Source: Bacteroidaceae bacterium
GTDB taxonomy: Bacteria; Bacteroidota; Bacteroidia; Bacteroidales; Bacteroidaceae
Direction of reading: 5' to 3'
Assembly (NCBI GenBank): GCA_017620295.1
Contig: JAFZQR010000097.1
Location: forward strand, 2,905-66,904
Length of the DNA: 64,000 nt
This document shows, piece after piece, positions 1 through 64,000 of the stretch. Positions within the stretch are counted from its first letter, which is position 1, and every line of letters begins with the position of its first letter. Under the pieces are notes generated by a model, which saw only the letters and a program-made list of their open reading frames with translations, did no database searches and had not been told where the DNA came from. Both the position numbers and the translations under genes were made by a program.

Positions 1-515
1 CATATAGCTCGAACCGTCTTAGCCAGCAGGCAATGTAGCCCGTGACCATGTTTATAAGGGTCTATAAGGCAGAAATATAGCAGCTTTTTTGTCCAGCTGA
101 AACGCATATAGTGCCACTTGCGTTTCCATTTGTTTTCCGTCATGCCATCCAATGGATAGACATCCACTGGCATACCACCTACAAAGTCGAAGCTACGACG
201 CAGAATATATGTGGTGGAGCAGTCTTGAATACGAGCAAAGGGATAGGGATAGTGTGAATTCTTGTCCCCACTCACAAGTTCATAACCTTCTGGCAGCCAT
301 TCGTTGGCATGAGCTATCAGCTCATCATAGTCTGGACGGGGCAGCCCTACGTCAGCGTCATCGTCCCATGGTATAAAGCCCTGGTGCCGTATGGCTCCGA
401 GGCAGGAACCGGCCAACAGGTAGTAGGTAAGATGATGCTCCTCGCACACTTTATTGATGGCTTTCAAGATACCCAGCAGAGAGGCCTGCAACTGGCGTGT
501 CTGTATTGTTTCCAT
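1..515 (-). CDS. LicD-family (LPS/teichoic-acid phosphocholine transferase-like) protein; C-terminus runs off the window
   Basis: Absent from the ORF track because it is truncated. Hand reverse translation from ATG at 515-513 gives METIQTRQLQASLLGILKAINKVCEEHHLTYYLLAGSCLGAIRHQGFIPWDDDADVGLPRPDYDELIAHANEW..., carrying the LicD-type LGAxRHxGFIPWDDDxD motif. The frame stays open to position 1. Confidence 0.8.
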   Translation of the reverse strand, partial: METIQTRQLQASLLGILKAINKVCEEHHLTYYLLAGSCLGAIRHQGFIPWDDDADVGLPRPDYDELIAHANEWLPEGYELVSGDKNSHYPYPFARIQDCSTTYILRRSFDFVGGMPVDVYPLDGMTENKWKRKWHYMRFSWTKKLLYFCLIDPYKHGHGLHCLLAKTVRAI

Positions 516-548
516 ATCATTTCGCGCTCCTTCTCTTTTTATCAGCTG

Positions 549-556
549 CAAAATTA
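549..556 (-). promoter_or_regulatory. Bacteroidota -7 box (TAATTTTG on minus strand) upstream of the LicD-family gene
   Basis: Plus-strand caaaatta at 549-556 is TAATTTTG on the minus strand, an exact match to the Bacteroides TAnnTTTG consensus. It lies 33 nt upstream of the ATG at 515. Confidence 0.45.
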
Positions 557-723
557 CTTTTTATATCTGTTGGCAACCATCGAAACATCAGGCAATGTCA
601 TAAAGTCGATAAGTTGCTGGAAATAATGCGAGAAAAGTTTGGGAGTATCGGAAATGGTTCCTACCTTTGCACCTAGATGAGAGTTGCATATAGGCGCGAT
701 TGTATCAAGCTCCGCAACCATCC

Positions 724-759
724 ATGAATAAAAGCCGTAGGTCGAGTACCTATGGCTTT
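724..759 (-). terminator. Intrinsic terminator overlapping the stop codon of the 163-aa ORF
   Basis: Arms 731-742 (aaagccgtaggt) and 748-759 (acctatggcttt) form a 12-bp stem with one G-U pair and a 5-nt loop. On the minus strand it is followed by UUUUAUU. Confidence 0.5.
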
Positions 760-1241
760 AATTCGTTTATGAGGGCTTCTATTTCTCGTCTAGTCTGATA
801 TTTTGCATTTACAACGACAGCCTCTCCGTTAAAAACGATATAGCATTCTTCAATTTGTTCTGTCACGAAATCAGCCTTCCGCCGAGAGATATATTTGGAT
901 AATTCAAAGGCACGCACAGTCCAAATGTGTTCATCCAAATCTATCACAATAATTTTGCAACCTTGTTTTTTTGCTGACTTGAATCCTGCCGTCACTCCCT
1001 TTTCCCCCATGATTCCTTTTCTGTCTCCAAGTTTATTACAGATGGTGTATTCGGGATTCTTGTGACCAAAAGTTATAGTATGTGGATTGATGATGATACA
1101 TACTTCAGGAAAAGAATGCAGAATTGCACGAGCGGCTCGTATGTTGCTGGACAGCTCACGTTGGTCTGCATGAATGCTAATCAACAAACGCTCTTTATAT
1201 ATTCCGTCCTCAACAAAATTGTCTGTTTCTCCCAATTTCAT
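750..1241 (-). CDS. Hypothetical 163-aa protein with no signal peptide; orphan within the glycan locus
   Basis: ATG-initiated ORF with its own terminator hairpin. I recognise no diagnostic motif. A weak, unverified resemblance to small toxin/nuclease-like domains (NPEYTICNKLGDRKG...KQGCKIIVIDLD). Confidence 0.5.
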   Translation of the reverse strand: MKLGETDNFVEDGIYKERLLISIHADQRELSSNIRAARAILHSFPEVCIIINPHTITFGHKNPEYTICNKLGDRKGIMGEKGVTAGFKSAKKQGCKIIVIDLDEHIWTVRAFELSKYISRRKADFVTEQIEECYIVFNGEAVVVNAKYQTRREIEALINELKP

Positions 1242-1287
1242 CTGTTTGGTCTTATGGTGCTGAAATGCTATGACTGTGGCAAGCTTA

Positions 1288-2358
1288 TTATTGATGGGCA
1301 GATGTTTGTTGCAGCATGTTCCCGTTTTTCCAGAAATGTAGTCTGGTCAATGCCTTGTAATAATTGTGACAGAAGGTATAGTTCAAGAAATTGTGCCAAT
1401 CCAAGCCTGAGCGGCAGGGCTGAATGACTACTTGCTCTTTCTGTGCGTGGGGATTGAGTTGGTCGCATAGGCAAGCTACATACTCAAACATATTGTACTG
1501 GGTCAAAACCATCTGCTTGCAGTCGTTGAGTACTTGCATGGACTGCTCGTAGAGGTGATTTTGGATTGCATCGTCAATAGCCGAGATGGCCTGTTCTGGC
1601 CTGCGGATGTCAATGGGCAGGAAGGCACTTTTTGGAAAATAGTCCGATAGGTTGGTGCAGCCGTAATAGAGGGGGAATGTCTCGGTCAGGTAGCAGTCGG
1701 AGATTTTCTCTGTCCAGTAGTATAGTTGTGAGGAATTCTCGATGGCAATATGATACTTATATGGGCGCAGGACATCCCACTTGTCATCGAATGGACGGAA
1801 GCCCCGACCGAAGATGTCTATCTGGTCGCCAAAGTGCGCCTTGAGCTTCTCCACGAACTTGATGCGATCCAGGTGTCCACGTGTGAATGCTTTGTTGCTA
1901 GTGATGACTGAGAGCAGTTTCGTTTTTTTCGATGGGTCAGACGGCTGACATAGAGAGTCATAGTCCTGCGAGAAAGTATAGGGAATACCAGCTGATGGTG
2001 GAGCTGGCTTATAGCCTACGAACCAAGGCAAGATGGCGGGACCGTAGATGATATTGCGGTGGCGCATCTGCTGCTGGCAGCTTACCACAAGACCAAACTG
2101 ATTGATATAGCGTTGCGGATAGACTAGTATGGAACGTGGCTCGGTGGTGAGCAGGATTGTGTTCTCTGGAGCCACGCGACATGTCTGTGCCTCACGTACA
2201 CCCTTGCCTTGAACAACCCAGAAGTCGGCCTCTTCCATAGAGTCGTCCAAACAGAACTCATAGCGGCCATCCTGTGAAGTGAGGCGATGGCCTGGAGTCT
2301 GGCGGTGCATGATGGTGGCCAGCCCATCACGATAGGGCATGAATCTTACTTTAAGCAT
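1288..2358 (-). CDS. Glycosyltransferase family 10 (alpha-1,3/4-fucosyltransferase-like)
   Basis: YKYHIAIENSSQLYYWTEKISDCYLTETFPLYYGCTNLSDYFPKSAF matches the GT10 motif (FENSxxxxYxTEKxxDxxxxxxIPxYxG) known from Helicobacter FutA. Confidence 0.65.
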   Translation of the reverse strand: MLKVRFMPYRDGLATIMHRQTPGHRLTSQDGRYEFCLDDSMEEADFWVVQGKGVREAQTCRVAPENTILLTTEPRSILVYPQRYINQFGLVVSCQQQMRHRNIIYGPAILPWFVGYKPAPPSAGIPYTFSQDYDSLCQPSDPSKKTKLLSVITSNKAFTRGHLDRIKFVEKLKAHFGDQIDIFGRGFRPFDDKWDVLRPYKYHIAIENSSQLYYWTEKISDCYLTETFPLYYGCTNLSDYFPKSAFLPIDIRRPEQAISAIDDAIQNHLYEQSMQVLNDCKQMVLTQYNMFEYVACLCDQLNPHAQKEQVVIQPCRSGLDWHNFLNYTFCHNYYKALTRLHFWKNGNMLQQTSAHQ

Positions 2359-3371
2359 TCCTTTGCGGCTTTAAAGCCTTCTTTAATATAATAGCCTTCA
2401 CTCAGGCGGCGACTCATGGACACAGCATTCTTCTTCATCTCAGCGAACTCTGCTGCTGAAATGCTGGCCAGACGATTGCTGATCTGCGACAGTGAGTCAA
2501 CACTGATGCCAACTTTCTGCTCCAGGATGAAGGGAGCCATAGCGGCCTGGCTCCACACGATTACGGGAATGCCAGCCCGAAGATAGAATGAGGTCTTATG
2601 TGGGTCGTTGATACGAAGGTATTCGCCCCAGTCGCCAGTACACTCGTCCAGGGAGTCGCCATCCCACACCAAACCAAAGTCGGCCTCAACCTGAGCAATA
2701 AAGTCATCGCCAGCCTTGAATCCATGATACCTGAGATGGGGGCTGTCAACGCCCTGAGCATCAAAGCCCCGGCCATAAAGGTCCATTTCCCAACCTTCCA
2801 TCACTGTAGGAATTTCATAAAGGAACGCATTGCGCCAACGTCCCAGATGTCCACCATAAACTACATTCCACGGACGTTGTTGAGTCTTTGGCAAAGCGAG
2901 TTGCTCGCTGTCCAGACTCCTGACAGGTGAGGGCGACAGGTAGTCGAATATTTGCAGGCAGTGTATTCCGCCTTTGAATCCATGCTCTCTCAGATAGTCG
3001 CGCATGGTGGGGTTGTGGACTATCAGGAAGTCGGTCTTTGACAATCGGCTGTTCTCTTGTTTGGGCGTCAGTTTATGGCGACGAAATGCTCCGAGGTCGT
3101 GGATGACAGTCATCACTCTTGCGCCACGAAGATGGGCTAGCGAGCAAGCCATGTAGTAGAACTTCTTCATGGGGTACTGTAGAAAGAGCGTGTCTCCCTG
3201 CTTCAGGCGCCATAGTATGCTGGTTACGCTGACAAGCTTAGTCAAAAAACGTCCCACGCCGCCTTTGCCAAAGTTGTGACGTGTAAGGTTCACGAAGCCT
3301 TCTTGACGACAAATCTCATCAATATCTTCCTTGGCCTTGTTGTTTGTTCCTACCTCAATGTAATAATTCAT
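2346..3371 (-). CDS. Glycosyltransferase, WbbI/Gtf3-like (possible galactofuranosyltransferase family)
   Basis: N-terminal layout LFLQYPMKKFYYMACSLAHLRGARVMTVIHDLGAFR resembles E. coli WbbI. I prefer the ATG at 3371 (MNYYIEV) because the track start at 3425 overlaps the upstream gene by 49 nt. Confidence 0.5.
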   Translation of the reverse strand: MNYYIEVGTNNKAKEDIDEICRQEGFVNLTRHNFGKGGVGRFLTKLVSVTSILWRLKQGDTLFLQYPMKKFYYMACSLAHLRGARVMTVIHDLGAFRRHKLTPKQENSRLSKTDFLIVHNPTMRDYLREHGFKGGIHCLQIFDYLSPSPVRSLDSEQLALPKTQQRPWNVVYGGHLGRWRNAFLYEIPTVMEGWEMDLYGRGFDAQGVDSPHLRYHGFKAGDDFIAQVEADFGLVWDGDSLDECTGDWGEYLRINDPHKTSFYLRAGIPVIVWSQAAMAPFILEQKVGISVDSLSQISNRLASISAAEFAEMKKNAVSMSRRLSEGYYIKEGFKAAKECLK

Positions 3372-3376
3372 AAGTG

Positions 3377-4129
3377 TTATTCTGTTTTGCGAAATGGGTG
3401 TGTGATACGCTTGCGCCGCACCCATGCCTTGTCATGTTGTTGCTTAACTGTTATGGCCTTGGCAATGTCGGCCTCAGTCCATCCTCGTTGGGAGGCATAC
3501 TCATTTAGAATGAAACGGTAAACAGGTGAAAGCCACCAGAAGAGTGTCAGGTTCTCCATACACTCGGCTTTAGGCACTGGACCATCGTAGAAGCGCATGC
3601 GGTTGATGTCGATAAGCTCAAAGGAGAACTGTCCGTCATGCTCGGTGAAGAGTACGTTGGTCGGATTCAAATCGCGGTGCAGCACACCAGCCTCGTGCAG
3701 TCGGGCCACGAAGCGGGCGTATGCAACAGCGAGGTTGCGGTCAAAAGGCTTTTGTCCTATCAAACACGGTCGTATGGCCTGTGCGTCGGTGTAATTACAG
3801 ATGTAATAGACCTGGCTTAAAGTGCCGCAACAGCATTCCTCTATGTATGCTATTTCATGAGGGGTCGCGAAACCTCGCATCCTAAGCTGGGCGGCATTCT
3901 GGAAAGCTCGCTGCGCCTTGTTCTGACGGAAGAAACTGTAGATGATGCGCTTTAGAAGGTTGTGGCGCTTGAAGCGTTTCACTACCATCTTGAGGCCACC
4001 TGTTTCAAACAGCCGGACCTCGTTGCGACTATGGTACAGAAGTTCCCCTTCATTGAAACGGTGTGGCAGGCTATCCACCCACCCTTCCAATTGCTGATAG
4101 TCGGGATGTACTTCGGTGACGATGCTCAT
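3377..4129 (-). CDS. Lipopolysaccharide kinase (Kdo/WaaP) family protein
   Basis: 250 aa. Kinase catalytic-loop-like GVLHRDLNPTNVLF followed by ELIDINRMRF. Size and operon context fit Kdo kinase-type enzymes. Confidence 0.7.
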   Translation of the reverse strand: MSIVTEVHPDYQQLEGWVDSLPHRFNEGELLYHSRNEVRLFETGGLKMVVKRFKRHNLLKRIIYSFFRQNKAQRAFQNAAQLRMRGFATPHEIAYIEECCCGTLSQVYYICNYTDAQAIRPCLIGQKPFDRNLAVAYARFVARLHEAGVLHRDLNPTNVLFTEHDGQFSFELIDINRMRFYDGPVPKAECMENLTLFWWLSPVYRFILNEYASQRGWTEADIAKAITVKQQHDKAWVRRKRITHPFRKTE

Positions 4130-5088
4130 TTGTACTCTTCCTTTCTGATTATCTTACCATCAATCACGTCGTATTTGCGTATGAACTCCTCGCGTCCGCG
4201 CTTCCAGCGATTGTGTGTCCATAGATAGAATTGAGGCTGACGCCGTATGCTATCCTCAAGCATGGTGAAGAAACGTCGGGTTATATCAAACTCTTTCTCC
4301 TTGGCTGCTTCATAAGCTATGAGCCTGAACGTACAAACGTATTTTCCACGACGAGGCCTCTCCATATCTACATAGAAAACGGCATCGTTCATTTTCTGCA
4401 TTATGCGTTCAGCACCTGTAAACACAGGTGTGTCATGATTTAGAAAATCCACCCATAGATGCATATTCTCCCACTTGGGACTTTGGTCGCTGATATAGCC
4501 AAATAGTGAATGACTCTTTTGCCGCTTCAACGAAATGAGGTGGCGCAGGATGTCCTGTTTGGCCACACATACGCCTCCATGTGCAGAACGAATGTCAATG
4601 AACAGACGGTCGAAGGCCTGATTATTAAGGGGATGATAGATAAGTCCGATGACAGCATCGGGATGCCTGTGAAAGGCCAGTCCCGTGGCTGAAAGCCACT
4701 CCCAATTGCAGTAATGTCCCAAGATGCCGGCGCAGTTGCGCCCTGTGTCAAACACCTCTTCCAACTGTTCCAAACCTCTGAACTCAATCCGACGTAGCAG
4801 TGCCTTGTTGCTTATGGTAAGCAGTTTGACGGATTCTACGAAATAGTCGCATAGCCAGTGATAGAACTGCTTCTCTAACTTTTGCAGTTCGGCCTCGCTC
4901 TTCTCAGGGAACGATGTCGTGAGATTCTTCCGTACCAATGGACGCCTGTACCTTATAATATAATAAAGCAACAGGAATGCGATGTCAGAGAAAACATAGT
5001 GAACCCATAGCGGCAGAAGTGAAAGCATATAGGTCACGCCATATAGCAGATGATATGTCACGTTATTCTTTGATTTCAAAGATGTCAT
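4126..5088 (-). CDS. Lipid A biosynthesis late (lauroyl/myristoyl-type) acyltransferase, LpxL/HtrB family
   Basis: N-terminal TM helix and an HX4(D/E) acyltransferase motif (GHYCNWEW). 320 aa, overlapping both neighbours. Confidence 0.75.
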   Translation of the reverse strand: MTSLKSKNNVTYHLLYGVTYMLSLLPLWVHYVFSDIAFLLLYYIIRYRRPLVRKNLTTSFPEKSEAELQKLEKQFYHWLCDYFVESVKLLTISNKALLRRIEFRGLEQLEEVFDTGRNCAGILGHYCNWEWLSATGLAFHRHPDAVIGLIYHPLNNQAFDRLFIDIRSAHGGVCVAKQDILRHLISLKRQKSHSLFGYISDQSPKWENMHLWVDFLNHDTPVFTGAERIMQKMNDAVFYVDMERPRRGKYVCTFRLIAYEAAKEKEFDITRRFFTMLEDSIRRQPQFYLWTHNRWKRGREEFIRKYDVIDGKIIRKEEYK

Positions 5089-6628
5089 AGTCTTTGTTGT
5101 AAGATGGTGAGTCGATAGATAGCAAATTGATTACGGAATGGAAAATGAAATGTTGTTCCAGAACTTCAGGTAATTTGTCATCGGTCTTGTAGTTCCTGAA
5201 ACTGTTTGAAGTCCAGACAAGAAACGGTATTTCATACTGCACCTTAGGAGCAAGTCTCATGGGAATGCCATGCATGAACATATTGTTTTCACCAAGTGAT
5301 TCGCCGTGGTCGGATATGAAAATCATGGCACTGTTCCAGTCTTTGATAGAACGCAATGTGGTGATAAGGCTGTCCAGAAGGTAGTCGGTGTAGCGTATGG
5401 AGTTGTCGTAGGCATTAATAAGCATTCCAACATTCTTCTCACTTTCTTCCACATTCCTGGCCACAGGCTTATAGACCTCAAACTCCTTTGGATACCTGTC
5501 GGCATAGTTTGGTCCATGAGTTATGCTGGTATGCAAAACTATCAACACTTTACTTTTCTTACTTGACTCTATACGTTCACGGATGCCTTTGAAAAGTATG
5601 CCATCGTAATCTTTATCTGCATCAGGATATTCCTCCCCAAGCTTGTTCCTGGAGAGGTACTCGTCAATATGTAGAGGTGGTTCACCCCAGTTGGATGTGC
5701 GCCACGACACATCAGCGCCTGTTCTGAAGGCATAGTTAGGTAACAATTCATACAGGTCGTCACTGTTAATGGGCTCAAGAATGGCTTTTACTCCAGCTGT
5801 GGTGTAGGTGGCACATGAGTTGGCTTGGTACACTTTCAGTCCTTCTTGCTTAGACAGTAGCGGGTTAGTATTTCGTTTGTAGCCGTAGAGTTGGAAATTG
5901 GCCTTTCTGGCCGACTCTCCTATGACAAGTACCACAGCTGTCTTGTCATTATCTGTGATTCTTCCATCCGGAAGTTTTATTTCCTCTGCTTGCTTGTCAT
6001 GCTTCATGCTTGCTACGCGAATTGTGTTCACCACATACGACCAGGGTTGTAACAATCCACCTAATTCAGTATCGTGCTGGCCAAACCATAGAGTCTTGTC
6101 TATATGCAACAAAGCTATTATAAGAACTATGCCCAACGAGCTTCCACAATAGATTCCCATTTTTTTCGCCTTCCCAAACTCGACTGGCTGGAACAGGCAA
6201 TATAAGGCTGGCAGAACACCAAATACGAATATGAAAAGCCACAGCGACCAACTGAAAAATCCAGATGCTTCCGAGTATCTGGTGTTGAATACATTGCCAA
6301 TTGTTATTTCATCAATGATAACGCTGTAGGTATAGATGAAATATACAGCCGTAGCATTTATGAGTGAAAGGATTGCAAGCAGAATTCGTCCAACAATTCT
6401 CATACAAAACATTACTAGATAGGTCATCATAAAGTTGACTATCAACATGATTATCACTAGTGATGCTAGCAGGAAAATCTTGCCACCTACATTTTCATTG
6501 CAATTGTCAGCTGCATAGTTGAAGAAGGGTATGTTGTATAACAACAAAGTCCCTATGCTAACAATACATGAAAACGTAACGAGCGAAATGGGCTTGCGTA
6601 ATAACTCTTTCATCTTATTTTGTCTCAT
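5063..6628 (-). CDS. Phosphoethanolamine transferase (EptA-like; sulfatase domain with N-terminal TM bundle)
   Basis: About 5 N-terminal TM helices, then a sulfatase fold with ISDHGESLGENNMFMHG. An alternative ATG at 6613 lies 2 nt after the PAP2 stop. Confidence 0.8.
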   Translation of the reverse strand: MRQNKMKELLRKPISLVTFSCIVSIGTLLLYNIPFFNYAADNCNENVGGKIFLLASLVIIMLIVNFMMTYLVMFCMRIVGRILLAILSLINATAVYFIYTYSVIIDEITIGNVFNTRYSEASGFFSWSLWLFIFVFGVLPALYCLFQPVEFGKAKKMGIYCGSSLGIVLIIALLHIDKTLWFGQHDTELGGLLQPWSYVVNTIRVASMKHDKQAEEIKLPDGRITDNDKTAVVLVIGESARKANFQLYGYKRNTNPLLSKQEGLKVYQANSCATYTTAGVKAILEPINSDDLYELLPNYAFRTGADVSWRTSNWGEPPLHIDEYLSRNKLGEEYPDADKDYDGILFKGIRERIESSKKSKVLIVLHTSITHGPNYADRYPKEFEVYKPVARNVEESEKNVGMLINAYDNSIRYTDYLLDSLITTLRSIKDWNSAMIFISDHGESLGENNMFMHGIPMRLAPKVQYEIPFLVWTSNSFRNYKTDDKLPEVLEQHFIFHSVINLLSIDSPSYNKDYDIFEIKE

Positions 6629-7298
6629 TCAGATTGAGTTCCAAAACCTTGTTTTTGCATAGATGGAAAATCAGACACGGGATGGTAACACCTATCATAC
6701 TACCTACACATACGTCCGATAGGAAGTGTTGGGAAAGGTAGATACGTGAGTAGCCACCTAGAGCAGCAAGTGCCAGCAACAGTAACAGCAATAGATTAAA
6801 CAGGATCTGTGTCCTGAGGTCGTGTCGGTTTGCTTGGCGTAGATAATGGTATGCCAGGATAAAGGCGCAACAAGTGAAGAAGATGAAGAATGTGGAAGTG
6901 TGACCCGATGGGAACGAATTGCTGTGATGCATGTGTACACCATCCACCAGCGGCAAAACCAAATCGGGGTAATTATCGAACACGCTAACAGGGCGCGGGG
7001 CAGAGAAAATGCGTTTCAAAATTTGCACCATAGCACCTCCCGACAGCTCACATAAAGCAAAGAAGATTGTGATTTCTTTTTTCTTCCATGCAAGAGGAAG
7101 CAGAGCCAACACATATAATGGCCATTCTGCCAACATGGAATAATACTTAAAGATGGTGTCCTGTAGATTGGAATGACAAGAGTTTAGCAACAGATGAAGC
7201 TCAACTTTCGGGTATGCATAGAGCATCCCAAGCATGAGCATCAGCAATATAAAATATGCCACATAATAGACAGAGAGTGTTTTCAATATCTGTTTCAT
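6615..7298 (-). CDS. PAP2-family phosphatase (lipid A 1- or 4'-phosphatase candidate, LpxE/LpxF-like)
   Basis: All three PAP2 motifs are present: KRIFSAPRP, PSGH, and SRIYLSQHFLSDV. Multi-TM protein in a lipid A operon. Confidence 0.8.
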   Translation of the reverse strand: MKQILKTLSVYYVAYFILLMLMLGMLYAYPKVELHLLLNSCHSNLQDTIFKYYSMLAEWPLYVLALLPLAWKKKEITIFFALCELSGGAMVQILKRIFSAPRPVSVFDNYPDLVLPLVDGVHMHHSNSFPSGHTSTFFIFFTCCAFILAYHYLRQANRHDLRTQILFNLLLLLLLALAALGGYSRIYLSQHFLSDVCVGSMIGVTIPCLIFHLCKNKVLELNLNETK

Positions 7299-9091
7299 TA
7301 TCTCCTGTTTTGAAAGTCTGTTGTTGTTAACTGAATAATTGCCTTGTCCAGACGTTGAAGCCGCAGCGTGTCACTGCTCTCACTGATAGTCAGGCGTTGC
7401 AGGTCAAAATCATACAGCACATGCCCGGTTGAATCGCAAATCCACTGAGCATTGCTATAGTTATGAACGGCAACAGGTGTTGTATAGGTTTCTGAAAGAA
7501 TGTCACGACTAAAGGGATAATCATCATGACACAGGTGCAGCTGTCCGAGTAAAGTGGCAGGCATGTCGCTCTGGTTGCAGATTGTGTGGATAATGCGTGG
7601 CTGACGAACTGCGCCACCAACCCATAGCATAGGGATGTGGTTCTTTTGCAATGGCGTTGTCTGGTCTATCTGCCCGTTGATAATACCATGATCGGCCATC
7701 ATCACTATGAGCAAATTGTTCCATTGCGGAGTTTGTTTAAGGCGGCAGATAAAGTCGAACAGACAATCATCCAGATAGCAGAAAGCATTGTCAACCTCGT
7801 CGCTCAGTCTCTTCACTGGTACATCCCATGGCTCATGACTGGACAGGGTGCTATAGCCCCATAGGTGGGACTCTCCGTCACGTGCGCTAACAATCATATC
7901 GTACACCGTCTGGAATGTGATTTCATCACGTACCCCCCATTGGCTGGTATGTTGTTCCTTATGCGAATAATCCTCCTTGCTAATGATTTGCTCCCAACCT
8001 GTTGAGATGAGATAAGAACGGAAATTAGTGAAGTTGATGTCGCCACCATACAGGTAACAGCTCGTATAGCCTTGCTGCTTCAGTGTCAGGGCTATACTTG
8101 GCATTGTACGGCTTTTCTCAGGAATTTTCATCACTGAGATGCTTGGGAATGATGGATATCCGCTTAAGGCACATAGCGTACCGCGGTCTGTACGCCACGA
8201 GTTTGCATAACAGCGACTGAAATATACTCCCTCCTTTTTCAGTTCCTGTAGATGAGGCATTGATGAGGCAAATTGCTCTCCTGCACTTTCCAATAGTATA
8301 ACAAGTATGTTGGGGCGGTCGGTAGTGAGCAGAGTGTCACAGTGCTGGCTCTCCACTGTGAAAACACCATTTGCAATCTCCTCACACTCTTCATCGTCAA
8401 AGAACTTGTATTGGGCAATCTCTTCTAAAGGGTTTGTCAGCGAATCGAAGAAATTGAATATGGGATTGACAGCTGAGTGATTCAGAAATTGATACTGTGA
8501 ATAATACACTTGTCCGATGTTGGTGGTTGACTCTCCAACTCCACCACGTATTCCAATTACCATTAATGGTATCAGGACCAGATAGAGGACAGCCTCCTTC
8601 CATGTTCCTTTCTGCCATTCCTTAGCTTTTGCCACATAGGCATAAGCAAAGAAAAAAAGTACAGAGAGTATTACTACTAACAAGAATCGCAGAATCAGAT
8701 AGCCTGTCGTTACGCTTGCCATGGCTTCGGTGGGCGTCTCAAGATACTGTAGCCACGAAGCATCCAACTTGAAATGCCAGAATGGATACATGCTAGTATC
8801 GGTTACAAAGGCTATTGAGAATAGAACTGCTAGCATGGCATAATAAGGTTTCATCAGCCATGCTGGCAACTTCAGCCACACACCAGCCATTGTAACGAGT
8901 AGAGGCAGGCTCAAAAAATAAAGTGCAGTTGACAGGTCAAGAGTAAGGCCATGCCATACTACCGCAAGCATATCACTAACGGAAAAAGACGACACAGTAT
9001 GGTTGCATAGCATGAACGCCCACTTGGCAGTCATGAAGATAACAACTGTCAATAGGTAGAACCGAATCAGATATATCAACCTCCCTTTCAC
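7298..9091 (-). CDS. LTA-synthase-family sulfatase/phosphotransferase (membrane-anchored)
   Basis: N-terminal multi-TM region plus an alkaline-phosphatase-superfamily domain (ILLESAGEQF..., MMADHG). The GTG start lies directly after the msbA stop. Confidence 0.7.
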   Translation of the reverse strand: MKGRLIYLIRFYLLTVVIFMTAKWAFMLCNHTVSSFSVSDMLAVVWHGLTLDLSTALYFLSLPLLVTMAGVWLKLPAWLMKPYYAMLAVLFSIAFVTDTSMYPFWHFKLDASWLQYLETPTEAMASVTTGYLILRFLLVVILSVLFFFAYAYVAKAKEWQKGTWKEAVLYLVLIPLMVIGIRGGVGESTTNIGQVYYSQYQFLNHSAVNPIFNFFDSLTNPLEEIAQYKFFDDEECEEIANGVFTVESQHCDTLLTTDRPNILVILLESAGEQFASSMPHLQELKKEGVYFSRCYANSWRTDRGTLCALSGYPSFPSISVMKIPEKSRTMPSIALTLKQQGYTSCYLYGGDINFTNFRSYLISTGWEQIISKEDYSHKEQHTSQWGVRDEITFQTVYDMIVSARDGESHLWGYSTLSSHEPWDVPVKRLSDEVDNAFCYLDDCLFDFICRLKQTPQWNNLLIVMMADHGIINGQIDQTTPLQKNHIPMLWVGGAVRQPRIIHTICNQSDMPATLLGQLHLCHDDYPFSRDILSETYTTPVAVHNYSNAQWICDSTGHVLYDFDLQRLTISESSDTLRLQRLDKAIIQLTTTDFQNRR

Positions 9092-9092
9092 T

Positions 9093-10922
9093 CTACAGGC
9101 TTTGCATATCGTTGAGCTTCTTGTAGTAGCCGTCTATGGAGAGCAGCTCTTCATGAGTGCCGCGTTCCACAATCTGTCCCTCGTGAAGCACACATATTTC
9201 ATCGGCATTCTTTATGGTTGAGAGACGGTGTGCGATGGCAACGGTCGTGCGTGTCTTCATCAGTCGTTCCAATGCGTCCTGCACCAGTCGCTCGCTCTCG
9301 GTGTCGAGAGCCGATGTGGCTTCGTCCAGTATAAGTATGGGCGGGTTCTTCAGAATGGCGCGGGCTATGGACACGCGCTGGCGCTGTCCGCCGGAGAGAC
9401 GTCCGCCACGATCTCCGATATTGGTGTCGAAGCCTTGCTCTGAGGCCATGATGAAATCGTAGGCATTGGCAATCTTTGCAGCCTCCTCGATGGCTGTGTC
9501 ATCTGCATGCTCCACTCCGAATGATATATTGTTGCGGAAGGTGTCGTTGAACAGAATGGCTTCTTGGTTAACATTTCCTATGAGTTGTCGCAGGTCGTGG
9601 ATACCAAGATCCTTGACGTTGATACCATCAATCAGCACCTCACCTTCCTGCACGTCGTAGTAGCGTGGAATAAGGTCCACTAATGTTGACTTGCCGCCGC
9701 CGCTCTGTCCTACAAGTGCAATGGTTTTGCCCTTTGGAATAATGAGGTTGATGTTGCGCAGCACCCACTGTTCTCCGTAGCGGAATGAAACATTTCGGAA
9801 CTCAATCTGATGTTCGAAAGCCGATATATGCTTTGGATTGGCTGGCTCGACAATGGTGTTCTCTGCCTTGAGTATCTTGTCGATACGCTCCATTGAGGCT
9901 AGTCCTTTGGGAATGTTATAGCCTGCTTTTGAGAACTCCTTCAGAGGATTGATGATGGAGTAGAGAATAACCATATAGTATATGAAGGTAGGTCCTGTGA
10001 TAGCTTGGTTGTGCAGCACCAACACACCTCCGAACCACAGCACAATCACTATCATCACAGTACCAAGAAACTCACTCATGGGGTGGGCTGAGGCTTGACG
10101 TATGTTCACTCTCATCAAGTCGTTGCGGTAGCTGCTGTTGATGGCATCGAAGCGTTTGTTCATCTTTTCCTCTGCGCAGAATGCCTTGATTATGCGTAGT
10201 CCGCCTAGAGTCTCCTCCACTTGACTCATAGTGTCGCTCCATAGAGACTGAGCCTTTATGCTCTTTTGTTTCAGCTTGCGTCCAACAATGCCCATGAACC
10301 AACCCATAATCGGAACGATTACTAAGGTGAACATTGTGAGCTGCCATGATATGAATAGCAGTGTGGTGAAGTAGGCTACTATAAGAACCGGGTTCTTGAA
10401 GAGCATGTCGAGTGACGACATGATGCTTGATTCTACCTCCTGCACGTCACCGCTCATTCGGGCGATGATGTCGCCTTTGCGCTCCTCGCTGAAAAATCCT
10501 AAAGGCAGTGATGTTATTTTGCGGTACAGTTGGTTGCGAATGTCGCGAACAACACCTGTTCGTATTGGTACTATACAAGCCGATGTCAGGAAGTAGGCTC
10601 CAGTTTTAAGCATCGTAGTGGCAGCGAGAAACAGCCCAATGAAGAGCAGTGTCGTGGTAGGACCGTAGCTGTCAATGAGGTTGTTAACCATATAGTTTAG
10701 GTTATTCATCAACACATCCTGTGCGTTGCTCCAGTCCCATTCCATATAACTGGTGGCGGCCTCTGCATCACCTGTCTGGAACAGAATCTGCAATATGGGA
10801 ATCAGAGCTGCAAAGGAGAATATGTTCAGAATAGCCGACAGTATGTTGAATACCACCGACAGTATCAGGTATCGTTTGTAAGGCGGTACAAAACGCCGTA
10901 GCACTTGCAGAAATTCGTTCAT
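9093..10922 (-). CDS. msbA: ABC transporter permease/ATPase, MsbA-like lipid A/LPS flippase
   Basis: Six-TM domain followed by Walker A GQSGGGKST, signature LSGGQRQR, and Walker B ILILDEATSALD. Lies in a lipid A operon. Confidence 0.85.
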   Translation of the reverse strand: MNEFLQVLRRFVPPYKRYLILSVVFNILSAILNIFSFAALIPILQILFQTGDAEAATSYMEWDWSNAQDVLMNNLNYMVNNLIDSYGPTTTLLFIGLFLAATTMLKTGAYFLTSACIVPIRTGVVRDIRNQLYRKITSLPLGFFSEERKGDIIARMSGDVQEVESSIMSSLDMLFKNPVLIVAYFTTLLFISWQLTMFTLVIVPIMGWFMGIVGRKLKQKSIKAQSLWSDTMSQVEETLGGLRIIKAFCAEEKMNKRFDAINSSYRNDLMRVNIRQASAHPMSEFLGTVMIVIVLWFGGVLVLHNQAITGPTFIYYMVILYSIINPLKEFSKAGYNIPKGLASMERIDKILKAENTIVEPANPKHISAFEHQIEFRNVSFRYGEQWVLRNINLIIPKGKTIALVGQSGGGKSTLVDLIPRYYDVQEGEVLIDGINVKDLGIHDLRQLIGNVNQEAILFNDTFRNNISFGVEHADDTAIEEAAKIANAYDFIMASEQGFDTNIGDRGGRLSGGQRQRVSIARAILKNPPILILDEATSALDTESERLVQDALERLMKTRTTVAIAHRLSTIKNADEICVLHEGQIVERGTHEELLSIDGYYKKLNDMQSL

Positions 10923-10925
10923 AGA

Positions 10926-12911
10926 TTATTCTTTGTTGATAACTAGTTGGTCGTTGTTCATGCGTTGCATGTACTGTTGAATAATGGATTTCATCTGACG
11001 TGTCATCATGTTGAGCGTATCTGTCGGCATGATGCCTAGCACGTTGTGTGCAAACACTGAGTCCGTCTGATAGCGGTAGGCTGCAGTAACGTCCTTCCCG
11101 TCAAATTCTATTGCATAGCGCCCTTTCACAAACTCATAACCGCTGCTTTCTGGAACCCAGTGCAGCGCATGTGTTTCCTCCGTAGGCGTCTGAAGCATAT
11201 CTTTACCAAATGCGATATATGGCTGGTCGTAGTGGAGGTAGGATAGCACGGTTGGCATGATGTCGATCTGTTCCACCACACGCTCGCAGTCGTATCCGTG
11301 CAGGGTGCTGTCGCCTGGCGCATAGAAGATTATGGGTACGTTGTAGTGTCCAAGTGTTGTGTTGTAGAAGGGGTCGGTGTGGGTGCTGCAGTGGTCTGCT
11401 GTGATGACAAACAACGTGTTCTCGAACCAAGGCTCATGGCTGGCTCGTTCAAAGAACCGTCTCATGGCATTGTCACTGTACGCAATACATTCTTGCAACT
11501 CTTGTTCACCCTTTGGGAACTTATCTTTGTAGCGTTCTGGTATGTCGAATGGGGGATGCGATGAGGCTGTGAACACAGCTGTCATGAATGGCTGCTGCAT
11601 CTCGCTCATCTTTGCAGCGAAGAATTGTAGGAACTCTTCGTCCCAGATAGCCCATGTGCCATCGAAGTCGTCATCACCGTTGAAACGTGAATCTTCGTTG
11701 TACTCGGTCCGACCCAAATAGCGGCGGAAGCCTGTGGCACGGGCAAATGCCTGAAAACCCATTGAATTGTTCTGGGCACCGTGGAAAAAAGCTGTAGTGT
11801 AGCCTTTCTGTTCGCCTAGCTCACGAGCCAGACCTGACATGTGGTTAAGAGAGGCGGGTGTCAGGAACAGCGGTTCGACGAAATTGGGAAGTGATGACAG
11901 GGTGGATGGCATTCCTTCGATACTCTTTCGCCCATTAGCATACGAGTATTGCCACGTCATGGCGTGGCTCTCAATTAATGAGTCGAGAAATGGCGTGAAC
12001 CCTTTGAAGGAACCTTCGCGCAAGCTCTTGTTGTAGAACCCGAAGTGCTGTTTGCTGAAACTCTCCAGAATGAATACTACAATGTTCTTTGGTGTGAACA
12101 TTATAGTGTCGGTCGGTGTGTGAACAGGAGAGTACAGTGCTGCCGCCTCTTCATCGCTCATGTAGTTGGGTACGGTCATCGGTGTGTTGCCCAAAGTGCG
12201 ATATATGCTAAACGGCGTGTTCAAAACGATGCCAGTCTCAGCAGGGCGGTCAACATATTGGTTGGCGTTGCTTATCGTAATGGGGCGTATGGCAGCAGTG
12301 AAGCCTCCTCGCATACCGCCTATGCACAACGGCACAGCCAAGAGCAGGGCTGTCACTTGCACTGCGTAGTAGCGTTTCTTGTTGTCGATTGCAACAACCT
12401 TCGAACCGCGAGGCTGGAACACAATCCAAAGCAGCCACGACAGAGCAAATCCCAGCAGCACCAGGTACCAGTTTGCCAGAAACTGCTCACCCATAATCTT
12501 TGCCATACCGCCAAAGCCCTCGTTGCTGAACTCTGCGAAGACGCTGCTTGTGGTGCGCTTCCCGGTGTAGGGGAAATAGACACAGTCCATCAGGTTTGCC
12601 CACACGGCAACAGTGTTGCACACCACAAAGAGCCATTGCACAGTCTTGTAGTAAGACTTCCGCTCTTTCCAATGTAGCGGCAGTAGCATCATGACAATTA
12701 CCACTGCATTAGTATAGAGTATTGCTGAAGTGTCGAATATTATACCTGCACCAAAGAGCTCAAGACCGTGACTCCAAGTCATTGTCTCTGAGAATAGCCC
12801 CCAGTTCATAAGTAGGAACACTAGTCGGCACAGTGTGAACATCACATACATTACCAGCAGGTTCACCGCCAGTGCTATTACGGGGTAACGGTTATTGATT
12901 GCAAGTTTCAT
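10926..12911 (-). CDS. LTA-synthase-family sulfatase/phosphotransferase (membrane-anchored), paralog of 7298-9091
   Basis: Multi-TM N-terminus plus a sulfatase domain (FILESFSKQHF, ITADHCSTH). The track start at 12932 is TTG; the ATG at 12911 (MKLAINN) is more likely. Confidence 0.7.
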   Translation of the reverse strand: MKLAINNRYPVIALAVNLLVMYVMFTLCRLVFLLMNWGLFSETMTWSHGLELFGAGIIFDTSAILYTNAVVIVMMLLPLHWKERKSYYKTVQWLFVVCNTVAVWANLMDCVYFPYTGKRTTSSVFAEFSNEGFGGMAKIMGEQFLANWYLVLLGFALSWLLWIVFQPRGSKVVAIDNKKRYYAVQVTALLLAVPLCIGGMRGGFTAAIRPITISNANQYVDRPAETGIVLNTPFSIYRTLGNTPMTVPNYMSDEEAAALYSPVHTPTDTIMFTPKNIVVFILESFSKQHFGFYNKSLREGSFKGFTPFLDSLIESHAMTWQYSYANGRKSIEGMPSTLSSLPNFVEPLFLTPASLNHMSGLARELGEQKGYTTAFFHGAQNNSMGFQAFARATGFRRYLGRTEYNEDSRFNGDDDFDGTWAIWDEEFLQFFAAKMSEMQQPFMTAVFTASSHPPFDIPERYKDKFPKGEQELQECIAYSDNAMRRFFERASHEPWFENTLFVITADHCSTHTDPFYNTTLGHYNVPIIFYAPGDSTLHGYDCERVVEQIDIMPTVLSYLHYDQPYIAFGKDMLQTPTEETHALHWVPESSGYEFVKGRYAIEFDGKDVTAAYRYQTDSVFAHNVLGIMPTDTLNMMTRQMKSIIQQYMQRMNNDQLVINKE

Positions 12912-12997
12912 TACTCTTGTCCTGTCTTCCAAGGCGCAAAATTAAGCAAAAAGCATGAAAACCGTGTACTTGCGACCCCGCATTCAGCATTCTTTTG

Positions 12998-13005
12998 TAT
13001 TTTTG
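12998..13005 (+). promoter_or_regulatory. -7 box TATTTTTG upstream of the metallophosphoesterase gene
   Basis: Exact TAnnTTTG match, 36 nt upstream of the ATG at 13041. No clean -33 TTTG at canonical spacing. Confidence 0.4.
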
Positions 13006-13040
13006 CGGCAATATCGGACATAAATAGAGATACATAGAGA

Positions 13041-14267
13041 ATGAAAAAGATAAAATATGTCGTCATATCGGTAGTTGTCATCGCACTCGGTTTGTGGGTC
13101 TGGTCGCGTTGGGATGTGTGGTTCCATAATCCAGAAGAGCCGCCCTATACCCCACAACCTTACCCTCATCGTGTGCTGTTGACCTTTGGCGACAGTGATG
13201 GGCGAGCTTCACGAAACGTCAGTTGGCAGTGCGATTCTGTACTCCACGCTTCTTGGCTTGAGCTTGTGGCACTGCCTGATAGCGACACCGTCCGCATCCA
13301 AGCCAAAGGTGAGGTGTTCCGTTCCCGAAGTGGACAGGCTGCTTTCTACGTGGCACGCTTGCGTGGACTCAAGGGCGATGCTGCCTATTCCTATCGTGCC
13401 GTCACCAACGGGAAGTCATCGCCTTGGTACAGCTTTACCACACCATCCGACAACTCGCGTCTTTCTTTTCTTTATGTCGGTGACGTCCAGGACACCATTG
13501 ACGGCAAAGCTAACTGTTTCCTTCGGGAGGCATTTGAGCATCATCCACAGAGCGAGTTCCTTGTGTGTGGCGGTGACCTCACCGAGAGACCTATGGACAA
13601 GTTTTGGGCTGAGACATTTCGGGGACTGGATGGCATAGGGCAGACCAAGCCTGTTCTTGTTGTAACAGGCAATCACGACTACCTCAAGGGGGTTATCATG
13701 ACTCTTGAAAGGCGCTTCTCTCTAATCTTGTCCTACTTTCTCGACTCTAAAGTGGGCGATAACCAAGTCTATACACTATCCTACGGCCCTGCTCAGTTCT
13801 TCCTTCTCGACAGCAACCGCGAGTTCCCCTATCTCTTCACCCAGCGCAAGTGGCTCCGACAGCAGCTCCAGCAGAGCCGTGCCAAGTGGAAGATTGTCAT
13901 TCTCCACCATCCGCTCATCTCCATCAAGCACAAGAACAACAACCTCTTCCAGCGATGGGCGTTCAAGGACCTGATTGAGGAGTATGGGGTTGACCTTGTA
14001 CTGCAAGGACACGAACATGCTTATGGAAGATTCGCTACCCGCCAGCCCGACAATCGTCCTACCACTCCCGTATATACAATCAGCCATTGTTCGCCAAAGA
14101 GCTATAGTGTCCATTCTGCAGACCGCTTTGACATAGTCTCTAGGGAAGGACGCTATTATCAGTCAGTGTCCATTAATGCCGACACGCTTGTCATGGCTGC
14201 CTACGATGTCTATACCCACTCAGCCATAGACTCTATCCGAATCATCAAAATTAGAGGCCGCCGCTGA
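13041..14267 (+). CDS. Metallophosphoesterase (purple-acid-phosphatase-like), secreted or membrane-anchored
   Basis: N-terminal hydrophobic anchor. Calcineurin-like motifs GDVQD, GGDLTE, GNHDY, HHPL and GHEHAY. Confidence 0.8.
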   Translation: MKKIKYVVISVVVIALGLWVWSRWDVWFHNPEEPPYTPQPYPHRVLLTFGDSDGRASRNVSWQCDSVLHASWLELVALPDSDTVRIQAKGEVFRSRSGQAAFYVARLRGLKGDAAYSYRAVTNGKSSPWYSFTTPSDNSRLSFLYVGDVQDTIDGKANCFLREAFEHHPQSEFLVCGGDLTERPMDKFWAETFRGLDGIGQTKPVLVVTGNHDYLKGVIMTLERRFSLILSYFLDSKVGDNQVYTLSYGPAQFFLLDSNREFPYLFTQRKWLRQQLQQSRAKWKIVILHHPLISIKHKNNNLFQRWAFKDLIEEYGVDLVLQGHEHAYGRFATRQPDNRPTTPVYTISHCSPKSYSVHSADRFDIVSREGRYYQSVSINADTLVMAAYDVYTHSAIDSIRIIKIRGRR

Positions 14268-14274
14268 TTTCTCT

Positions 14275-15204
14275 TCATTTATTCAGGTTTCGGGGATGAT
14301 GCGCCAGTATCTCATCCCGTAGCTTGCTTCGGTCTATGTGCATATAAATCTCAGTTGTGCCTATATCTTCGTGACCCAGCATCTCCTGTATGGCTCGCAG
14401 GTTTGCCCCCCCTTCCAGCAGATGTGTTGCAAAGCTGTGACGGAACGTGTGGGGACTGATTGTTGTTCGCAATCCTGTACGCAGGCATAGCTCCTTGATT
14501 ATATGGAACACAGTCACACGCGACAGGCTTGACCCGCGCCTCACACTCACAAACAGCACATCCTCCATTCCCTGCTTCAACTTCACCTTATCCCTATCTG
14601 CAAACCATGATTGCAGCTCCTGAACAGCTCTGGTTGACAATGGAACCAGACGTTCTTTCTTACCCTTGCCGTGAACCCTGATAAAGCCCTCATCCAGGAA
14701 CACATCGCTCAACTTCAGTCCGCAAAGCTCACTCACCCGTAGTCCGCATGAATATAGCATCTCCAGGATAGCCCTGTCACGTATGCCCTCGGCCTTGGTC
14801 AAATCCACAGCATCTATTAGCATCTCTATCTCTTCCAAACTCATCACATCAGGCAGATGCTCGCCTCGTGATGGCGATTCCAATAGCTCTGTAGGGTCTG
14901 TTTCCAACTCGCTCTCCAACACCAGGAATCTGTAGAAGGCATGAACCCCCGACACAATCCTAGCCACACTTCTCCGGGATATGCCCAAGTCAAATAATGT
15001 CGCAACAAACCTGTTCAGCTCGTCCAGCGTCACTGCTCTGTAGTCAATACCTTCCAACTCGTAGAACTCTAGCAGTTTATCCAAGTCGCGCATATATGCA
15101 TCGAGCGTGTTCGCACTGAACCCACGCTCCAACCTCAAGAACTGCACATACCGTCGAAGTATAGACTTCGACACTAGGCTGCCTTCTTTCTCATTTAATC
15201 TCAT
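14275..15204 (-). CDS. xerD: Site-specific tyrosine recombinase XerD
   Basis: N-terminal SAM-like core-binding domain (FLRLERGFSANTLDAYMRDL). C-terminal HTFRHSFATHLLEGGANLRAIQEMLGHEDIGTTEIYMH with the catalytic Tyr. Its ATG lies inside the last codons of the upstream gene. Confidence 0.85.
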   Translation of the reverse strand: MRLNEKEGSLVSKSILRRYVQFLRLERGFSANTLDAYMRDLDKLLEFYELEGIDYRAVTLDELNRFVATLFDLGISRRSVARIVSGVHAFYRFLVLESELETDPTELLESPSRGEHLPDVMSLEEIEMLIDAVDLTKAEGIRDRAILEMLYSCGLRVSELCGLKLSDVFLDEGFIRVHGKGKKERLVPLSTRAVQELQSWFADRDKVKLKQGMEDVLFVSVRRGSSLSRVTVFHIIKELCLRTGLRTTISPHTFRHSFATHLLEGGANLRAIQEMLGHEDIGTTEIYMHIDRSKLRDEILAHHPRNLNK

Positions 15205-18200
15205 ATCCCGCCTCGTTTAATGTCGGCAAAACCACATCAGCCAGTAGTCTTACAGCTGCTGACGATGTCAGCCTGCCTATATGCTCCAGTCGAATTGCGA
15301 TAGCCAGCTCATGACGTAGATGTGCTGAATGTATGAAGCATATGTACCATCCGTCATTGTTCTTTGGACTTATGCCCCGCTCTGGTGTGCCGGTCTTGCC
15401 GCCTAGAGTGTTTTGTGGGTCGAGGTCGGGTAGGGCATAGGCGTATGGCCTGCCCTTATGCTTGTTGGCCTCGCTACGCATGAAACCTGCCAATGTCCTT
15501 GCGCTGGTTGTTGGTAGGACCTGTATTGGAGTAGCCAGGGGACGCGGGGTGTAGTCCGCGCCTGAGCCTGTGGCCATGACATACCGTGTCGGTGCAAGTC
15601 GTCCGTTATTGGCGATTGTGGCTGCCACTCGTGCCATAGCCAGAGGCGATGCTGTGAGGTCTCCTTGTCCCCATGCCATAGCGGTCTCGAACATATTCAT
15701 CTTCCAGAACCTCTGTCCTGCGTGTCCGGTGCTACGAACCCTCTCATGTCGCTTCCAGTAGAGGTCGTATTCATGGGTTGCTGCTTTGGCATGCAGGCTC
15801 ATGTTGTTGGCAAAGGCCTCGCGGCTGCTGTCGGATTGTTCGTTGCTGAAGAGATAGTATGGTGTCATTGGCCTCGGACGGTTCAGCGTCATTCCCATGA
15901 CATCGTATATCACAGTCAGCTCTTTGTATAGTGTGGAGGCATCGTCGTGGATGAGTCGTATGAAGTAGCAGTTCGATGACCGTACAATTGCTGTCTCCAT
16001 GTCAACGTTTCCCACAGGCTCTACACCAGGTGGTTCAATGCAGTCGGTGGCATCTATGAGATATGTGCGAGAGGCATTGGCTGGGTCACGTTTCAGGGCT
16101 GCCATTGCGGATACTACCTTCGCTGTCGAGCCAGGGGCTGTGGCGAAAGTAAGTCCCAGGTCGCGCTCCGTGTAGGCCATAGGCTCTGAGTTTTCCTTGT
16201 AGGAGTAGATACGCTCGCTGAAGCGTGAACGTATAGTGTCCTGGACAGGCAGCGGGTAGAGTGCGGAGCAGAGAAGGTCACCCTTCTGGGCATCCAGTAT
16301 CACCACAGAGGCTCTCACCTTCTTTAGCCCTTCACCGTGGATGTACAGAACGTCTCCTATCTGCTCTTTGAGATGGTTTTGCAGCCTTACTTGTAGTGTG
16401 GCATCGAGGGTGAGGTGTAGGTCGCGTTGGTAGCGGGTCGAGTTGTGGGCTGCAGTATGTGGTCCTCCTAAACCTTCTTTCAGCATGTCCAGCAGGTAGG
16501 AGTAGTCGCGGTGGGCTATGCGACGTTCCTGCACCACAGGTGGCATATATGGCGACACCCTGTGCTGGTCGGTGTGGAGCGTGTCGGTAACAATATTTCC
16601 TAGTTTGTCGCGGGCATATATGTCGAAGCCGCGCAGATAGCTCTCATGGCGGCTCTCTGCGAGATAGCCGTAAGGGTCGCTGTCATTGATGTTCCACAGA
16701 TTTTGGGTGTTGGCATCACCAAGCATGAAGAACAGATGGTTGCCGCAAGGGTAGAACCGTGCCTGTCGCTGCCGTGCCTCTGTCTCTATGGCATCTGGCG
16801 AAATGCCTATGGCACTGTATATTCCTATGCTGTCCAGCAACGACTGTGACACACTGGTGGCTAGTAGCAGGCCGTTGCGGTCGTAGATGTTTCCTGCATG
16901 AAGCTGCTGTAATAGTAGGCGTATGCGGGGATTGTAGGCTGTGATGCGTTCCCCTTGGTTGGTTGTGACGTATGCGGGGCGAATGAGCATCTCGTCGCGA
17001 GCCGACACTTGATAGTGCCACAGCACAGCCAGAAGCAATCCCGCTAGTGACAGAAATGCCAGGCTGCCCCCAGCAACGGAACTGTTGTAGCTCTGTTGGC
17101 TTTGTTGCTGCAATGCGGTTGGGCGGTAGCGCGAGGCTCCTATTGCAGTTCCAAAAGCAGCCAGGTTGATGATGAGGCTGGACTTGCCAAAGCTCAGGAA
17201 TGGCACTGCCACACCTGTAAGTGGAATGAGTCCCAGCGAGCCAGCCACGATAACTACGAACTGTACACCTGTAACAAGTGCTATTCCTGCAAGCAGGAAG
17301 AAAGCAAAGGGATGGGCTGCCCTGCAGCCTAGTTTCAGGCAGTGGCGTATGACTGCAGTCATTAGAACAACTACAATCACCAGGGCTACCCAGCCAAGCT
17401 GCTCACCAATGCTGATGAACACCATGTCGGTGTGGAAGGCGGGTATGAAGGTTACGTTTCCCCTTCCCAGTCCCTGGCCGGACAAACCTCCCGTGGCCAA
17501 TGCCCATACGCCTTGTGCCACCTGGTCGCCGCCAGGCACGTTGTTGTTCCAGACGCCATCGCCCGACATTGCCATACGGTAGAGCAGTCGTTGCGCACCG
17601 TTTATATGTGCAGCTGCGAGCAGGTTGCCGCCTATGGCAAAGGCTGAGAGTAGCAGATTCATCATCATGGCACTCTCGTAGATGACGTGTCGCCGGACCC
17701 ACCATACCAGCATCCATAGCACAAACCATCCAGCCACGCATAGCAACATAACGGCTGTGCTGCTTCCTAGAAGCATCTGTCCGCCAGCCAGCACAGCAGC
17801 GTAGCTCACCACTCCAAGCAGCAACTGAGGCAAATCCTGACGGGCTATGGAATATAGCAGGATGAAAGTGCCGGCCAGCACCAGTGCCGGTCCCATGTCG
17901 CTGATGAGCAGTAGGTAGAGCGAGAGCAGCAGGAGCAGTGCCAACGTGATGCCGCCAACGGTACGCAGCTGCAGTCTCAGTGTGCGGGCTGTGGCTTGGC
18001 GGCTGAAGGTCTGGATGCGTTCTGCACCGTAGGGGGAGGCAAAATAGGCTGCAAAGGCTGTCACAATCAGATATTTCGACACCTCGCTGGGTTGGAAGAA
18101 CCATAGGTTCACCCTCGCATCACTGCCCTCAGGGCCTGTGCCGAAGAGGTAGAGCATCACCACAAGCAGCATGGCGGCTGCCATACAGCCCCATTGTAGC

Positions 18201-19360
18201 CATCGGTAGTGCCGCATCAGCGGGATTACTTTAAGCTGTGAGGCTCCCAGCATCACCGTCACACCCCACATCACGCCAGACGTCATGGCCTCGCCCAGCA
18301 GACTGTCGGAGAGAGGATCGACCATAGCAAACATCATCACCACGCAGAGGCCGGTGAGCATCATCAGCAGCAGAGGCAAGATGCGGTCGGAGTGCTTGCC
18401 TGTGCGGTAATCCATAAAGCCTAGAAAAAGATAGGCTACAGCCCATGAGGCCAGAAACAGAATCATTGACCAGTGTAAGACACTCACGTACTGCTCTGGC
18501 GTACGTACCACCATGGCACGGTTTGTCTTCGCCCGTTTATAGATTGCGGTGGTCAGGGGCGGGATGGTGTGTTCGCGTTCTCTGAACGAGTGCCTGGCTG
18601 GGGCTGATAGTGGCGCATCGCGGGTTCCGCGAGGACGTCCGTACTGACAGCCGTCCTTGACAGGTGTCACGCTGTAGCACCATCCCTCAGGTACATCGAA
18701 ATTGGCGTCACCCCGAGCATCGGTCATGGCGTAGGCGGCCACTGTATTCACAGCGGTAGGCTCTTCTGCAGTGTTGCTTCTGTCTAAGGTGTGGCGTGTC
18801 AGGACAACCACCACTCCCTCTCTAGGCTTATGGTCGGAGCCGTCCTCAACATGTACTGTTACTCCTATGCCCACCTGTTCGTAGGCCATACTGTCCATGT
18901 TCGTCACAGCGGCTTTGGCCTCTCTGTTTGCCTCGTCTATGGACAGTGTCCTGGAGTATATGCGCTCCACCTCAGGCGTAAGCCCCACTTGTAGTCGCGA
19001 CATAGCGGCCCGCTCCCTCATCCTTGGCCCTCCGGCAGAGTCGGCATACCACAGCGGCATAGCAAAGACCGGACGATTCAGAGTTCCCAGATTGGGCATT
19101 GCGTGTCCAGAAACCATCAGTCGGTCTGTAATCCAGCTGGCCACACAGTGGGCATCGCGCTCATCCTCCATGAACCCCTCTTTTAGCAGCAGCCGTTGAA
19201 GTGCTTCTGGAGACGTCTGTTCCGTCAGACACAGGCCGGAACCTTCCAACGTTAGGGCCTCGTAGTCATCGAATATGGACTGCTGGCGTTTGAGCAGAGT
19301 GCCACATGCCATGATGAACACCACAGCCACAATAACATAGCCCAATACACCTCTCCACAT
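15191..19360 (-). CDS. Fusion protein: N-terminal ~300-aa domain + SEDS (FtsW/RodA/SpoVE) glycosyltransferase + class B penicillin-binding protein transpeptidase
   Basis: SEDS motifs FQPSE, DMGP, HTDMVF, GEQLG and PLTGVAVPFLSFGKSS. Then a TM anchor (LAFLSLAGLLLAVLW) and PBP motifs STAK, SSN and KTGT. A single 1389-aa ORF. Confidence 0.85.
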   Translation of the reverse strand: MWRGVLGYVIVAVVFIMACGTLLKRQQSIFDDYEALTLEGSGLCLTEQTSPEALQRLLLKEGFMEDERDAHCVASWITDRLMVSGHAMPNLGTLNRPVFAMPLWYADSAGGPRMRERAAMSRLQVGLTPEVERIYSRTLSIDEANREAKAAVTNMDSMAYEQVGIGVTVHVEDGSDHKPREGVVVVLTRHTLDRSNTAEEPTAVNTVAAYAMTDARGDANFDVPEGWCYSVTPVKDGCQYGRPRGTRDAPLSAPARHSFREREHTIPPLTTAIYKRAKTNRAMVVRTPEQYVSVLHWSMILFLASWAVAYLFLGFMDYRTGKHSDRILPLLLMMLTGLCVVMMFAMVDPLSDSLLGEAMTSGVMWGVTVMLGASQLKVIPLMRHYRWLQWGCMAAAMLLVVMLYLFGTGPEGSDARVNLWFFQPSEVSKYLIVTAFAAYFASPYGAERIQTFSRQATARTLRLQLRTVGGITLALLLLLSLYLLLISDMGPALVLAGTFILLYSIARQDLPQLLLGVVSYAAVLAGGQMLLGSSTAVMLLCVAGWFVLWMLVWWVRRHVIYESAMMMNLLLSAFAIGGNLLAAAHINGAQRLLYRMAMSGDGVWNNNVPGGDQVAQGVWALATGGLSGQGLGRGNVTFIPAFHTDMVFISIGEQLGWVALVIVVVLMTAVIRHCLKLGCRAAHPFAFFLLAGIALVTGVQFVVIVAGSLGLIPLTGVAVPFLSFGKSSLIINLAAFGTAIGASRYRPTALQQQSQQSYNSSVAGGSLAFLSLAGLLLAVLWHYQVSARDEMLIRPAYVTTNQGERITAYNPRIRLLLQQLHAGNIYDRNGLLLATSVSQSLLDSIGIYSAIGISPDAIETEARQRQARFYPCGNHLFFMLGDANTQNLWNINDSDPYGYLAESRHESYLRGFDIYARDKLGNIVTDTLHTDQHRVSPYMPPVVQERRIAHRDYSYLLDMLKEGLGGPHTAAHNSTRYQRDLHLTLDATLQVRLQNHLKEQIGDVLYIHGEGLKKVRASVVILDAQKGDLLCSALYPLPVQDTIRSRFSERIYSYKENSEPMAYTERDLGLTFATAPGSTAKVVSAMAALKRDPANASRTYLIDATDCIEPPGVEPVGNVDMETAIVRSSNCYFIRLIHDDASTLYKELTVIYDVMGMTLNRPRPMTPYYLFSNEQSDSSREAFANNMSLHAKAATHEYDLYWKRHERVRSTGHAGQRFWKMNMFETAMAWGQGDLTASPLAMARVAATIANNGRLAPTRYVMATGSGADYTPRPLATPIQVLPTTSARTLAGFMRSEANKHKGRPYAYALPDLDPQNTLGGKTGTPERGISPKNNDGWYICFIHSAHLRHELAIAIRLEHIGRLTSSAAVRLLADVVLPTLNEAGYEIK

Positions 19361-19366
19361 ACCGAT

Positions 19367-20125
19367 TTAAGTGAGGCTTATCCTGAAGCAATAATTGCTC
19401 ACCACATCAATACCTCGCATCGCTTCTGGGTTGATTACTATCTTCTGAATCTGTGTGGTTGCGGCCCTCTTGACTGTCACAACCGCACTTCCGTCATCAA
19501 TGTCACGCTCTACAGTCAGATCCTCAATCAGAGGCGTTGAGATTACTCGCGCCTGTCCAGGAGCAAGTGATTTCATTGCAGTGTCGAAAGCACCCTCGCC
19601 CTGCAGTATCTGTCCATCATTGAAAGGCAGGAACTGAAACTGCCAGAACGATGAGAGCGGAGTGAAATCGCGGAAACGTGCGTCGCGCCTCACCATGTTA
19701 TCTACTCTCTGACGCAGCTCCTTGGCCGCGTCCTCTGCATCTTTGAAGAATGTCTGCTTGAAATAGGCAAAGTCAGTAGGGTTGAGGAAAATACAATAGT
19801 TGAACGGAAACATTAGCGACTGTCTGGTGGTCAGCTTCTGCATGCCACGTTCAAACTCCTCGCAGATCAAGTCCAGAATCAATTGCCTTGACATTCCTTC
19901 AGCCTTTGGCTTATGCTTGATAAAACCCAGGCCGAACTCATCCTTTGGTACCACACTGCCAGCCGTGCGTCCATCTGCCGCTACATTAACCGCTGTGCGC
20001 TCGGAACAGTCCTCTGCAGGCATCTCTCCGAGAATCCAGTAGCGCAGCTTCTGGTAAACCACCTTCAGCCCAGCCCACAATCTCCGCAGCACATTGTTGT
20101 TATTGCCGTTATAGTAAACTCTCAT
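19367..20125 (-). CDS. Hypothetical protein resembling the FhaA N-terminal (DUF3662) domain; no recognisable FHA domain
   Basis: The central segment FPFNYCIFLNPTDFAYFKQTFFKDAEDAAKELRQRV resembles the DUF3662 pattern (vaPNxfxvxLsxxDyxxl...). It ends 6 nt before the SEDS-PBP gene. Confidence 0.45.
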   Translation of the reverse strand: MRVYYNGNNNNVLRRLWAGLKVVYQKLRYWILGEMPAEDCSERTAVNVAADGRTAGSVVPKDEFGLGFIKHKPKAEGMSRQLILDLICEEFERGMQKLTTRQSLMFPFNYCIFLNPTDFAYFKQTFFKDAEDAAKELRQRVDNMVRRDARFRDFTPLSSFWQFQFLPFNDGQILQGEGAFDTAMKSLAPGQARVISTPLIEDLTVERDIDDGSAVVTVKRAATTQIQKIVINPEAMRGIDVVSNYCFRISLT

Positions 20126-20153
20126 CTTGTATAATACTGTCGCTATACGGCTG

Positions 20154-20161
20154 CAAATATA
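20154..20161 (-). promoter_or_regulatory. -7 box (TATATTTG on minus strand) for the DUF3662-like/SEDS-PBP/xerD operon
   Basis: Plus-strand caaatata at 20154-20161 is an exact TAnnTTTG on the minus strand, 28 nt upstream of the ATG at 20125. Confidence 0.45.
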
Positions 20162-20392
20162 CCCTAAATTATTCTACCTGCCGTACCCTCCACCTTGATT
20201 TTGTTATTTCTTCAACATCCCGTTGGCAGCAAAATGCGGAAAACAGCTCTTTTTTTGTACATAAAGGCAAAAAAACAACTCATATCCTTTGTCATAGCTA
20301 AAATTATTCCAATCTTTGTGCCGAACTGATTCAAGTTTCGCTCGCCTTATCTATAAATGTACGTGAGATACCTAATCCATTGATAAATTACT

Positions 20393-20608
20393 ATGCCTGA
20401 GATAGCACGATTCTACGGTATAATAATAAAGATGTTCTTCAAGCCGAAGGAACATGATCCAGCACATATACATGCTCTATATAATGAAAATGTGGGTGTG
20501 TTTGACATTCGTACCCTTGAAATGACAGAGGGTGATATGCCTCAACGTGCTCAGCTGCTTGTTCGTGAGTGGTTATCAGCACATAAAGATGAATTGCTCA
20601 ACATGTAG
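20393..20608 (+). CDS. DUF4160-family small protein
   Basis: MPEIARFYGIIIKMFFKPKEHDPAHIHALYNE... matches the DUF4160 pattern (MPxIxxFxGxxIxxyxxEHxPxHxHaxY) as I recall it. Confidence 0.75.
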   Translation: MPEIARFYGIIIKMFFKPKEHDPAHIHALYNENVGVFDIRTLEMTEGDMPQRAQLLVREWLSAHKDELLNM

Positions 20609-20648
20609 CAAACACAGCGTATAGTTCAACTTCCACCGTTATAATACT

Positions 20649-20969
20649 ATGATACCGCGTATAAAGTCATTCGAACCTTTGGAGGATTATTGGTTGAGGG
20701 TAACATTCGACAATGGCCGCGTTGTACAATACAACGTGATGGACGACATACGCACTATACCTGCATTCCAAGACCTTGAGGAGGTGTATGGACTCTTCCA
20801 GAATGCACAACTCGACCAAAGCAGAACCTGTATCTTTTGGAACGATAGGATAGACCTTCCCAGCGATACTATTTATGAATATGGAGCCGACGAAAACAGC
20901 ACGCTTTTTGCAGCTGAGTCTGAAGCACCTGAATATATTGCTAGTACACATAAACATACTTGCTCATGA
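20649..20969 (+). CDS. DUF2442-family small protein
   Basis: Follows DUF4160 by 40 nt. The pattern IKSFEPLEDYWLRVTFDNGRV...IFWNDRIDLPSDTIY is typical of DUF2442. Confidence 0.7.
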   Translation: MIPRIKSFEPLEDYWLRVTFDNGRVVQYNVMDDIRTIPAFQDLEEVYGLFQNAQLDQSRTCIFWNDRIDLPSDTIYEYGADENSTLFAAESEAPEYIASTHKHTCS

Positions 20970-21092
20970 ACAGATAACATTAAAAGGACATACAGACATA
21001 AGCTCCATCATGAGGGCATCGGCGGCAGAGGTGTATAGAACGAGTGTTGGAATAATCTTCTTGTGTCACTTGTATGATTATTGAGGATGTTA

Positions 21093-21100
21093 TATCTTTG
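21093..21100 (+). promoter_or_regulatory. -7 box TATCTTTG for the candidate small RNA
   Basis: Exact TAnnTTTG match. A partial -33 (cTTG, 21069-21072) sits at a 20-nt spacer. Confidence 0.4.
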
Positions 21101-21104
21101 CAAC

Positions 21105-21255
21105 ACCGAAACGCATAAAGAACTTCGTCAAAAATGAATAAGGAAATGCATATATAATTGATAATGGATGTGGGATTGAATGCCAATTCCTAGTGACATA
21201 ACTCAACATCTCTCGTCAGACAAGTCCTGTGCCCCACCAGCATGGGACTTTTTTT
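21105..21255 (+). ncRNA. Candidate ~150-nt small RNA (promoter-to-terminator unit without a credible ORF)
   Basis: Bounded by the -7 box at 21093-21100 and the intrinsic terminator at 21222-21255. Only 7- and 9-codon ATG ORFs lie inside. Confidence 0.35.
21222..21255 (+). terminator. Intrinsic terminator (10-bp stem, 9-nt loop, T-run)
   Basis: aagtcctgtg (21222-21231) pairs with catgggactt (21241-21250), including two G-U pairs. The stem ends in TT and is followed by five more T (T-run 21249-21255). Confidence 0.55.
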
Positions 21256-21588
21256 GTAGGCAAGACGCGAAAGAACCTGCCGAGATGTTAGTTTGTACAT
21301 GCTGTGACAATAGTTGCAATCTGCTGACGTCGCAATTGTTTCCTGCTGAGGAAAGTTCAGATTTCTGCCGAGGTCTTGTATGTTATCTGCCAAGGTTTTG
21401 TCTCTTATCAGCCCGGGTTTTTCAATTAACCTGTCGTTGTCCTGCCTTTTTCTGGGGTGTTGTCCTGATTTTTCCTTGATTCTGCATATTATTTCAGCTG
21501 CGTTTGGAATTGATGCGGATGAAATCCGCATGAATGGACGGAACAAATAAAAAAATGAGGATACGGTAAAATGTGCTGGATTAATGAT

Positions 21589-21596
21589 TATCTTTG
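21589..21596 (+). promoter_or_regulatory. -7 box TATCTTTG upstream of the HUH transposase-like gene
   Basis: Exact TAnnTTTG match, 12-15 nt before the GTG/ATG at 21609/21612, implying a very short leader. Confidence 0.4.
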
Positions 21597-21608
21597 CGGG
21601 GAAAATGA

Positions 21609-22682
21609 GTGATGGAAGCTGGTGTTCCGTCAGTTGATTGCAAATTTCATTTGCTAATGACAAACGAGTGTTTAAGCACACCTCAGAACGAGACATTTAC
21701 ATGGCTGGAGCCTGGAACATGGCGTAAGCCATGTATCGTGCATGTGACGATGGTTGCTAACTCGCGACAGGCGTTGTTTGGAAAACTGACGCATAACGGG
21801 GCTGAGGCGGTGGTGGAAAAGAGCCGGATTGGCTGGGTTCTCATCAATCAGCAACGCCGGTTGCTGGAGTTGTGTCCTGAGATTAAGATTCTTGCAGACA
21901 AGGTGATGCCCGACCATCATCATATTGTGCTTCAGGTACAGCGGACGATGCCTCGTAGCATCAGACAAGTGGTACGAGGCTATATGCAGGGTTGTAAAGC
22001 GGAGGCACGTAAGCTGGGGCATGCTGAGAACTTATACGATGCACCGCCATTCTATCGTGTGCTGACTCATAAGGGACAGCTGCACTCGATGATAGAGTAT
22101 GTGAAGGCCAACGCTGAGCGTGCGTGGCTGCGCAGACAGCACCCCGACTTGTTCCGAATACGTCGCAGGATGGACATATTGGGGTTGCAGTTTACATCAA
22201 TGGGCAATCACTTTTTGTTGGATTGGCCAGACAGACAACAGGTGGAGATGAGCCGTAGTGCCACCGTCGAGCAGATAGATGAGCGGCTGAGGGCAGTATT
22301 GGCTGCAGCCCACAATGGTGCGGTGACCTATACAGCGGCGATTAGCAAAGGTGAACAGCTGATAGCTCGAACAGTTCGTGAGCAAGGATTCCCTCTGGTA
22401 GTGCTATTGAGCGACGGTTTTCCTTCGGAGGGTTCACCTCAAGAACGTTTCTATAAACCTGGCGGAGCTTATTTCAATGCATGTTCTATGGGCAAGCTGT
22501 TACTCCTGGAGCCAAGTGAGAGTGCTTTTGTCAATCCTGAAGTAATGATGGCTGTTGAGAAATCATTGCGACAGAAGGCTCTGTTGAAGCATCAAATATA
22601 TACCAAGATTCCGCCTTCTTCGTTGCGGTACAGGTTTGTGGCACTGAATGAGATTGGGCGGATGCTTACCAGTTGTATTTGA
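21609..22682 (+). CDS. HUH/Y1 (IS200-like, REP-associated tyrosine transposase-like) protein with a long C-terminal extension
   Basis: HUH motif VMPDHHHIVLQV and a downstream Tyr motif MIEYVKANAERAWL (compare YIxxNPxxA). Single copy; I saw no flanking inverted repeats. The start may be the ATG at 21612 or 21657. Confidence 0.6.
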   Translation: MMEAGVPSVDCKFHLLMTNECLSTPQNETFTWLEPGTWRKPCIVHVTMVANSRQALFGKLTHNGAEAVVEKSRIGWVLINQQRRLLELCPEIKILADKVMPDHHHIVLQVQRTMPRSIRQVVRGYMQGCKAEARKLGHAENLYDAPPFYRVLTHKGQLHSMIEYVKANAERAWLRRQHPDLFRIRRRMDILGLQFTSMGNHFLLDWPDRQQVEMSRSATVEQIDERLRAVLAAAHNGAVTYTAAISKGEQLIARTVREQGFPLVVLLSDGFPSEGSPQERFYKPGGAYFNACSMGKLLLLEPSESAFVNPEVMMAVEKSLRQKALLKHQIYTKIPPSSLRYRFVALNEIGRMLTSCI

Positions 22683-24654
22683 GAAGGAATTGAAGGTCGG
22701 TCTTGTTGGGTGAGTCTATAAGGGTTATACCAGAAGACTGTTGTTGGCGGTCGGTGAAGTGGGTGATGCCGAGCTTGAATTGGAGATGGAGGCGTTTGGA
22801 TGGCGACAAGTAGCGAAGCAAGGTGGCGATACGAGTGCCGCGCCCATAGAGCTGCTGGAGACCGAAGGTGCTGTAGAGTGATGGCTCGTAAGCATGGATG
22901 CGGCTGTTCCAGTCATCAGTGCTGAACCATCCAGCTTGCAGGGATAGCAGCAGATGCTGGTTGGGTAGGGTATAGTCGGCACGAGGAAGGATGGCATAGC
23001 CGGCGGATGTAGCGTCGGGTAATTGATAGACGTGACAGTGCAGGGTTGGACGTAGGGTCAGGTGCTGTCCCAGCTGCCACTGTAGCGTAGTGCGTATGCG
23101 ATGGGAATAGTGTCGCTGGTCGCTTTGTTCCTTGCTCTTGATGGCATAGCGCAGAATGATAGATGTGCGGCGGCTGAGGTCGTAGGACGCTTGCACTATG
23201 CCTTCCCAGCCGTTGGAGCTTCGTGACATGCTATAGCGCGGCCACGCGGCGTAGAACACATCGGCCATTAGCATTAGGTTTAGACCAGATGTGGTGCGAG
23301 CATCAAGCTGTATGGCCAGTCCGCTCTCATTCTGTACGGATGTGTTCTCACGGTAGGCCGATGCAAGGAAGGAGTGGTAGTAGCGTGAGTAGTAGCGTTG
23401 GAGGAGGCTCAGCTGTATGTCGGTGCTGAACTGGTAGGTCATGCGGTTAAGTGTTGCCAGTCCTCCTGCATCCTCGCCAAAGGAACGTGCTGTCTCGCCA
23501 GCTATCAGCAATGGGGAGAAACGGTAGCTGTAGTCGGCTGACACTGCTCCGAAACGGTAGCCCTTGGGTGTAATCTGACGATAGAGTGAGCTTCCTCGGC
23601 TGAAAAGCCTGTTGTAGTGTTGGTAGAGTGCGGTTAGTCCAATCTGGTATTTGTTGTGGTGCCAGTTGGCGTGGAATGCGCTGCTGTGTACACCCAGATT
23701 ACCTTTGCGCGATTGTTCGGAGGCTGTGCGGTGCAAGCCAGAGGTTGAGATGCTGCGTACGGTGCCATCCTTGTAGAGACTAGCATCCAGATGCCTGAAG
23801 GAATAGAATGCAGAGACCGACAGTTCGTCTCCAATGGCGACCGTAGCAGCAACACCGCGCATGAAGTTTGTTTCGCTGGTGGAACGGTGACTGCGTAAGC
23901 CTGTGGTGGCTCTACCCCAGCCAAGGGCGGCCTTGCCCATGATAATACCATTGTTCACAACCAGCCCTTCGCCCCAACCAGCCTTGAAGTCGCCAATGAT
24001 GAGTGTCTGCAGGAAACGCCAGTTGTGCAGGGTCAGGTGTCCGCCATAGGCATCCCACAACCAATGGCCTTTGCAGAGCATGGGTTCACCTGCATCCTTC
24101 GACACCCTTGCTCCCCATTCGAGCCTGCGACCATATTTGCCTCTATACAAAAGCTTGTGCGTCATGCCGTGAGTCCAAGGCCATCCCTGCCGACGATAGA
24201 GGGGGACATCGAGTCGGTTCATGAGCTGATGTGACACTGTGTCGGCTGGCATGTGCTTGTCTCTGGAAGCCTCGCCTGTGTCGAGAGTGCAGAACAGTGG
24301 GAGCCATTTCATGGCTTGCAGCGACAGACCTCTGATGAGTCGCAGCTCGGTCCATGAGTGCAATGGACCGTTATGTGCCTGATACTCCTTGATGGCTTCC
24401 ACTTGGTTCTCATCGAGGAAGGGCAATGTCTGCAATTCCGATCGCAACGCTGTGTTCAATGGCATAGGGTGGGAATGCAGATAAGACAAAAGCTCTGCTT
24501 GCTCCTCCCATTGTGCGACATCATCCTCATCATCGACCTCACCGGTCTCCATAAGTTCCTGAAGTAGCTCTTCAAGGCCGTTATCGCTCTGTCCCAATGC
24601 TCTAATTGGGAGCATTAGGACAATCACAATAGCTAAAATACGATGGTATTGCAC
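22666..24654 (-). CDS. Secreted helix-hairpin-helix (ComEA-like) domain protein fused to a predicted outer-membrane beta-barrel
   Basis: Signal peptide (GTG start), acidic linker, and an HhH segment LNTALRSELQTLPFLDENQVEAIKEYQAHNGPLHSWTELRLIRGLS. Then ~530 aa with alternating beta-strand pattern ending in aromatic ...LLKYNW. Confidence 0.65.
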   Translation of the reverse strand: MQYHRILAIVIVLMLPIRALGQSDNGLEELLQELMETGEVDDEDDVAQWEEQAELLSYLHSHPMPLNTALRSELQTLPFLDENQVEAIKEYQAHNGPLHSWTELRLIRGLSLQAMKWLPLFCTLDTGEASRDKHMPADTVSHQLMNRLDVPLYRRQGWPWTHGMTHKLLYRGKYGRRLEWGARVSKDAGEPMLCKGHWLWDAYGGHLTLHNWRFLQTLIIGDFKAGWGEGLVVNNGIIMGKAALGWGRATTGLRSHRSTSETNFMRGVAATVAIGDELSVSAFYSFRHLDASLYKDGTVRSISTSGLHRTASEQSRKGNLGVHSSAFHANWHHNKYQIGLTALYQHYNRLFSRGSSLYRQITPKGYRFGAVSADYSYRFSPLLIAGETARSFGEDAGGLATLNRMTYQFSTDIQLSLLQRYYSRYYHSFLASAYRENTSVQNESGLAIQLDARTTSGLNLMLMADVFYAAWPRYSMSRSSNGWEGIVQASYDLSRRTSIILRYAIKSKEQSDQRHYSHRIRTTLQWQLGQHLTLRPTLHCHVYQLPDATSAGYAILPRADYTLPNQHLLLSLQAGWFSTDDWNSRIHAYEPSLYSTFGLQQLYGRGTRIATLLRYLSPSKRLHLQFKLGITHFTDRQQQSSGITLIDSPNKTDLQFLLKYNW

Positions 24655-24691
24655 AGCCTTGTTGATATGTACTTCTACGTTTTAGTTGCTG

Positions 24692-24699
24692 CAAAGATA
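24692..24699 (-). promoter_or_regulatory. -7 box (TATCTTTG on minus strand) for the HhH barrel gene
   Basis: Plus-strand caaagata at 24692-24699, 37 nt upstream of the GTG at 24654. Confidence 0.4.
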
Positions 24700-24741
24700 T
24701 AAAAAATAGTAATGATATGGCTTGTTTTGAGAAAACTGTTG

Positions 24742-24749
24742 TATCTTTG
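24742..24749 (+). promoter_or_regulatory. -7 box TATCTTTG for the 607-aa multi-HTH gene
   Basis: Exact TAnnTTTG match, 39 nt before the ATG at 24789. It forms a divergent promoter pair with 24692-24699. Confidence 0.4.
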
Positions 24750-24788
24750 TCACGCAAAATGAGTTTTTTCAACTACCAGTCGTAATAA

Positions 24789-26612
24789 ATGGAAGATAGC
24801 ATACACGAGAAACTTGCTGCAAAGTGCATGGAACTCGCTGAGGGTGAGAGTGTCAGAACACAAAATATCATCGCATGGTTGACAAAGGATGTCGAAATGA
24901 GGCTCTTGCCTGTTATGCAAGGGCTGTCGGACATCAGACGCATACCTTTTTGTGGAAGGCAGACAGCAGCGCACATTGAGCGTATTATGGACAAACTCAA
25001 GGCTTACTATGAAACACTTGTGCCTGGCAATGTTACCGACGAAATATTCAATGACGAAAGGAAAATGCAGGAAATACCCCTCTCCAACCAGCTTTTCACC
25101 TTTAAGCCAACGGTAAAGGCCGACATCATACAGGCCGCCTTTGAGAAGATGGCGCAAGCCGTAAGCGAGACTAGGGCTAGAAACCTCATTCGCGTCCATC
25201 TAAAGCACTATACCCACTCGCAATCCTTCATCAACGACCCTTCGCTCATCTGGAACTGGTATGGTGCGGGAAGACATACTGTTGCTGCTATTCAGCAGTT
25301 TCTTGAAGACTTCAAACGGCAGTATCTTGAGTTGGTCAACACATCACCCTCATCATTGTCCGACACCGTGGTGGCACTGGATTATCCTTTCCTCAGCCCA
25401 GAAGAAGTTGCCTTCGTGTGCAAGTTCTACGCTGCCAACAACAGGTATCCGGTATGGTACATAGCATCGCGGTTCTTCATGCATTCCCAAGACAAGGCTG
25501 TACAGATTTTCGCACAGGTCAACGGAATAAACTGCAAACGGATACATGCCCACTTTGTGGCCAAACAGTTTGACCTCACATCTGAGCGAGTTCGCCAGCT
25601 TTCCAAGAACACAAATGCCATACGTAAGCTTGCTCCAATAGTGTGGGACAAGGAACGATGGGAACACACTCCAGCCTACAGCATGGACATCGTCACCGAG
25701 GAACTTATCGACTGGAAACGTATCTGTAGGCAGGAAAAACTCAGTCGTATTGACTACTCGGCGGCTCTGGCCATCTTGTCCGTTGCACGGCCTATAACTA
25801 TCGTGTCGCTGCACAAGGACGGTACAACGACAAATTCACATCTCAACAGTGTCGCCTCACGCCTCAAACCATACGTGGTGTTTGCCTATGACAACAGTCT
25901 TGACTATTTCAACTTCGATGCATGTCTCAGACTTGTAGGGCATCATGCTGCCCTAAAGAAGATATATGACAAATCCTATTCGCTGAGCGAAATCACCCGG
26001 GAGTTCTTCTTGCAAGAGGTCAGCGAGGAGCAGCGACAAGTCATATATGACAAGCTGGGTATCGTGCTTCCGCTCTTTCCGGATGTCGTGATACAGGACG
26101 GCAACCTCGTGCTGCAAGTCAACCGCCTCAACTATTTCAAGGAGATATATGAGATTCTCCAACGTAGGCATCAAGCTATGACCGTGGATGAGATCTACGT
26201 TGAATTCAAACAGCTTCACCCAGAGGATCCGCACACAGAAAGCGGTTTTATCCGAAGCTACATGCTACAGGACAAGCGATTCCAGGCTGTGGGACGCAAA
26301 TCAACCTATCAGTTGCGCGAGTGGCAGCAGTTTGCCGGTTCTCTCTCTGGCCTCGCAGTTGGACTCATAGAGGCTGAGGAACAGCCCATGCCTCAAACCC
26401 AGCTATGCAATAAGATGATGGAACAGCGGCCTGCTTCAACGCTCAAGAGCTGTTACACCAGCGTATATCTGGCAGTCAAGGCAGGAACATTACAGTTCTA
26501 TATCAAGGATAACAAGAGAAGAGGAGTTAATTACGTGGGATTGCGCAACCATAACTATGGCCCTACGTTTCAGCCTTTTGAACCGACTCCACGCAAACGC
26601 TCGCGGAACTAA
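24789..26612 (+). CDS. Multi-domain putative DNA-binding protein: two RNAP alpha-CTD-like HhH segments, a sigma-70 region-4-like HTH, and a C-terminal HARE-HTH-like domain
   Basis: SVRTQNIIAWL...IRRIPFCGRQTAAHIERIM and ETRARNLIRVHL...YGAGRHTVAAIQQFL resemble alpha-CTD. LTSERVRQLSKNTNAIRKL resembles sigma region 4.2. MTVDEIYVEFKQLHPED...RFQAVGRKSTYQLREW resembles HARE-HTH. All calls are by eye. Confidence 0.45.
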   Translation: MEDSIHEKLAAKCMELAEGESVRTQNIIAWLTKDVEMRLLPVMQGLSDIRRIPFCGRQTAAHIERIMDKLKAYYETLVPGNVTDEIFNDERKMQEIPLSNQLFTFKPTVKADIIQAAFEKMAQAVSETRARNLIRVHLKHYTHSQSFINDPSLIWNWYGAGRHTVAAIQQFLEDFKRQYLELVNTSPSSLSDTVVALDYPFLSPEEVAFVCKFYAANNRYPVWYIASRFFMHSQDKAVQIFAQVNGINCKRIHAHFVAKQFDLTSERVRQLSKNTNAIRKLAPIVWDKERWEHTPAYSMDIVTEELIDWKRICRQEKLSRIDYSAALAILSVARPITIVSLHKDGTTTNSHLNSVASRLKPYVVFAYDNSLDYFNFDACLRLVGHHAALKKIYDKSYSLSEITREFFLQEVSEEQRQVIYDKLGIVLPLFPDVVIQDGNLVLQVNRLNYFKEIYEILQRRHQAMTVDEIYVEFKQLHPEDPHTESGFIRSYMLQDKRFQAVGRKSTYQLREWQQFAGSLSGLAVGLIEAEEQPMPQTQLCNKMMEQRPASTLKSCYTSVYLAVKAGTLQFYIKDNKRRGVNYVGLRNHNYGPTFQPFEPTPRKRSRN

Positions 26613-28561
26613 TACTCGTCTGCAATCTGAGCTGCATACTCTGCCAGCCGGCGGTAGAAGGGCATGTGGCAGAGTGTTGACCTACTACCTATTATAATAA
26701 GCTTCATGCGTGCGCGAGTGATGGCTACGTTCATGCGGCGAAGGTCGCGAAGGAAACCGATGTTGCCTTCCTCGTTGCTGCGAACCAAGCTTATTACAAT
26801 CACATCGCGTTCCTGACCTTGAAAACCATCAACAGTGTTCACGCTGATAAGGCTTCGTAGCGGACGCCATTTGCGGTCGCGCCTCAGCATGCGTCGCAAC
26901 ATACCCACCTGCGCCTTGTAGGGGGATATGATACCGACATCGATGCGCTCATCCAGTATCCGCTCAACACCTATCTCATCAAAATACTGCCACAACGTGT
27001 CGAGTGTCAACTGTGCTTCGGCTGGGTTGACACGTGACACACCATTCATTGTCTCTAGATACGACACCTCGCCTGACTTAGCCTCGTCATAATCAATCCA
27101 TTCGATGGCGGTGTCCCAGTCAAGGATGCCACGGTACTTGACTTCGGGTGCACTCTGCAGCTTGCCACCATAGAACTCGCGGTTCGGAAACTGCATGATG
27201 GCATCGCACATACGGTACTGAACTGTAAGCAGCGACACCGCCTGAGGCTTCTGTTCAACAATGGATTGCATCAACGTGCGGTCAAGACCGCTGTGCATGG
27301 CCTCTGGAGATTTAATCGTGGGAGGCAGCTGACGGTGGTCGCCAGCCAACACCACGCGATGAACTTTCTGCATGGCTATCCAACAAGCGGCTTCAAGGGC
27401 TTGTGCTGCCTCATCGATGAAGAGGGTGGCGAACTTCATACCTGACAGCAGACGGTTGGCTGAACCTGTAAGGGTGCAGGCTATAACCCGTGCATCGTCG
27501 AAGATGCTCTGGTTGATGCTGTATTCCAGCTCGGTGGCGCGGTCGCGGAGCCGGGCAATCTTCTGATGGCGGCTATCACTGCTGCCGCTACGCGATGCAT
27601 ATACGTCCCTCAAGGCTTTGCGAACAGCCCATAGCTCTGTGTAGAGAGGGTGGCTCTCAAAACGACGCTCGTAGGTGAAGGAGAGCATCTTGTCGGTGAC
27701 GCGAGTGGGGTTGCCTATGCGCAACACACTGAGACCCCGGTCAACAAGTTTCTCTGAAATCCAGTCAACAGCCATGTTTGACTGAGCACACACAAGCACC
27801 TGGTTCTCGCGACGTAGCGTCTCATAGATGGCTTCGACAAGGGTCGTGGTCTTTCCTGTACCTGGAGGACCGTGAATGACAGCCACATCCTTTGCCCATA
27901 GCACTTCGTTCACAGCAGCCTGCTGTGAGGTGTTGAGCCAAGGAAAACTGGTGGGGGCAAAAGTGAACTTGGAGGTGGGAGCGGTGCTGTGGCAGATGTC
28001 GCGAAGTTCTGCCAAACGACCTGTCTTGGCATTGATGACAGCATCGAGAGCCTCAAACATCAGGCGATAGGTGAGTTCATCGAAGTAGAGCTGAACACCA
28101 AGCCTGTAGGCTTCCTGCAACTGTGCCAAAGCATCAGCACTGGGCAATACCACGACCATGCGGTTCTCTTCCACATAGCTCACCTGCGCTACAAATTTCA
28201 TGTAGTGGAGCATACCTCCTGTGCCGTGCCTGTAGCCGGATGCATCCTCCGTAAAGAAACAGACAGGCTTGTTCGGTTCAAATTGGTGGTCATCGTCGCT
28301 GAAGGCTGTATCGTCCTGCACTGACTTGTCCGATGGCGCATCACATCTGAATACCTCAACCACTAGCTGGTCGAGTGAGTTGTTGTAGCTGCGGCCAACA
28401 GTGAGAGGAAACCATGCTACCCCTTGACGCACTTTCTTGTCTATGCCTGTTGCCTCCGTGAGTCGCTGGAACTGCTCCTTCTCGTAAGCATACTCCATCT
28501 GCAAGGCTGTCCGCTGCTGCTGGAGAAGAACAATAGGACTCGAGGGTGGGGCAGAGGACAT
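26609..28561 (-). CDS. Superfamily 1B helicase, Upf1/IGHMBP2-like (AAA_11/AAA_12)
   Basis: Motifs HGPPGTGKTTT, FIDEAAQALE, LAGDHRQLPPT, TVDGFQGQERDVIVISLVRSN and NVAITRARMKL. I prefer the start at 28561 (MSSAPPSS); the track start at 28663 overlaps ispF by 98 nt. Confidence 0.85.
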   Translation of the reverse strand: MSSAPPSSPIVLLQQQRTALQMEYAYEKEQFQRLTEATGIDKKVRQGVAWFPLTVGRSYNNSLDQLVVEVFRCDAPSDKSVQDDTAFSDDDHQFEPNKPVCFFTEDASGYRHGTGGMLHYMKFVAQVSYVEENRMVVVLPSADALAQLQEAYRLGVQLYFDELTYRLMFEALDAVINAKTGRLAELRDICHSTAPTSKFTFAPTSFPWLNTSQQAAVNEVLWAKDVAVIHGPPGTGKTTTLVEAIYETLRRENQVLVCAQSNMAVDWISEKLVDRGLSVLRIGNPTRVTDKMLSFTYERRFESHPLYTELWAVRKALRDVYASRSGSSDSRHQKIARLRDRATELEYSINQSIFDDARVIACTLTGSANRLLSGMKFATLFIDEAAQALEAACWIAMQKVHRVVLAGDHRQLPPTIKSPEAMHSGLDRTLMQSIVEQKPQAVSLLTVQYRMCDAIMQFPNREFYGGKLQSAPEVKYRGILDWDTAIEWIDYDEAKSGEVSYLETMNGVSRVNPAEAQLTLDTLWQYFDEIGVERILDERIDVGIISPYKAQVGMLRRMLRRDRKWRPLRSLISVNTVDGFQGQERDVIVISLVRSNEEGNIGFLRDLRRMNVAITRARMKLIIIGSRSTLCHMPFYRRLAEYAAQIADEY

Positions 28562-28565
28562 GGGC

Positions 28566-29042
28566 TTAAGCTTTCTCAATAAGGCACACGGCGTAGGCTG
28601 AGATACCTTCCTGACGACCGGTAAAACCGAGCTTCTCGGTGGTTGTAGCTTTGATTGACACACAGTCGGCGTCTATGCCAATAACTTCGGCAAGGCACTG
28701 CTGCATGGTGGGTATGTGTGGGTTGAGCTTTGGTCTTTCAGCACAGACGGTGCTGTCGATGTTGACAACCTTATAGCCTCTGGTCGCTATCAGTTCTATT
28801 GTCTTTCGTAGGATTATCTTGCTGTCCATGCCTTCCGTCTCAGCAGATGTGTCGGGAAAATGATAGCCAATGTCGCGCATATTGGCAGCTCCCAGCAGGG
28901 CATCGCAGATGGCGTGGATCAGAACGTCTGCATCGGAGTGGCCCAGCAGACCGAGTGTGTGTTCAAGCTTGATACCTCCAAGCCATAAATCGCGTCCTTC
29001 CACAAGCTGGTGGACATCGAAACCGAAACCAATACGAACCAT
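28566..29042 (-). CDS. ispF: 2-C-methyl-D-erythritol 2,4-cyclodiphosphate synthase
   Basis: MVRIGFGFDVHQL...GHSDADVLIHAICDALLGA are classic IspF motifs. The track start at 29057 is TTG; the ATG at 29042 is preferred. Confidence 0.9.
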   Translation of the reverse strand: MVRIGFGFDVHQLVEGRDLWLGGIKLEHTLGLLGHSDADVLIHAICDALLGAANMRDIGYHFPDTSAETEGMDSKIILRKTIELIATRGYKVVNIDSTVCAERPKLNPHIPTMQQCLAEVIGIDADCVSIKATTTEKLGFTGRQEGISAYAVCLIEKA

Positions 29043-29102
29043 GAACGTATTTGACAATTTAACAATTTACAATTTAAGGATTTTGCTGGCGCGATGCATC
29101 TC

Positions 29103-30296
29103 TTATCTCCTTTGTCCGAACAGATCCTGTATTCCGTCGAGGTCAAAGGCCAGGGTGAAGCGCATTGTCTGGTCGAGAGGGTTGGATTGTGCTGTTGAGA
29201 AAACGTACGATGCATCGAGTGAGAACACATTCATCTTGAAGCCTGCTCCTGCCGTAAGGTACTTGCGGTTACCTTTGTTGGCACTCTCATCGTGGTAGCC
29301 GGCACGAAGGAAAAACCTGTCATTGTAGGAGTACTCCAGGCCTGCACTCAGCTGTATCTCCTCCAGTTCTTCCTGGAAGCCGTTGGGCGCATCTGAGAAA
29401 CTCTTGAAGATACCAGCAATAGGCGACACGTCATAGTAGTCGCGGATAACACGCTGGTTGTAGCTCTCTGTGGTTTCATCGCCTTCGAGCTTGGGGTAGG
29501 TCGGGACGAGCAGCTTGTTGGCATCGGCTGCTATGGACAGACGATTGTATTCGTCAAAGGGAATGGTGAGGTTCATGCCGAGGCGCAGGTTGGTAGGGAT
29601 GAACTCTGAGTTGTCGTCGCCTCCGTATGAAATCTTCGAGCCGATGTTGCTGATGTTCAGACCTATGCCAAGACCGCATTCGCGCCCGAACATCATGTAG
29701 TAGTTGTTGTAATACATGGCAATATCTGCTGCAAAGGCTGTGCCGGCAGAACTCTCGGAAGAGTAGTCGTAGGTGATGTCGGAATATATGAACCTCATGC
29801 CTACAGCCATAGAGAATGTCTCGGACAGCATACGTGAGTAGGCTACATCCACTGCCATCTCGTAGGGGTTAATAGTCATGCCATCTGCCATGCCTGTGCT
29901 GCTGTTGTAGCCAAGTGACACCTCACCGAGCGAGAAATAGCGCAGCGAGCCGCTGATGGCACTGTAGTCGCCGATGCGGTAGAAACCCGCAACCTGCGCG
30001 AGGTTGATGTCGTTCACCAGCTTGCGGAGCCAAGGTGTGTAGGACAGTGCAACTCCTGTACGACCTACACAGAACGGGTATTTTGCAGGGTTCCAGTATT
30101 GTGAGTTGACGTCGGCCTCGGTTGCAGCGCCCACATCGCCCATACCGCCACCACGTGCATCGGGGGCAATGGCCAGTGAAGTCACGCTGTAGGTGACAGG
30201 GTTGAACATATTCTTCTTGTCCTGAGCTGTGGCCGACAGGACTACTGTCACCGCAAACAGGAACATTGTGGCTCTCAAAAGTCTGTTATGTGTCAT
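29103..30296 (-). CDS. porV: Type IX secretion system outer-membrane protein PorV (LptO)
   Basis: Signal peptide, then NPVTYSVTSLAIAPDARGGGMGDVGAATEADVNSQYWNPAKYPF, typical of PorV. About 400-aa barrel located immediately downstream of porU. Confidence 0.85.
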   Translation of the reverse strand: MTHNRLLRATMFLFAVTVVLSATAQDKKNMFNPVTYSVTSLAIAPDARGGGMGDVGAATEADVNSQYWNPAKYPFCVGRTGVALSYTPWLRKLVNDINLAQVAGFYRIGDYSAISGSLRYFSLGEVSLGYNSSTGMADGMTINPYEMAVDVAYSRMLSETFSMAVGMRFIYSDITYDYSSESSAGTAFAADIAMYYNNYYMMFGRECGLGIGLNISNIGSKISYGGDDNSEFIPTNLRLGMNLTIPFDEYNRLSIAADANKLLVPTYPKLEGDETTESYNQRVIRDYYDVSPIAGIFKSFSDAPNGFQEELEEIQLSAGLEYSYNDRFFLRAGYHDESANKGNRKYLTAGAGFKMNVFSLDASYVFSTAQSNPLDQTMRFTLAFDLDGIQDLFGQRR

Positions 30297-30314
30297 GATT
30301 TGTTTTGTGCTTTA

Positions 30315-33300
30315 TCAGCGTCGGTTTATCACTATCTTTTTTGTTTCGGAAGTTTCCTCGGATTCATCACAGCTCACTCTTACCCTGTAGAGGTAGATGC
30401 CGCTGCCAAGGGCCTTGCCGCCTGCGGTGGTCAAGTCCCATCCTATGGTGTAGATTCCGTTCTGGTTACTGCCTTCCAAACTCTGCTGCCACAGGAGGCG
30501 TCCTGTGAAGTCGAAGATGTCGAGGGTGAAGTTGCAGATGCTGCCAGGACGGTCGTAGCTGATTACAAACTGTGTGTAGGTGGTGGCGGGGCTGTTGGTG
30601 GCAGCGAGGTTCAGTATGCTTGTCTTCAGCGAAGGGTCAACCACAAAGTTAAGTGTTGTGCTACTCGTGTTGTTGAGCATATCCCATGCACGGAAGAGCA
30701 GTGAGTGGGTGCCAGCAGTGAGTGTGGGCAGGGAGAACGCTACTGTGCCGCTGCTGTAGTCGCCTAGTGTGTTGGTGAAGTAATCGTTGAGGATATAGGT
30801 CGTGGAGGGGTTGTTATCCACGATAAGCTCAAGGTTGTGGCCAAGACTGCTGTCAGAGGTGTTGATGCCACTCTCATCGTGTAGGTATGCAACAAAGTAG
30901 GGCGTAGCGCCAACGGTACCTCCATCTGTGAAGTCCTCGTTGCCCAGCCAAGCCGTGATGTCTGGTCCTGTGATGTCGGTGAGATTGTCCTGCGTACCTC
31001 CAATGTGGAAGCTCTCGTCATATCCGCTGGCCTCAGTATGGCGGTCATTAGAAATCGCATAGAACAGGATGCGTCCAGTCTCATTGCTGTAGCTCATGTC
31101 TATAGGCATGGGACAGGTGATGCTGAAGGTGCCGTTGCTGATGCTGTCAGTTCCGTTGTAGAGTATCTTGTCGAAAGTAGAGAACGTGAACGGTGTGAGG
31201 TTCTTCTCGTTGGCGTTGTTGAGGCATGTGATGGTGTTCTGACTGTCAAAGAGACGTGCTGAGAGGGTGCCGTTGAAGTCTGTGAGAGGACTGTTGTCGG
31301 CGGCTGCCAAATGACCAGAGAAGCGGTTGCGGCTACCTGCCTTCAGGGTGTAGCCTGCTGGGAGATCGCTGAGAGCTATACCATTGATGCTGTCAAGGAT
31401 AACGTAGTTGCTCACGCTACCAAGCTTGAGAGCGGGGTCGCCAAGTAGGGCGTAGTGGAGCTTGTTGACGGGATGTACGCCGTCGGTGCCTCCGTCTATG
31501 ACAGTGAGCTTGGCAATTCTCACGGCATCGCCAATGCGGTTGGCACGCCCTTGGTTGTCGCTGTTGAACACAGCGCGACAGAAGGCACGGTTCATGTATA
31601 GGTTGTTGTCGGCATAGACGGTGCGGGTAGTGCCGAAGAACGCGATGGCTGCACCGCTCTCGTTGAGCATGGCCGTCTCACCGATGTTGTCTTTCTGGGT
31701 GTCGAATGGCATAACGTCGCAGGCGGCTGTCACCCATAGCGGGGTGCGTGGCGAGCTGAACTTGGTGAAATCCTCTATGCGCAGCACCTGCTCATGGCTC
31801 AGACAGTAGGTGGCGGCATGCCCTGTGTAGTTCATCATGACGGCCCCTTCCTCCATCTGGTCGCGGATAATCTGTTCTACTGAGGGGTAGCGGTTGCCTG
31901 ATGATGAACTCTGCCGCTTATAGGCATCCCACATCACCTTGCGTACCTCCAGTTGAGGATGCAGGTTGGCCACTATGTTGGCCACATCATCGGCATAGCG
32001 CAGGTGTTCGTTGCGGTCGCCGTCGTCACCAAGGAACGACACAACGTTCTTCCATGCACCAGCCTGGCTTCCTTCCACGTAGGATACAATCTTGTTGACC
32101 ATTGCTGTTGCCTCGGTTGCTGAACGCACAGGCAGACGCCCCACACCAACGTCGGTCTTGTCTTCGGGAAGGTAGTCGCCCTCACCATCGTCAAGCAAGC
32201 CGAAGTAGTCTTCCATCACATAGCATTGGGTGTCGCTTATTGAGTTCTCACTCTCGAAGGCCAGAAGGAAGTTGTCGGGATTGTAGTTGCGCCATGCAAC
32301 GGAGTACATGCGGTTGTCCCATGCGGCATCACCGAAGAGTAGCAAGTAGCGGGGCGCGTCATCGTCTGTTGAAGCTCTGTCATAGAGCATCTTCAGATAG
32401 TGGCGGTAGGCTGTGGCATCGGGTGTGCCAGAAGAAAACTCGTTGTATATTTGATCGGCTCTGACCACTTTCACTCTGAGGTTGTCCCATTGTGTGTGGA
32501 GGTCGGCCAGGGCTTGTGCCTGTTGGTCGAAGATACCGCTGGCTGGGGTGATGATTACCATGTCAATCAGGCTGTCGGCATGCAAATCCTGATTGGCTAT
32601 GCTACTGGCATAGTCGGGTTGTGGAAAGGCTGTTGCTGCATTGGCATCAAACACGATGTAGCTGTGTTCAATGCCATCATGAGGCACTATAGCTTCAAAA
32701 TAGTGGTGAACGCTGCCGTCGGCTTCGGTGACATCGCGTGTAGTGCCTGTGAAGCTAACAGCGAGACCGCTGTATTCGTCCACCCGCCACAACTGGGGCT
32801 TCTGTCCTGTGCTGTACTCTATGCTGAACAGAGCGGGACCATCATTGGTTTGATGCTTGAACATGAACGATGATGCGTCCTGGCCCAACTTCATCAAACC
32901 TGTATAGATAAGGTCTATGTAGTTCAGTCGTGCGTGTTGTCCGTCCTGCGATTTGATACGTACCACGTTGGATTGTGACGGTGATGCTACGGTGAAGGTC
33001 TTGACAACCTGCTGGGCATACTCGTAGCTGCCGAGCTTGTTGCATGTGAAGGTTGTCAGCTGTGTGCCGTTGAACGAGGGCGTGACGGATGTGGATGTGC
33101 TGTTGGCAGCAGAGAATGCTATCCGTAGCGTGGCTGTTCCAACGTCGGCGTAGGTGGGCAATGTCAGCGTGTAGCTGCGTGAACTGCCAGTGGCATAGTC
33201 GTAGTTCTCAAAGAGTTGTCGTCCGCCCTGGAACCATGCATACTCATCGGGGTCGAAGGTTGTGAAAGCCTTGAAGGTGTTGACCGTCTCTGGTGTAGCT

Positions 33301-34133
33301 GTGACTGTCAGCGTCTGGTCGGCTGCGGTGATGATGTCTGGCTGACCCTCGGTGATGAAGTATGAAGCTGTTCGTGCATAGTGGTTCACGCTGTGAATGT
33401 TGTTCTGCCATGTCATGAGTCCGTTGGCGAAGAACAGGTAGCCACCGTCAACAGCCATCAGGGCTACAGGCTGGAGATCGTCGTGCAGTGTGGCTTCGTT
33501 GAACACCTCAGGCATGAGATGGCCTCCATGACCATATACCCGTATGTTCTGTGGATTGGCAAAGCCCATGCTACTCAAGGCTGAGTGTGACAGATAGTAG
33601 ATGCCGTCGTCTGTAAGCGTCACCTTGACCCATTGGCCGCTTGCCAGCACGCTGCTCTTTGCCCAGCGCGGAGCTGTCTCACCGCTGCCGTCAGCTCTGT
33701 GCCTGATGTTTCGTGCCTGTGGTTTGAGGGTGGGCAGGATGCTTATCTTGCAGCTTAACAGCTTCCAGTATGTGCCTTCTCGGTAGATTATTGGTATGAA
33801 GCTTATGTCCAGCAGCCCTCTCTTACGACTTACGCCCACGTGAGAGTAAATGCGCAGAGTATCGGCCAGTTGGTCGGTATGCTGCATCGCCACCTTGACT
33901 TCATCGGCTGTGAGAGGCTCCCATTCGGGATATGTTACTTCCACGCGATAATCATGGAGACGATAGTCGCTTTCCAAGGGTACAACCTCGGTGTAGCAGG
34001 GCAGTACGCTGTCTATGCGCAACTCTTGCCAATCCAGTTGTGTGAACTGGGCAAAAGCCGCTATGTGTGCCAGCATAAATGCTAGCACCATGCCAATGCG
34101 CTTCCTGCCTGCTATATGGATATGTTTGTACAT
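30315..34133 (-). CDS. porU: Type IX secretion system C-terminal signal peptidase/sortase PorU (gingipain C25-like)
   Basis: 1272 aa with a signal peptide, conserved porU-porV adjacency, and its own C-terminal beta-sandwich tail (...GIYLYRVRVSCDESEETSETKKIVINRR). Confidence 0.8.
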   Translation of the reverse strand: MYKHIHIAGRKRIGMVLAFMLAHIAAFAQFTQLDWQELRIDSVLPCYTEVVPLESDYRLHDYRVEVTYPEWEPLTADEVKVAMQHTDQLADTLRIYSHVGVSRKRGLLDISFIPIIYREGTYWKLLSCKISILPTLKPQARNIRHRADGSGETAPRWAKSSVLASGQWVKVTLTDDGIYYLSHSALSSMGFANPQNIRVYGHGGHLMPEVFNEATLHDDLQPVALMAVDGGYLFFANGLMTWQNNIHSVNHYARTASYFITEGQPDIITAADQTLTVTATPETVNTFKAFTTFDPDEYAWFQGGRQLFENYDYATGSSRSYTLTLPTYADVGTATLRIAFSAANSTSTSVTPSFNGTQLTTFTCNKLGSYEYAQQVVKTFTVASPSQSNVVRIKSQDGQHARLNYIDLIYTGLMKLGQDASSFMFKHQTNDGPALFSIEYSTGQKPQLWRVDEYSGLAVSFTGTTRDVTEADGSVHHYFEAIVPHDGIEHSYIVFDANAATAFPQPDYASSIANQDLHADSLIDMVIITPASGIFDQQAQALADLHTQWDNLRVKVVRADQIYNEFSSGTPDATAYRHYLKMLYDRASTDDDAPRYLLLFGDAAWDNRMYSVAWRNYNPDNFLLAFESENSISDTQCYVMEDYFGLLDDGEGDYLPEDKTDVGVGRLPVRSATEATAMVNKIVSYVEGSQAGAWKNVVSFLGDDGDRNEHLRYADDVANIVANLHPQLEVRKVMWDAYKRQSSSSGNRYPSVEQIIRDQMEEGAVMMNYTGHAATYCLSHEQVLRIEDFTKFSSPRTPLWVTAACDVMPFDTQKDNIGETAMLNESGAAIAFFGTTRTVYADNNLYMNRAFCRAVFNSDNQGRANRIGDAVRIAKLTVIDGGTDGVHPVNKLHYALLGDPALKLGSVSNYVILDSINGIALSDLPAGYTLKAGSRNRFSGHLAAADNSPLTDFNGTLSARLFDSQNTITCLNNANEKNLTPFTFSTFDKILYNGTDSISNGTFSITCPMPIDMSYSNETGRILFYAISNDRHTEASGYDESFHIGGTQDNLTDITGPDITAWLGNEDFTDGGTVGATPYFVAYLHDESGINTSDSSLGHNLELIVDNNPSTTYILNDYFTNTLGDYSSGTVAFSLPTLTAGTHSLLFRAWDMLNNTSSTTLNFVVDPSLKTSILNLAATNSPATTYTQFVISYDRPGSICNFTLDIFDFTGRLLWQQSLEGSNQNGIYTIGWDLTTAGGKALGSGIYLYRVRVSCDESEETSETKKIVINRR

Positions 34134-34149
34134 TTACTAGCTTGTTGGC

Positions 34150-34779
34150 TTATTTTACATTGAAGGATAGCAGGTGTTGGTCTTCTATCCATCCGTCGAG
34201 GTGGTCGTCTATGCTTACAGGTCCCACCCCTGCAGGTGTGCCGGTGAAGATTAGGTCGCCCATCTTCAGGGTGAAGTAGCGGCTTATGTAGCTCACTATC
34301 TCATCTACGGTGAACAGCATGTCGGCTGTGTGTCCGCTCTGTACTGTCTGCCCGTCGATGTCCAGATGGAAATGCACATCCTGTATTGGACGCTGCAGCT
34401 TGTTCAGTTCTATGAATTGTCCTACAGCAGCCGACCCATCGAAACCCTTACAGATGTCCCACGGCAGACCCTTGCTGCACAGCTGCCTCTGCAGGTCGCG
34501 GGCCGTGAAGTCTATTCCTACTGTCACAGCATCGTAGTAGCGGTGGGCAAACCTCTGCGATATGCTTCGGCCAAGACGACATATCCTCACCACTAGCTCC
34601 GTCTCATAGTCGCATTGTGACGTGAAGTCGGGGATGAAGAATGGCTTGCCACCTGTGAGCAATGCCGAGTCGGCCTTGGTGAACACCACGGGTTCTGACG
34701 GTCTTTCCTTATATATTAACGTTTCACCCAACTCTTTATTGTGTAAGGCATAGTTCATGCCTATTCCAAATATCTTCAT
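34150..34779 (-). CDS. Fumarylacetoacetate hydrolase (FAH) family protein
   Basis: 209 aa. ELVVRI..., then the C-terminal GDLIFTGTPAGVG motif characteristic of FAH-family hydratases/isomerases. Confidence 0.8.
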   Translation of the reverse strand: MKIFGIGMNYALHNKELGETLIYKERPSEPVVFTKADSALLTGGKPFFIPDFTSQCDYETELVVRICRLGRSISQRFAHRYYDAVTVGIDFTARDLQRQLCSKGLPWDICKGFDGSAAVGQFIELNKLQRPIQDVHFHLDIDGQTVQSGHTADMLFTVDEIVSYISRYFTLKMGDLIFTGTPAGVGPVSIDDHLDGWIEDQHLLSFNVK

Positions 34780-34801
34780 TTATATCGTTTTTTGTCGGCT
34801 G

Positions 34802-34809
34802 CAAAGGTA
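34802..34809 (-). promoter_or_regulatory. -7 box (TACCTTTG on minus strand) for the FAH-family gene
   Basis: Plus-strand caaaggta at 34802-34809, 22 nt upstream of the ATG at 34779. Confidence 0.4.
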
Positions 34810-34829
34810 GCGCATTTATGGCCAAACAC

Positions 34830-34871
34830 CTAAAGAAAGAGGATGAGACTTTGCGAATATGTCTCATCCTC
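34830..34871 (-). terminator. Intrinsic terminator after the cdaA/small-ORF unit
   Basis: Perfect 11-bp inverted repeat gaggatgagac (34839-34849) / gtctcatcctc (34861-34871) with an 11-nt loop. On the minus strand it is followed by UUUCUUU. Confidence 0.55.
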
Positions 34872-34925
34872 CAAGGTAGTTTTACTCATATATAGGCGGG
34901 AACAAGGCCTCTTACGGCGGTACCC

Positions 34926-35105
34926 TTATTCCTCGCTCACTGAATTGCCTCTTATGGCATTGTAGATAGCTTTGATAATCTTGTAAGCCAACCAGAATAC
35001 GAACAGGAACGCCGCCAGGCAAATGCCTACTGCTTGAAGAGCTGTCACTCCAGTGCCAAAGCCGCTGATGAGAAAGCCCATGAATCCGCTTTTGAATGAT
35101 GACAT
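34926..35105 (-). CDS. Unlisted 59-aa hydrophobic small protein (predicted membrane protein)
   Basis: Below the track's 60-aa cutoff. Hand translation gives MSSFKSGFMGFLISGFGTGVTALQAVGICLAAFLFVFWLAYKIIKAIYNAIRGNSVSEE, from ATG 35105 to TAA 34926-34928. It lies between cdaA and the terminator. Confidence 0.5.
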   Translation of the reverse strand: MSSFKSGFMGFLISGFGTGVTALQAVGICLAAFLFVFWLAYKIIKAIYNAIRGNSVSEE

Positions 35106-35161
35106 AGTTGTTAGGTTTAGGAAATTAATAATAGATGTGTTGGATTAAAGTCTTGAATGTG

Positions 35162-35929
35162 TTATACTGTGTCTTCCGTAAGGATGCGTTCTAGGTCTTC
35201 TGCAGTTATGCGTAGCTGGAAGGTGCCTCGGAATGCAACGGAGATGTTGCCTGTTTCCTCGCTGACAACTATGGCTATGGCATCGGTCTCCTGTGATATA
35301 CCCATAGCAGCACGGTGGCGAAGTCCTAGCTCCTTAGGCAGGTCCATGTCGTGGGACACTGGCAGTATGCAGCCCGCTGCTGTGATGCGCTTGTGGGAGA
35401 TAATCATGCCTCCGTCGTGCAATGGCGAGTTCTTGAAGAAAATGTTCTCAATGAGGCGTTGGGAGATGCGGGCATCCACCAGCTCCCCAGTGCGGATGAA
35501 GTCGTTAAGGGGAAGGCTGCGCTGTATTACAATCAAAGCTCCGACCTTCTGTTTAGACATGGAATTGCATGCCAGAACAATAGGCAGAATGTCATCGCGT
35601 GAGCTGCCTTGCTGTTGTTCGCCACGGAAGAACCGAATCAGAGTGCGCACTCTGCGGTGGGTGCCGATGTTGTAGAGGAAATGACGTATGTCATCCTGGA
35701 AGAGGATGAGAATGGCGATGGCTCCCACGCTGACCACTCGGTCAAGCAGTGAGCCTAACAGGCGCATCTCCAGTATCTGCGACACGAAGAGCCACAGCAC
35801 AATGAAAGTTAATACGCCGAAGAATATGTTGAGCGAACGCGACTCCTTCATCAGGCGGTAGCTGTAGTAGAGCAATACCGCCATGAGTAGTATATCGATG
35901 ATGTCGATTAGGCCGAATGAGAAAAACAT
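35162..35929 (-). CDS. cdaA: Diadenylate cyclase CdaA (c-di-AMP synthase)
   Basis: Three N-terminal TM helices plus DAC-domain motifs LHDGGMII and LGLRHRAAMGISQETDAIAIVVSEETGNISVA. The ATG at 35929 (MFFSFGLIDI) is preferred over the track start at 36070. Confidence 0.9.
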   Translation of the reverse strand: MFFSFGLIDIIDILLMAVLLYYSYRLMKESRSLNIFFGVLTFIVLWLFVSQILEMRLLGSLLDRVVSVGAIAILILFQDDIRHFLYNIGTHRRVRTLIRFFRGEQQQGSSRDDILPIVLACNSMSKQKVGALIVIQRSLPLNDFIRTGELVDARISQRLIENIFFKNSPLHDGGMIISHKRITAAGCILPVSHDMDLPKELGLRHRAAMGISQETDAIAIVVSEETGNISVAFRGTFQLRITAEDLERILTEDTV

Positions 35930-36732
35930 GCGTTGTATAGTGATATGGTCTCGCGGGCAGCTCGCACGTCGTGAACACGCAGAATGTTTGCGCCCGCTTG
36001 TAAGGCTATGGTGTTGAGTACGGTGGTACCGTTGAGCGACTGTTCGGGGGCGCAATCCAGTGTGCGCCATATCATTGATTTACGTGATATACCTACTAGA
36101 AGTGGAGCTTGCAGGGCCTGCAGGCAGCTGAGGCGGCTCATTAGCTCAAAGTTCTGTTCCAGCGTCTTGCCAAAGCCGAAGCCTGGATCTACCAGAACAT
36201 CTGCCACACCTAACAGATGTAGCTCGTCAAGACGTTGTGCCAGCCACAGGCATACATCTTCTACTGGTGTTGAGGAACTAGTCAGGTCGGCACTATGTGT
36301 AAGAACGTATGGCACCTTTAGCTCCGCTACAGTTCCGAACATCGCCTTGTCCATTTCACCACCGCCAATATCGTTGATAATGTCGGCTCCGAGTTGCTCC
36401 ACGCAACGTCGTGCCACATCAGCACGGAAGGTGTCTATGCTCAGAGGAATGTCGGGCCATTGACGGCGCAGGACAGGCAGAGCCATGTCCAGACGACGCA
36501 TCTCCTCATCAGCAGTGGCAGGCGTACTGCCAGGACGAGTGCTGCATGCTCCGACGTCGATTATGTCGGCTCCGTCGGCTATTAGCTGGCTTGCCTGGCG
36601 CAACACAGCCTCCTCTGTCATGGCCCTGCTGCCAGAGTAAAAGGAGTCGGGAGTGACGTTGAGAATACCCATCACGAGAGGGGTAGAGAGGTCGGTGAGA
36701 TGCTGACGTATGTTGACTGTCATGGATTGCAT
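35908..36732 (-). CDS. folP: Dihydropteroate synthase
   Basis: MGILNVTPDSFYSGSR, DIIDVGACSTRPG and ADIINDIGGG are FolP motifs. The track start at 36750 is TTG; ATGs occur at 36732 and 36723. Confidence 0.9.
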   Translation of the reverse strand: MQSMTVNIRQHLTDLSTPLVMGILNVTPDSFYSGSRAMTEEAVLRQASQLIADGADIIDVGACSTRPGSTPATADEEMRRLDMALPVLRRQWPDIPLSIDTFRADVARRCVEQLGADIINDIGGGEMDKAMFGTVAELKVPYVLTHSADLTSSSTPVEDVCLWLAQRLDELHLLGVADVLVDPGFGFGKTLEQNFELMSRLSCLQALQAPLLVGISRKSMIWRTLDCAPEQSLNGTTVLNTIALQAGANILRVHDVRAARETISLYNACFSHSA

Positions 36733-36838
36733 GGTATAAAGATGCCACAAAGGTAGATATTTTTCGGTATATCGCGGAAAGAAACAGGAACATATATCAA
36801 TAAACCGCTAATGAACAATAACAAATAACCTATGTAGC

Positions 36839-36869
36839 TTTGCTTATATATTAATAATGTGTAGTTTTG
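36839..36869 (+). promoter_or_regulatory. Canonical Bacteroidota promoter: -33 TTTG and -7 TAGTTTTG with a 19-nt spacer
   Basis: TTTG at 36839-36842 and TAGTTTTG at 36862-36869. The LruC-like gene ATG at 36922 is 52 nt downstream. Confidence 0.6.
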
Positions 36870-36921
36870 TTGCCATTCAATAATCTTAAAGTAACCAATT
36901 GATAAGATATAAACTATTTCC

Positions 36922-39228
36922 ATGAAGTTATATAGGTTCTTAACCTTAATGGTCTTGACAGCCATGTTTGTTATGGCTGCTTGTGTCAAGGACTACTATG
37001 ATCCAGAATATATGCAGCAACAGGCACGTAGCGTTTTCCCCATTCGCAACGTGGATGCCAACCATACGTGGGAGACGGTGTCATTAGTGAATGCAACTGT
37101 GGATGCAGACACTGATAGGAGCCTATATATCTATCAGGGCAACCCCTACAGCGAAAGCGATGATGCACGTCTTTTGGCCATCAGGAAGGTGACGGCTGGG
37201 CATAGCACTTTCACTTTCGATGCTCCGTTGGCGCTGGATATGGTATTCGTGGCCATACTGGATGACAACGGGTTGTCAGAAGCTAGGACTGTTACTATTG
37301 AGAATGGGCAGATGGTTCTGAGTCTCACACAGGCTGACAATGCTCGGCAGCACGGCGCACCCATGCATCGCATAGCCACATACGATGACTCGTGGGTTAC
37401 AGATGTCGTGGCAGAGAACACTACATACTTCCCTACTAGTGTGCCAGCCGGAGCCAAGCTGTACAAGGGCGAGTGGAGTACAACAGCCAACATGGTGTAC
37501 TATATCGAGGGAAACAGCTGCAACCAAATCAGTATAGGTAACACAGCCGATTTCTATATATCTGGCGAGGTGACATTGAACAGCATCAGCATAAACAAGC
37601 CTTGGGGCGTGAATGCCAATACTGCACATATCTACCTGCTGCCCAATGCCAAGCTACATCTGCCACAAGGCATGTATGCAGCCTATGATGCTGAGGTGAG
37701 TGTTGGCGCAGGGGCTACCTTGGATTGCGGTACAAGTACCATACAGTTTGCCAATGATTTGGGTGTGATATATAATGCAGGCACCATTACATCTGGAAAG
37801 CTCTATTCGTCAAGTCCGCGTCAGATTTACAATCTAGGCACTATGAACATTGGCGGTGAATGCAACATCACCAATTTCTACGTCATGAATAAGGGTACGT
37901 TTGCATCTGCCGGCAAGCTGGATATTAATAACAGCACTATGTTCATAAATGAAGGTACGCTGTCAGTCAGTTCCAAATTGCAAATCAGCAATGCAGAATC
38001 CAAACTCATCAATCGAGGTATAGTTGAGGCAGGCAGCTACTCGCTCGAAGGTGGTGGCTATACCAAGAACGAGGCAGGCGGCGTCGTGACAATTGCTTCG
38101 AGTACGGCTCTGACTAGCACCAACTCTTCGTGGGACAATGAGGGGCAATGGACAACCGAGACCTTTTCCCTGACCTCCATTTCAAATAATTGGATCAATG
38201 CCTGCCAACTGTATGTGAAGGGCAACTTCTACTGCTCTCTCAGCGATGGTGACGGAGGACTCAACATTGATGGCGGCGGATACATGGAGTGTGCCACGGC
38301 AAACATAAGCAACATTCGCATCAACCTAGGTTCAAAGGCTCAGTTCAACTGTAAGGGAACTGCCACATTCGGATGGACAAATCCCTCCTACCAAGGCTTC
38401 TATGGGGTGGGCAGTGAATTAGGCGTGGTTCGACTGAAGAAGGCAGTGGAAGCTAATTCTGGCAAAGCCAATGCCATGCAGTATGGCGGTAATCTCATTG
38501 TGGCATGTGACGACCACTTTAAGCGTGTGCTGGATGGCGATGCAGGTTATAACTATAAGATACATGGTGATAACGTTAGCTTCACATCATATTCTGGCGG
38601 TCTCTTCTCAATTGATGCAACGACCTGTGCGCCTGAGCTGACACCTCAGCCTGCAACATTGCCAACGACTCCGCAAATCTACACCTATGCTTTTGAGGAT
38701 ATGACCCTCCAAACTGGCGACTTTGATTTCAATGATGTCGTGTTCACGCTCTCTTCACCTATCGACAATAAGGTGACATTGACGCTTCTGGCTGTAGGTG
38801 CCACAAAGACAATGTCACTCTGTTGGAAACGCGATAGCGGTAACTCTGACAATATAGAGACAATCTTTGCGGATCTGCACTCTACTTTGGCTGTGCCACA
38901 AGGACAGATTACCAACACATTCCAAGACGGACATAATTATGCAACACCTGTTTCTACGGTGATAGAGGTTCCTGAAGGCTTCACTCTCGCTGCCAACGGC
39001 GACTTCTTTATTGCCGACAGCTATGGAACAGTCCATCTGCCAAGCTTCACCGAGGGCTTTGTGCCTGGCGATGTGCCATACGCTATCTGCGTTCCTGGAC
39101 AATGGCTTTGGCCAGTGGAGTTCATGGTGGTTAATGAAGCCTACCCTGAATTCTCGTTATGGGCACAGGATGCCACTCAGGATATGTTGTGGTATGATAC
39201 TCCCGTTGAATCGCGCATTGTGAAATAA
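36922..39228 (+). CDS. LruC-domain (DUF4842) lipoprotein with a central beta-helix-like repeat region
   Basis: Lipobox (LTAMFVMAAC). C-terminal YAFEDMTLQTGDFDFNDVVFTL...LLAVGATKTMSL...WPVEFMVVNEAYPEF is typical of LruC domains. The middle is rich in NxG/short beta repeats. Confidence 0.75.
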   Translation: MKLYRFLTLMVLTAMFVMAACVKDYYDPEYMQQQARSVFPIRNVDANHTWETVSLVNATVDADTDRSLYIYQGNPYSESDDARLLAIRKVTAGHSTFTFDAPLALDMVFVAILDDNGLSEARTVTIENGQMVLSLTQADNARQHGAPMHRIATYDDSWVTDVVAENTTYFPTSVPAGAKLYKGEWSTTANMVYYIEGNSCNQISIGNTADFYISGEVTLNSISINKPWGVNANTAHIYLLPNAKLHLPQGMYAAYDAEVSVGAGATLDCGTSTIQFANDLGVIYNAGTITSGKLYSSSPRQIYNLGTMNIGGECNITNFYVMNKGTFASAGKLDINNSTMFINEGTLSVSSKLQISNAESKLINRGIVEAGSYSLEGGGYTKNEAGGVVTIASSTALTSTNSSWDNEGQWTTETFSLTSISNNWINACQLYVKGNFYCSLSDGDGGLNIDGGGYMECATANISNIRINLGSKAQFNCKGTATFGWTNPSYQGFYGVGSELGVVRLKKAVEANSGKANAMQYGGNLIVACDDHFKRVLDGDAGYNYKIHGDNVSFTSYSGGLFSIDATTCAPELTPQPATLPTTPQIYTYAFEDMTLQTGDFDFNDVVFTLSSPIDNKVTLTLLAVGATKTMSLCWKRDSGNSDNIETIFADLHSTLAVPQGQITNTFQDGHNYATPVSTVIEVPEGFTLAANGDFFIADSYGTVHLPSFTEGFVPGDVPYAICVPGQWLWPVEFMVVNEAYPEFSLWAQDATQDMLWYDTPVESRIVK

Positions 39229-39254
39229 TATGAACTCCCAATAACCTCAAGACC

Positions 39255-41354
39255 ATGAAACATTCACTCTTCTATCTTGCCGTATGTCTGATTGCTGGCA
39301 CGACAATAATCAGTAGCTGTTCCGACGACAATTCCGTTGAAACCAAACCTCTGTGGACACAGGCGCAGGCGGAGAACGCCTATGTTGCCGGCTTCGACAG
39401 CATATTGGGAAGCGTAAACTCAGGGCAGGATTGGACCACGGTTCGCGTACTGAACGCCAGAGTCTCTGTTAACTTGGAACTTGGTTCTGACTACACGGTT
39501 GCTATTTACAATCGTAATCCGCTGTCAACGGACGCTTCCCTCCTTGCTATCGGCACGGTATCAGAAGGTCAGACAGCTAATATCTATTTTGATGCCCCTT
39601 ACTCCCAGACTTATTTCTTCGTGGCTCTCTTTGATGCCAAGGGTGGTGTCTTGGTGGAGAACGTTGGATTGACAGATGGTGTGCTGGTTGTGAACTTTGG
39701 AGCTAATGGAGGCAAGAAAGCTCCGCAGCGTGTAACAGAAGAGGAGGCTGCTGCTTATGCACGAACAGCAAACAACTTCCTTAATCCTGTAATCCAAGGC
39801 GTAGATGTCGCTGCTATCACAGAGATGGCTATGCAGGCGTATCCAACTTTAACCAACGACAGCCTTGCCAACGATACATTGGGGGGCAAGCTCTATCGTG
39901 TTGACCCAGAGACCGAGGTTACAGAGATGTTTTACATCAATGGTGACGACTCCATTGTGAATGATGCTGTCATCTATGTTCAGGGACGACTTCACCTTAA
40001 AGCCGATACCATCAAGGCTGTTACATTTGTCGTCGCCGACGGCGGAGAGCTTATCTTTGATGGCTCAGAGTGTAACATTGGTTCGTCTGGTCGCATGGTA
40101 GTGCTGGCTGGCGGTAGGGTTTCAAGTAGCGTTTCAGATGCAATACTTAATATTGATAATGGACAGTGGTACTACAATGCTGGAGAGGTAGCTTTCAACG
40201 GAACATTCAATATCAATAACTCCACATTCTACAACTGTGGTAGGGTAGAGACTGACGTTATAACGGCTACCACTGATGGCTCTAGCTTTACCAACTTCGG
40301 TAGAGTGGTGGCACGTACAAACCGTGTGCAGGATGATGACTACCAATGTCGGTATGTCAATGCATGCTATCTCCAATTCACGGAAGATGCTGCTCTTGGA
40401 GGCATCGTGATACTCGGCAACAGCCGTGTCGATATAGGTCGCAATGCTTATTTCAACGGAGAAAACCAGATGGATAATGCCAGTGCTATCGTTGTGGCTG
40501 GTAAGACAGTTCTTCAACCCAACACAGTATTCAGTGGCCCAACTGGTGACGGTACTTTTGCGATACTAAAGCCAAACAAGATACAGGTGGCAGAAATCGG
40601 CAACGGAGACATCAACAACAACATCTATCTTGACTGGGAGGAAAGTGAGTATTACGATGGCGATGGCAATAAGTATGATATGACCAGCCGTTGGTCGGAT
40701 GGCTACCTGTTCCTTAACAGAATTGAGCATTGGGTTAAGGAAGACATAGCTCCCGACTTCATCAGCATCGAAGCTGGTGATTGTACCGGCTCTGGCTATA
40801 ATGTGGTAGAGGAGGGCGCACCTGACCCAACTCCTGTTTCGCCTTGGACTACTCCCTCATATTTCACCATCGCGTTTGAGAGTCTTGGTCCCAATCCCGA
40901 CTATGATTTCAACGACGTGGTGCTTTATGTCGTGCGCGACGTACAAACTAACAAAGCTAATGTGCAGCTGATGGCTGTTGGAGATACATTGCCTGTGACG
41001 GTTAAGTACAATGGGGAGACCATCATAACAAAGAATGACAGTCGAGTGGTAAATGCTACAGGCTACAGGAATGTGATAGCCACAGCGTCTGACTTGGACT
41101 TCTCTGATGCTATCCTCGATCTTAGGAAGTTCTCGGTTGAGTTCGACTACTCTGGCTCGTCTGTCGTTGTGACAAGTTCCAATGTCAAGGGAAATGCACC
41201 TCAGGCACTTATTATCCCAGGCAAGTGGAGCTGGCCTTCAGAAGGCATAGGAATATCGGTTGCCTATCCGTATTTCTCCGAGTGGATATCGGGCATAAAA
41301 GACAATGGCTGGTACACCGCTCCTGTAGCGGAAAAAGTCATTATCGCAAAGTAG
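39255..41354 (+). CDS. LruC-domain (DUF4842) lipoprotein, tandem paralog
   Basis: Lipobox (TTIISSC). IAFESLGPNPDYDFNDVVLYV...LMAVGDTLPV...WSWPSEGIGISVAYPYF. Same three-part architecture as 36922-39228. Confidence 0.75.
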   Translation: MKHSLFYLAVCLIAGTTIISSCSDDNSVETKPLWTQAQAENAYVAGFDSILGSVNSGQDWTTVRVLNARVSVNLELGSDYTVAIYNRNPLSTDASLLAIGTVSEGQTANIYFDAPYSQTYFFVALFDAKGGVLVENVGLTDGVLVVNFGANGGKKAPQRVTEEEAAAYARTANNFLNPVIQGVDVAAITEMAMQAYPTLTNDSLANDTLGGKLYRVDPETEVTEMFYINGDDSIVNDAVIYVQGRLHLKADTIKAVTFVVADGGELIFDGSECNIGSSGRMVVLAGGRVSSSVSDAILNIDNGQWYYNAGEVAFNGTFNINNSTFYNCGRVETDVITATTDGSSFTNFGRVVARTNRVQDDDYQCRYVNACYLQFTEDAALGGIVILGNSRVDIGRNAYFNGENQMDNASAIVVAGKTVLQPNTVFSGPTGDGTFAILKPNKIQVAEIGNGDINNNIYLDWEESEYYDGDGNKYDMTSRWSDGYLFLNRIEHWVKEDIAPDFISIEAGDCTGSGYNVVEEGAPDPTPVSPWTTPSYFTIAFESLGPNPDYDFNDVVLYVVRDVQTNKANVQLMAVGDTLPVTVKYNGETIITKNDSRVVNATGYRNVIATASDLDFSDAILDLRKFSVEFDYSGSSVVVTSSNVKGNAPQALIIPGKWSWPSEGIGISVAYPYFSEWISGIKDNGWYTAPVAEKVIIAK

Positions 41355-42426
41355 CCACGATGTATTCCGACTGGGTGCCGATGCGGAACTTGCCGCCCCA
41401 GATGCCCATGCCTGACGAAACATAGAACTGTGTGTGGCCACGTTGATGGCTACCCCACGAACATTCATACATCGCATCTGTAATCCAGTTAAGCGGCCAT
41501 ACCTGTCCACGATGGGTGTGGCCGCTCAGCTGAAAGTCAACACCTGCATGTTCAGAACGCTCCAGATGGTAGGGCTGATGGTCAAGAACTATTGTGTAGT
41601 TGGATTTGTCGGCTGCTGACATGAGTGCTTCTATACTCTTACGCCCGACATTGGTGCGGTCGTCACGGCCTATGATGGTGATGGCGTTGTCGAACACAGC
41701 TGCGCTGTCGCTTAGTAGCTGGATACCTGCATCCTTATAGAACTGTTGGGCAGCGGGCGAGCCACTGTAATACTCATGGTTGCCCAGACAGGCATAGACA
41801 GGAGCGTTGAGCCTCCGGAACTCTGCTGCCATATTCTCTTCAATAAGCGGATGCACACTGATATCTATGATGTCGCCAGCTATCAGTACAACATCGGGCT
41901 GTTCGGCATTGACCATATCTACCCATCTAGCTAGCTCAGGGCGTGGATTGTGGTAGCCGAGGTGCAGGTCGGAGAGCATCACAACCTTGTATTCGCGAGG
42001 TAGCGGCTTGGATGATTTCAAACTAATAGGTACGCGTACCTTATTATTATAATGGATGTTTCCGTAGATTAGCACAGTTGTCAGCAGACCAAACAAGCAT
42101 ATAGCCATTGTCCAGTTGTCGTAAACCCATGTCTTCGGGACTATCCGAACAAGCCTGCCAAGGTCCACTATTAGGAACAGCATTACTGCATAGAGCAGCA
42201 CAATCACAGATGAGGTGCCAATGGCATACAGCACTTGGGCTACAGGAAGCGGGAACTTGTCAAGACTGCCCGTGAAATCTAGAAAGAGTGTGAGAAAACT
42301 CAGCACACCAGCTGAGATGATAGCCGTTTTCCATCCCCACGCCAGCGGTAGCAAAACCCAAATATGCCATGATACGTATGCAATACCAGCCAATGGCAGC
42401 ATCATAAATAAGAATATCCAAATCAT
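41341..42426 (-). CDS. Membrane-anchored metallophosphoesterase (YkuE-like)
   Basis: Four N-terminal TM helices, then LSDLHLG, GDIID, GNHEYY and GHTHRGQ. Confidence 0.8.
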   Translation of the reverse strand: MIWIFLFMMLPLAGIAYVSWHIWVLLPLAWGWKTAIISAGVLSFLTLFLDFTGSLDKFPLPVAQVLYAIGTSSVIVLLYAVMLFLIVDLGRLVRIVPKTWVYDNWTMAICLFGLLTTVLIYGNIHYNNKVRVPISLKSSKPLPREYKVVMLSDLHLGYHNPRPELARWVDMVNAEQPDVVLIAGDIIDISVHPLIEENMAAEFRRLNAPVYACLGNHEYYSGSPAAQQFYKDAGIQLLSDSAAVFDNAITIIGRDDRTNVGRKSIEALMSAADKSNYTIVLDHQPYHLERSEHAGVDFQLSGHTHRGQVWPLNWITDAMYECSWGSHQRGHTQFYVSSGMGIWGGKFRIGTQSEYIVATLR

Positions 42427-42486
42427 AATAATGAGATAGTCAGTCTGGTAATTGGCGCAAAGGTATGTAAAAAAAGTGCTATAGGC

Positions 42487-42518
42487 TTTGGCTGGTAGAA
42501 AGAATTAAAGTAATTTTG
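42487..42518 (+). promoter_or_regulatory. Canonical promoter for rplU-rpmA: -33 TTTG and -7 TAATTTTG with a 20-nt spacer
   Basis: TTTG at 42487-42490 and TAATTTTG at 42511-42518. This leaves an approx 85-nt leader before the rplU ATG at 42610. Confidence 0.55.
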
Positions 42519-42609
42519 CAGCCGATTTGATGCCGTGGAGGCTATACAAGCAGTGCCACAGTGGCTACTCGCCTCGCGGTGAAACCCGTTAAATACATAA
42601 TAATCACAA

Positions 42610-42927
42610 ATGTACGCAATCGTAGAGATTAACGGTCAGCAGTTTAAGGCTGAGGCTGGCAAGAAGCTGTTCGTACAGCATATTGCTGCTGCCGAGGCAG
42701 GTCAGGCTGTTGAATTTGAGAAGGTACTGCTCGTTGACAATGAGGGTACAATCACAGTAGGCGCTCCAACTGTAGAGGGTGCTAAGGTAGTGGCAGAAGT
42801 AGTTAGCCCACTCGTGAAGGGTGAGAAGGTACTGGTCTTCCACAAGAAACGCCGCAAAGGCTATCGCAAGCTCAATGGCCATCGCCAGCAGTTCAGCGAG
42901 ATCGTGATTAAGGAAATTGTTGCATAA
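42610..42927 (+). CDS. rplU: 50S ribosomal protein L21
   Basis: [22 protein letters not shown]... and ...[16 protein letters not shown] are hallmark L21 sequence. Confidence 0.95.
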
Positions 42928-42948
42928 CCACTAAAGAGACTAAGAAAC

Positions 42949-43212
42949 ATGGCACACAAAAAAGGTGTAGGTAGTTCAAAGAACGGTCGCGAGTCAGCAG
43001 CACAGCGACTCGGCGTGAAGATATTTGGTGGTCAGCAGTGTGTAGCTGGCAATGTTATTGTCCGCCAGCGTGGTACACAGCACTATCCCGGCCAGAATGT
43101 AGGCATGGGAAGTGATCACACACTCTATGCTCTTGTTGACGGAACCGTGATTTTCAAGAAGGGTCGTCTCGACCGTTCCACAGTTTCCGTTGAGCCTCTT
43201 CAGGTGAACTAA
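42949..43212 (+). CDS. rpmA: 50S ribosomal protein L27
   Basis: [29 protein letters not shown]...VRQRGT is hallmark L27 sequence. Confidence 0.95.
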
Positions 43213-43249
43213 CACCTGTCGCGCTCCAAGCAGCGTCAACTCAAAATCA

Positions 43250-43288
43250 TTAAGTCCTGTCCCGACACAAGTTCGAGGCAGGACTTAA
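43250..43288. terminator. Hairpin between convergent rpmA and the 13-gene locus (possible bidirectional terminator)
   Basis: Perfect 10-bp inverted repeat ttaagtcctg (43250-43259) / caggacttaa (43279-43288) with a 19-nt loop. AT-rich flanks; no long T-run. Confidence 0.45.
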
Positions 43289-43319
43289 TTATTAATCAAA
43301 CATGCATATACTGCACATA

Positions 43320-44021
43320 TTATCTGATTATATATTTCTTGCCGTTAATAATATGTAATCCGCGATTTGCTTGTGTGACTCTCGTACCATCAATGTTGTA
43401 CACTTCTGGCGTTGTCTGTGTGGCTTCTATAGAGTTTAAGGCATTTGGCTTCGGTGTGCAGGTTGTCATTGTATAGACAGCGGGTTTGTTCGGGTCAATC
43501 ATTGAAGTTAGTTGTGTGTCAAACAAAACCCATGCCCTTTCTCCTGTCTGTTGATTGATGGGTGTGAACTGTGCTGCTTCGTCATATACTGGTTTGTTGT
43601 CTGGGATTGTGTCGTAGCAGTTAACCACGTAGTGTAGTTCGCCATCTCCTATATATATCATCATATCCAGTGTTGAGTCGGAGCAGACATTGTAGGTAAG
43701 AATGCAACTGATAGAATCATAAGTATATGTGCCTTCCTCGTGTTTAAGTGTAAATGACGGAGTGTCGTGCCCGATATGTCCGCGTGTCTCATTGGTGAAA
43801 GACAAATCGGGGTTAAGAGACAGTGTGCGCTCAACGTTAATTGCTATTTTGGCATTGGGATCCATCCCGATATATGTGCCAATCCATTCACTTTGGAGAT
43901 AACTTAGTTGGGGCTTGTAGTTGGTGTCTATCGCAAATGGTATGTTACCTTGTGCTGATAGTGCATGGCTGCACAGAAGCATCATAAAGGTTGTGCAGGT
44001 TGTTAGGCATGATAGTTTCAT
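43320..44021 (-). CDS. Secreted lipocalin-like family protein (paralog 1) with a short T9SS-CTD-like tail
   Basis: Signal peptide. Shares the W(I/V)GxYxGxD...R(T/H)xxL...E(H/E)GTY...DS motif set with 45454-46068 and 59102-59734. The C-terminus VYNIDGTRVTQANRGLHIINGKKYIIR resembles T9SS tails. Confidence 0.55.
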   Translation of the reverse strand: MKLSCLTTCTTFMMLLCSHALSAQGNIPFAIDTNYKPQLSYLQSEWIGTYIGMDPNAKIAINVERTLSLNPDLSFTNETRGHIGHDTPSFTLKHEEGTYTYDSISCILTYNVCSDSTLDMMIYIGDGELHYVVNCYDTIPDNKPVYDEAAQFTPINQQTGERAWVLFDTQLTSMIDPNKPAVYTMTTCTPKPNALNSIEATQTTPEVYNIDGTRVTQANRGLHIINGKKYIIR

Positions 44022-44097
44022 AGTTGTTGTTATTTGTTTTTGTAGTTGGGACGTCGTTCACGGTTGTGGGTTTATTGTAGTCTTGCCAAGAACTGAT

Positions 44098-44883
44098 CTA
44101 ACGTGACCCTCCGATATGGAAAAGTAGTGCTAATGAAAACATCTGAGTGTGGGGGGTGGCGAGGGGCTTCTCATAGTTAAGCATTAAGAGTGCGGTTTTA
44201 TGTTTGTCCAGGTCTATCGTTACTCCACCAGCCAATACTACACATTCCTTATCCCTGGTCATATCTACTGTGTTAGGGCTTGTGTAATGTTTATTGCTGT
44301 GGGCTATGGGCAGGTGGAGACGTGTACCGGTATTGAAATGTATGAGATGACGCTGGGGGCCCAATAAACTTATTCCTGCGAATATATTTGCTGCCAACTG
44401 GTGTATATCATGCCCCAGCATAGCCCACTGTAGTCCTGACCCTAGACATAGATTGAAGTCTTCTGATGGTCCCACGCCCAATCTGATGTCAACAGGCAAT
44501 GTCATCTTGAGCTCGTCGCTTGTGTCTTCCGAATAATATGATGCTGTGGAGAGCATCAATGATGATATGATTTCATAGTTGAATTGTTTTGAGACATAGT
44601 AGTGAAAATCATAGACACACCCTAATCCAATATCCTTGAACGTGTTGGAGCCATTATCACTATTACTCGCATTGGCCTGAGTGTCGCCGCTGCTGAATAG
44701 TGAAGGCTTGCCTACGTATGCTCTTGCAGCAACAAATCCAAACTGATGTACAGTTCCTGTATAACCATTGTATGGACTGTCACCTTGAGCTGCATCATCT
44801 CCATCGTACATGGCTTTAGCTTGTAGTGAGAATACGGCCGTTAACAATATAATTGATGATAAGAAACGTATTTTAGAAAGCAT
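44098..44883 (-). CDS. Putative small outer-membrane beta-barrel protein
   Basis: Signal peptide (AVFSLQAKA), Gly/aromatic-rich alternating strands, 261 aa. It lacks a canonical terminal aromatic residue. Confidence 0.45.
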   Translation of the reverse strand: MLSKIRFLSSIILLTAVFSLQAKAMYDGDDAAQGDSPYNGYTGTVHQFGFVAARAYVGKPSLFSSGDTQANASNSDNGSNTFKDIGLGCVYDFHYYVSKQFNYEIISSLMLSTASYYSEDTSDELKMTLPVDIRLGVGPSEDFNLCLGSGLQWAMLGHDIHQLAANIFAGISLLGPQRHLIHFNTGTRLHLPIAHSNKHYTSPNTVDMTRDKECVVLAGGVTIDLDKHKTALLMLNYEKPLATPHTQMFSLALLFHIGGSR

Positions 44884-45457
44884 ATCCTAATCCAATGGTT
44901 AATAGCGGTATTTCTTTCCACATATAAGTAACTCCTATTTCGGCTAACCAATGTTTCCAAGGCTTAATAGACAGACCTGTCTCCATGGGCATTGTGTTAT
45001 AGATAAAGGTGGTTTTTTCATCTGTTGGCAACTCACTGTTCGTCAAATCTGATGCCAGATTGTCTTGGGACAAATCAGCAATAAAGCCCCATCCTATCTG
45101 TCCATATAACCCAAGGACATTGCTAAACCAATGTGTCCATCCAGCTGCTATCAAACCGGCGTATAGGTGTTCGGTTGAGGGGGCGGTTGCACTTGGAATA
45201 CCTATAATTTCGGGCATGAACTTACGCCAAGCGTTGTGCCTCGTAGGCTTGCCGTAAGCAATGGCAAATCTAAGCATCTCCGATGAATGCCTGCTTTTGG
45301 GCAGTGTTATATTCCAGCCCGCTTCATAGTATAGCTGTGAAATGCGTATAGAAACGGAATTCGAGGGATGTATGTAGGCATCCTGTGCCATTGCTGTGGC
45401 TATATTGTAGGATATCACAATGGCAAATACTAGTTTATATGTGAATAATGCTTTCAT
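44873..45457 (-). CDS. Putative small outer-membrane beta-barrel protein
   Basis: Signal peptide (IATAMAQ), alternating beta pattern, and the C-terminal ...LLTIGLGYAF OMP signature. Confidence 0.55.
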   Translation of the reverse strand: MKALFTYKLVFAIVISYNIATAMAQDAYIHPSNSVSIRISQLYYEAGWNITLPKSRHSSEMLRFAIAYGKPTRHNAWRKFMPEIIGIPSATAPSTEHLYAGLIAAGWTHWFSNVLGLYGQIGWGFIADLSQDNLASDLTNSELPTDEKTTFIYNTMPMETGLSIKPWKHWLAEIGVTYMWKEIPLLTIGLGYAF

Positions 45458-46068
45458 TGCAGACGCGACATCATATAATAAAGGGCCGACGTACTGTCTT
45501 CGGCATTTCTTAAGGTCTCATCAAAGCGAACCCAGCGCCGCTGACGATTATGTTCGGGAGTAAACCATATGCTCTCTTCATATTGACTCAAGATTCCTTC
45601 GCCAACCCTCAGTTTGCCTGGATTGTACTCTAACTTACCAGTAAGGAAGTTTACAAGCGAGTCATATTCCACTTGATAATATAGCATTCTATTCTCTTGT
45701 ATGAGCAAATAGGTGCCATGTTCGTGTTCAAAGTCAATAAATTGTGTATGCTGCTCTGTGCTGTCTGACTCTTTAAGCATCAGGCCTCTGACATAATTAT
45801 CGTAACTGCCATCGGGATGAAGTTTTGTATGCCGTTGTATCTTGCACAGTGTCTGCTGCCTTGGGTTGGCGTCAAATCCCAAATACTCAGCCCGCCACTC
45901 GCCGACAAGGAATTCCTTGTCGGCGGTGAATGCAGAGTCGATAATCACTAACGTTGAGTCGAATGTTTCAGATCCTGCAGATGATGAGATATCATCGTCA
46001 TCTGGTATGCAGGCACATAACGATAAAACTAGTGAGATGTATATTAGATATAACCTTGGCTTATTCAT
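45454..46068 (-). CDS. Lipocalin-like family lipoprotein (paralog 2)
   Basis: The ATG at 46068 gives the lipobox MNKPRLYLIYISLVLSLCAC, 1 nt after the upstream stop. Motifs GEWRAEYLGFD, QRHTKL, EHGTY and YDSLVNF are shared with paralogs 1 and 3. Confidence 0.6.
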   Translation of the reverse strand: MNKPRLYLIYISLVLSLCACIPDDDDISSSAGSETFDSTLVIIDSAFTADKEFLVGEWRAEYLGFDANPRQQTLCKIQRHTKLHPDGSYDNYVRGLMLKESDSTEQHTQFIDFEHEHGTYLLIQENRMLYYQVEYDSLVNFLTGKLEYNPGKLRVGEGILSQYEESIWFTPEHNRQRRWVRFDETLRNAEDSTSALYYMMSRLQ

Positions 46069-46069
46069 T

Positions 46070-47677
46070 TCAGCGCATCTGTACAACATTGTGTTTGATG
46101 TTTTTAAAAGCTGATTTCGAGATACAGTTTAACCCTTGTGCTGTCTGTCGTCCAGTTATAGTGGCGTCACTCGTGCTGGCTTTTACGGATGATGACGTTT
46201 TCGCTCTAATCCAACTGTCATTTCCAATATTCCCTTTGCCATCTATAGCCCATGTGCATACAACAAGGTAATCACCATCACGTGGCAAATTCACTCCAGT
46301 CCAATCGAATGTGTCTGTGTTCTTTCCAGTCTTTATCTGATAGTATAGCCAATAAAGATTCCAATGCCTGTCCTCGTTGTATTCATCTTCATCCTCCCAG
46401 CAATCAATATAGTAGGCAGTAGCATTATTGTCAAGGCTAACGTCCCATTGCCATATATTGCTGCCGTCAGAACTGCTCGTTGCCGCCTCAAGATTTGAAA
46501 GAGTCGCAACAGGGAGATTCTTAGACCTCGTGGTGAATTCTTTCTGGATGACTCTGCCTCTGTTGCCATCTGCGTCATAGGCAATGGTGCATAGAACATA
46601 GTCCGTTCCTGCCTTATATGCGTCACCAGTTGATTTCCATATGTAACCCGTCAGATCTTCATTCGAGACTTCCGTCCCTATGTCATTCGACATCACTGAA
46701 ATCAGGTATGAGGTTGATATGGTATCAATGATACTTTTAGGAAGTACTGCATATATGAAATCATGAACATTGGATGTTACGTCAAACTCCGTAACCATAC
46801 CATCTGTGAATTCAAGAAAATCTTTGGCCGTCGCCTCACAGTTTGCTACAACGATGTCACCAACAGTCCAGCCATACACATTGTTATTTGTCGGGATTGT
46901 GAAGAAACCACCCTTACCAACAGGTAGCACACTGGATGATAAAGTACGATAGTAATTCTGGGAATTATTGACGTAAATGCTGAATTGCTTGCTCGTGCTG
47001 CTTGTGCTGTAATCTCCATATATATAAGGCGTGAAGCCTGTGTTATCAACAGTCAGTGTAATGTCTTTTTTTGTTGCTACGGTTGAACCTGTAGAGACGT
47101 TGAGGCTTGTAAAGAACTGGATGCTGTTATCTGAAGCTGGTAGTGTCACGGTTGTGCCTACATTCCCACGGAATCTCATGCGCCAGACATGAGGCTTGAG
47201 TGTGCCTGTGATGTATAGAGCATCTGAAGTGGGGTGCGTGTATGTGCCAGTGGCCTGATATAGCACAGAACTTTCGTTAAGCGTGATGGTGTTACCGCTC
47301 TTTGATACTTGGTTCTCTACATAATATATCTCACATTCGGTATCGCTGATGACAGTTGGCAGTGTGCCAGAGTAAGATACTTGCCAGCCTGATGAGGCAC
47401 TGTAGGATGCTGTGCCAGCAATCGTGCTGGAACCGTTCTTGAAGCGCAGGTATAGGATGCTACCATTGCTCCATGTCTTTGAAATGGCTCTTGTTTCAGG
47501 CGCTTCGTCGTCGAATGATGGCAAATCGCTGTCCCAGTACATTTTACAAGTGTTCGTGGACTCCTGTGTCTCGTCTGGTGTCATGGTAATCTCCGTGTCG
47601 GTGCCAAGGGAACATGACGTGAAGGCTAAGGCTGCAATTATTGCAATACCTGTCAGTTTGAAATGTTTTTTAATCAT
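46070..47677 (-). CDS. Hypothetical surface lipoprotein (535 aa), paralogous over its C-terminal half to 47712-49340
   Basis: Lipobox (ALAFTSC). Shared blocks with the neighbour include GTDYVLCTIAYDADGNRGRVIQKEFTT vs GKNYTIVFIAFASNGKHGSINSQDFST, and IWQWDVSLDNNATAYYIDC vs CYAWDISRGRTTTGYYTYIC. Confidence 0.55.
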   Translation of the reverse strand: MIKKHFKLTGIAIIAALAFTSCSLGTDTEITMTPDETQESTNTCKMYWDSDLPSFDDEAPETRAISKTWSNGSILYLRFKNGSSTIAGTASYSASSGWQVSYSGTLPTVISDTECEIYYVENQVSKSGNTITLNESSVLYQATGTYTHPTSDALYITGTLKPHVWRMRFRGNVGTTVTLPASDNSIQFFTSLNVSTGSTVATKKDITLTVDNTGFTPYIYGDYSTSSTSKQFSIYVNNSQNYYRTLSSSVLPVGKGGFFTIPTNNNVYGWTVGDIVVANCEATAKDFLEFTDGMVTEFDVTSNVHDFIYAVLPKSIIDTISTSYLISVMSNDIGTEVSNEDLTGYIWKSTGDAYKAGTDYVLCTIAYDADGNRGRVIQKEFTTRSKNLPVATLSNLEAATSSSDGSNIWQWDVSLDNNATAYYIDCWEDEDEYNEDRHWNLYWLYYQIKTGKNTDTFDWTGVNLPRDGDYLVVCTWAIDGKGNIGNDSWIRAKTSSSVKASTSDATITGRQTAQGLNCISKSAFKNIKHNVVQMR

Positions 47678-47711
47678 GGTTTATAATGCTTTGTCGTTGA
47701 TTATGTTTCGT

Positions 47712-49340
47712 TTATATTGTCGTATAGTCTGTAAAACCACCTGTTTGGCGGGTGCTGTTGTCAATGTCTGTATCATCATCGAAGTCATCACGTCCGAAAT
47801 CATTTGAGCTGTTGTCTATGTCAGCATCACCATCGAACTCGTCACGTCCGACATCTGTTGAACCTTGATTGTCACTGCCATTGCCTTTCTGATTGATGCT
47901 CACTTCGTATGTACGCCCGCTATTCGTACCCTTAAACGTGATTTTACCCTGTCTGGATGAACCATTGTTGGCAGACACCGTAATGTTTATTGTGGCGGGT
48001 GATGTTCCTGTAGCTTGACAACTAATCCAGGCATTGTCCGAACACGTGGCCGTCCAGTTGTCATTTCCACCAAGGGATACAGTCTTAGTTCCACCAGTTG
48101 CCTCGAAGGATAAGGATGTAGTACTTACTGTAAATGAATATGGGGAAGATGTCTTGAGTTGACCATTCTCTACTTCGTATACCATGTCGTAAACCAGTCC
48201 ACACATGCCATTTGAACTTCGGCTCCATGTAACAATCTGAACATACTTGTCCGAAGGAGAGGCACTGAAATATATTGTTGCGTTGTTGTTTGATTCGTTG
48301 AAAAGGTATTCCTTCCTTACACCAGATCCATAATTGAATGAAGTGGAATGCGAGCTGAAATTGTCGCTTATGTGATCCAGAAATATCTTCCATGCCACCT
48401 TAATGCCATCAGGCTCATGATATTCCGCATAGCCACCCTTGTGCCCTTCCATTGTAGTGAACGATGCTGTGCTGGCACAGATATAAGTGTAGTAGCCTGT
48501 CGTTGTCCTTCCACGGCTGATATCCCATGCATAGCATGATGAGCTTACACCATCTTCATTAACACCTGTTGTAGCCCCCTCATGTGCCATAATGGTTGCT
48601 AATGCTGAACGCTCATCATTCGCCGACGGAGTGCTGAAGTCTTGTGAGTTTATAGAACCATGCTTGCCATTGGATGCAAATGCTATAAACACTATGGTGT
48701 AGTTCTTGCCAGGCTCACAATCGTTGTAGACAAACTCAGGTGCTCCAGAACTTGTGATGTTGATGCGTTCCCAGTCTGAACCAGATTTCGTCGCTTCTTG
48801 ATAGATTGCTTCATTGTTTCCCCTCAGTTCGTTGAAGCGGCTGCGTTCATATACGTTATAAAGTACATAGCTCGTGTTGGAGCTGCTCGTGAGAGTTCCC
48901 GCAATACCATAACACATCACGATATGCAAATCTTCGCTCATGTCCGCCTCACAGTTCGGCTCCCACAGTGCCGCCTGTGTCACTCTTACCGTATCTTTGG
49001 CTTCGCAACCATCGTTGCTTGCCGTCACCACCACTATACACGAACGTTCGGCAATGCTCTCATTGGCCGACATGGTATGTAACGTAATGGTTGTTTTGCC
49101 TGTACCGCTACGGCTAGACGTTTTAAGCCAGTCTTCCCCATCTTCGATGGTCAAGCTCCAACTATAGTCAGTGCGAATCTCGAAGGTCACGGACTCTCCT
49201 GTTCCTGCTGCCAAGTTCAAGTCGGTTGGATTCACTGAAACAGTTGGTTGGGTGATGTCATCATCTGGAGAGCATGCTGCTAACACAATGCAAGTCAGAA
49301 AGAAATGCGTTAAATACCGAATAATTGTAGGATGTTTCAT
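47712..49340 (-). CDS. BACON-domain surface lipoprotein (542 aa) with a C-terminal Asp-rich tandem repeat
   Basis: Lipobox (VLAACS). BACON-like segments lie at the N-terminus (VSVNPTDLNLAAGTGESVTFEIRTDYSWS...TVRVTQ) and near the C-terminus (LSFEATGGTKTVSLGGNDNWTATCSDNAWISC...EVSINQ). Confidence 0.65.
   Translation of the reverse strand: MKHPTIIRYLTHFFLTCIVLAACSPDDDITQPTVSVNPTDLNLAAGTGESVTFEIRTDYSWSLTIEDGEDWLKTSSRSGTGKTTITLHTMSANESIAERSCIVVVTASNDGCEAKDTVRVTQAALWEPNCEADMSEDLHIVMCYGIAGTLTSSSNTSYVLYNVYERSRFNELRGNNEAIYQEATKSGSDWERINITSSGAPEFVYNDCEPGKNYTIVFIAFASNGKHGSINSQDFSTPSANDERSALATIMAHEGATTGVNEDGVSSSCYAWDISRGRTTTGYYTYICASTASFTTMEGHKGGYAEYHEPDGIKVAWKIFLDHISDNFSSHSTSFNYGSGVRKEYLFNESNNNATIYFSASPSDKYVQIVTWSRSSNGMCGLVYDMVYEVENGQLKTSSPYSFTVSTTSLSFEATGGTKTVSLGGNDNWTATCSDNAWISCQATGTSPATINITVSANNGSSRQGKITFKGTNSGRTYEVSINQKGNGSDNQGSTDVGRDEFDGDADIDNSSNDFGRDDFDDDTDIDNSTRQTGGFTDYTTI
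47754..47861. repeat. 2 x 54-nt imperfect tandem repeat encoding an 18-aa Asp-rich unit
   Basis: Copy A (47754-47807) and copy B (47808-47861) encode GRDDFDDDTDIDNSTRQT and GRDEFDGDADIDNSSNDF at the C-terminus of the BACON lipoprotein. Confidence 0.7.
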
Positions 49341-49352
49341 GAATGTTTGTTG

Positions 49353-50795
49353 TTATAAATGTAAATTAAAATGTTTTCTGATAGTACGCCGTCCGATGTC
49401 AGCCTGTTGCAGACCCTCTCCAAGACCTAATGGATGCTTTCTGGCCTCTTCACTACGCTGCTGTCCAATGAATTCATTACCCATAGGCAAACCTTCCGGC
49501 GACGAATAGATTGTCACCAATAATCGTTTCTGTGCAAACGTGTGCCGATATCGTATTCTGAATGTCATCAAACCAGTCTCCCTATCTACGTCGATTTTAT
49601 AGTCATGGGACAACTCCGTATCACCGTTAGGACGAACAATACTCGCCGTTGTGTCGTTAAGTGCACTTAGCAGTGGAACTATGTCAGGACGTACCATTGT
49701 GCCTCTATTCTCTGTACCATTAAAAGAGGGCTTCACTTCATTTGGATGTCTCTGTATTTTATCGCGGACCCAATACGCAGCAGGAAACTCGATGCTTGTA
49801 CTATCCATCGTTATCCTCAGCCCCTGCATAAGAAGTGTCATTTGTAGTGGTAGGTCGTATGTTGCCAATGACAGTGTAAGCGTGTCATTGCCGTATTTTG
49901 TTTCCAGCTTAGCCTCATCTAAAGCTTGTTCTAGAGTGCTTGACTCATCCTCTCTGTCAACATTAGCATTATTCACATCGTCTATTGAGAATTTTTCCCA
50001 GCAGCGAATGTTCGATTGCATCAACTTTATAATGTCTGTTTCCTCGCTCGGATGCCGTTCCCTCTCAAACTGCATCATATCACCTCCGTCAGAACCCTCT
50101 AGTGGAGGCATGTTTGTTCTGTCGTTATCTGAGACAAGACCTATTGTCCATGATGTCCGTAGCTTACGAGTCTGCATCAGCTCATCTTTTGGCAGAAGCA
50201 CATAAAAATTGATGGCAGCTTTTTCACGGTCTAGCTCTATATGGAAACGCTGAAAACCCAATCTGCATTCAGATCTACCTTTACGGAATATCGCACCTTT
50301 TCGGTTAAGTTCAGTTATCAAAGGTGAAATGTCAGGCCTAACGTCAGAACCATGTTCGGCATTATCATCTGGACAGAGAGTCTCTAACTCGTCCCTTACA
50401 TCCAATGCTGATGGCAACCTTATCTCATAATGTTTCCGCTTGCGTCCTGTCGGGTCAATGATAATCGATGTGGGTTGCATTAGTAGCCTCATCTGAATTG
50501 CAGGATGAGCCACAGACAAACACACCAGCATGTTTTTGTCATCTGTAGCAAGGTTTAATACAGTACCCTCATGGAGAATATTGATGGCCACGGAGTTCGG
50601 GCATGCGGAGATGAATGCTTTTAGCGAGTCGGTTGGATGTCCAATTGTATCCATGCATTCTATAAGAGATCCGCGGACATGTGCAACAGATGCCATATAC
50701 AACAGCAATAGAAATATCACTTCTTTGTAGTATATGCTTCTTTCTTCATGGCTTTTCTCAACCATTTGAGAGGGGCTTGGATTGAGGTTGTTCAT
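49353..50795 (-). CDS. Hypothetical exported protein (480 aa) built from an internal duplication
   Basis: N-terminal hydrophobic anchor (VIFLLLLYMASVA). The two halves share QMxLLMQ...I..D, VRPDI(S/V)PL(I/L) and ID(L/V)DRE blocks. Confidence 0.5.
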   Translation of the reverse strand: MNNLNPSPSQMVEKSHEERSIYYKEVIFLLLLYMASVAHVRGSLIECMDTIGHPTDSLKAFISACPNSVAINILHEGTVLNLATDDKNMLVCLSVAHPAIQMRLLMQPTSIIIDPTGRKRKHYEIRLPSALDVRDELETLCPDDNAEHGSDVRPDISPLITELNRKGAIFRKGRSECRLGFQRFHIELDREKAAINFYVLLPKDELMQTRKLRTSWTIGLVSDNDRTNMPPLEGSDGGDMMQFERERHPSEETDIIKLMQSNIRCWEKFSIDDVNNANVDREDESSTLEQALDEAKLETKYGNDTLTLSLATYDLPLQMTLLMQGLRITMDSTSIEFPAAYWVRDKIQRHPNEVKPSFNGTENRGTMVRPDIVPLLSALNDTTASIVRPNGDTELSHDYKIDVDRETGLMTFRIRYRHTFAQKRLLVTIYSSPEGLPMGNEFIGQQRSEEARKHPLGLGEGLQQADIGRRTIRKHFNLHL

Positions 50796-50802
50796 ATTTA
50801 TG

Positions 50803-53562
50803 TCAATGGTTTGTGTTCAGATTGTAAGTGAAAGAAAGCATCGCATAGCGTCCAAGTATATTGGTTGTTACCTCTCGTCGATACAGTTCGGTAGTTGTCT
50901 GATAGAAACTGTTGTCTTGATCAAGCATGTCATGCAGAGAGAAACGCAGTTCACCTCGTTTGTCCTTCATACATTTGTAGGCTAGGGCTATATTGCTAAT
51001 TGTAGCGTTGAATTGGGATGTGCCAGATCCAAAGTAATTAGTGCGCCCGCATTCCAGTACCAATTTCAATTGAGGCACGAACTGCCAGTTCAGTTGTGCG
51101 CCATAGGATAGCGACCAGTAGTTCACGTTCATATTATCAAATGTCATGTTAGCACTGGAATTATATACAGTATTAATATCTACCACGAAATCCACATCCT
51201 CGCTTATGTTGCTGCCCATAGTCGCATTCGCACTCCAGTTCCATTGCTCGGTGAACTGCTTATGGTTGTCCCAATAGCCAGGTGTCTTCGTATATTTTAC
51301 CATTGATGAGAGATTTACATTTGAACTTGCCAATGATAAAGGAAAACCGTAAGCCACAAGGGATGTCCAACTGAAAAATCCGTCTGTGTTCTGGTATGAA
51401 AGGATTTGCGTGTTCCGTCGTTCTCCTTCACCTTGAAAACTCTCTGATGACAGCGACCTTAACGAGCCTATATAGTTGTCTGATTGTTCCAGATTGTTGA
51501 AGAAAACGAATACAGCACCTGTTGAGGATATTGGCATAACCAATCGTGATGTGAGGTTATGGTGGTATGCGGGTTCCAACCACAGGCTTCCCCTAATAGC
51601 CATAGTAGCGTTTGAATTGTTGATAACATCATGCACTTGAGCCAACCCTGGATATTTGTGAGATGCTTTATACTGCACGTGTAGTTGAGACCTGTTGAAA
51701 TGATACCTTAGGAATAGGTATGGCAGAGGGGTAATGTAGTTTCGCTTGAGATAATAGAGGTCGTTGCTGTTATACAGATTATATCTTTGCACTTCAATAC
51801 CAGCAACCATGTTCACTTCTCCCATATTCATTAGCCAAGCCATGTTTGCTTGCCATCCCCCGAAATTTGACCACGTCGAACCACTCAGAAGAGAGTCTGT
51901 AGAATATACTGAACTCCCGGCTGTCATCATGTCTGTGCGGCGACGCATCATACCAAGGGTTTTGCTCCATCCTATGTCTAATTTCAGACGGTGATGTCTG
52001 CCTAATGCGTGAATATATGACAGCATATAGGTGAAAGAACGTTGCTTGTTTATCACCCCAGTGTTCTGTTGTGCTGCTTCGCCGCTTTGTACGTTGCTGA
52101 AATCCATATATATGTCTTCATCAGTACGCATATATGAGACACGTGCATCTGCTGTAATGACATGTCCGCTGCGACCAAACCGATGCATGAACATGGCCTC
52201 TCCAGATGTCGAGAGAACAGATTGGTCAGTGTTTGTCATCTGCTGTAATAGGTGAGCTGTGTCTGTTGCTGTTACTGTCCAGGCCGTTATGTTCGAGAGT
52301 TCGTCCTTACCTTGATAGGCGAGTGCAGGACGTAACAGGATGTAGTTTAATGAGTCTATTCGGAACTCATATTTAGCGTTGAAACGATGGTTGAGGTTTG
52401 TATTATCTACAGTCTGTGCTTGTAGATTGTTGGATGCCGTGGCACCAAAGTAACTATCATATATATCATAGCGAGTGTGGTTATCTGAATTGTTATATAG
52501 ATAATGTCCAGAGAACTTCATCTTACCCTTATCCCATTCATCGGAGTAATTGGTTCCTGCTGCGCGTGATGTGGTAATGCCATAATCGCTTACATCTACC
52601 ATCATCGATGAGATGTCGTCTGAGGTTGTTGGATGGAAATTATTTGTGTTCGAACCTTTGGCGTATGGTGATTGTGAGGGAGCACTGGTGGAGGCTGTTC
52701 CTGTCACACTCAATAGGTCAATCATTGAGAAATTCTGCTCGTTTATGTTGTTCCATTGTGTGAACAACGACCATCTTTGATCGTCATTGAACCAATTGTA
52801 CATACCGTATAGTTTGTACATATTTTTTACGCCTGCCCCTGCAGTTGCTTTGCCAAAATGACTGTGGGCTGTGCCTTGACGAGTACGTATATTTATGGTT
52901 TTTTGTGTGTTTCCATCATTAAAGCCTGAGAGTTCGGCATAGTCGGAAAGCTTGTCGTATATTTGTATTTCACTAATTACGTGGGCTGGGAGATTTCTCA
53001 GGGCCATATTGACATCTCCCCTAAAGTATTCTCGACCGTCAATCTCAATGCTTTTGACTTCTTCACCGTGTGCCATTAGTTTGCCGTCTTTCATCCCAAC
53101 TCCGGGAAGCTTTTGAGATAGTAGGTCGTAGGCTGTGGCGTCTGCATGCACTTTGTACGAACTGGCAAAATAAACGGTTGTGTCACCTCTCTGTGTAACA
53201 AGAGGTACTCTACTTCTGACAACAACTTCTGATAGTTCTGATTCGTTTGGGGTTAGTTCGATGTCGAGATGCAATTGTTTTTTATTGGCAATCACAACTC
53301 TTGTAGTTGGAGTAAATCCCATATATGTAACTTTAACTGTTGTGTTGGTGCCGCGTGGCATGGAAAAGGTATAAAACCCTTTGTCGTTAGCTACACATAC
53401 TTTCTTCTCACCGCTAATGCTATATGAAATATTTGCTCCTGGCAGGGCTATTTTATCCTCAGAATCGGAAATGATGCCTGACACTGTGCATGTCTGGGCT
53501 GACAGTCGCATAGTAATAGGAATCATTAGTATTAAGAATATATGTTTTACTTTTAATGGCAT
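50803..53562 (-). CDS. Outer-membrane beta-barrel family protein with CarboxypepD_reg-like and plug-like N-terminal domains (TonB-dependent-receptor-like)
   Basis: Signal peptide. CTVSGIISDSEDKIALPGANISY...VKVTYMGF is the carboxypeptidase-regulatory-like fold. Then a plug-like DLLSQKLPGVGMKDGKLMAHGEEVKSIEIDGREYF and ~700 aa of barrel ending ...LSFTYNLNTNH. Confidence 0.7.
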   Translation of the reverse strand: MPLKVKHIFLILMIPITMRLSAQTCTVSGIISDSEDKIALPGANISYSISGEKKVCVANDKGFYTFSMPRGTNTTVKVTYMGFTPTTRVVIANKKQLHLDIELTPNESELSEVVVRSRVPLVTQRGDTTVYFASSYKVHADATAYDLLSQKLPGVGMKDGKLMAHGEEVKSIEIDGREYFRGDVNMALRNLPAHVISEIQIYDKLSDYAELSGFNDGNTQKTINIRTRQGTAHSHFGKATAGAGVKNMYKLYGMYNWFNDDQRWSLFTQWNNINEQNFSMIDLLSVTGTASTSAPSQSPYAKGSNTNNFHPTTSDDISSMMVDVSDYGITTSRAAGTNYSDEWDKGKMKFSGHYLYNNSDNHTRYDIYDSYFGATASNNLQAQTVDNTNLNHRFNAKYEFRIDSLNYILLRPALAYQGKDELSNITAWTVTATDTAHLLQQMTNTDQSVLSTSGEAMFMHRFGRSGHVITADARVSYMRTDEDIYMDFSNVQSGEAAQQNTGVINKQRSFTYMLSYIHALGRHHRLKLDIGWSKTLGMMRRRTDMMTAGSSVYSTDSLLSGSTWSNFGGWQANMAWLMNMGEVNMVAGIEVQRYNLYNSNDLYYLKRNYITPLPYLFLRYHFNRSQLHVQYKASHKYPGLAQVHDVINNSNATMAIRGSLWLEPAYHHNLTSRLVMPISSTGAVFVFFNNLEQSDNYIGSLRSLSSESFQGEGERRNTQILSYQNTDGFFSWTSLVAYGFPLSLASSNVNLSSMVKYTKTPGYWDNHKQFTEQWNWSANATMGSNISEDVDFVVDINTVYNSSANMTFDNMNVNYWSLSYGAQLNWQFVPQLKLVLECGRTNYFGSGTSQFNATISNIALAYKCMKDKRGELRFSLHDMLDQDNSFYQTTTELYRREVTTNILGRYAMLSFTYNLNTNH

Positions 53563-53583
53563 ATAGGTCTTGTGGTGTTACTC

Positions 53584-54453
53584 TTAGTGTGTTATTATTA
53601 TCAGCAGTCCCAATATTGCAATGGCAGATCCTATTATCTCTCTTTGAGTGGCTCGCTCATGGTTGATGATGAAGGCAAATAAGAGTACGAATACAGGTTC
53701 CATTGCAGATAATATGGATGTGATGGATACGCTGGTATATTTGATTGCGAGCATGGATAGAAGAAACCCTCCTAATGTTACAACAATGACATTAATGATA
53801 AACTGCAAAAGAATGCTGCAATTGGATAGTGGCTTTATCCAAGGGGTGATATTATGGGTGGTAACACCGATGAAGAGTACGGAGAGTGTGCCGGCTACCA
53901 TACGATAGTATGTTGCTGTGAGGACCTGGACATCTCCGATAGTTATCTTAACCATAATAGATGAAAAGGAATAGCATAGGATAGAGAGCAGGCCTAGAAT
54001 GATACCCCTTTTCTTGTTGGGATGGTCTTCCTGTTTGCCTATGATGACGATTAGGATTCCGGAGAGGAGAATGACAGCTCCGGCGTACTGCCTTATTGAG
54101 AGTATATCTCCCAAAAGGATAAATGAGAGGAACATCGTGACAACCTGTCCGAGCATGAAGTAGAGTACTTGTGTTTTTGCTCCAAGGTCTTGAAGTGAAT
54201 GGAAGAAGAGCGAGTCTCCAATGCCTATTCCAATTATTCCGCTGATGACTAGGATTGTAGCTGCTTTGAGTGTTAGTGCGGTGAGTCCACCCATAGGAAT
54301 TATGAGTAATGTCATAATGACAATGCTAAAAGTTCCTTTGAGGAATGTGATGCCTGCGTATGGTATTACCTTCCCTAATCGGTCGAAAAGCACCGTTGCA
54401 AAAGCCCAGGATGCGGTCGAGAGGATTGCTGCTGATATGCCGATAGCTTCCAT
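53584..54453 (-). CDS. EamA/DMT-superfamily transporter
   Basis: 289 aa with ten hydrophobic segments in two similar halves, the typical DMT layout. Confidence 0.7.
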   Translation of the reverse strand: MEAIGISAAILSTASWAFATVLFDRLGKVIPYAGITFLKGTFSIVIMTLLIIPMGGLTALTLKAATILVISGIIGIGIGDSLFFHSLQDLGAKTQVLYFMLGQVVTMFLSFILLGDILSIRQYAGAVILLSGILIVIIGKQEDHPNKKRGIILGLLSILCYSFSSIMVKITIGDVQVLTATYYRMVAGTLSVLFIGVTTHNITPWIKPLSNCSILLQFIINVIVVTLGGFLLSMLAIKYTSVSITSILSAMEPVFVLLFAFIINHERATQREIIGSAIAILGLLIIITH

Positions 54454-54466
54454 TGTTAGGGGGGTG

Positions 54467-56539
54467 TCACGGTACTAGTTTGAATCGTAGTAGGTATCGC
54501 TGAGGTATTACTTGTATGTAGTCAACAAGCTGGAAACCATAGAATGACAGCTGTCTTTCTATGAGGCGTCGGTCGATATATGGTCCATGATAGGGTAGGG
54601 TGTCATCGCAGACAGGGCTGTTGTCAACGATGATTAGTTCGCCGCCTGGTTTGAGCTGTTCAACCAGTGAGGTTAGATAAGTATGTCGGTCGTTGTCGGG
54701 TATAACGCCATATAATATGTGGTATAGCGAACACATGAACATGATGTCCACTTGTTCTGGGAGCTTGAGTATATCCTCTTTTCCGCGAATAATTCTAATA
54801 TTGCTTATTGAGTTCTCTGTTATGAATGACTGTAGTCTGTTTATGTGTTCCTCTTTTAACTCTAGTGCATAGACGATACCCTCGTCTCCGGTCATTTCGG
54901 CAAATTTGGTTGTGAAAAATCCGCTTCCTGATCCAATGTCTGCAACTTTCATTCCTGCTTTAATGGGTATGTTACTAAGGATAGTCTCTGTTTTTTCCCA
55001 TTGTGGTCGAAGGGGATTGAGAGCAAGTATATAGTCTTCCAGATAGGAACGGTGTGTTCGTCCTACCTCGCCACTCATCTCCAGAAGAGAGTCTGATATC
55101 ATTCTAATAGAGTCGTTTCCGAGTTTGTACTTATGCAAGAGATAGTATCGTATGATATTGCAGCTATCTGCTGTGAGATAATTGTAGAAACTGCGTGTCA
55201 GTGGGGCTGTCAGCATTGTTTCTCGTTGTTCTGCTGTTGCGAGTCTGGCTTTGCAAAGCCACTGTAGCGCAGAGTATTCCCCTCCAAAATTCTCTTGTGG
55301 TATGAGTTCTTCGTATTTACGTATTGCGATTTCGGCAAGTTCGGGTTGGCCTCCGCCCATGAAGTCGTATACATACTGCGCAGCGTCTATGCCACGGTCT
55401 GTAATGTCATAGCTGTCAAGGCTACCGATGTGTATAATAGACTGTTGATTCTCGATTGAGAGATTGGGCTGGTGTGATGAAACTTCTGCGGATAAATGTG
55501 GCTGATAGGATTGGTCTTGTTGGAATATCATCATGTACCTCTGGTTGCTCAAAGGCAGTATGCTCTTACGCCGAAATCCCCAATATGCAAGTTGTGCCTC
55601 AACCAATTGCGGGTCAACATGACAGTTGTTGAGTTCCATTCCGTGAAGGTTGTAGTTATCCACAACCACTATATATCCATTTTTGTGGAGGTGTTCCTTG
55701 ATGGATGAGAGTAACGACTTCCGCTCGTCTTCGCGCGACCACGTATATATAATATGGTATAATGAACTTATGAGAATGCAGTCAACTGTGTCCTCTATGC
55801 CTAATGTGTTGGTTTGGGTGTTTATGGCGATAACATTGTGTATTCCGTTTCGGACCATGATGTCGTTGACATACTTGATATATGACTGTTCTGTGTCTGT
55901 GGCATATACGATTCCTTTTTCGCCTACACGCTCAGACAGCCTTAATGTGTTGTATCCGAAACCGCATCCCATATCTACGACCTTTGAGCCATTGGATATT
56001 GGCAGCATGTGCATGATTTGTTCAGTGTGATCCCATTTGTTGCGTGTTGGGTCGTTGAACATAAGCATGTCGTCATAATAGGTGCGTTTTGCGATGTGTA
56101 GTTTCACGGAGCGGGGTTTATATCCGTTAAGCTCAAACTTTAGCACGAGATACTCTTTCAGTTTGTAGCATTTGTTGTCTGTGAATTGGCGGTATAAATC
56201 CTCAGTCAGAATGTCTGCTTGGTCGATGAACTGTCCCTTGCGTTCTTCGAGCATTCTATTAAGGATGTATGCCAGTGCGCCCCATGCCTTTTCCTTCTGA
56301 GTGTCATCTGCCGCCTTTCTGGTCCAAGCTCTGCATACGTACTCTATAGAATCTGGATGATTATTGTCCAAAGCGTTGAGTAGGGTATAAGCGAGTGTCG
56401 TATCTCCGGAGTCCGTCGGATGTGGATTCATACCGACTCTAACCAGTGAGGATGCATCATTGATAGCGATTTCGAACTGCGCAGAAGCCATTAGAGAGCT
56501 TATGGAGGTAATAATAAATAGAATGTGTCGCTTGATCAT
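54467..56539 (-). CDS. Tandem double class I SAM-dependent methyltransferase with an N-terminal signal/anchor sequence
   Basis: Two Rossmann motif I copies (VVDMGCGFGYNT, VADIGSGSGFFT), each followed by IVYA(T/L)(D/E) and (I/V)VVDN blocks. The N-terminus is MIKRHILFIITSISSLMASAQ. Confidence 0.75.
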   Translation of the reverse strand: MIKRHILFIITSISSLMASAQFEIAINDASSLVRVGMNPHPTDSGDTTLAYTLLNALDNNHPDSIEYVCRAWTRKAADDTQKEKAWGALAYILNRMLEERKGQFIDQADILTEDLYRQFTDNKCYKLKEYLVLKFELNGYKPRSVKLHIAKRTYYDDMLMFNDPTRNKWDHTEQIMHMLPISNGSKVVDMGCGFGYNTLRLSERVGEKGIVYATDTEQSYIKYVNDIMVRNGIHNVIAINTQTNTLGIEDTVDCILISSLYHIIYTWSREDERKSLLSSIKEHLHKNGYIVVVDNYNLHGMELNNCHVDPQLVEAQLAYWGFRRKSILPLSNQRYMMIFQQDQSYQPHLSAEVSSHQPNLSIENQQSIIHIGSLDSYDITDRGIDAAQYVYDFMGGGQPELAEIAIRKYEELIPQENFGGEYSALQWLCKARLATAEQRETMLTAPLTRSFYNYLTADSCNIIRYYLLHKYKLGNDSIRMISDSLLEMSGEVGRTHRSYLEDYILALNPLRPQWEKTETILSNIPIKAGMKVADIGSGSGFFTTKFAEMTGDEGIVYALELKEEHINRLQSFITENSISNIRIIRGKEDILKLPEQVDIMFMCSLYHILYGVIPDNDRHTYLTSLVEQLKPGGELIIVDNSPVCDDTLPYHGPYIDRRLIERQLSFYGFQLVDYIQVIPQRYLLRFKLVP

Positions 56540-56596
56540 GTTGTATGCGTTGTCTGAGTGTGTAGGTTCATATCGTGTGTCAAGTAATGATTCCGC

Positions 56597-58012
56597 TCAG
56601 ATGTTGAAAGGATTCAGACTTCCTTCCATGAAATCTTTGCGAGGGAATGATTGATGTTGGGGCTCATAGAATAGATGCACAATTTCGTCGCTGTAGAAAG
56701 CTCCCGTGGGAGTCAGCTCAACTCGCTTGTCGTCTTCTGTGATGAGCCCATATTGTAGTAGCAAGTCAAACTGACGTCGGAAAAGTTGGCTGACATCGGC
56801 ACCTTGGTTAAGACGTTGGAAAAGCTGTTTGTCAATGAAATAGTTCTTGAGTGGCAGTATAGTGGACCATCGTGCTTGCTGGTCGGCGTTGCGGATAAGG
56901 CAGCGGTTGGCTGCAATCATCCCCTGCTCTGTCCGTTGGTAGTACTCGGCGAAATCAGGTGTGTTTATCATGAATCGGTCGTTGAGGCTGCTAAAAGCAG
57001 AAAGTCCGAATCCGACCTCGTCCTTGAGCCTACAACACTGGTTGTAGGCGTAGAGAGAAATATTTTTCCTGTTTTTCGTGAATACTCGGCGAAGGTTTTC
57101 TTGGTATCCGTGGTCTGCAAGTATTAGGTCGCTGATCTCTTTCATGCGGATAGTGTCCTCCACAGAAATCAATTCATCCTCATGGTAGGCTGAGAACTTT
57201 TTGATGGTTCCCTCTTGATCTCCGTAAGGCTCGATTTTCAAACGGTATAGTTGAATTTCGTCCGTACCTAAGCTGCAAGCTTCCTCCATGACATCAATCC
57301 AGTTTTGAAGTGTCTCTCCTGGGTGTCCATATATGAACTCGATGTTCACTTTGAAACCCATGTTGAGACAGTTCTGTATAGATTCTTTTGCTACTGCAAC
57401 ATCATGGGAACGGTTCATTTTTCGCAGTACAGCATCATTCAGCGACTGAATACCTATGGTAAGTCTATCGCCTTGATAGTCCTTTATAATTCTGAGTCGT
57501 TCCAAGCCATCTTCCCCTACAAGTGTGGATGGATCCACATCCCAGTTGAACTGTGGACACGAGGTGATGTCTACATACTTCGTGAAGAATGTGAGGAAAC
57601 GTTTTAGCTGAGAGGGTGATAAATCCGTTGGCGTTCCACCTCCCATCAGTATTGTTCGGCTCTTTATTCTCTCGATGCCGCGGAAGGATAACCAGTTACG
57701 CATCTCCATCTCCAAATGGTCAAGGTATATGTCTTTCTCACTCTCACTGCAGTGATAGTGGCTGGGGTAGTGGCAGAATAGGCACCGGCGGTGACAGAAT
57801 GGGATGTGGACATAGACATCGAACTTTCTAGTCTCCAACTCATGGAAGTCCCTATACGCCTCTTCAGGTGGAATTGGAGGGTAGTTTGTTATTGGGGGGT
57901 AGTGAACTCCTGCAGGGCTGAAGTCCCCATGCCTTGGAATCAGTCCCAGTCTTTGATATTCCTGAAATTCTTGCCAACGTGGGGTGGAAAGGGCTATGTA
58001 ATCTCTTTGCAT
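56597..58012 (-). CDS. HemN-like (class C) radical SAM enzyme, coproporphyrinogen-III-oxidase family
   Basis: VYVHIPFCHRRCLFCHY CxxxCxxC cluster motif, GGGTP, and a HemN_C-like C-terminus. The track start at 58039 is TTG; the first ATG is 58012. Confidence 0.8.
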   Translation of the reverse strand: MQRDYIALSTPRWQEFQEYQRLGLIPRHGDFSPAGVHYPPITNYPPIPPEEAYRDFHELETRKFDVYVHIPFCHRRCLFCHYPSHYHCSESEKDIYLDHLEMEMRNWLSFRGIERIKSRTILMGGGTPTDLSPSQLKRFLTFFTKYVDITSCPQFNWDVDPSTLVGEDGLERLRIIKDYQGDRLTIGIQSLNDAVLRKMNRSHDVAVAKESIQNCLNMGFKVNIEFIYGHPGETLQNWIDVMEEACSLGTDEIQLYRLKIEPYGDQEGTIKKFSAYHEDELISVEDTIRMKEISDLILADHGYQENLRRVFTKNRKNISLYAYNQCCRLKDEVGFGLSAFSSLNDRFMINTPDFAEYYQRTEQGMIAANRCLIRNADQQARWSTILPLKNYFIDKQLFQRLNQGADVSQLFRRQFDLLLQYGLITEDDKRVELTPTGAFYSDEIVHLFYEPQHQSFPRKDFMEGSLNPFNI

Positions 58013-58080
58013 ATCATTATTTTTTTCTGTTGACACCAATTAATACGGAAGCTCAATTGGTAATGCTCTTTAAATAATTC

Positions 58081-59097
58081 TTAAAGTGCGTTGTCCGTGG
58101 TCATGCCAGCTCGTGCCAAAATATCACGGAAATGGTCTGTCTGTGGACGGATACGCTTCGATGAGTATATTGGGAAATGTTTTTCCAACTCAGGTGGTGT
58201 GCCATCGTGTACAGTTACAGTGTTGGCACCAGCCATGAGTCCCAAGTATTGTCCATCCGGTATCATCTTCTCCAGAGAACTAGTCGTGGGCATATATCTA
58301 TGAGGATTCATTATTCGTAGTAGTGCCATCATGTTCAACGTCAGGTTGGCATCGCCGGAAGGCTCGTTGGCAAACTCTGAGTTCTCTGCAGGGATGAAGA
58401 TGGTGGTGCTGTTCATGGCAAGCGGGAGCTCATGGGCTAAAAGCAAATCCTGTACTAAGTCCGACAATGTCTGACGTGGCAGCCCCACAATGTTTCCAGA
58501 GCCAATGTTGAAGCCAACGTCATGAAGCGTCTCAATACAGCTCAAACGGTTCGCCAGCGTGTCATTAGGCTTGCAGTAGGAGAACAGCGACGCATTAGAT
58601 GTCTCAAACTTCAGAATGTAGTCAGATGCACCTGCATCGTGTAGGTCGGAATATTGCTCGCGTTGTAAATTGCCTAGGCACAGGATAATGCGTAGGAATG
58701 GGTATCTGGCCTTTGCTCTTGCAACAGCCTCGGTTACATCCGATATGAATGTGTCGTTGACGTTCTCTCCCGACTGTAAAAGTACAGTCTTTCGGCCATT
58801 CTCTACAAGGTGTGAAATGAGACGGAACATAATATCTGCACTCAGCGTGTAATTGAGTGCTTGGTCCTTACCGCCTATTGCACAATAACGGCATTTCTGG
58901 CGGCATACGTTGGACACCTCAATCACACTTCTTACCTGAGCATCATTGCGCGGAAAGCATGCCAGCCGCTGCTGACGTGCCATGGCGAAGAGCCGTTGCT
59001 GCGCTTCGCCTCTGGCCGTCAGTGCTTCTGAGAGTGTGTCTTCACTGTAGTCCTCACGGGCAAGAGCCGTGAGGAAAGATAACCCTTGGCAGCCCAT
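58081..59097 (-). CDS. HydE/BioB/PylB-like radical SAM enzyme
   Basis: SNVCRQKCRYCAIGG cluster motif. LQSGEN, KFETSN, RLSCIETLHDVGFNIGSGNIVGLPRQTLSDLVQDLL and LTLNMMALLRIM align by eye with Thermotoga HydE as I recall its sequence. Confidence 0.75.
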   Translation of the reverse strand: MGCQGLSFLTALAREDYSEDTLSEALTARGEAQQRLFAMARQQRLACFPRNDAQVRSVIEVSNVCRQKCRYCAIGGKDQALNYTLSADIMFRLISHLVENGRKTVLLQSGENVNDTFISDVTEAVARAKARYPFLRIILCLGNLQREQYSDLHDAGASDYILKFETSNASLFSYCKPNDTLANRLSCIETLHDVGFNIGSGNIVGLPRQTLSDLVQDLLLAHELPLAMNSTTIFIPAENSEFANEPSGDANLTLNMMALLRIMNPHRYMPTTSSLEKMIPDGQYLGLMAGANTVTVHDGTPPELEKHFPIYSSKRIRPQTDHFRDILARAGMTTDNAL

Positions 59098-59101
59098 TAT
59101 T

Positions 59102-59734
59102 CTACTCGTTTGGCTTGTCCCCTTTGTCGCCGTCGAACTGTCGCATTGCGAAAGTCAAATTAATCTTTTCCGCCGTCAGCGACTGTAGATACATGTCTTT
59201 GGTTATCCAGTCACGCTTGCCGTGATTGCTCACGGTGAAGCGGGCTGTTTCCGTGTAGGTCGTACTCTGGTGGTCATAGTAGTGCTTTGCCCTATAGACA
59301 TTAAAGTTCTGGTCCGTGTAGTTCAGGACAGAGTCTACTTCACAAGTATAAGTTACGACACCATTCTTATAGGTGTATGTGCCGTATTCACTCTCAAACA
59401 ATCCCTTCTTGTCATTTATTGTACCAACAATCTGATTTACGTAGGTGTAATTGGAACGTAGGACTAGTGTACGAGTTATATCTGTGTTTTTCTTCTGGAT
59501 GGCATCCCAGCCGGTATACTCTCCCACCCACGTCTTCTGGATGTTTGACAGGCTTGGAGTGAAAGACGCGTCAACTTTGAATTGGGTAGAGTCGTTCCAT
59601 GTGATAGCATTTTCATTTTGATTGTCATCCAAGTTGATTTTTGTTTCGTCATCTCCATCATCGCCGCATGAAATGAAATAGCTCGTTGTCATGGCCATAA
59701 CAGCCACAAATAATAGATTGAAATACTTTTTCAT
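59102..59734 (-). CDS. Lipocalin-like family lipoprotein (paralog 3), first gene of the locus
   Basis: The ATG at 59734 gives the lipobox MKKYFNLLFVAVMAMTTSYFISC; the track start at 59851 adds 39 non-signal residues. Motifs TWVGEYTGWD, TRTLVL, EYGTYTY and VDSVLNY. Confidence 0.6.
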   Translation of the reverse strand: MKKYFNLLFVAVMAMTTSYFISCGDDGDDETKINLDDNQNENAITWNDSTQFKVDASFTPSLSNIQKTWVGEYTGWDAIQKKNTDITRTLVLRSNYTYVNQIVGTINDKKGLFESEYGTYTYKNGVVTYTCEVDSVLNYTDQNFNVYRAKHYYDHQSTTYTETARFTVSNHGKRDWITKDMYLQSLTAEKINLTFAMRQFDGDKGDKPNE

Positions 59735-59989
59735 AATAGATAATGATTTGTTGGTAAATATGTTAGATTCTGTATTCGTCCATATTTGTTTGCCAGCACA
59801 TTGGTGCTGTTGAATTATCAGAGATGGCTCATCTGCAACCTTAATATCCAAAGTGGTTTAATGACCTATGGCTTGGGAGATGCTGCGATACACAACTGCT
59901 ATAGGCTGTACTCTGAGTAAAAACGATGCGATGATTACTTCTTATGCCCCTAATCCCCTGAGAGGCTGGTTGATATTTGAGGCTACGAC

Positions 59990-60031
59990 AAAAAAAAGAC
60001 GTGGGAACTGTCTCTGCTGCTCGTCCCACGT
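59990..60031 (-). terminator. Intrinsic terminator (8-bp stem, 17-nt loop, U8)
   Basis: On the minus strand, ACGUGGGA...UCCCACGU (plus-strand 60024-60031 / 59999-60006). A run of eight U follows 1 nt after the stem (plus-strand A-run 59990-59997). Confidence 0.65.
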
Positions 60032-60440
60032 ATAGAGGCTCTCGCATTGCCCGGTTTAGTTGAACGAGCAACGCTGATAGCCCACGCCGACATGTATATA
60101 TCAGTCTCCAATATAATTGTCATTGACGCGTGTATCAATAGACTAAACTACACGTCTTCATTGGAGATGAGTATAAACACATCCCGAGGACATCCACCGT
60201 TGCCTCGTCATTGACTAAACCAAGAATTTGCGAGATTCCTATACGTCAAAGACAAGACGCCTGAAGACGCCTTTTAATATGTCGTGACTCCTAATCCCGC
60301 CCACATCGGTAATTTGCAATCTTTACCAGAATAGGTTCAGATTCACCGATGCCTCCCGCCTTTGGACGGTATGTCATTTAATACAACCAGTCGTGGCTCG
60401 GCGTGGGCTCTGATGATATAGAGTCGCTACAAAAGTCGGT
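59990..60440 (-). ncRNA. Candidate structured noncoding RNA, or a long structured 3' UTR of the B3/4-domain gene
   Basis: ORF-free region. A 12-bp perfect long-range helix (60079-60090 / 60398-60409) encloses nested helices at 60106-60112/60160-60166, 60125-60134/60149-60156 and 60304-60310/60345-60351. It ends in the terminator. Confidence 0.3.
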
Positions 60441-60652
60441 AAAAATGCGAAAATGGACAAAGAAATACACGAAAAAAACAAAGTGATATGCTGAAGAACA
60501 TAAAAACAATCGTTAGCAACAGCACCTCCGCTAAGTCATTCGCAAACATAATAAGTCCATTATTGATGTTAAAGATGTTGATATGCCATTCTGAAACCTA
60601 AATCGACAACATGGTTATTTATCATTTGAACACCAACAGGTTAGTTCGTTGC

Positions 60653-61318
60653 TCATCTATAGATGAAGTATGTTCCGCCATCGCTCTGACAATACTTGCG
60701 GAGAAGGTCCTGAATATACTCCGCATTCTCCCTTACACGTTGTTCGTTGCCGTCATAGCCGTTGATTAGTACAACCAGATGATGTGTGCTATTGGAAATC
60801 TTTGTGCGCTCGTTATCGCTTGTTGGCGTTCCCACACCTCCTATGGTATCACGATAGACAGGCAACCCCTGGATATTAATCATCCCACGGCCTATGCCCT
60901 CGTATGGCTCGCCCTCACGTCCAATGCCTAATGTAAGTGTGTCGCCCACAAACTTGTCGGCGTCAAAACCGCCTATGCTGTAGCCGTATGCTATTGACGC
61001 CAGGTTTACGAGATCGACAAGAGTATTCAACTGATATAGTTCCTTGCCTTGAAGCACACGACGGATGAGTGCTTCTGATGCTGGACGGTATCTTGACGGA
61101 TCCTTGCCACAGGCCTTATAGACACGGCGTGTAGCAGCGATGCTTGTTATCTCCTTCAGCGATTCCGTGGTCAATTCTTCACGGAACTTATTGCAGAAGG
61201 CATCAATGTCCTGCCAGAGCAGTTCATTATAAGGGGTGTTGACAACAATAGCATCAACACATGCTCCGACAAATTCGGGACATACATTCTCTATATCCTG
61301 AGATACTATAACCTTCAT
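60653..61318 (-). CDS. B3/B4 tRNA-binding-domain protein (PheT-beta-related)
   Basis: RPASEALIRRVLQGKELYQLNTLVDLVNLASIAYGYSIGGFDADKF matches the B3_4 domain pattern as I recall it. 221 aa. Confidence 0.6.
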   Translation of the reverse strand: MKVIVSQDIENVCPEFVGACVDAIVVNTPYNELLWQDIDAFCNKFREELTTESLKEITSIAATRRVYKACGKDPSRYRPASEALIRRVLQGKELYQLNTLVDLVNLASIAYGYSIGGFDADKFVGDTLTLGIGREGEPYEGIGRGMINIQGLPVYRDTIGGVGTPTSDNERTKISNSTHHLVVLINGYDGNEQRVRENAEYIQDLLRKYCQSDGGTYFIYR

Positions 61319-62268
61319 CCTACAACGTTCACGGGTTTGTTATCAATAAAGGCCTTGACGTTATTCACAGCCACGTCTATCAGGCGTGTTCTTGCTTCCT
61401 TCGTTGCCCAGGCTATGTGTGGGGTGATGAAGGCATTGTCGCATTGCAGCAAGGGATTGCCAGCTCGGGGTGGCTCTTCTGTCAAAACATCGGCACAGTA
61501 TGCTCTCAGTCGGTGGCCTTGCAAGGCATCTGCCACATCCTGGTCATTTACAAGAGGCCCGCGACTTGTGTTGATGAGGATGGCTGAAGATTTCATCTGC
61601 AGGAGCGACTGCCGGCTAATCAGATGTCGGGTGTCTGGGGTTAGCGGACAGTGAAGGCTCACAATGTCGCTCTCTTGTAGCAACTCAGCCAAAGTGCGCT
61701 TTTCTATGCCTGCTGGTAGCGCTCCTGAAGATTTGCTGGTGCAGGCTATTACCTTCATGTTGAAAGCTTGGGCAATTGTAGCAACACGACTGCCAATATT
61801 CCCTAAGCCCACAATGCCGAAGGTTTTTCCTGCAAGTTCAGTCAACAGGGTGTCGCAATAGCTGAAGTCTGGACATGCCGACCATCTGCCCATTCGGTTT
61901 TGTATGGCATAATGTTCTGTGCGGTTGGTGATGGATAGCAGATGGGCAAACACCATCTGTGCTACGCTCTCGCTGCTGTAGGCTGGAACGTTGGTCACTA
62001 CTATTCCATGTTCGCGGGCGGAGTCCAAATCTACTATATTGTAGCCGGTAGCTAGTACGCCGATGTATTTTAGATTGGGAAGATGCTCTATTTCTGCTTT
62101 GTGCAGACAGACTTTGTTCGTCAGTATGATGGCTGCATCCTTGGCCCGCTCTACAGTCTCCTCAGGAGATGTGCGGTCATAGACTGTCAGTTCGCACATA
62201 CTTTCCAGAGCCTCCCATGTGAGGTCTCCAGGATTGGCTGTGTAGCCGTCTAGAATAACTCCCTTCAT
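61315..62268 (-). CDS. D-isomer-specific 2-hydroxyacid dehydrogenase (glycerate dehydrogenase-like)
   Basis: NAD-binding motif GIVGLGNIGSRVA, catalytic region TSRGPLV and HIAWAT. 317 aa. Confidence 0.85.
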   Translation of the reverse strand: MKGVILDGYTANPGDLTWEALESMCELTVYDRTSPEETVERAKDAAIILTNKVCLHKAEIEHLPNLKYIGVLATGYNIVDLDSAREHGIVVTNVPAYSSESVAQMVFAHLLSITNRTEHYAIQNRMGRWSACPDFSYCDTLLTELAGKTFGIVGLGNIGSRVATIAQAFNMKVIACTSKSSGALPAGIEKRTLAELLQESDIVSLHCPLTPDTRHLISRQSLLQMKSSAILINTSRGPLVNDQDVADALQGHRLRAYCADVLTEEPPRAGNPLLQCDNAFITPHIAWATKEARTRLIDVAVNNVKAFIDNKPVNVVG

Positions 62269-62293
62269 CTGTTTGTCGTGCGTTTATCAGTTG

Positions 62294-63085
62294 TCAGCGA
62301 CTGGTGGTGAGAGAAGAACGCTTCTCGCGGTTATAGCTGCGATAGTCATCTAACTCTATTTCAACTTCTGGCTCAGATAATTCGCCTTCAGCTGGCAGAC
62401 GAAAACGCATATATTTGATGGTCATGCCTCGGTCAAGCCATTGCTGCTCGTAATAGGTGCGGATGGAGAGGTCTAAAGCTGTTTCTGATGGTTCTAGTCC
62501 TTCATGGGAGATACCAAGGGTGGGGCTATATAAATCCTCTGTACACGCTTCGATTGGCAGATGGTTGTACTCTGCCATCACCTTGGTATAGGTGAATAGA
62601 AATGGACTATCGGTCTTAAGGTGTATGATGCCGTTAGGGCGGAGAAAGCGGCGGTATCGTTCAAGGAAATAGGTGGAAGTAAGTCGTTTGGTGGCCTTCT
62701 TCATCTGAGGGTCAGAGAACGTAAGCCATATTTCGTTTACCTCGTCTGGGGCAAAGAAACGGTCGATAATTTCGATGTTGGTGCGAAGAAAGGCCACGTT
62801 CTTCAAGCCTTCGTGTAGGGATTCTGTCGCACCGCTCCACATACGTGCTCCCTTGATGTCAACACCTATGAAGTTGCGGTCTGGGTAGCGACGAGCCAAC
62901 CCCACGGCGTACTCGCCGCGTCCGCACCCTAGCTCCAGTACTATGGGATTATCGTTGTGAAAGAACCTTTCCCTCCAATGCCCCCGCATATCAAAAGATA
63001 CGTCTTCGAGCATCGAAAATGGATACTCGAAGACGTGGGGATAGCTCGCCATGTCAGCGAACTTAGCTAATTTCCCTTTCGACAT
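62294..63085 (-). CDS. trmB: tRNA (guanine46-N7)-methyltransferase
   Basis: [20 protein letters not shown] and WLTFSDPQ are TrmB family motifs, plus a Bacteroidota-type C-terminal extension. Confidence 0.85.
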
Positions 63086-63102
63086 CTGTTCGTGTTAGAT
63101 AA

Positions 63103-64000
63103 TTACTCTATCACCACTCGTGTCCATCCGTGAATGTCTGGCTCAATGCCGTACTGGATGTTGCGGATAGTGTTGTACAGACGTGTTGATATCGGGCCAG
63201 GCTTTCCATCCTTTGAGAATACGTAGCTCTTGCCGGTTGTTGGGTCATCAATGCGCTCGATTGGACTGATGACAGCTGCTGTGCCACATGCTCCTGCCTC
63301 CTCAAAGGTCGCCAGTTCCTCTTCTGGTATCTGACGACGCTCTACCTTCAAACCAAGGTCTTCTGCTATCTGCATAAGACTCTTATTTGTGATAGAGGGG
63401 AGAATGCTAGTGCTGGCGGGGGTGACGTAGGTGTTGTTCTTGATGCCGAAGAAGTTGGCTGCACCGCACTCGTCAATGTATTTCTTTTCTTTGGCATCGA
63501 GATAGAACTCGCATGAGTAGCCCATGTCGTGGGCTATTTTGTTTGCCTTGAGGCTGGCAGCATAGTTGCCGCCCACCTTATATATTCCAGTGCCGAGCGG
63601 TGCCGAGCGGTCGTAGTCGCGTGTGATAACGTATGGGTTGGTGGAGAAACCACCCTTGAAGTATGGCCCTACAGGTGTCACAAACATCAGGAAAAGGTAT
63701 TCTGAGGCTGGATGAACACCCACTTGGGCTGATGTGCCAATGAGCAAAGGACGGATATATAGAGTTGCGCCGCTCTCGTATGGAGGGACAAAACGCTCGT
63801 TCAGGCGTACGACGCGTGTCACCATCTCTTGGAAAAGCTCTGTTGGAACCTCTGGCATCAGTATGCCGCGACAAGTACTCTGCAGGCGAGCTGCGTTCTC
63901 GTCATCGCGGAACACACGCACCTTGCCGTCTGGGCAGCGGTATGCCTTCAAACCCTCAAAGGCCTCCTGTCCGTAGTGCAAGCTTGTAGCTGCCATATGA
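63103..64000 (-). CDS. ilvE: Branched-chain amino acid aminotransferase; N-terminus lies beyond the window
   Basis: LHYGQEAFEGLKAYR, YIRPLLIG, VGGNYAASL and GACGTAAVISP are class IV aminotransferase motifs. The frame is open to the window edge. Confidence 0.85.
   Translation of the reverse strand, partial: HMAATSLHYGQEAFEGLKAYRCPDGKVRVFRDDENAARLQSTCRGILMPEVPTELFQEMVTRVVRLNERFVPPYESGATLYIRPLLIGTSAQVGVHPASEYLFLMFVTPVGPYFKGGFSTNPYVITRDYDRSAPLGTGIYKVGGNYAASLKANKIAHDMGYSCEFYLDAKEKKYIDECGAANFFGIKNNTYVTPASTSILPSITNKSLMQIAEDLGLKVERRQIPEEELATFEEAGACGTAAVISPIERIDDPTTGKSYVFSKDGKPGPISTRLYNTIRNIQYGIEPDIHGWTRVVIE

What the first reader, a model, noticed from the sequence alone, without database searches (positions are those of the whole stretch)
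15191..20125. Natural SEDS-class B PBP fusion (1389 aa) preceded by an FhaA-N (DUF3662)-like protein and translationally overlapped by xerD
Seen directly:
- One ORF carries a complete FtsW/RodA-type polymerase (FQPSE, HTDMVF, GEQLG, PLTGVAVPFLSFGKSS), a TM linker and a complete transpeptidase (STAK, SSN, KTGT).
- An extra ~300-aa N-terminal domain sits behind a single TM helix.
- The gene 6 nt upstream resembles the N-terminal domain of actinobacterial FhaA but lacks an FHA domain.
- No PP2C phosphatase or Ser/Thr kinase gene is present.
- The xerD ATG (15204) lies 14 nt inside the fusion gene (GGATATGAGATTAAATGA), implying translational coupling of a chromosome-dimer resolvase to a peptidoglycan synthase.

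The order FhaA-like / RodA / PbpA echoes the actinobacterial fhaA-fhaB-pstP-rodA-pbpA-pknAB cluster, here collapsed into two proteins in a Bacteroidota context. This may be an accessory or division-specific PG synthase module with a novel regulatory N-domain.
Basis: partly seen in the sequence, partly recalled or inferred. Interest (0 to 1): 0.7.

Follow-up and report, generated by a model that had tools for sequence, protein, structure and literature searches.

The report
Fused cell-wall synthase, regulators lost
One 1,389-residue protein joins the enzyme that polymerises bacterial cell wall to the enzyme that cross-links it; its family is widespread in Bacteroidota but untested, normally sits in a kinase/phosphatase/FHA cluster like the one that controls wall growth in mycobacteria, and this copy has lost every signalling part.

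Summary
Window 15191-19360(-) is an intact 1389-aa SEDS + class B transpeptidase fusion. A 252-aa gene lies 6 nt upstream, and xerD overlaps the fusion's 3' end by 14 nt.

The fusion is not an artefact and not unique. Relatives occur in at least 583 GTDB species genomes of Bacteroidales, Cytophagales, Sphingobacteriales and Chitinophagales. A 2025 survey (PMC12516126) already noted a 1341-aa Pedobacter ginsengisoli chimera of the same architecture and gene context.

The usual cluster is [252-aa-like N-domain + FHA] - [PP2C] - [fusion] - [second FHA protein] - [Hanks kinase(s)]. This is the gene content of the actinobacterial fhaA-fhaB-pstP-rodA-pbpA-pknA-pknB operon.

The window locus is a rare reduced form. 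The FHA domain, PP2C, second FHA protein and kinases are absent, with no remnants in 64 kb.

Similarity of the 252-aa protein to FhaA's N-terminal domain is weak but points consistently the same way. It is not proven.

The N-terminal extension is a confidently modelled periplasmic module (helical subdomain plus CnaB/prealbumin-like sandwich) between two extra TM helices.

The xerD overlap occurs in no other locus and looks incidental.

Verdict: a reduced variant of a known kind, of moderate interest.

The parts
20154..20161 (-). Candidate Bacteroidetes-type -7 promoter box TATATTTG (TAnnTTTG), 29 nt upstream of the 252-aa gene's ATG.
   Evidence: two TAnnTTTG matches lie on the minus strand of 13900-20500. 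This is the only one upstream of the three genes; the other (14246-14253) is beyond the xerD stop. None lies between the 252-aa gene and xerD. This is a motif match only, not evidence of function.
19367..20125 (-). 252-aa cytoplasmic protein. It is the N-terminal (FhaA_N-like) domain of the cluster's first FHA protein, with the FHA domain missing.
   Evidence: ORF. It aligns with the first ~250 residues of 316-350-aa orthologues that continue into an FHA domain. The family is found in 74 of 86 loci. No TM segment. Links to FhaA_N: top Pfam hit for the family consensus, E 0.076; hhalign against 2LC0, P 0.004-0.01, with 0/300 and 1/150 shuffles reaching the score; Foldseek places 2LC0 at rank 5, E 2.2. 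dN 0.36 with dS saturated against L001.
15191..19360 (-). 1389-aa single-chain SEDS glycosyltransferase + class B PBP transpeptidase with an N-terminal periplasmic module (NCBI MBO4907509.1).
19292..19348 (-). Extra TM helix (residues 5-23). In PP2C-fused relatives it follows the cytoplasmic phosphatase, so it most likely runs from inside to outside.
   Evidence: Hydropathy. AF2 helix 2-39 at pLDDT above 90. P0001 architecture.
18470..19291 (-). Periplasmic module (residues 24-297): a helical subdomain at about 51-136 and a CnaB/prealbumin-like beta-sandwich at about 148-263.
   Evidence: AF2 mean pLDDT 90.7, pTM 0.83. Foldseek matches to pilin CnaB domains, E 1.5e-3, probability 1.00. Family consensus hits CarboxypepD_reg at E 8e-5. 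Present in all 86 loci.
18413..18469 (-). Second extra TM helix (residues 298-316), returning the chain to the cytoplasm before the SEDS domain.
17126..18388 (-). SEDS (FtsW/RodA/SpoVE) glycosyltransferase domain (residues ~325-745). It is one domain with an insertion, and the HTD Asp645 is invariant in the family.
   Evidence: PF01098. TIGR02210 aligns residues 328-740 to model positions 4-350 in one stretch. Invariant columns include T644 and D645. Best PDB matches are FtsW 8BH1 and RodA 8TJ3/6PL5.
17021..17077 (-). PBP membrane anchor helix (residues 762-780), after a ~56-residue cytoplasmic linker.
   Evidence: Hydropathy.
15194..17005 (-). Periplasmic class B PBP part (residues 786-1389). 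It has a divergent pedestal-like region and a transpeptidase domain (Pfam 1045-1356) with S1078xxK1081, S1128-S-N1130 and K1322-T-G-T.
   Evidence: PF00905. Motif residues are invariant in 22 family members. The consensus of the pre-transpeptidase region has PBP_dimer PF03717 as its only Pfam hit, E 0.008, below cut-off.
14275..15204 (-). xerD, a tyrosine recombinase, probably co-transcribed. It is a neighbour specific to this lineage and is not part of the conserved module.
   Evidence: TIGR02225 scores 338.9 bits against a cut-off of 329.6. Named XerD by NCBI. Not adjacent to the fusion in any of 85 other loci.
15191..15204 (-). 14-nt overlap between the fusion's last codons plus stop and the xerD ATG.
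   Evidence: Sequence read directly. The overlap depends on the ATG start; a GTG at codon 11 (15174) is the alternative.

Best explanation
**What it is.** The 1389-aa ORF belongs to a Bacteroidota-wide family of natural single-chain peptidoglycan synthases. The inferred layout runs from a cytoplasmic N-terminus through TM helix, periplasmic module (helical subdomain plus CnaB/prealbumin-like sandwich), TM helix, 10-TM SEDS glycan polymerase, cytoplasmic linker and TM anchor, ending in a periplasmic class B transpeptidase.

**What it most likely does (inferred).** It polymerises lipid II and cross-links the product within one polypeptide. It probably acts as a third, accessory synthase beside the canonical RodA-PBP2 and FtsW-FtsI pairs.

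**Its normal context (shown).** In almost all relatives the gene sits in a cluster of Ser/Thr phospho-signalling genes: an FhaA-like protein (N-domain + FHA), a PP2C phosphatase, a second FHA protein and one or two Hanks kinases. This matches the gene content of the actinobacterial fhaA-fhaB-pstP-rodA-pbpA-pknA-pknB operon.

**What happened in this lineage.** A deletion removed the FHA-coding 3' end of the first gene together with the PP2C-coding 5' part of an ancestral PP2C-synthase fusion gene. The second FHA gene and the kinase genes are also gone from the locus, and xerD now abuts the synthase gene. Absence of these parts is shown; the deletion route is inferred from relatives.

**What remains.** A two-gene core is left: the cytoplasmic FhaA_N-like protein and the catalytically intact synthase. 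It is probably transcribed with xerD from one promoter upstream of the 252-aa gene. The N-domain protein most likely still binds the synthase or its partners on the cytoplasmic face, but the module is no longer gated by phosphothreonine signalling. This last step is inference.
For: **Domains and catalytic residues.** Both domains score well above Pfam cut-offs. The catalytic residues D645, S1078/K1081, S1128/N1130 and K1322-T-G-T are invariant in the family.

**Family breadth.** 133 homologues were found in the protein collection. At least 583 GTDB species genomes encode relatives.

**Cluster content.** Of 56 loci with full flanks, FhaAN occurs in 54, its FHA domain in 50, PP2C in 52, a kinase in 51 after excluding the window's LPS-kinase hit, and a second FHA protein in 54. 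Pfam confirmed these assignments in a Muribaculaceae locus and in Pedobacter heparinus. Shorter fusions in other phyla have the same neighbours.

**Reduction in the window.** No PP2C, kinase or FHA signal appears in any frame of the 64 kb. The window protein aligns only to the N-domain of its orthologues. The closest relatives P0001, P0003 and P0004 carry PP2C fused in front of the same TM helix.

**Accessory status.** Scores are 108 and 87 bits against cut-offs of ~337 for FtsW and RodA, and 77 against 455 for PBP2. No mre or dcw genes lie nearby. A P. ginsengisoli chimera of this type coexists with the canonical pairs (PMC12516126).

**N-module.** AF2 mean pLDDT 90.7, with a fold typical of extracytoplasmic proteins.

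**The 252-aa gene is still constrained.** dN is 0.36-0.42 while dS is saturated, and the ORF is intact in two diverged lineages.

**Actinobacterial operon.** Described in PMC11898655 and PMC3989709.
Against: - No enzymatic, genetic or localisation data exist for any family member.
- Homology of the N-domain to FhaA_N stays below formal thresholds. Pfam gives E 0.08-0.13. The AF2 model is poor (pLDDT 52, six-sequence alignment). Foldseek gives E 2.2.
- The rest of this MAG could not be read. It is therefore unknown whether canonical SEDS/bPBP pairs, kinases or phosphatases are encoded elsewhere and still act on this protein.
- It is unresolved whether one deletion or two parallel ones produced the reduced state, because the two gene trees disagree.
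- The pedestal domain is only weakly detectable.
- Topology comes from hydropathy and architecture, not from a dedicated predictor.
Confidence: 0.75

Rival explanations
1. The fusion is simply this organism's only RodA/PBP2 (or FtsW/FtsI) pair, fused, and doing ordinary elongation or division work.
For: - No other SEDS or PBP gene lies in the 64-kb window.
- The catalytic motifs are intact.
- The rest of the genome could not be inspected.
Against: - The protein scores far below the equivalog cut-offs for RodA, FtsW and PBP2.
- The PBP part finds no solved PBP by sequence at E<=1e-5.
- No mreBCD or dcw genes are nearby.
- The related context is a kinase/phosphatase cluster.
- A P. ginsengisoli chimera of this type coexists with intact FtsI/FtsW and MrdA/RodA.
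Confidence: 0.07
2. The 252-aa protein is a Bacteroidota-specific domain unrelated to FhaA_N. The resemblance is only an alpha/beta pattern, and only the FHA domain and the gene context are shared with actinobacterial FhaA.
For: - No Pfam hit reaches the cut-off. FhaA_N is seen in only 1 of 38 members at E 0.08.
- A profile search of 1.84 billion representatives finds only 215 relatives. The 150 listed are 116-394 aa long, mostly 305-365 aa.
- The AF2 model is poor and Foldseek gives no significant match.
Against: - FhaA_N is the top Pfam hit for the family consensus and for the L003 orthologue, over the same model region.
- Directed hhalign tests against the verified 2LC0 sequence give P 0.0036-0.0099, with 0/300 and 1/150 shuffles reaching the score.
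- 2LC0 ranks 5th of 350,542 chains, with the highest probability in the list and TMt 0.47.
- The architecture (N-domain + FHA) and the position at the head of a PP2C/SEDS/PBP/kinase cluster match FhaA.
Confidence: 0.3
3. The xerD overlap is functional. Translational coupling would tie chromosome-dimer resolution to a septal peptidoglycan synthase.
For: - There is a 14-nt overlap with the annotated ATG.
- No -7 promoter box lies between the genes.
- XerD acts at the septum together with FtsK (established knowledge).
Against: - The adjacency occurs in none of the 85 other loci.
- The nearest relatives (65% and 57% identical fusions) have an FHA-protein gene at that position.
- Short overlaps between adjacent same-strand genes are common in bacteria.
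- An alternative GTG start would abolish the overlap.
Confidence: 0.08
4. The long ORF is a frameshift or assembly artefact joining separate SEDS and PBP genes.
For: The window comes from a metagenome-assembled genome.
Against: - The identical protein occurs on 5 contigs from several sources.
- More than 100 homologues of 1300-1800 aa share the same order and junction.
- Relatives include isolates and at least one complete genome, for example Pedobacter heparinus, Spirosoma sp. KNUC1025 (complete chromosome) and Cnuella takakiae.
Confidence: 0.01

Closest known systems
Actinobacterial fhaA-fhaB-pstP-rodA-pbpA-pknA-pknB operon (M. tuberculosis Rv0020c-Rv0014c)
   Same: - The gene content matches in the related Bacteroidota loci: two FHA proteins, one with an extra N-terminal domain, a PP2C, a SEDS, a class B PBP and Hanks kinase(s). 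The order is similar too.
- The window keeps the FhaA-like / SEDS / PBP order.
   Different: - SEDS and PBP are one polypeptide here.
- An extra periplasmic module and two extra TM helices precede the SEDS domain.
- The host is a Gram-negative phylum.
- The FhaA-like protein is short (~320 aa) and its N-domain is only remotely similar to PF12401.
- In the window, the FHA domain, PP2C, second FHA protein and kinases are all absent.
1341-aa 'giant chimeric' TPase-GTase protein of Pedobacter ginsengisoli (PMC12516126, microLife 2025)
   Same: - It has the same length class and architecture, and flanking Ser/Thr kinase and phosphatase genes, and probably belongs to the same family.
- Other Pedobacter species align over residues 5-1386 at 31-32% identity.
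- It is reported to coexist with canonical FtsI/FtsW and MrdA/RodA.
   Different: - The paper calls the protein rare. Here it is found in at least 583 species genomes.
- The paper reads two tandem GTase domains. Here there is one SEDS domain, aligned in a single stretch by TIGR02210.
- The paper reports no pedestal. Here a weak PBP_dimer signal appears.
- The paper does not mention the FHA proteins or the N-terminal periplasmic module.
- The window copy lacks the kinase and phosphatase neighbours.
- P. ginsengisoli itself was not compared here.
Two-chain SEDS-bPBP complexes: RodA-PBP2 (6PL5, 8TJ3) and FtsW-FtsI (8BH1)
   Same: - The same two catalytic modules are present, with conserved motifs.
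- The PBP anchor helix follows the last SEDS helix. A 1:1 complex like the solved ones could therefore form within one chain.
   Different: - The two modules are covalently fused.
- The sequence is very divergent and far below the equivalog cut-offs.
- It has the extra N-terminal module.
- It is not in an mre or dcw context.
Class A PBPs (bifunctional GT51 + transpeptidase)
   Same: Polymerase and transpeptidase activities are carried by one polypeptide.
   Different: The polymerase here is a polytopic SEDS protein, not a GT51 domain, so the evolutionary origin is unrelated.
Mycobacterial PstP (PP2C - TM - extracellular domain)
   Same: Relatives P0001, P0003 and P0004 start with PP2C, then a TM helix, then an extracytoplasmic domain.
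   Different: The extracytoplasmic module belongs to the synthase family. It is present in all 86 loci, including those with a separate PP2C gene. It is therefore not a PstP remnant, and the window protein has no PP2C.

Membership tests
SEDS (FtsW/RodA/SpoVE) glycosyltransferases | Match to PF01098 above the gathering score | tested here: met
   120.9 bits against a cut-off of 26.4, E 8e-35. TIGR02210 aligns residues 328-740 to model positions 4-350 of 357.
SEDS (FtsW/RodA/SpoVE) glycosyltransferases | Conserved catalytic Asp in the extracytoplasmic loop (the HTD motif here) | tested here: met
   T644 and D645 are invariant in 22 family members.
SEDS (FtsW/RodA/SpoVE) glycosyltransferases | Ten transmembrane helices with both ends in the cytoplasm | tested here: inconclusive
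   A Kyte-Doolittle scan finds 9 clear segments between residues 327 and 705. A tenth, weaker one is inferred. No dedicated topology predictor was available.
RodA or FtsW proper (NCBIfam equivalogs TIGR02210 / TIGR02614) | Score above the curated equivalog cut-off | tested here: not met
   87.1 against 336.7 for RodA, and 108.2 against 337.5 for FtsW.
Class B penicillin-binding proteins | Transpeptidase domain PF00905 with SxxK, SxN and KTG motifs | tested here: met
   61.2 bits against a cut-off of 22.1. STAK (1078-1081), SSN (1128-1130) and KTGT (1322-1325) are invariant in the family.
Class B penicillin-binding proteins | N-terminal pedestal (PBP dimerisation, PF03717) between the anchor helix and the transpeptidase | tested here: inconclusive
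   No hit for the window protein at E<=1. The family consensus of that region has PF03717 as its only hit: E 0.008, 17 bits against a cut-off of 24.4.
PBP2/MrdA proper (TIGR03423) | Score above the equivalog cut-off | tested here: not met
   77.2 against 455.
FhaA (Rv0020c-type) | N-terminal domain FhaA_N / DUF3662 (PF12401) | tested here: inconclusive
   - The window protein has no hit at E<=1.
- The L003 orthologue hits at E 0.13 and the family consensus at E 0.076, as top hit, against a cut-off of 25 bits.
- hhalign against the 2LC0 sequence gives P 0.0036-0.0099, with 0/300 and 1/150 shuffles reaching the score.
- Foldseek places 2LC0 at rank 5, E 2.2, TMt 0.47, from a low-confidence model.
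FhaA (Rv0020c-type) | C-terminal FHA domain (PF00498) | tested here: not met
   The window protein ends after the N-domain, and no FHA signal appears in any frame. The domain is present in orthologues: it aligns in 69 loci, Pfam detects FHA in 8 of 38 members with best E 6.5e-5, and the profile weakly hits the Rv0020c FHA structures.
Actinobacterial-type eSTK cell-wall cluster | PP2C phosphatase and Hanks kinase genes adjacent to the SEDS/PBP genes | tested here: not met
   Absent from the whole window. Of 56 related loci with full flanks, 52 have PP2C and 51 have a Hanks kinase.
Bacteroidota single-chain SEDS-PBP family (the Pedobacter 'giant chimeric' protein type) | Full-length homology, including the N-terminal module | tested here: met
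   Residues 5-1386 align to Pedobacter, Spirosoma and Niastella proteins. The N-module HMM hits all 86 loci. P. ginsengisoli itself was not among the loci.
XerD | TIGR02225 equivalog score above cut-off | tested here: met
   338.9 against 329.6. Named XerD by NCBI.

The most novel reading that the evidence does not exclude
The reduced locus may be a natural separation-of-function experiment. On this reading the DUF3662/FhaA_N-like domain is itself the partner of the SEDS-bPBP synthase, binding or regulating it, and it works without phosphothreonine signalling. The FHA domain, PP2C and kinases would only add a switch on top.

That would assign a role to the FhaA N-terminal domain, for which none of the tool results or papers consulted here gives a function. 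It would also define a minimal two-protein wall-synthesis module that could be tested in Bacteroidota.
Probability: 0.3. Interest if true: 0.6.

Novelty: new variant of a known kind. Interest (0 to 1): 0.4.

Why it matters
**A natural single-chain synthase.** SEDS-bPBP pairs are the core wall synthases of bacteria and are targets of beta-lactams. A natural single-chain version fixes the 1:1 stoichiometry. It could be a convenient object for structural and enzymatic work.

**A conserved regulatory cluster in Gram-negative bacteria.** The Bacteroidota-wide cluster shows that the mycobacterial style of Ser/Thr-kinase, phosphatase and FHA control over a SEDS-bPBP synthase is not an actinobacterial speciality. 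It occurs in gut and rumen Bacteroidales lineages (Muribaculaceae, Prevotellaceae, Alistipes) and in soil and aquatic genera (Pedobacter, Spirosoma).

**What this copy adds.** It has shed all phospho-signalling parts but keeps the small N-domain protein under constraint. That singles out this domain as the piece most tightly tied to the synthase.

**What is ordinary.** The fusion as such is already in the databases and in one 2025 survey. The xerD overlap is incidental.

Tried and rejected
1. **The 252-aa protein as a degenerate PP2C.** It occupies the PP2C slot and has the right size. Rejected: BLASTP against the PP2C-bearing P0001 shows no similarity, and it aligns instead to the N-domain of the FHA protein.
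2. **The N-terminal TM + 270-aa module as a remnant of a PstP-like phosphatase ectodomain.** Rejected: the module is in all 86 loci, including those with a separate PP2C gene.
3. **A second SEDS or PBP gene in the window.** None found.
4. **Pseudogene remnants of kinase, PP2C or FHA in all six frames of the window.** None found.
5. **Word-indexed homologue searches for the 252-aa family.** They returned only 2 and 6 proteins. The AF2 alignment was therefore shallow and the model poor (pLDDT 52). The Foldseek result on it is not significant.
6. **Family profile against PDB sequences.** It found only weak FHA matches and nothing for the N-domain.
7. **Profile search of 1.84 billion representatives.** It stayed within one family of 215 clusters. 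None of the 150 listed hits is longer than 394 aa.
8. **The second FHA protein's N-domain against FhaA_N.** Not significant, P 0.1.
9. **One deletion or two.** Unresolved, because the fusion tree and the N-domain tree disagree.
10. **Literature searches.** Four term sets found nothing on Bacteroidota. The fifth found PMC12516126, whose supplementary tables are not held.
11. **Sigma-70 promoter and terminator scan.** Counts equalled the shuffle expectation, so it was uninformative.

Full report
**1. Checking the observation**

The three minus-strand ORFs are as described: xerD at 14275-15204 (309 aa), a 1389-aa ORF at 15191-19360, and a 252-aa ORF at 19367-20125.

The long ORF matches two Pfam families well above their cut-offs:
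- PF01098 (SEDS): E 8e-35.
- PF00905 (transpeptidase): E 1e-16.

In an alignment of 22 family members, the SEDS HTD aspartate (D645) and the PBP motif residues are invariant. The PBP residues are S1078/K1081, S1128/N1130 and K1322-T-G-T.

The junction sequences confirm both spacings. The upstream gap is 6 nt, and the fusion's stop overlaps the xerD ATG by 14 nt. NCBI annotates the same two proteins, MBO4907509.1 and MBO4907508.1, in a Bacteroidaceae MAG. A GTG at xerD codon 11 is a possible alternative start that would remove the overlap.

No second SEDS or PBP gene lies in the window.

**2. The fusion is real, widespread and already noticed**

The protein collection holds 133 homologues, nearly all 1300-1800 aa with SEDS followed by transpeptidase.

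583 confirmed relatives were found. They come from:
- Bacteroidales: Prevotellaceae, Muribaculaceae, Dysgonomonadaceae, Paludibacteraceae, Alistipes.
- Cytophagales: Spirosoma, Fibrella, Larkinella.
- Sphingobacteriales: Pedobacter, including P. heparinus.
- Chitinophagales.

An assembly artefact is therefore excluded.

A 2025 survey of peptidoglycan synthases (PMC12516126) describes a 1341-aa chimeric protein in Pedobacter ginsengisoli. It is flanked by Ser/Thr kinase and phosphatase genes and coexists with intact FtsI/FtsW and MrdA/RodA.

My data modify that description on three points:
- The family is not rare.
- TIGR02210 aligns residues 328-740 in one stretch. This indicates one SEDS domain with an insertion rather than two tandem domains.
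- The consensus of the region before the transpeptidase has PBP_dimer as its only Pfam hit, at E 0.008 and below the cut-off. A divergent pedestal is therefore likely.

The protein is neither RodA, FtsW nor PBP2 in the strict sense. Its scores of 87, 108 and 77 bits lie far below the equivalog cut-offs of 337, 337 and 455.

**3. Gene context in relatives**

I called ORFs in 86 loci and ran iterative HMM searches seeded from one well-annotated Muribaculaceae locus.

The typical arrangement is:
1. A homologue of the 252-aa protein carrying a C-terminal FHA domain (~316-350 aa).
2. A PP2C phosphatase.
3. Sometimes a kinase.
4. The fusion.
5. A second FHA protein (~260-300 aa).
6. A Hanks kinase.

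Counts among the 56 loci with at least 5 kb on both sides:

| Component | Loci |
|---|---|
| N-domain protein | 54 |
| its FHA domain | 50 |
| PP2C | 52 |
| kinase (excluding the window's LPS-kinase hit) | 51 |
| second FHA protein | 54 |

Pfam confirmed PP2C, Pkinase and FHA in the Muribaculaceae and Pedobacter heparinus loci.

Shorter fusions (1053-1141 aa) that lack the N-module occur on metagenome contigs of unknown taxonomy. Similar-length hits are named Thermoanaerobaculia and Luteitalea. They also sit between FHA, PP2C or kinase, and FHA genes.

This is the gene content of the actinobacterial fhaA-fhaB-pstP-rodA-pbpA-pknA-pknB operon (PMC11898655 and PMC3989709).

**4. The window locus is a reduced form**

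The 252-aa protein aligns only with the N-terminal ~250 residues of its orthologues and stops where their linker and FHA domain begin.

The fusion starts three residues before the first TM helix. Its closest relatives P0001 (L003), P0003 and P0004 carry a PP2C domain and linker fused in front of that same helix.

In an NJ tree, the window, L003, L001, P0003 and P0004 form one clade. The ancestor of this clade therefore probably had a PP2C-synthase fusion gene. A deletion spanning the FHA-coding end of gene 1 and the PP2C-coding start of gene 2 would produce the present junction.

HMMs for PP2C, kinase and both FHA families find nothing in any frame of the 64 kb. The only kinase-like hit is a Kdo/WaaP LPS kinase at 3377-4129.

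One other lineage, a Prevotellaceae MAG (L001/L006), shows the same reduction but keeps the downstream FHA-family gene.

It is unresolved whether the two reductions are one event or two:
- The fusion tree groups the window with the unreduced L003 in 200 of 200 bootstraps.
- The N-domain tree groups the window with L001 in 160 of 200.

The truncated gene is still under constraint. dN is 0.36-0.42 while dS is saturated.

**5. Is the 252-aa protein FhaA_N-like?**

Formal thresholds are not met:
- The window protein has no Pfam hit.
- Only 1 of 38 family members hits PF12401, at E 0.08.
- The AF2 model, built from six sequences, is poor. Mean pLDDT is 52, with the core at residues 80-170 reaching about 75.

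However, four weak signals point to this one family:
- PF12401 is the top Pfam hit for the L003 orthologue (E 0.13) and for the family consensus (E 0.076), over the same model region.
- I checked the M. tuberculosis FhaA N-terminal sequence against PDB entry 2LC0. Directed hhalign comparisons with it give P 0.0036-0.0099. They align the '...LLAPNEYIITLGVHDFEKL' segment with '...LMFPFNYCIFLNPTDFAYF'. None of 300 shuffles, and 1 of 150, reach the real score.
- Foldseek places 2LC0 fifth of 350,542 chains, at E 2.2. It has the highest probability in the list and TMt 0.47.
- The architecture and cluster position of the orthologues match FhaA.

I rate the homology at about 0.7. The label 'FhaA-like' is safe for architecture and context. 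It is unproven for the N-domain fold.

**6. The N-terminal module of the fusion**

AlphaFold2 with 52 sequences gives mean pLDDT 90.7 and pTM 0.83. The predicted elements are:

| Residues | Element |
|---|---|
| 2-39 | TM helix |
| 51-136 | helical subdomain |
| 148-263 | beta-sandwich |
| 288-320 | second TM helix |

The sandwich matches the CnaB domains of Gram-positive pilins (E 1.5e-3, probability 1.00). It also matches CarboxypepD_reg/prealbumin-like Pfam families. The helical part has no match.

In relatives, a cytoplasmic PP2C precedes the first helix. The module is therefore most likely periplasmic, and the second helix returns the chain to the cytoplasm before the SEDS domain. Hydropathy fits a 13-helix layout that ends with a periplasmic PBP. 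This topology is inference.

The module is present in all 86 loci. It is a family feature, not a remnant of a PstP ectodomain. Its function is unknown. Wall binding or sensing is a reasonable guess.

**7. xerD**

xerD is a bona fide XerD (TIGR02225 above its cut-off).

Two Bacteroidetes-type -7 boxes (TAnnTTTG) lie on the minus strand of 13900-20500. Only the one 29 nt upstream of the 252-aa gene precedes the three genes, and none lies inside the three-gene stretch. Co-transcription is therefore plausible.

No other locus has xerD next to the fusion. The five other XerD-like hits are integrases that lie elsewhere in their loci. The closest relatives have the second FHA gene at that position. 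The overlap is best read as a by-product of the rearrangement that removed the downstream genes.

**8. Mechanism, novelty and score**

*Shown:*
- The domains, the intact catalytic motifs and the breadth of the family.
- The conserved signalling neighbourhood in relatives.
- The absence of that neighbourhood from the window.

*Inferred:*
- The protein is an accessory single-chain lipid II polymerase and cross-linker.
- In most Bacteroidota it is gated by Ser/Thr phosphorylation read out by the FHA proteins.
- In this lineage it runs without that gate while keeping the small N-domain partner.

The family and its kinase/phosphatase flanks were noted in 2025, and the type of regulatory cluster is classical in Actinobacteria. 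This is therefore a reduced variant of a known kind.

It is worth a specialist's attention mainly for two reasons. The cluster is far more general than the literature suggests. The reduced locus also singles out the FhaA_N-like domain as the part most tightly linked to the synthase.

Interest: 0.4.

Noticed in passing
L003:1256-6475, L033:8969-13885, and proteins P0001, P0003, P0004: These are four-part natural fusions of 1638-1796 aa: PP2C phosphatase, TM helix, periplasmic module, SEDS and class B PBP. The regulator and the synthase lie in one chain.
   Followed up: partly
L086:5114-11962 and L087:5945-12223: Shorter SEDS-PBP fusions (1053-1141 aa) without the N-module, probably from other phyla, are also flanked by FHA, PP2C or Pkinase, and FHA genes. 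L086 additionally has a 924-aa PF13809 Tubulin_2 gene two genes downstream.
   Followed up: no
window 19367-20125 and 15191-19360, compared with L001 and L003: The two gene trees disagree. The fusion groups the window with L003 (200/200). The upstream protein groups the window with L001 (160/200). The loss of FHA plus PP2C was therefore either one event followed by recombination or two parallel deletions.
   Followed up: partly
L042 (Spirosoma endophyticum DSM 26130), L017 (Dysgonomonas termitidis), L014: Other partly reduced loci exist. L042 keeps only the fusion and the second FHA gene within a 24-kb locus. L017 shows the fusion alone on an 11.8-kb contig. L014 has no kinase within 10 kb.
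   Followed up: no
window 3377-4129 (-): A 250-aa Kdo/WaaP-family LPS kinase (PF06293, E 4e-11). It was the only kinase-like hit in the window and is unrelated to the synthase module.
   Followed up: yes
window 7298-12932 (-): Two sulfatase-superfamily membrane proteins (597 and 668 aa, PF00884) flank an ABC exporter (609 aa). From memory, the size and membrane N-terminus resemble LTA-synthase or phosphoethanolamine-transferase proteins; this was not tested.
   Followed up: no
window 30315-34133 (-): A 1272-aa Peptidase_C25 (gingipain-family) protein with a C-terminal Ig-like region.
   Followed up: no
window 20126-22682: This stretch upstream of the operon has lower GC (0.43 against ~0.54). 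It holds a DUF2442 ORF (20649-20969, +) and a 357-aa ORF (21609-22682, +) with no Pfam hit. It could mark a rearrangement boundary.
   Followed up: no
PMC12516126, section on large chimeric bPBPs: The published description of the Pedobacter ginsengisoli protein, a probable homologue, gives two tandem GTase domains, no pedestal, and calls it rare. This differs from what the profiles show here: one SEDS domain, a weak pedestal signal, and at least 583 species genomes.
   Followed up: partly

Follow-up and report, generated by a model that had tools for sequence, protein, structure and literature searches.

Does a long run of same-strand genes that resembles no characterised pathway form one functional module, and what would such a module do? 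The question is raised by a locus in the window, the whole 64,000-nucleotide stretch of DNA that was analysed. Thirteen tightly packed genes, all on the minus strand, span 43320-59851 when ORF coordinates are recomputed from the sequence. The recomputed junctions (4, 41, 57, 13, 21, 7, 12, 34, 1, -4, -11 and 76 nt) agree with the same-strand run described in the initial annotation. The 41-nt junction between the HydE-like and HemN-like genes becomes 68 nt with the ATG start used by database entry P0001, and the 1-nt junction between the 535-aa lipoprotein and lipocalin B uses an internal ATG of a 211-aa ORF and becomes -20 with the longest ORF. The hairpins reported to flank the run, upstream with a T-run (59990-60031) and downstream, are both seen in the sequence. 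The features, in order of transcription, are:

59985..60290, minus strand: conserved structured leader RNA, ~300 nt (nhmmer, RNAalifold)
59102..59734, minus strand: lipocalin-fold putative surface lipoprotein, paralog A; lipobox ...FISC, then acidic run GDDGDDE
58081..59097, minus strand: HydE-like radical SAM (rSAM) enzyme; cytoplasmic, CxxxCxxC motif
56597..58012, minus strand: HemN-like (class C-type) rSAM enzyme; cytoplasmic, ORF extendable to a TTG at 58039
54467..56539, minus strand: tandem class I SAM methyltransferase, predicted to be exported; signal peptide, then twice a helical domain plus methyltransferase domain
53584..54453, minus strand: DMT-family inner-membrane carrier; two EamA domains (117 bits, matched over two stretches)
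50803..53562, minus strand: TonB-dependent-receptor-like outer-membrane barrel; PF13715 50 bits, PF14905 46 bits
49353..50795, minus strand: duplicated exported orphan protein, 480 aa (alignment A1)
47712..49340, minus strand: surface lipoprotein, 542 aa, two BACON domains (52 bits); lipobox ..LAAC, then SPDDD
46070..47677, minus strand: surface lipoprotein, 535 aa; weak partial paralog of the BACON protein
45454..46089, minus strand: lipocalin-fold lipoprotein, paralog B; orthologs in L008 and other loci
44873..45457, minus strand: small exported protein, candidate outer-membrane barrel; signal peptide ..AMAQ|D, C-terminal ..GYAF
44098..44883, minus strand: small exported protein, 261 aa; signal peptide
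43320..44021, minus strand: lipocalin-fold paralog C; type I signal peptide (..LSAQ|G), C-terminal extension
43250-43288, no strand assigned: hairpin of ~10 bp, read from the sequence, separating the last gene from the convergent L27/L21 genes

PorU and PorV are also encoded within the window.

A conserved core with outer layers

The gene run is not a product of chance, because its order repeats in dozens of independent contigs. The locus is of the rumen-type Prevotellaceae and represents a genuine, broadly conserved and uncharacterised gene module; a literature search found no paper describing it. In many genomes the barrel is encoded alongside the rSAM pair, the methyltransferase and the carrier, in keeping with the earlier proposal that the genes form a co-conserved envelope unit on one strand, unlike any characterised pathway. 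Comparison of loci indicates that the 13 genes consist of an ancient four-gene core (the HydE-like and HemN-like rSAM enzymes, the tandem class I methyltransferase and the EamA/DMT carrier), a Bacteroidales layer (the TonB-receptor-like barrel and the duplicated orphan protein) and a Prevotellaceae layer (the lipocalin-fold, BACON and small outer-membrane genes). Among the loci fetched, a set biased by the peptide patterns used in finding them, 64 carry at least three of the four core genes and 43 carry all four in synteny, with GC contents of 31-67% and protein identities down to 45-55%. They derive from rumen, hindgut and diverse environmental metagenomes, sample types that the search tool itself does not state. 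Thus the treatment of the 13 genes as one system holds for the conserved neighbourhood but not for an indivisible unit, the locus being a composite of layers. Even the core is somewhat loose: one locus (L015) lacks the HydE-like gene and a lone HydE-like gene, 65-67% identical, is present elsewhere, so the four genes are not strictly inseparable.

It is scarcely credible that the module has no single function and is an accidental same-strand run drawn from at least two unrelated operons. The accessory genes of the outer layers do differ among loci in presence and order, four loci (L001-L004) hold a 6-gene core only, and the 76-nt and 57-nt gaps could contain promoters. Nevertheless, core order is repeated in 43 loci, the lipocalin, BACON and small outer-membrane genes adjoin the core in 29 loci, with one small gene inserted within it, and stop and start codons overlap.

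The core enzymes and their carrier

Profile searches bore out the domain calls of the initial annotation: HydE-like and HemN-like rSAM enzymes, two methyltransferase domains, two EamA domains, CarbopepD_reg_2 with OMP_b-brl_3, and two BACON domains. Both rSAM enzymes are without a signal peptide. The best sequence and structure relative of the first is the [FeFe]-hydrogenase maturase HydE (E 5e-51 against the Thermotoga maritima protein, TmHydE), with which it has in common the CxxxCxxC motif and the equivalent of TmHydE M224. Unlike HydE, it falls short of the equivalog model (191 bits against TIGR03956, cut-off 254.6), M291 is replaced by V/I, and no HydF, HydG or hydrogenase genes were found in any fetched neighbourhood. 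Nine further members score 186-205 bits, placing all ten tested below the TIGR03956 cut-off, and the enzyme is a member of a separate sub-family rather than a canonical HydE. In HydE itself, the 5'-deoxyadenosyl radical attacks a sulfur atom (PMC10114646).

The HemN-like protein (Radical_SAM, 82 bits) belongs to the same fold family, with the same SAM motifs, as HemN, HemW, ChuW/HutW, NocN and C10P. Its best NCBIfam match is the STM4012 family (162 bits, cut-off 380), followed by HemW (136, cut-off 205), ChuW/HutW (132, cut-off 400) and HemN (125, cut-off 325); among PDB entries it matches E. coli HemN (E 2e-26) and NocN (5e-14). It has more than 1000 homologs, of which the best 120 are 72-100% identical. 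Neither rSAM enzyme, then, reaches any curated cut-off, and the idea of an uncharacterised module withstands the concern that both might be members of well-characterised orthogroups.

The methyltransferase is predicted, unexpectedly, to be exported from the cytoplasm. Its signal peptide ends ..ASAQ|F, a cleavable-type signal is present in 27 of the 27 listed orthologs, and signal peptides of the Bacteroidales orthologs terminate in A/G-Q; the cytoplasmic methyl chemistry first envisaged for it is accordingly not upheld. Two methyltransferase stretches were found by profile search, and 24 orthologs from a family of 92 clusters (E<=1e-30) retain, in both halves, motif I GxGxG, the acidic beta-2 end, SLYH and DN, leaving both SAM-binding sites intact. 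The periplasm is not known to contain SAM, and a functional exported methyltransferase would therefore need a SAM supply. In 43 loci the EamA carrier is encoded together with both rSAM enzymes and the methyltransferase. DMT carriers of Chlamydia and Rickettsia can transport SAM and SAH (PMC3104491); the likeness is at the superfamily level (EamA domains), and those carriers, unlike the one proposed here, import SAM into SAM-auxotrophic parasites, leaving a SAM exporter role for the module's carrier a conjecture. Because a cytoplasmic rSAM pair, a membrane carrier and an exported methyltransferase are combined, the module probably makes and handles a small molecule across the cell envelope.

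The same enzymes admit two other explanations. The exported methyltransferase could methylate a lipid, glycan or protein of the periplasm or outer membrane, with SAM supplied or SAH exchanged by the DMT carrier and the acceptor or an unusual donor prepared by the rSAM enzymes. This is distinctly unlikely: the export signal, the intact SAM motifs, the fact that EamA always accompanies the methyltransferase, the SAM/SAH antiport precedent (PMC3104491) and the wealth of envelope proteins all fit, but efflux pumps, TonB-dependent barrel and small-molecule-binding calycins are left without a role, and the neighbourhoods show no consistent link to a glycosyltransferase or a gene of lipid synthesis. 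Alternatively, a toxic inorganic substrate of anoxic habitats (sulfide/thiols, arsenic, selenium or tellurium) might be methylated outside the cytoplasm and then removed by efflux or volatilisation, a highly improbable function. The weak similarity of the methyltransferase to ArsM- and TehB-type models that would speak for it is generic to class I and far under cut-offs (68 bits versus 510), and the rumen, hindgut and environmental habitats and the sulfur-directed chemistry of HydE (PMC10114646) must be set against the lack of linked ArsR-, MerR- or ars-type genes and the presence of surface binding proteins and a TonB-dependent receptor, which would be unexpected.

Envelope proteins and leader RNA

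The barrel comprises a signal peptide (..SAQ|T), a CarboxypepD_reg domain, a TonB-box-like EVVVRS, a plug-like segment and OMP_b-brl_3, and is present in all Bacteroidales-type loci fetched. The Plug domain once assigned to it has no match to the Pfam Plug profile; what exists is the plug-like segment, conserved in 7 orthologs. Self-alignment agrees that the 480-aa orphan is internally duplicated. Its gene is a fusion of two ~240-aa genes that many relatives keep apart; L008, L009, L011, L012 and L014 have two ORFs in its place. Its AF2 model (pLDDT 72) has no fold match in the PDB (TM <=0.16), and hhalign relates it (probability 92%, E 5e-7) to a 243-283-aa family that adjoins MacA in distant loci.

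That there are three lipocalin-like paralogs is borne out by sequence similarity (27-29% identity, E 1e-9 to 1e-15; paralog B is 26-27% identical to A and C). Paralog A, which heads the operon in 29 loci, matches no Pfam or NCBIfam family; its AF2 model (pLDDT 83) has as top Foldseek matches Bacteroides lipocalin-like proteins, ToxS/VtrC, nitrobindin and siderocalin, supporting a predicted calycin fold akin to binders of bile salts, heme and siderophores. Acidic residues after the lipobox cysteine are the surface-export signal of Bacteroidota lipoproteins, and paralog A is predicted to be surface-exposed because such residues follow its lipobox cysteine. In many Prevotellaceae-type loci the core is followed downstream by an ortholog of the BACON lipoprotein. 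The 535-aa lipoprotein matched no family by profile search and has orthologs in L011, L012 and L014 (35-36% identity); its description as a paralog of the 542-aa protein stands only for one 76-residue stretch, to which the similarity is confined. Both small exported proteins had been called barrels, for which profile search gave one weak OMP_b-brl match (E 0.08), to the 44873..45457 product, and no family match for the 261-aa protein (orthologs in L008, L010, L015, L023, L030, L049 and L053). In one sub-branch the former gene lies between methyltransferase and EamA (L010, L015, L023, L026, L030, L035, L046, L049 and L053). Nor did profile search support a T9SS-like tail on the last gene.

Within the leader, the hairpin GGGATGTG..CGCATCCC is accompanied by a 3' domain built of an 8-bp outer and an 11-bp inner helix, after which comes a U-run. 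Another 11 of the fetched loci carry the element ahead of the operon (nhmmer, 12 matches, two near-identical; alignment A7). In the alignment 95% of cells are paired (RNAalifold and pair counts), and 12 pairs show compensatory changes, against 5.4+-1.6 in shuffles (0/500 reach 12) and <=4 in slid controls. The leader has no match in Rfam and is part of the locus. The upstream "terminator" is thus real as a hairpin but is not simple operon insulation: CGTGGGA...TCCCACG TTTTTTTT (~59990-60031) is an alternative local hairpin sharing the leader's 3' arm. Neither a metal-responsive regulator nor a recognised metal riboswitch was found.

A candidate pathway and its relatives

Distant cores adjoin HlyD/MacA, an ABC ATPase, a MacB_PCD+FtsX permease, an OEP/TolC protein and an AA_permease_2 transporter, and one locus (L077) has both MacAB and a TonB-dependent receptor with DUF4249; in some distant loci such neighbours could be coincidental. 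MacB-type pumps are exporters. Of the two functions first suggested, synthesis and export of a methylated metabolite agrees more closely with the comparison of loci than does uptake of a tetrapyrrole or quinone for remodelling, and export is favoured because distant cores adjoin MacAB-TolC efflux pumps.

TonB-dependent receptors, however, are importers, and many Prevotella species require exogenous heme and vitamin K. Surface lipocalins might capture a tetrapyrrole- or quinone-like cofactor for import by barrel and DMT carrier, the HemN-like and HydE-like enzymes modifying or opening it anaerobically. The TonB-receptor-like barrel, Foldseek matches that include the heme binders nitrobindin and nitrophorin, and the tetrapyrrole-acting or -binding HemN family (ChuW/HutW at 132 bits) are consistent with import. 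It is nonetheless unlikely: the ChuW/HutW, HemW and HemN scores are well under cut-offs, the ancient core is without barrel and lipoproteins and is linked to exporters, cytoplasmic remodelling leaves export of the methyltransferase unexplained, and profile search found no heme or corrinoid genes (HmuY/S, BtuG, ChuX/Y-like) in the locus.

Known systems offer partial parallels to synthesis and export. In P. aeruginosa cntOLMI, EamA-type CntI exports pseudopaline, which is secreted in two steps via the periplasm, and the same operon encodes a TonB-dependent receptor (PMC9774294); SAM-using biosynthetic enzymes, an EamA/DMT carrier and a TonB-dependent-type outer-membrane protein in a single operon are common to both. 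Unlike cntOLMI, the module has no homologs of CntL (nicotianamine-synthase-like) or CntM (opine dehydrogenase), its enzymes being two rSAM proteins and an exported methyltransferase. Pyoverdine is exported by PvdE as a precursor, matured in the periplasm by exported enzymes, secreted by MacB-type PvdRT-OpmQ and recaptured by the TonB-dependent FpvA (PMC9774294), and distant versions of the module likewise adjoin MacA/MacB/TolC genes; in contrast, the module has no NRPS, its locus in the window lacks MacAB, and the periplasmic enzyme, unlike those of pyoverdine maturation, would require SAM. C10P/C10Q offers a precedent for a HemN-like enzyme with a class I methyltransferase-fold partner (PMC6050322). 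Here the partner is exported, and the two therefore cannot act together in one compartment.

Synthesis and export with later recapture, following a metallophore-like logic, is a quite possible, if tentative, scheme, against which counts the lack of an evident outer-membrane exporter in the Prevotellaceae locus. The HydE-like and HemN-like enzymes would build or modify a cytoplasmic precursor, possibly from an amino acid or thiol. The EamA/DMT carrier would move the intermediate, and possibly SAM, across the inner membrane into the periplasm, where the exported tandem methyltransferase would finish a molecule that is probably amphipathic or hydrophobic. Release would proceed via a MacAB-TolC-type pump in distant lineages and, in Bacteroidales, via the duplicated orphan protein together with the TonB-receptor-like barrel, expression being controlled by the structured leader RNA with its hairpin and U-run end. 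In Prevotellaceae, lipocalin-fold and BACON surface lipoproteins would bind the molecule at the cell surface for TonB-dependent recapture, as happens with a metallophore or would with some other secreted metabolite that is shared.

Layout and co-conservation of the module

The module comprises 13 ORFs, all on the minus strand, that extend from 43320 to 59851 in the ORF table and encode, in order, a lipocalin-fold lipoprotein, a HydE-like and a HemN-like radical SAM enzyme, a tandem class I methyltransferase, an EamA/DMT carrier, a barrel, a 480-aa protein, a BACON lipoprotein, a 535-aa lipoprotein, a lipocalin paralog, two small exported proteins and a further lipocalin paralog. The junctions listed in the initial annotation were reproduced on recomputing (4, 41/68, 57, 13, 21, 7, 12, 34, 1, -4, -11 and 76 nt), and the two hairpins that it placed at the ends of the locus are present in the sequence, one GC-rich and followed by T8 at about 59990-60031, the other of about 10 bp at 43250-43288. 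Seven of the locus proteins are without a Pfam or NCBIfam family match. Both flanks are housekeeping in character, with a B3_4 protein, a 2-hydroxyacid dehydrogenase, TrmB and a class IV aminotransferase upstream, and a metallophosphoesterase and the L21/L27 ribosomal protein genes downstream; GC content is 44% in the locus versus 48% in the whole window. Elsewhere in the window, PorV (397 aa) adjoins a PorU-like Peptidase_C25 protein of 1272 aa (29103-34133, minus strand), a pair which indicates that the organism has a type IX secretion system, and on the plus strand at 36922-41354 lie adjacent large paralog-like proteins of 768 and 699 aa whose sole recognisable feature is a short C-terminal DUF4842 match.

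Related loci were drawn from contigs encoding HemN-like homologs, from a GTDB scan with the methyltransferase and from a metagenome scan with the HydE-like protein, and the layers of conservation were defined by tblastn synteny and by ORF clustering of the fetched loci. The co-localisation that had been proposed as a check is borne out: at least three of the four core genes (the two radical SAM enzymes, the methyltransferase and the carrier) recur together in 64 loci, and all four in 43. With identities between core proteins as low as 45-55% and a locus GC anywhere from 31 to 67%, the core is evidently carried by several distant lineages. A Bacteroidales layer adds the barrel and the orphan 480-aa protein (27 loci); in L001-L004, four of the fetched relatives, the locus extends no further than the core and this layer. 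The Prevotellaceae layer opens with a lipocalin-fold gene (29 loci), after which the BACON and 535-aa lipoproteins, more lipocalin paralogs and the two small exported proteins are arranged in varying order; in nine loci one of the small exported protein genes sits between the methyltransferase and EamA genes. That the genes serve no single function is accordingly a reading to which we give very little credence.

Other genes accompany the module in some relatives. A HAD-family hydrolase gene overlaps the locus end in L001-L004, and overlaps or closely trails the end of the core at L001:18419-19027, L004:17592-18182 and L096:20353-20763; the window locus has none. Among GTDB representatives at least 11 loci were found, a lower bound because the scan used two peptide patterns; all are from uncultured MAGs (Prevotella, Prevotellaceae, Bacteroidaceae, Bacteroidales), for several of which the record titles give red deer or sheep rectum as the source, together with a contig assigned to Lachnospira. 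The contig binned as 'Lachnospira sp.' (L012, JBJEMF010000033.1) carries a complete Prevotellaceae-type module, and its assignment is probably a binning error rather than a sign of cross-phylum transfer. In two other loci, L096 (GCA_014867205.1, WGUO01000001.1:289304-310722) and L097, the module lies between a phage-integrase fragment and a DDE transposase; these flanks, together with a GC content in the window locus about 4% below that of the window, are a hint of lateral mobility.

The radical SAM enzymes and the tandem methyltransferase

According to the initial annotation, its reading would fail if the radical SAM enzymes fell within well-characterised orthogroups, such as a bona fide HydE with HydF/HydG elsewhere or a housekeeping HemN/HemW. 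The HydE-like protein scores 191 bits on TIGR03956 versus a curated equivalog cut-off of 254.6, and all ten sub-family members that were scored lie under that cut-off (the other nine at 186-205 bits), solitary copies included. Neither HydF, HydG nor an [FeFe] hydrogenase was found in the scanned window (about 22-64 kb) or in the annotated neighbourhoods of the fetched loci. The HemN-like protein comes closest to the uncharacterised STM4012 family (162 bits versus a cut-off of 380), and its scores are likewise short of the cut-offs for HemN (TIGR00538, 125/325 bits), HemW (TIGR00539, 136/205.4) and ChuW-HutW (TIGR04107, 132/400). On scores below curated cut-offs and the want of HydF/HydG neighbours in the stretches scanned, a bona fide HydE or a housekeeping HemN, HemW or ChuW was rejected.

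In the HydE-like sub-family the CxxxCxxC motif and the equivalent of M224 of Thermotoga maritima HydE (M228) are invariant, M291 is replaced by V or I, and the PNW that follows it by HDG. The two methionines are the proposed relay residues for the Fe species of HydE, whose radical targets sulfur (PMC10114646), and by analogy one may reasonably guess that the HydE-like enzyme acts on a thiol or thioether. Detoxification of a metalloid or of sulfide, an alternative role for the module, is highly unlikely in our estimate.

The sub-family can also exist apart from the module, at least locally, since solitary HydE-like genes 65-67% identical to that of the window occur near position 10000 in L033, L036, L037, L041, L043 and L045; their neighbours are unrelated housekeeping or glycan genes (EPSP synthase, acyltransferase, DUF6709, GH26) that offer no functional clue. 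In L015, from a Prevotella MAG, the lipocalin gene directly precedes the HemN-like gene (L015:1-3000), the HydE-like gene being absent and the remaining module intact. Between the HemN-like and methyltransferase genes an additional ORF of 133-138 aa, without a family match and absent in the window, is present at L010:9429-9833, L014:9548-9949 and L015:2173-2589.

The tandem protein contains two class I methyltransferase domains, each of several Pfam methyltransferase models matching in two stretches. Motif I (GxGxG), the acidic residue after beta-2, SLYH and DN are kept in both halves across 24 non-identical orthologs, which argues that the protein is under selection as a predicted SAM binder. 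The family is small (92 clusters at E<=1e-30 in a search of 1.84 billion representatives) and takes a single-unit form of about 350 aa and a tandem form of about 700 aa; a PDB sequence search yielded no close solved structure. By inspection, a predicted signal peptide (positive n-region, hydrophobic h-region and small-residue cleavage site) is present in 27 of the 27 orthologs listed, and in Bacteroidales it ends in A/G-Q. In this phylum, substrates of signal peptidase I usually carry such a Q at position +1. On these conserved N-terminal features the methyltransferase is predicted to be Sec-exported and periplasmic. Both radical SAM enzymes are devoid of a signal peptide, so that SAM-dependent enzymes would be placed on either side of the inner membrane with the DMT carrier between them. 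An exported methyltransferase might instead modify the envelope itself; we consider such envelope methylation decidedly unlikely.

A structured leader upstream of the first gene

The hairpin upstream of the first gene had been described as a terminator. The hairpin stands; that it is a mere terminator does not, since it is conserved along with about 270 nt upstream of it. The whole element and its relatives, which nhmmer places immediately ahead of the first gene in 11 more of the fetched loci (12 matches, two of them near-identical), are as follows.

59985-60290, minus strand: structured leader RNA of about 300 nt (nhmmer, covariation)
L010:6628-6881: leader relative
L011:5927-6229: leader relative
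L017, L018, L022, L027, L029, L030, L034, L046 and L053: leader relatives

The fold derived from the alignment consists of a hairpin and a 3' domain, built of an 8-bp outer helix and an 11-bp inner helix, that ends at the U-run, with 95% of alignment cells paired. Twelve compensatory pairs were observed versus 5.4+-1.6 in shuffles (0 of 500 reach 12), and slid controls gave at most 4. The local hairpin of the initial annotation uses the 3' arm of the outer helix, so two leader folds are in competition. The end of the U-run and the start codon are about 10 nt apart in L011, where transcription of the operon must therefore cross the U-run; this speaks for an attenuator or riboswitch acting in cis, and the leader is a candidate for a new one. 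In the window about 255 nt (59735-59989) separate the U-run from the first ATG, a part of which is covered by a TTG-initiated ORF extension.

No known riboswitch was recognised with Rfam 15: neither the window nor 6 of the loci gave a match at gathering score, and the stretch 59700-60700 gave none even at E<=1. Also considered and rejected was a RiPP cluster, there being no radical SAM enzyme of SPASM/RRE type and no conserved precursor ORF; the frame of a short ORF within the leader is disrupted by indels, so that this ORF is not conserved. A DUF805b RNA (RF02914, 48 bits) at L004:19060-19092, downstream of the module's neighbours, is unrelated to the module.

Envelope components and a putative route across the envelope

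The carrier belongs to the DMT superfamily (EamA; PF00892, 117 bits in two stretches), and PDB sequence searches with it, the methyltransferase and the barrel gave generic matches or none. Of the plug-barrel in the initial annotation, the barrel is supported by CarbopepD_reg_2 and OMP_b-brl_3 matches, but Pfam Plug has no match even at E<=10; seven orthologs do share a conserved plug-like segment and a TonB-box-like strand. Import and remodelling of a cofactor, for which such a barrel could serve as the port of entry, is rather unlikely. A polysaccharide utilisation locus is ruled out, no locus lipoprotein having a SusD-type family match.

The three lipocalin-like proteins are true paralogs, as had been proposed, at 27-29% identity, and the BACON lipoprotein has two BACON domains (Pfam). 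The first lipocalin-like protein is without a sequence-family match; its AF2 model (pLDDT 83, pTM 0.75) matches in Foldseek Bacteroides lipocalin-like proteins, bile-salt-binding VtrC/ToxS, nitrobindin, nitrophorin and siderocalin, with probability about 1.0 to 4i95, 4gzv, 4iab, VtrC and ToxS and a TM of only 0.3-0.6 (E about 2e-3), and the model thus points to a lipocalin/calycin fold. Neither the two small barrels nor the T9SS-like tail of the last gene found backing in profile searches, the 233-aa protein and its final 40 residues alike being without a Pfam or NCBIfam match.

The 480-aa protein, which has a signal peptide and an internal duplication, yielded no fold match when its AF2 model was compared with the PDB in Foldseek, just meaningless antibody matches (TM <=0.16). 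In its gene (49353-50795) two paralogous units of about 240 aa each are fused, which many relatives have as separate, overlapping genes:

L008:9255-10687: split counterpart of the 480-aa gene
L009:15718-17144: split counterpart
L011:15700-17108: split counterpart
L012:9839-11228: split counterpart
L014:15718-17171: split counterpart

Among distant cores the neighbours, by Pfam, are an HlyD/MacA adaptor, an ABC ATPase, a MacB_PCD+FtsX permease, an OEP/TolC protein and an AA_permease_2 transporter, and MacAB-TolC-type or permease neighbours recur across several of L055, L062, L064/L068, L066, L077, L087 and L094. Half of the 480-aa protein has homologs in a family of lipoproteins of 243-283 aa that adjoins MacA in these distant loci (hhalign probability 92%, E 5e-7); this MacA-adjacent relative is single-copy. 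L077 also encodes an Ig-repeat protein with a C-terminal lipocalin-type domain like that of the locus lipocalins, as well as a TonB-dependent receptor with DUF4249, and L004 has a TonB-dependent receptor with DUF4249 upstream.

The best-supported model, which we hold as possible rather than probable, is a route that spans the envelope. Radical SAM chemistry in the cytoplasm would be followed by export through the DMT carrier, by methylation in the periplasm and by release, in distant lineages via MacAB-TolC; in Bacteroidales and Prevotellaceae the product would then be captured by surface calycin/BACON lipoproteins and taken up again in a TonB-dependent manner. Against the model, no outer-membrane exporter is evident in the Prevotellaceae locus; its other weaknesses are the absent HydE-like gene in L015 and the supply of periplasmic SAM, which is conjectural. 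DMT carriers are able to move SAM and SAH (PMC3104491), and one of them, CntI, exports a SAM-derived metallophore (PMC9774294). In a more specific and rather unlikely proposal, EamA would export SAM, or exchange SAM for SAH, allowing the periplasmic tandem methyltransferase to finish a metabolite made by the radical SAM enzymes, which would then be secreted and, in Prevotellaceae, recaptured; strict anaerobes would thereby have a secreted metabolite or metallophore of a new class, under a new riboswitch-like leader switch.

The closest working analogues of the envelope-spanning route are pseudopaline (the cnt operon) and pyoverdine (PMC9774294), to neither of which the module belongs; membership of a cnt-type opine metallophore system is ruled out, the locus having no CntL-type nicotianamine-synthase-like or CntM opine dehydrogenase domain. 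The searched literature holds no description of the module. All the component families are known; the combination, both radical SAM sub-families and the exported tandem methyltransferase are without a characterised counterpart in curated libraries or the searched literature.

If the route is correct, the module would represent a conserved and phylogenetically broad pathway of anaerobes, from herbivore-gut Bacteroidales to diverse environmental lineages, with enzymes outside all curated radical SAM orthogroups. It would provide a concrete case of a periplasmic SAM-dependent enzyme together with a candidate route for SAM supply; to our knowledge, such an enzyme would change assumptions on where methylation can occur in diderm bacteria. 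The leader would be a candidate new cis-regulatory RNA, the ligand of which would reveal the trigger of the pathway. Finally, Prevotellaceae of the rumen and hindgut would secrete and recapture a small molecule, be it for a metal, a cofactor or a signal, of relevance to competition within these communities.

Follow-up and report, generated by a model that had tools for sequence, protein, structure and literature searches.

Two radical SAM enzymes encoded with a tandem methyltransferase predicted to be exported and an EamA permease: a cassette of gut Bacteroidales and other anaerobes

Two radical SAM genes and a double methyltransferase gene lie together in the window (the whole 64,000-nucleotide stretch of Bacteroidaceae DNA analysed here), and the question they raise is what such enzymes could do jointly when the methyltransferase begins like a secreted protein. 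An earlier note on this DNA described the three ORFs and their motifs (CRQKCRYC, CHRRCLFC, VVDMGCGFG and VADIGSGSG), all of which were borne out by ORF calling and HMM matches; given the strong profile matches, the long ORFs and the conservation in hundreds of metagenome proteins, the finding is not due to chance. The three genes form the enzymatic core of a 12-gene run on the minus strand (43320-59851), which was found again in uncultured gut Bacteroidales with its order unchanged: of 14 genome loci, 12 had an identical gene order and two were short fragments compatible with it. Across many anaerobe lineages, a four-gene cassette was seen without fixed gene order; it encodes two radical SAM enzymes, one HydE-like and the other an orphan HemN-like protein, together with a methyltransferase-fold protein bearing an export signal and a permease with two EamA domains. 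No description of this cassette was found in the literature searched, and, judged from the sequences, it is a cassette with no assigned function whose methyltransferase is predicted to be exported. The earlier note had overlooked the permease as a conserved member of the unit, the envelope-spanning run around the trio, and the spread of the cassette over many lineages.

The methyltransferase-fold protein (54467-56539, minus strand; 690 amino acids) starts with a Sec/SPI signal peptide (MIKRHILFIITSISSLMASAQ), which is followed by two copies of a unit made of a ~150-residue helical domain and a Rossmann methyltransferase domain. Class I methyltransferase Pfam families matched it twice, at approximately residues 172-300 and 520-640, in keeping with the motifs VVDMGCGFG and VADIGSGSG, and its halves are homologous (29% identity over 241 residues, E 2e-40); by sequence, the protein is an internal duplication of a helical domain plus a class I methyltransferase. 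In the orthologue alignment the SAM motifs of both modules were invariant, as was a His 73 residues past the motif I Asp (D189/H262 and D534/H607). A Foldseek search with the AF2 model (pLDDT 81.6) retrieved only generic small-molecule methyltransferases.

The signal peptide is genuine rather than the product of a mis-called start, since it is present in the orthologues and export signals or anchors occur across most of the wider family. The N-terminal hydrophobic region and the A-x-A|Q site were kept in 16 of 17 orthologues, the exception (P0083) being N-terminally truncated, and the Bacteroidales orthologues have a positive n-region, an h-region and a small-x-small|Q site. This is the Bacteroidetes Q-rule cleavage site (PMC5837995), with which the exported proteins of the run agree. 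The wider family comprises exported single- and double-module relatives (92 clusters at E<1e-30), and all 20 of those inspected had a signal peptide or an anchor; in some, e.g. P0268, P0289 and L028-L031, the N-terminus was more like a transmembrane anchor than a cleavable signal. Firmicute-type relatives are cytoplasmic. The window protein is predicted to be exported from the cytoplasm, outside which SAM, the usual methyl donor, is not known to occur.

The HemN-like protein (56597-58012, minus strand) is predicted to be cytoplasmic and carries the motif CHRRCLFCHY (within it FCHRRCLFC) and a HemN-type N-terminal extension. Its ORF extends to 58039 (56597-58039, minus strand) if a TTG start is taken; the ATG at 58012, the start given in the earlier note, is the likely one because the orthologues begin at M(x)RDYIALS. 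The 480-residue ORF scored 82 bits against Radical_SAM and 125-162 bits against HemN-family models, and its structure matches were E. coli HemN (1OLT, 96 bits) and NocN (55 bits). The NCBIfam identities tried were all rejected, i.e. STM4012 (162.5 bits against a cut-off of 380), HemW (135.6 against 205.4), ChuW/HutW (131.8 against 400) and HemN (125.4 against 325).

The HydE-like protein (58081-59097, minus strand; 338 amino acids) has a CX3CX2C motif (VCRQKCRYC), no N-terminal hydrophobic segment by hydropathy, as suits a cytoplasmic enzyme, and no C-terminal auxiliary-cluster cysteines. HMM searches gave 58.6 bits for Radical_SAM, 191.1 bits for TIGR03956 HydE (under the cut-off of 254.6), 92 for BioB and 67 for PylB. 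Against T. maritima HydE structures the score was 176 bits with 34-41% identity, and the equivalent of the Fe-binding Met224 is kept as M228.

The permease (53584-54453, minus strand; PF00892, two matches, 117 bits) has two EamA domains and, in a simple hydropathy scan, nine hydrophobic segments, compatible with the ten-helix DME type; among NCBIfam models it matched generic ones only and no SAM-transporter model. Its gene adjoins the methyltransferase gene in every Bacteroidales locus that reaches that far. The cassette was found in 80 metagenome loci, of which 21 are non-redundant and flanked by 5 kb or more on each side; in these well-flanked loci the neighbours of the methyltransferase were the HemN-like gene (18), the EamA gene (17) and the HydE-like gene (13), with all three in 12. 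EamA accompanied 20 of 21 methyltransferases with an export signal and none of three without (Fisher p = 0.002), i.e. the permease goes with the methyltransferase if the latter is exported and is absent if it is not. Few adjacencies are as tight or as frequent as that of the methyltransferase and EamA genes. The pairing of the HemN-like gene with the methyltransferase gene is conserved more deeply than any other link and persists in Firmicute-type loci that have neither the EamA nor the HydE-like gene; the pairing proposed in the earlier note is thereby confirmed, and the analogy to C10P/C10Q is a reasonable mechanistic lead. A core role for the HydE-like protein is less secure, as its gene is absent from one third of the well-flanked loci and from Prevotella locus L013. 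Genes for MacA/MacB-type pumps occur in 14 loci (in L075 inside the cassette), and in L037 and L086 an APC amino-acid permease gene follows the methyltransferase gene.

The other genes of the run, all on the minus strand, encode envelope proteins. The first (59102-59737) stops 4 nt short of the HydE-like start and encodes a lipoprotein (lipobox ...YFISC, then GDDGDDE) whose AF2 model (pLDDT 76.7) is an all-beta barrel; at fold level only, Foldseek matched Bacteroides lipocalin-like proteins, ToxS/VtrC, nitrobindin and siderocalin (E ~3e-3, TM 0.43-0.50). Most orthologous loci also have it ahead of the HydE-like gene; the same search did not detect it in L009 and L010. Two exported paralogues resemble it: a second lipocalin-like lipoprotein (45454-46089, CACIPDDDD), with BLAST matches to the first gene, to 43320-44021 and to first-gene homologues in 14 loci, and a third paralogue (43320-44021, ALSA|Q; E 5e-15 to the first gene), which also matches homologues in 14 loci. 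The outer-membrane beta-barrel gene (50803-53562; CarbopepD_reg_2 and OMP_b-brl_3, signal peptide ...RLSA|Q) is kept in every orthologous locus that extends far enough and resembles TonB-dependent receptors; as Pfam detected no Plug domain, its TonB dependence is presumed. Next to it, 49353-50795 encodes an exported protein of two homologous halves (30% identical, E 1.5e-10) with no known fold and no Pfam or PDB match, the equivalent of which is two genes in most other loci, each split ORF having its own signal peptide. Between these half-genes other loci have a gene of ~290 amino acids homologous to the exported protein at 44098-44883 (signal peptide, no Pfam match; BLAST matches in L004, L013, L006, L008 and L010). 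A BACON-domain lipoprotein (47712-49340; LAAC|SPDDD, PF13004, 52 bits), probably surface-exposed, has homologues in most orthologous loci, and a lipoprotein weakly similar to it in self-comparison (46070-47677; FTSC|S, no Pfam match) is a probable accessory member with homologues downstream in L007, L014, L011 and L002.

Upstream of the first gene lies a conserved, structured leader RNA (59988-60094, minus strand). It has three helices nested in one another, a GGCAAUGCGAxxGCC hairpin at the apex, and a closing stem with a U-run after it. Covariance model R1 scored 119.8 bits here and found independent copies 5' of orthologous runs in L017 (76 bits), L121 (66), L116 (53) and L106 (48), as well as a 5'-truncated copy in L004. 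In alignment A8, 92.8% of cells were paired, compared with 43-52% in a slid-partner control, and both partners had changed in ten pairs, the shuffled value being 4.9 +/- 1.5. Rfam gave no match for this segment. The operon is probably controlled by the leader RNA.

We tentatively propose, giving it a little less than an even chance, that the three genes are the core of one small-molecule pathway that is finished outside the cytoplasm and yields a secreted product, the mechanism being read from genomic context. A small precursor, perhaps an amino acid, would be the cytoplasmic substrate of the two radical SAM enzymes, with the HemN-like enzyme performing class C one-carbon chemistry; the intermediate would cross the inner membrane via EamA, and the exported methyltransferase-fold protein would carry out the last step. 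It might do so by either (i) resolving an adduct of SAM and substrate that the HemN-like enzyme has formed, in the way that C10Q serves C10P, in which case free SAM outside would be unnecessary, or (ii) using SAM delivered by the EamA permease, in the manner of the chlamydial EamA-type transporter. In support of (i), C10Q (D61/H138, spacing 77) takes a SAM-substrate adduct rather than free SAM as its substrate and was purified without SAM (PMC6050322). Such adducts were unstable in the sole case studied (PMC6050322), which makes their transport questionable. For (ii), one EamA-domain transporter works as a SAM/SAH antiporter in both directions (PMC3104491). The product would then leave the cell; other lineages have MacAB-type pumps within the cassette or next to it. 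The joining of the cassette in gut Bacteroidales with a TonB-type barrel, three lipocalin-like proteins and other exported proteins suggests that the product may be recaptured, like a metallophore or other shared good. Against the proposal, the window cluster showed no gene of Fur/Zur type or related to metals.

A barrel and surface lipoproteins are, however, equally typical of pure nutrient uptake, and the genes could instead serve uptake followed by salvage or degradation: the barrel and lipoproteins would capture an external compound (e.g. a tetrapyrrole such as haem), the exported methyltransferase-fold protein would bind or modify it in the periplasm, EamA would import it, and the HemN-like (ChuW-like) and HydE-like enzymes would process it in the cytoplasm. 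The window cluster does hold, besides the TonB-type barrel, at least five exported proteins or lipoproteins, the first with a lipocalin/nitrobindin-like barrel; CbiT is among the best methyltransferase matches (66.9 bits against a cut-off of 78.3), and the HemN family is tied to tetrapyrroles, ChuW/HutW genes lying in haem-uptake operons (PMC10114718, in part). We nevertheless consider uptake unlikely. All 11 cassette HemN-like proteins tested scored 117-144 bits with the ChuW/HutW model, far below 400, and beyond Bacteroidota the core cassette occurs without a TonB-type barrel or importer, any transporter present being an efflux-type MacAB pump. That EamA is absent where the methyltransferase is cytoplasmic is also easier to square with biosynthesis, in which the radical SAM step precedes the methyltransferase, than with import.

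Quite unlikely, in our judgement, is a role in envelope modification, with EamA as a SAM/SAH antiporter feeding a periplasmic methyltransferase that acts on an envelope component, exported protein or lipid, and with the radical SAM enzymes either supplying or repairing the acceptor or having only a loose link to the system. The tight methyltransferase-EamA adjacency, the tracking of the signal peptide by EamA, the full SAM-binding motifs of both modules, the antiporter precedent and the PCMT-like (protein isoaspartyl methyltransferase) matches (E 2.4e-15) would all suit this role. It is harder to reconcile with a HemN-like neighbour that is at least as constant as EamA and stays when EamA is absent, or with efflux pumps and a TonB-type barrel, which suggest a diffusible small molecule; moreover, phrase searches of full-text literature found no bacterial periplasmic SAM-dependent methyltransferase.

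A further reading, built on suggestions in the earlier note, is a cytoplasmic C10P/C10Q-like pair working with the HydE-like enzyme in a natural-product pathway, the methyltransferase being held at the cytoplasmic face by an uncleaved anchor. The conserved pairing, the anchor-like N-termini of some relatives and the cytoplasmic Firmicute-type relatives speak for it, but we regard it as very unlikely: the n-region, h-region and cleavage site of the Bacteroidales orthologues predict either an N-in/C-out topology or cleavage, so that the catalytic domains would face outward, and by the positive-inside rule even an uncleaved anchor would, we infer, put them outside. With the methyltransferase exported, as predicted, a cytoplasmic two-enzyme complex could not form; the strict co-occurrence of export signal and EamA would also be left unexplained, and domain searches of the window found no polyketide or non-ribosomal-peptide (PKS/NRPS) or other scaffold genes. 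That the HydE-like gene is instead the organism's true [FeFe]-hydrogenase maturase, its position being functionally meaningless, is barely credible, for although its identity to T. maritima HydE, the retained M228, cassette homologues that reach or approach the HydE cut-off (L024 268, L026 247 and L025 237 bits) and a 65%-identical copy standing alone in a Firmicute-type contig would allow it, the earlier note's view that the enzyme probably acts outside hydrogenase maturation is upheld by the sub-cut-off score, by over 40 loci of differing gene order in which its gene adjoins HemN-like, methyltransferase and EamA genes, by a HydE-like clade structure that follows methyltransferase architecture (clade A occurs solely with tandem methyltransferases), and by the lack of hydF, hydG and hydA ([FeFe]-hydrogenase) domains in window ORFs of at least 300 amino acids.

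Among known systems, the CC-1065 cyclopropanase C10P/C10Q likewise pairs a HemN-like enzyme genetically with a class I methyltransferase-fold protein, and the cassette is likened to it by this pairing and by a SAM-site Asp with a His ~75 residues further on. Unlike C10Q, the cassette methyltransferase is predicted to be exported, is built of modules of ~330 residues, each with a helical domain peculiar to the family, and is in many cases duplicated; the cassette also includes the EamA permease and the HydE-like enzyme, and stands outside any PKS/NRPS-type cluster. The anaerobic haem-degrading ChuW/HutW methyltransferases differ from the HemN-like protein in the scores given above, and their operons differ in having ChuX/ChuY, an ABC importer and a periplasmic haem-binding protein, and from the core cassette of other lineages in the TonB-type barrel. 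Opine-metallophore operons, e.g. Pseudomonas cntOLMI, encode a TonB-dependent receptor, two biosynthetic enzymes and an EamA-family exporter, and thus, like the Bacteroidales cassette, combine small-molecule enzymes, an EamA/DMT permease and a TonB-type barrel in a single transcription unit. In contrast to them, the window yielded neither a nicotianamine-synthase-like nor an opine-dehydrogenase domain in a domain search, its enzymes being radical SAM proteins and a methyltransferase predicted to be exported, and a leader RNA seems to be involved in regulation in place of a known Zur/Fur box. The SAM transporters CTL843 (chlamydial) and RP076 (rickettsial) are DMT proteins with two EamA domains, the Pfam architecture of the cassette permease; CTL843 moves SAM and SAH in both directions (PMC3104491), and both import host SAM, whereas the cassette permease is proposed to work outward. 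Finally, HydE is the nearest characterised relative of the 338-residue protein, both belonging to the (beta-alpha)8 BioB-like family with the Met224 equivalent retained. The 338-residue protein misses the equivalog cut-off, has neither the hyd genes nearby nor the auxiliary-cluster cysteines, and keeps HemN-like, methyltransferase and EamA genes as its conserved partners; HydE is by analogy a plausible template for its reaction.

The three open reading frames (ORFs) claimed in the earlier note, together with their motifs, are present as described, all on the minus strand: a 338-aa HydE-like protein (58081-59097) with the motif VCRQKCRYC, a Radical_SAM match and a weak BATS domain; a 480-aa HemN-like ORF (56597-58039 from a TTG codon) containing FCHRRCLFC; and a 690-aa protein (54467-56539) with two separate matches to class I methyltransferase Pfam families. 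The HemN-like gene is likely to start at the ATG proposed previously (58012), because its orthologs begin M(x)RDYIALS. Encoded proteins that are 100% identical to NCBI records place the window in an uncultured Bacteroidaceae MAG. The trio is embedded in an uninterrupted series of minus-strand genes, larger than the three originally noticed. This series opens with a lipocalin-like lipoprotein (59102-59737) and continues beyond the trio with an EamA permease (53584-54453), a TonB-receptor-like barrel with an A/Q cleavage site (50803-53562), a two-repeat exported protein (49353-50795), a BACON lipoprotein (47712-49340) and four further exported proteins on the same strand, reaching 43320. Two of these four are paralogs of the first gene; the third lipocalin-like paralog of the run (43320-44021, minus strand) also has an A/Q cleavage site. 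Only the two radical SAM proteins of the run lack an N-terminal hydrophobic signal, and in three of its lipoproteins acidic residues directly follow the lipid-anchored Cys, which in Bacteroidetes is a mark of surface export. The AF2 model of the first gene product is an antiparallel beta-barrel (pLDDT 76.7) that resembles Bacteroides lipocalin-like proteins, ToxS/VtrC, nitrobindin and siderocalin at the fold level only. A PDB sequence search gave no match for the TonB-type barrel, the two-repeat protein or the EamA permease, and the cluster contained no Pfam or NCBIfam match to the nicotianamine-synthase-like or opine-dehydrogenase enzymes of a Cnt-like metallophore operon.

A scan of one genome per species recovered 14 orthologous loci, 13 of them in uncultured Bacteroidales MAGs from animal guts and one in a genome binned as Lachnospira, where the binning is probably wrong. 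Gene order is identical in 12 loci, and the other two are short fragments compatible with that order. Some loci encode an additional exported protein of 205 aa, its gene lying between those for the methyltransferase and EamA, most encode the two-repeat protein as two separate genes, and in one Prevotella MAG locus (L013, 1-2600) the run lacks the HydE-like gene. At another locus (L006, 8535-9981) the HemN-like gene is divided among three ORFs by frameshifts or assembly errors.

Other genes of the window include a 1389-aa ORF (15191-19360, minus strand) with a FtsW/RodA/SpoVE domain (residues 555-744) and a penicillin-binding transpeptidase domain (residues 1045-1356), an unusual fusion if it is one gene. 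The minus-strand region 4126-12932 is a series of envelope-lipid genes, which encode a lipid A acyltransferase, an EptA-like phosphoethanolamine transferase, two more members of the sulfatase family and an ABC exporter to which a membrane domain is fused. Of the type IX secretion genes, porV and one for a C25-peptidase (PorU-like) lie at 29103-34133 on the minus strand, and two adjacent large DUF4842 proteins are encoded on the other strand (36922-41354).

Relatives of the methyltransferase were sought with HMMER among 1.84 billion representatives. The search gave 92 clusters at E<1e-30, comprising tandem relatives (27-41% identity) and single-module proteins of ~350 aa, which match residues 357-688 of the window methyltransferase. 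Two unrelated contigs carry the single-module gene with HydE-like, EamA and HemN-like genes around it. A metagenome scan with a 5-sequence alignment returned 233 relatives, and 80 loci were kept (GC 0.33-0.67). Among the 21 non-redundant metagenome loci with at least 5 kb of flank on both sides, a HemN-like neighbor was present in 18, an EamA neighbor in 17 and a HydE-like neighbor in 13, with all three together in 12. Gene order and strand vary between loci, which argues for selection on the linkage itself and not for common descent of one operon.

The accessory genes of these loci suggest that a small molecule is secreted. Efflux genes of the MacA/MacB type were found in 14 loci, and in L075 they interrupt the cassette between its HydE-like and HemN-like genes; a gene for an LTXXQ/Spy-like lipoprotein lies upstream of the HydE-like gene in 23 loci; and an APC amino-acid permease gene follows the methyltransferase gene in L037 and L086, the latter a low-GC locus with a TonB-type barrel in addition. 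Pumps of the MacB type remove their substrates from the periplasm, which fits a periplasmic last step. The genes that Bacteroidales add to the cassette would equally be matched by a system for nutrient uptake and degradation, but such a system is a poor fit to the core, which lacks a barrel and is accompanied by efflux pumps. If the cassette instead served to methylate the envelope from the periplasm, both the methyltransferase and the EamA permease would be accounted for, but the constant HemN-like partner would not.

The 690-aa protein consists of two homologous halves (29% identity, E 2e-40) and is an internal duplication of a ~335-aa unit. Its AF2 model (pLDDT 81.6) contains two copies of a unit made of six or seven helices and a Rossmann methyltransferase domain. 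Foldseek matched this model to generic small-molecule methyltransferases only (3dh0 with TM 0.74-0.77; DnrK-type with TM <0.5) and gave no informative match for the helical domain. Both modules have the class I fold and its defining motifs, i.e. motif I (D/E)xGxGxG, an acidic residue ending beta-2 and Asp at beta-4. Across 18 sequences the invariant residues are D189/G191/G193/G195 (motif I), D215 (beta-2 acid) and D253 (beta-4) in module 1, and D534/G536/G538/G540, E560 and D598 at the corresponding positions in module 2; a His 73 residues past the motif I Asp (H262 and H607) is also invariant.

The N-terminus of this protein, MIKRH-ILFIITSISSLM-ASA/QFEI, in which an apparent signal peptide had been suspected, has the pattern of a Sec/SPI substrate, with a charged n-region, an h-region and a small-x-small site followed by Gln, as in the Q-rule for Bacteroidetes signal-peptide sites (PMC5837995). 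The charged n-region and hydrophobic core recur in the 16 orthologs with an aligned N-terminus, and the small-x-small/Q site is kept in most of them. The first 20-30 residues vary in sequence among orthologs, and a conserved mature start (Y/F-x-I...SSLVRVGM) comes directly after. In the wider family, a signal peptide or TM anchor was found at the N-terminus of 20/20 relatives inspected. A Sec-type signal is conserved in the family, whose members are predicted not to reside in the cytoplasm, where SAM is available. Even an uncleaved N-terminal segment would leave the methyltransferase domains outside, because the n-region is positive. The public NCBI record is 674 aa long, beginning at M17 and omitting the first 16 codons (56492-56539); the ortholog alignment supports the longer start, and the late start in the record hides the signal peptide. 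At three high-GC loci (L066:9062-11050, L067:9356-11047 and L099:7881-11260) a low-complexity linker rich in Gly and Pro, 100-250 aa long, is inserted between signal peptide and methyltransferase domain, and L099 has two linker-bearing methyltransferase genes in tandem.

The export signal of the methyltransferase is correlated with the presence of the permease. Signal peptides were counted from motif-anchored starts and checked by eye. Among non-redundant loci with flanks of at least 3 kb, an EamA gene is present in 20/21 of those whose methyltransferase bears a signal or anchor, but in 0/3 of those with a signal-less tandem methyltransferase (L091/L093, L095 and L102; Fisher p = 0.002), and five loci with shorter flanks (L096, L100, L101, L103 and L105) also combine a signal-less methyltransferase with no EamA. 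The signal-less loci are Firmicute-like, with FHA, Ser/Thr kinase and PP2C neighbors and ribosomal protein genes nearby. At three of them (L091:8518-12052, L095:9161-13301 and L102:9992-14129) the signal-less tandem methyltransferase and the HemN-like protein have as flanking neighbors an FHA-domain protein, a zinc-ribbon Ser/Thr kinase and a PP2C-like phosphatase, and neither an EamA nor a HydE-like gene was found. Because the signal-less loci drop EamA but keep the HemN-like gene, which still adjoins the methyltransferase gene, these two are the deepest pair of the cassette, and only an exported methyltransferase requires EamA. An anchored methyltransferase facing the cytoplasm is at odds both with the signal features and with this correlation.

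The HemN-like protein is the best-conserved member of the cassette (44-58% identity to the window protein), and it and ten cassette homologs fall below the cut-off of every curated model. On the NCBIfam model for HemN (TIGR00538) the window protein scored 125.4 bits and the ten others 124-174, against a cut-off of 324.95; on that for HemW (TIGR00539) the scores were 135.6 and 108-163 (cut-off 205.4), and on that for ChuW/HutW (TIGR04107) they were 131.8 and 117-144 (cut-off 400). The STM4012 model gave 140-181 bits for all eleven proteins (cut-off 380). The fourth Cys of the HemN motif CX3CX2CXC is missing (CHRRCLFCHY vs CHKLCYFCGC in E. coli HemN). About 70 residues precede the cluster motif and align to HemN residues 10-50, i.e. 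they form a HemN-type N-terminal extension, which HemW does not have. Because all curated models fail, the extension is present and the fourth Cys is absent, we assign the protein to an orphan HemN-like clade; the grouping with HemW that the earlier note had named as a refuting outcome does not hold. A role in heme degradation, like that of ChuW, was also rejected, as the scores lie far under the cut-off and companion genes are lacking.

The HydE-like protein has the features of its namesake and scores below the annotation threshold, at 191.1 bits on TIGR03956, the NCBIfam model for HydE, against a curated cut-off of 254.6. Bacteroidales and Firmicute-type homologs scored 196-204 bits and other cassette homologs 186-268, and L024 alone passes; the cassette-linked proteins of L024 (8895-9917), L026 and L025 lie at 237-268. 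As the cassette proteins straddle this threshold, some will be mislabeled as hydrogenase maturases. The HydE-type features comprise the CX3CX2C motif as CRQKCRYC, a BioB/HydE-type barrel and a conserved Met; in the alignment to 8qmk_A, M228 lies opposite TmHydE M224, which binds the Fe(CO)2CN fragment (PMC10114646). Matches to solved structures reached 176 bits for HydE vs 49 for BioB and 37 for PylB. The earlier observation that no hydF, hydG or hydrogenase gene is adjacent extends to all window ORFs of at least 300 aa, none of which (in 64 kb) has a HydF, HydG or hydrogenase domain, and no HydG, HydF or [FeFe]-hydrogenase was found among the Pfam-annotated neighbors in L017, L018, L024 and L025. 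That a true HydE stands here by coincidence conflicts with the synteny in >40 loci.

In an NJ tree that included T. maritima HydE as the sole true HydE, the cassette HydE-like proteins form two deep clades, from both of which the T. maritima enzyme is about equidistant (31-41% identity). Clade A occurs with tandem methyltransferases only (8/8), and clade B mainly alongside single-module ones. This tracking of methyltransferase architecture by the HydE-like clades suggests that the two proteins co-evolved within the cassette. A lone HydE-like gene, 63-65% identical to that of the window, is found on a Firmicute-type contig (L015:10001-11014 and L019:8001-9014), flanked by a diacylglycerol-kinase-like gene and rplU-prp-rpmA-obg. 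Because this copy nests inside the Bacteroidales clade, it probably reflects horizontal transfer of the HydE-like gene alone.

The first gene of the run is preceded, at a distance of 5-360 nt, by a conserved leader RNA of ~107 nt (59988-60094, minus strand, in the window). The leader was first spotted by eye, and a covariance model was then built from three copies; the model found independent copies in L017/L018, L121-126, L116-120, L106-115 and L004, and did not find the leader in eight of the Bacteroidales loci searched. Copies lie at L007:6118-6224, L006:6770-6878, L017:8589-8696, L121:1815-1921, L116:1614-1717, L106:1536-1642 and L004:1-64. In seven variants, 92.8% of cells pair in an alignment that was fitted to the model and so favors structure, and 43-52% pair when the partners are slid. 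Pairs changed on both sides number 10, compared with 4.9 +/- 1.5 in shuffles, of which 1/500 reached 10. A U-run follows the closing helix, and an alternative local hairpin with the same 3' strand is possible in most copies. The leader could be called terminator-like on its stem and U-run only; a simple terminator scan of 59600-60700 gave no match, the hairpin loop exceeding the limit of the scan. A sigma-70-like match, TTGATA-17-TATATT, lies just upstream (60138-60110). In searches with Rfam 15, no family reached the gathering threshold anywhere in the window, nor E<=1 in 59700-60700, and Rfam had no match in 19 cassette loci, so control by a known riboswitch was rejected; no k-mers of at least 8 nt were common to the upstream regions across loci. 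The leader may be an attenuator, a riboswitch or a small RNA, and it is a candidate new class of regulatory RNA, whose ligand could identify the pathway product or cue.

The four genes are linked across lineages, and the predicted topology is of two cytoplasmic enzymes, an inner-membrane permease and an exported methyltransferase-fold protein with intact SAM-site motifs. In the mechanism that we propose, the radical SAM enzymes would act first, in the cytoplasm; EamA would carry an intermediate, or SAM, outward; the exported protein would perform a final alkyl-transfer-type step; and the product would be secreted and, in Bacteroidales, recaptured. The need for SAM outside the cytoplasm could be overcome in two ways. 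A SAM-substrate adduct might be resolved outside, for which C10Q is a precedent, as it resolves an adduct made by the HemN-like C10P and was purified without SAM (PMC6050322). Alternatively, EamA might move SAM itself, as does a protein with two EamA domains that is a bidirectional SAM/SAH antiporter (PMC3104491). The known chemistry of HydE is 5'-deoxyadenosyl addition to sulfur, by which thiazolidines give S-adenosylcysteine (PMC10114646), and this suggests, speculatively, that the HydE-like step could create an adenosylated species recognized by the methyltransferase fold. Taken in full, the reading would be of an undescribed export of SAM-derived alkylation chemistry, in which a widespread family of periplasmic, Sec-exported class I methyltransferase-fold enzymes works with a dedicated EamA that exports either SAM or the SAM-substrate adduct formed by the HemN-like enzyme, the HydE-like enzyme possibly adds a 5'-deoxyadenosyl or sulfur-linked group, and the product belongs to a new class of metabolites that anaerobes secrete and that possibly bind metal, with control in gut Bacteroidales by a new structured leader RNA (possibly a riboswitch). 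We put this forward tentatively, and it is rather doubtful that the whole is correct.

The superfamilies of the parts are already known, and for the pairing of a HemN-like enzyme with a methyltransferase one precedent has been studied. The literature searched was not found to describe the export of the methyltransferase, its obligatory pairing with a DMT permease, the inclusion of a HydE-like enzyme or the occurrence of the cassette across lineages: judged by title and abstract, the papers found for the gene combination did not appear to describe the cassette, phrase searches on periplasmic or secreted methyltransferases gave no bacterial periplasmic example, and those on HydE-like proteins gave nothing relevant. 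Because the cassette was not found described there, it probably specifies a secreted metabolite new to science. It appears to be common where oxygen is absent (gut, rumen, peat, sediments and digesters). Since the cassette of gut Bacteroidales is joined to an uptake machine, its product may be a resource that members of the microbiome share or compete for. SAM-dependent methyltransferases are treated as cytoplasmic enzymes, and periplasmic SAM or SAM-adduct chemistry, if demonstrated, would be categorically new. An exported methyltransferase family with a DMT permease and an orphan HemN-like enzyme makes it testable whether SAM or a SAM adduct crosses the inner membrane for periplasmic chemistry.

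Two known systems invite comparison. The arsenic analogy (ArsS/ArsL, ArsM and a permease) was rejected, as ArsL has its motif at residues 194-201 and a mass of 47.5 kDa, the permease there is of the GntP type, and the ArsM-type matches of the methyltransferase are generic (66-68 bits vs cut-offs >500). The likeness to C10P/C10Q, drawn in the earlier note, stands in part. As in that pair, a HemN-like gene lies beside that for a methyltransferase-fold protein with the SAM-site Asp and His, and this adjacency is seen wherever a Bacteroidales locus covers the two genes; the pairs D189/H262 and D534/H607 do not vary, the equivalence of the His to C10Q H138 being by spacing only. The likeness does not extend to the surroundings, as the window is without the scaffold-forming genes of a natural-product cluster, nor to location: in a pair of the C10P/C10Q type both proteins would be cytoplasmic and act together, whereas the methyltransferase described here carries an export signal.
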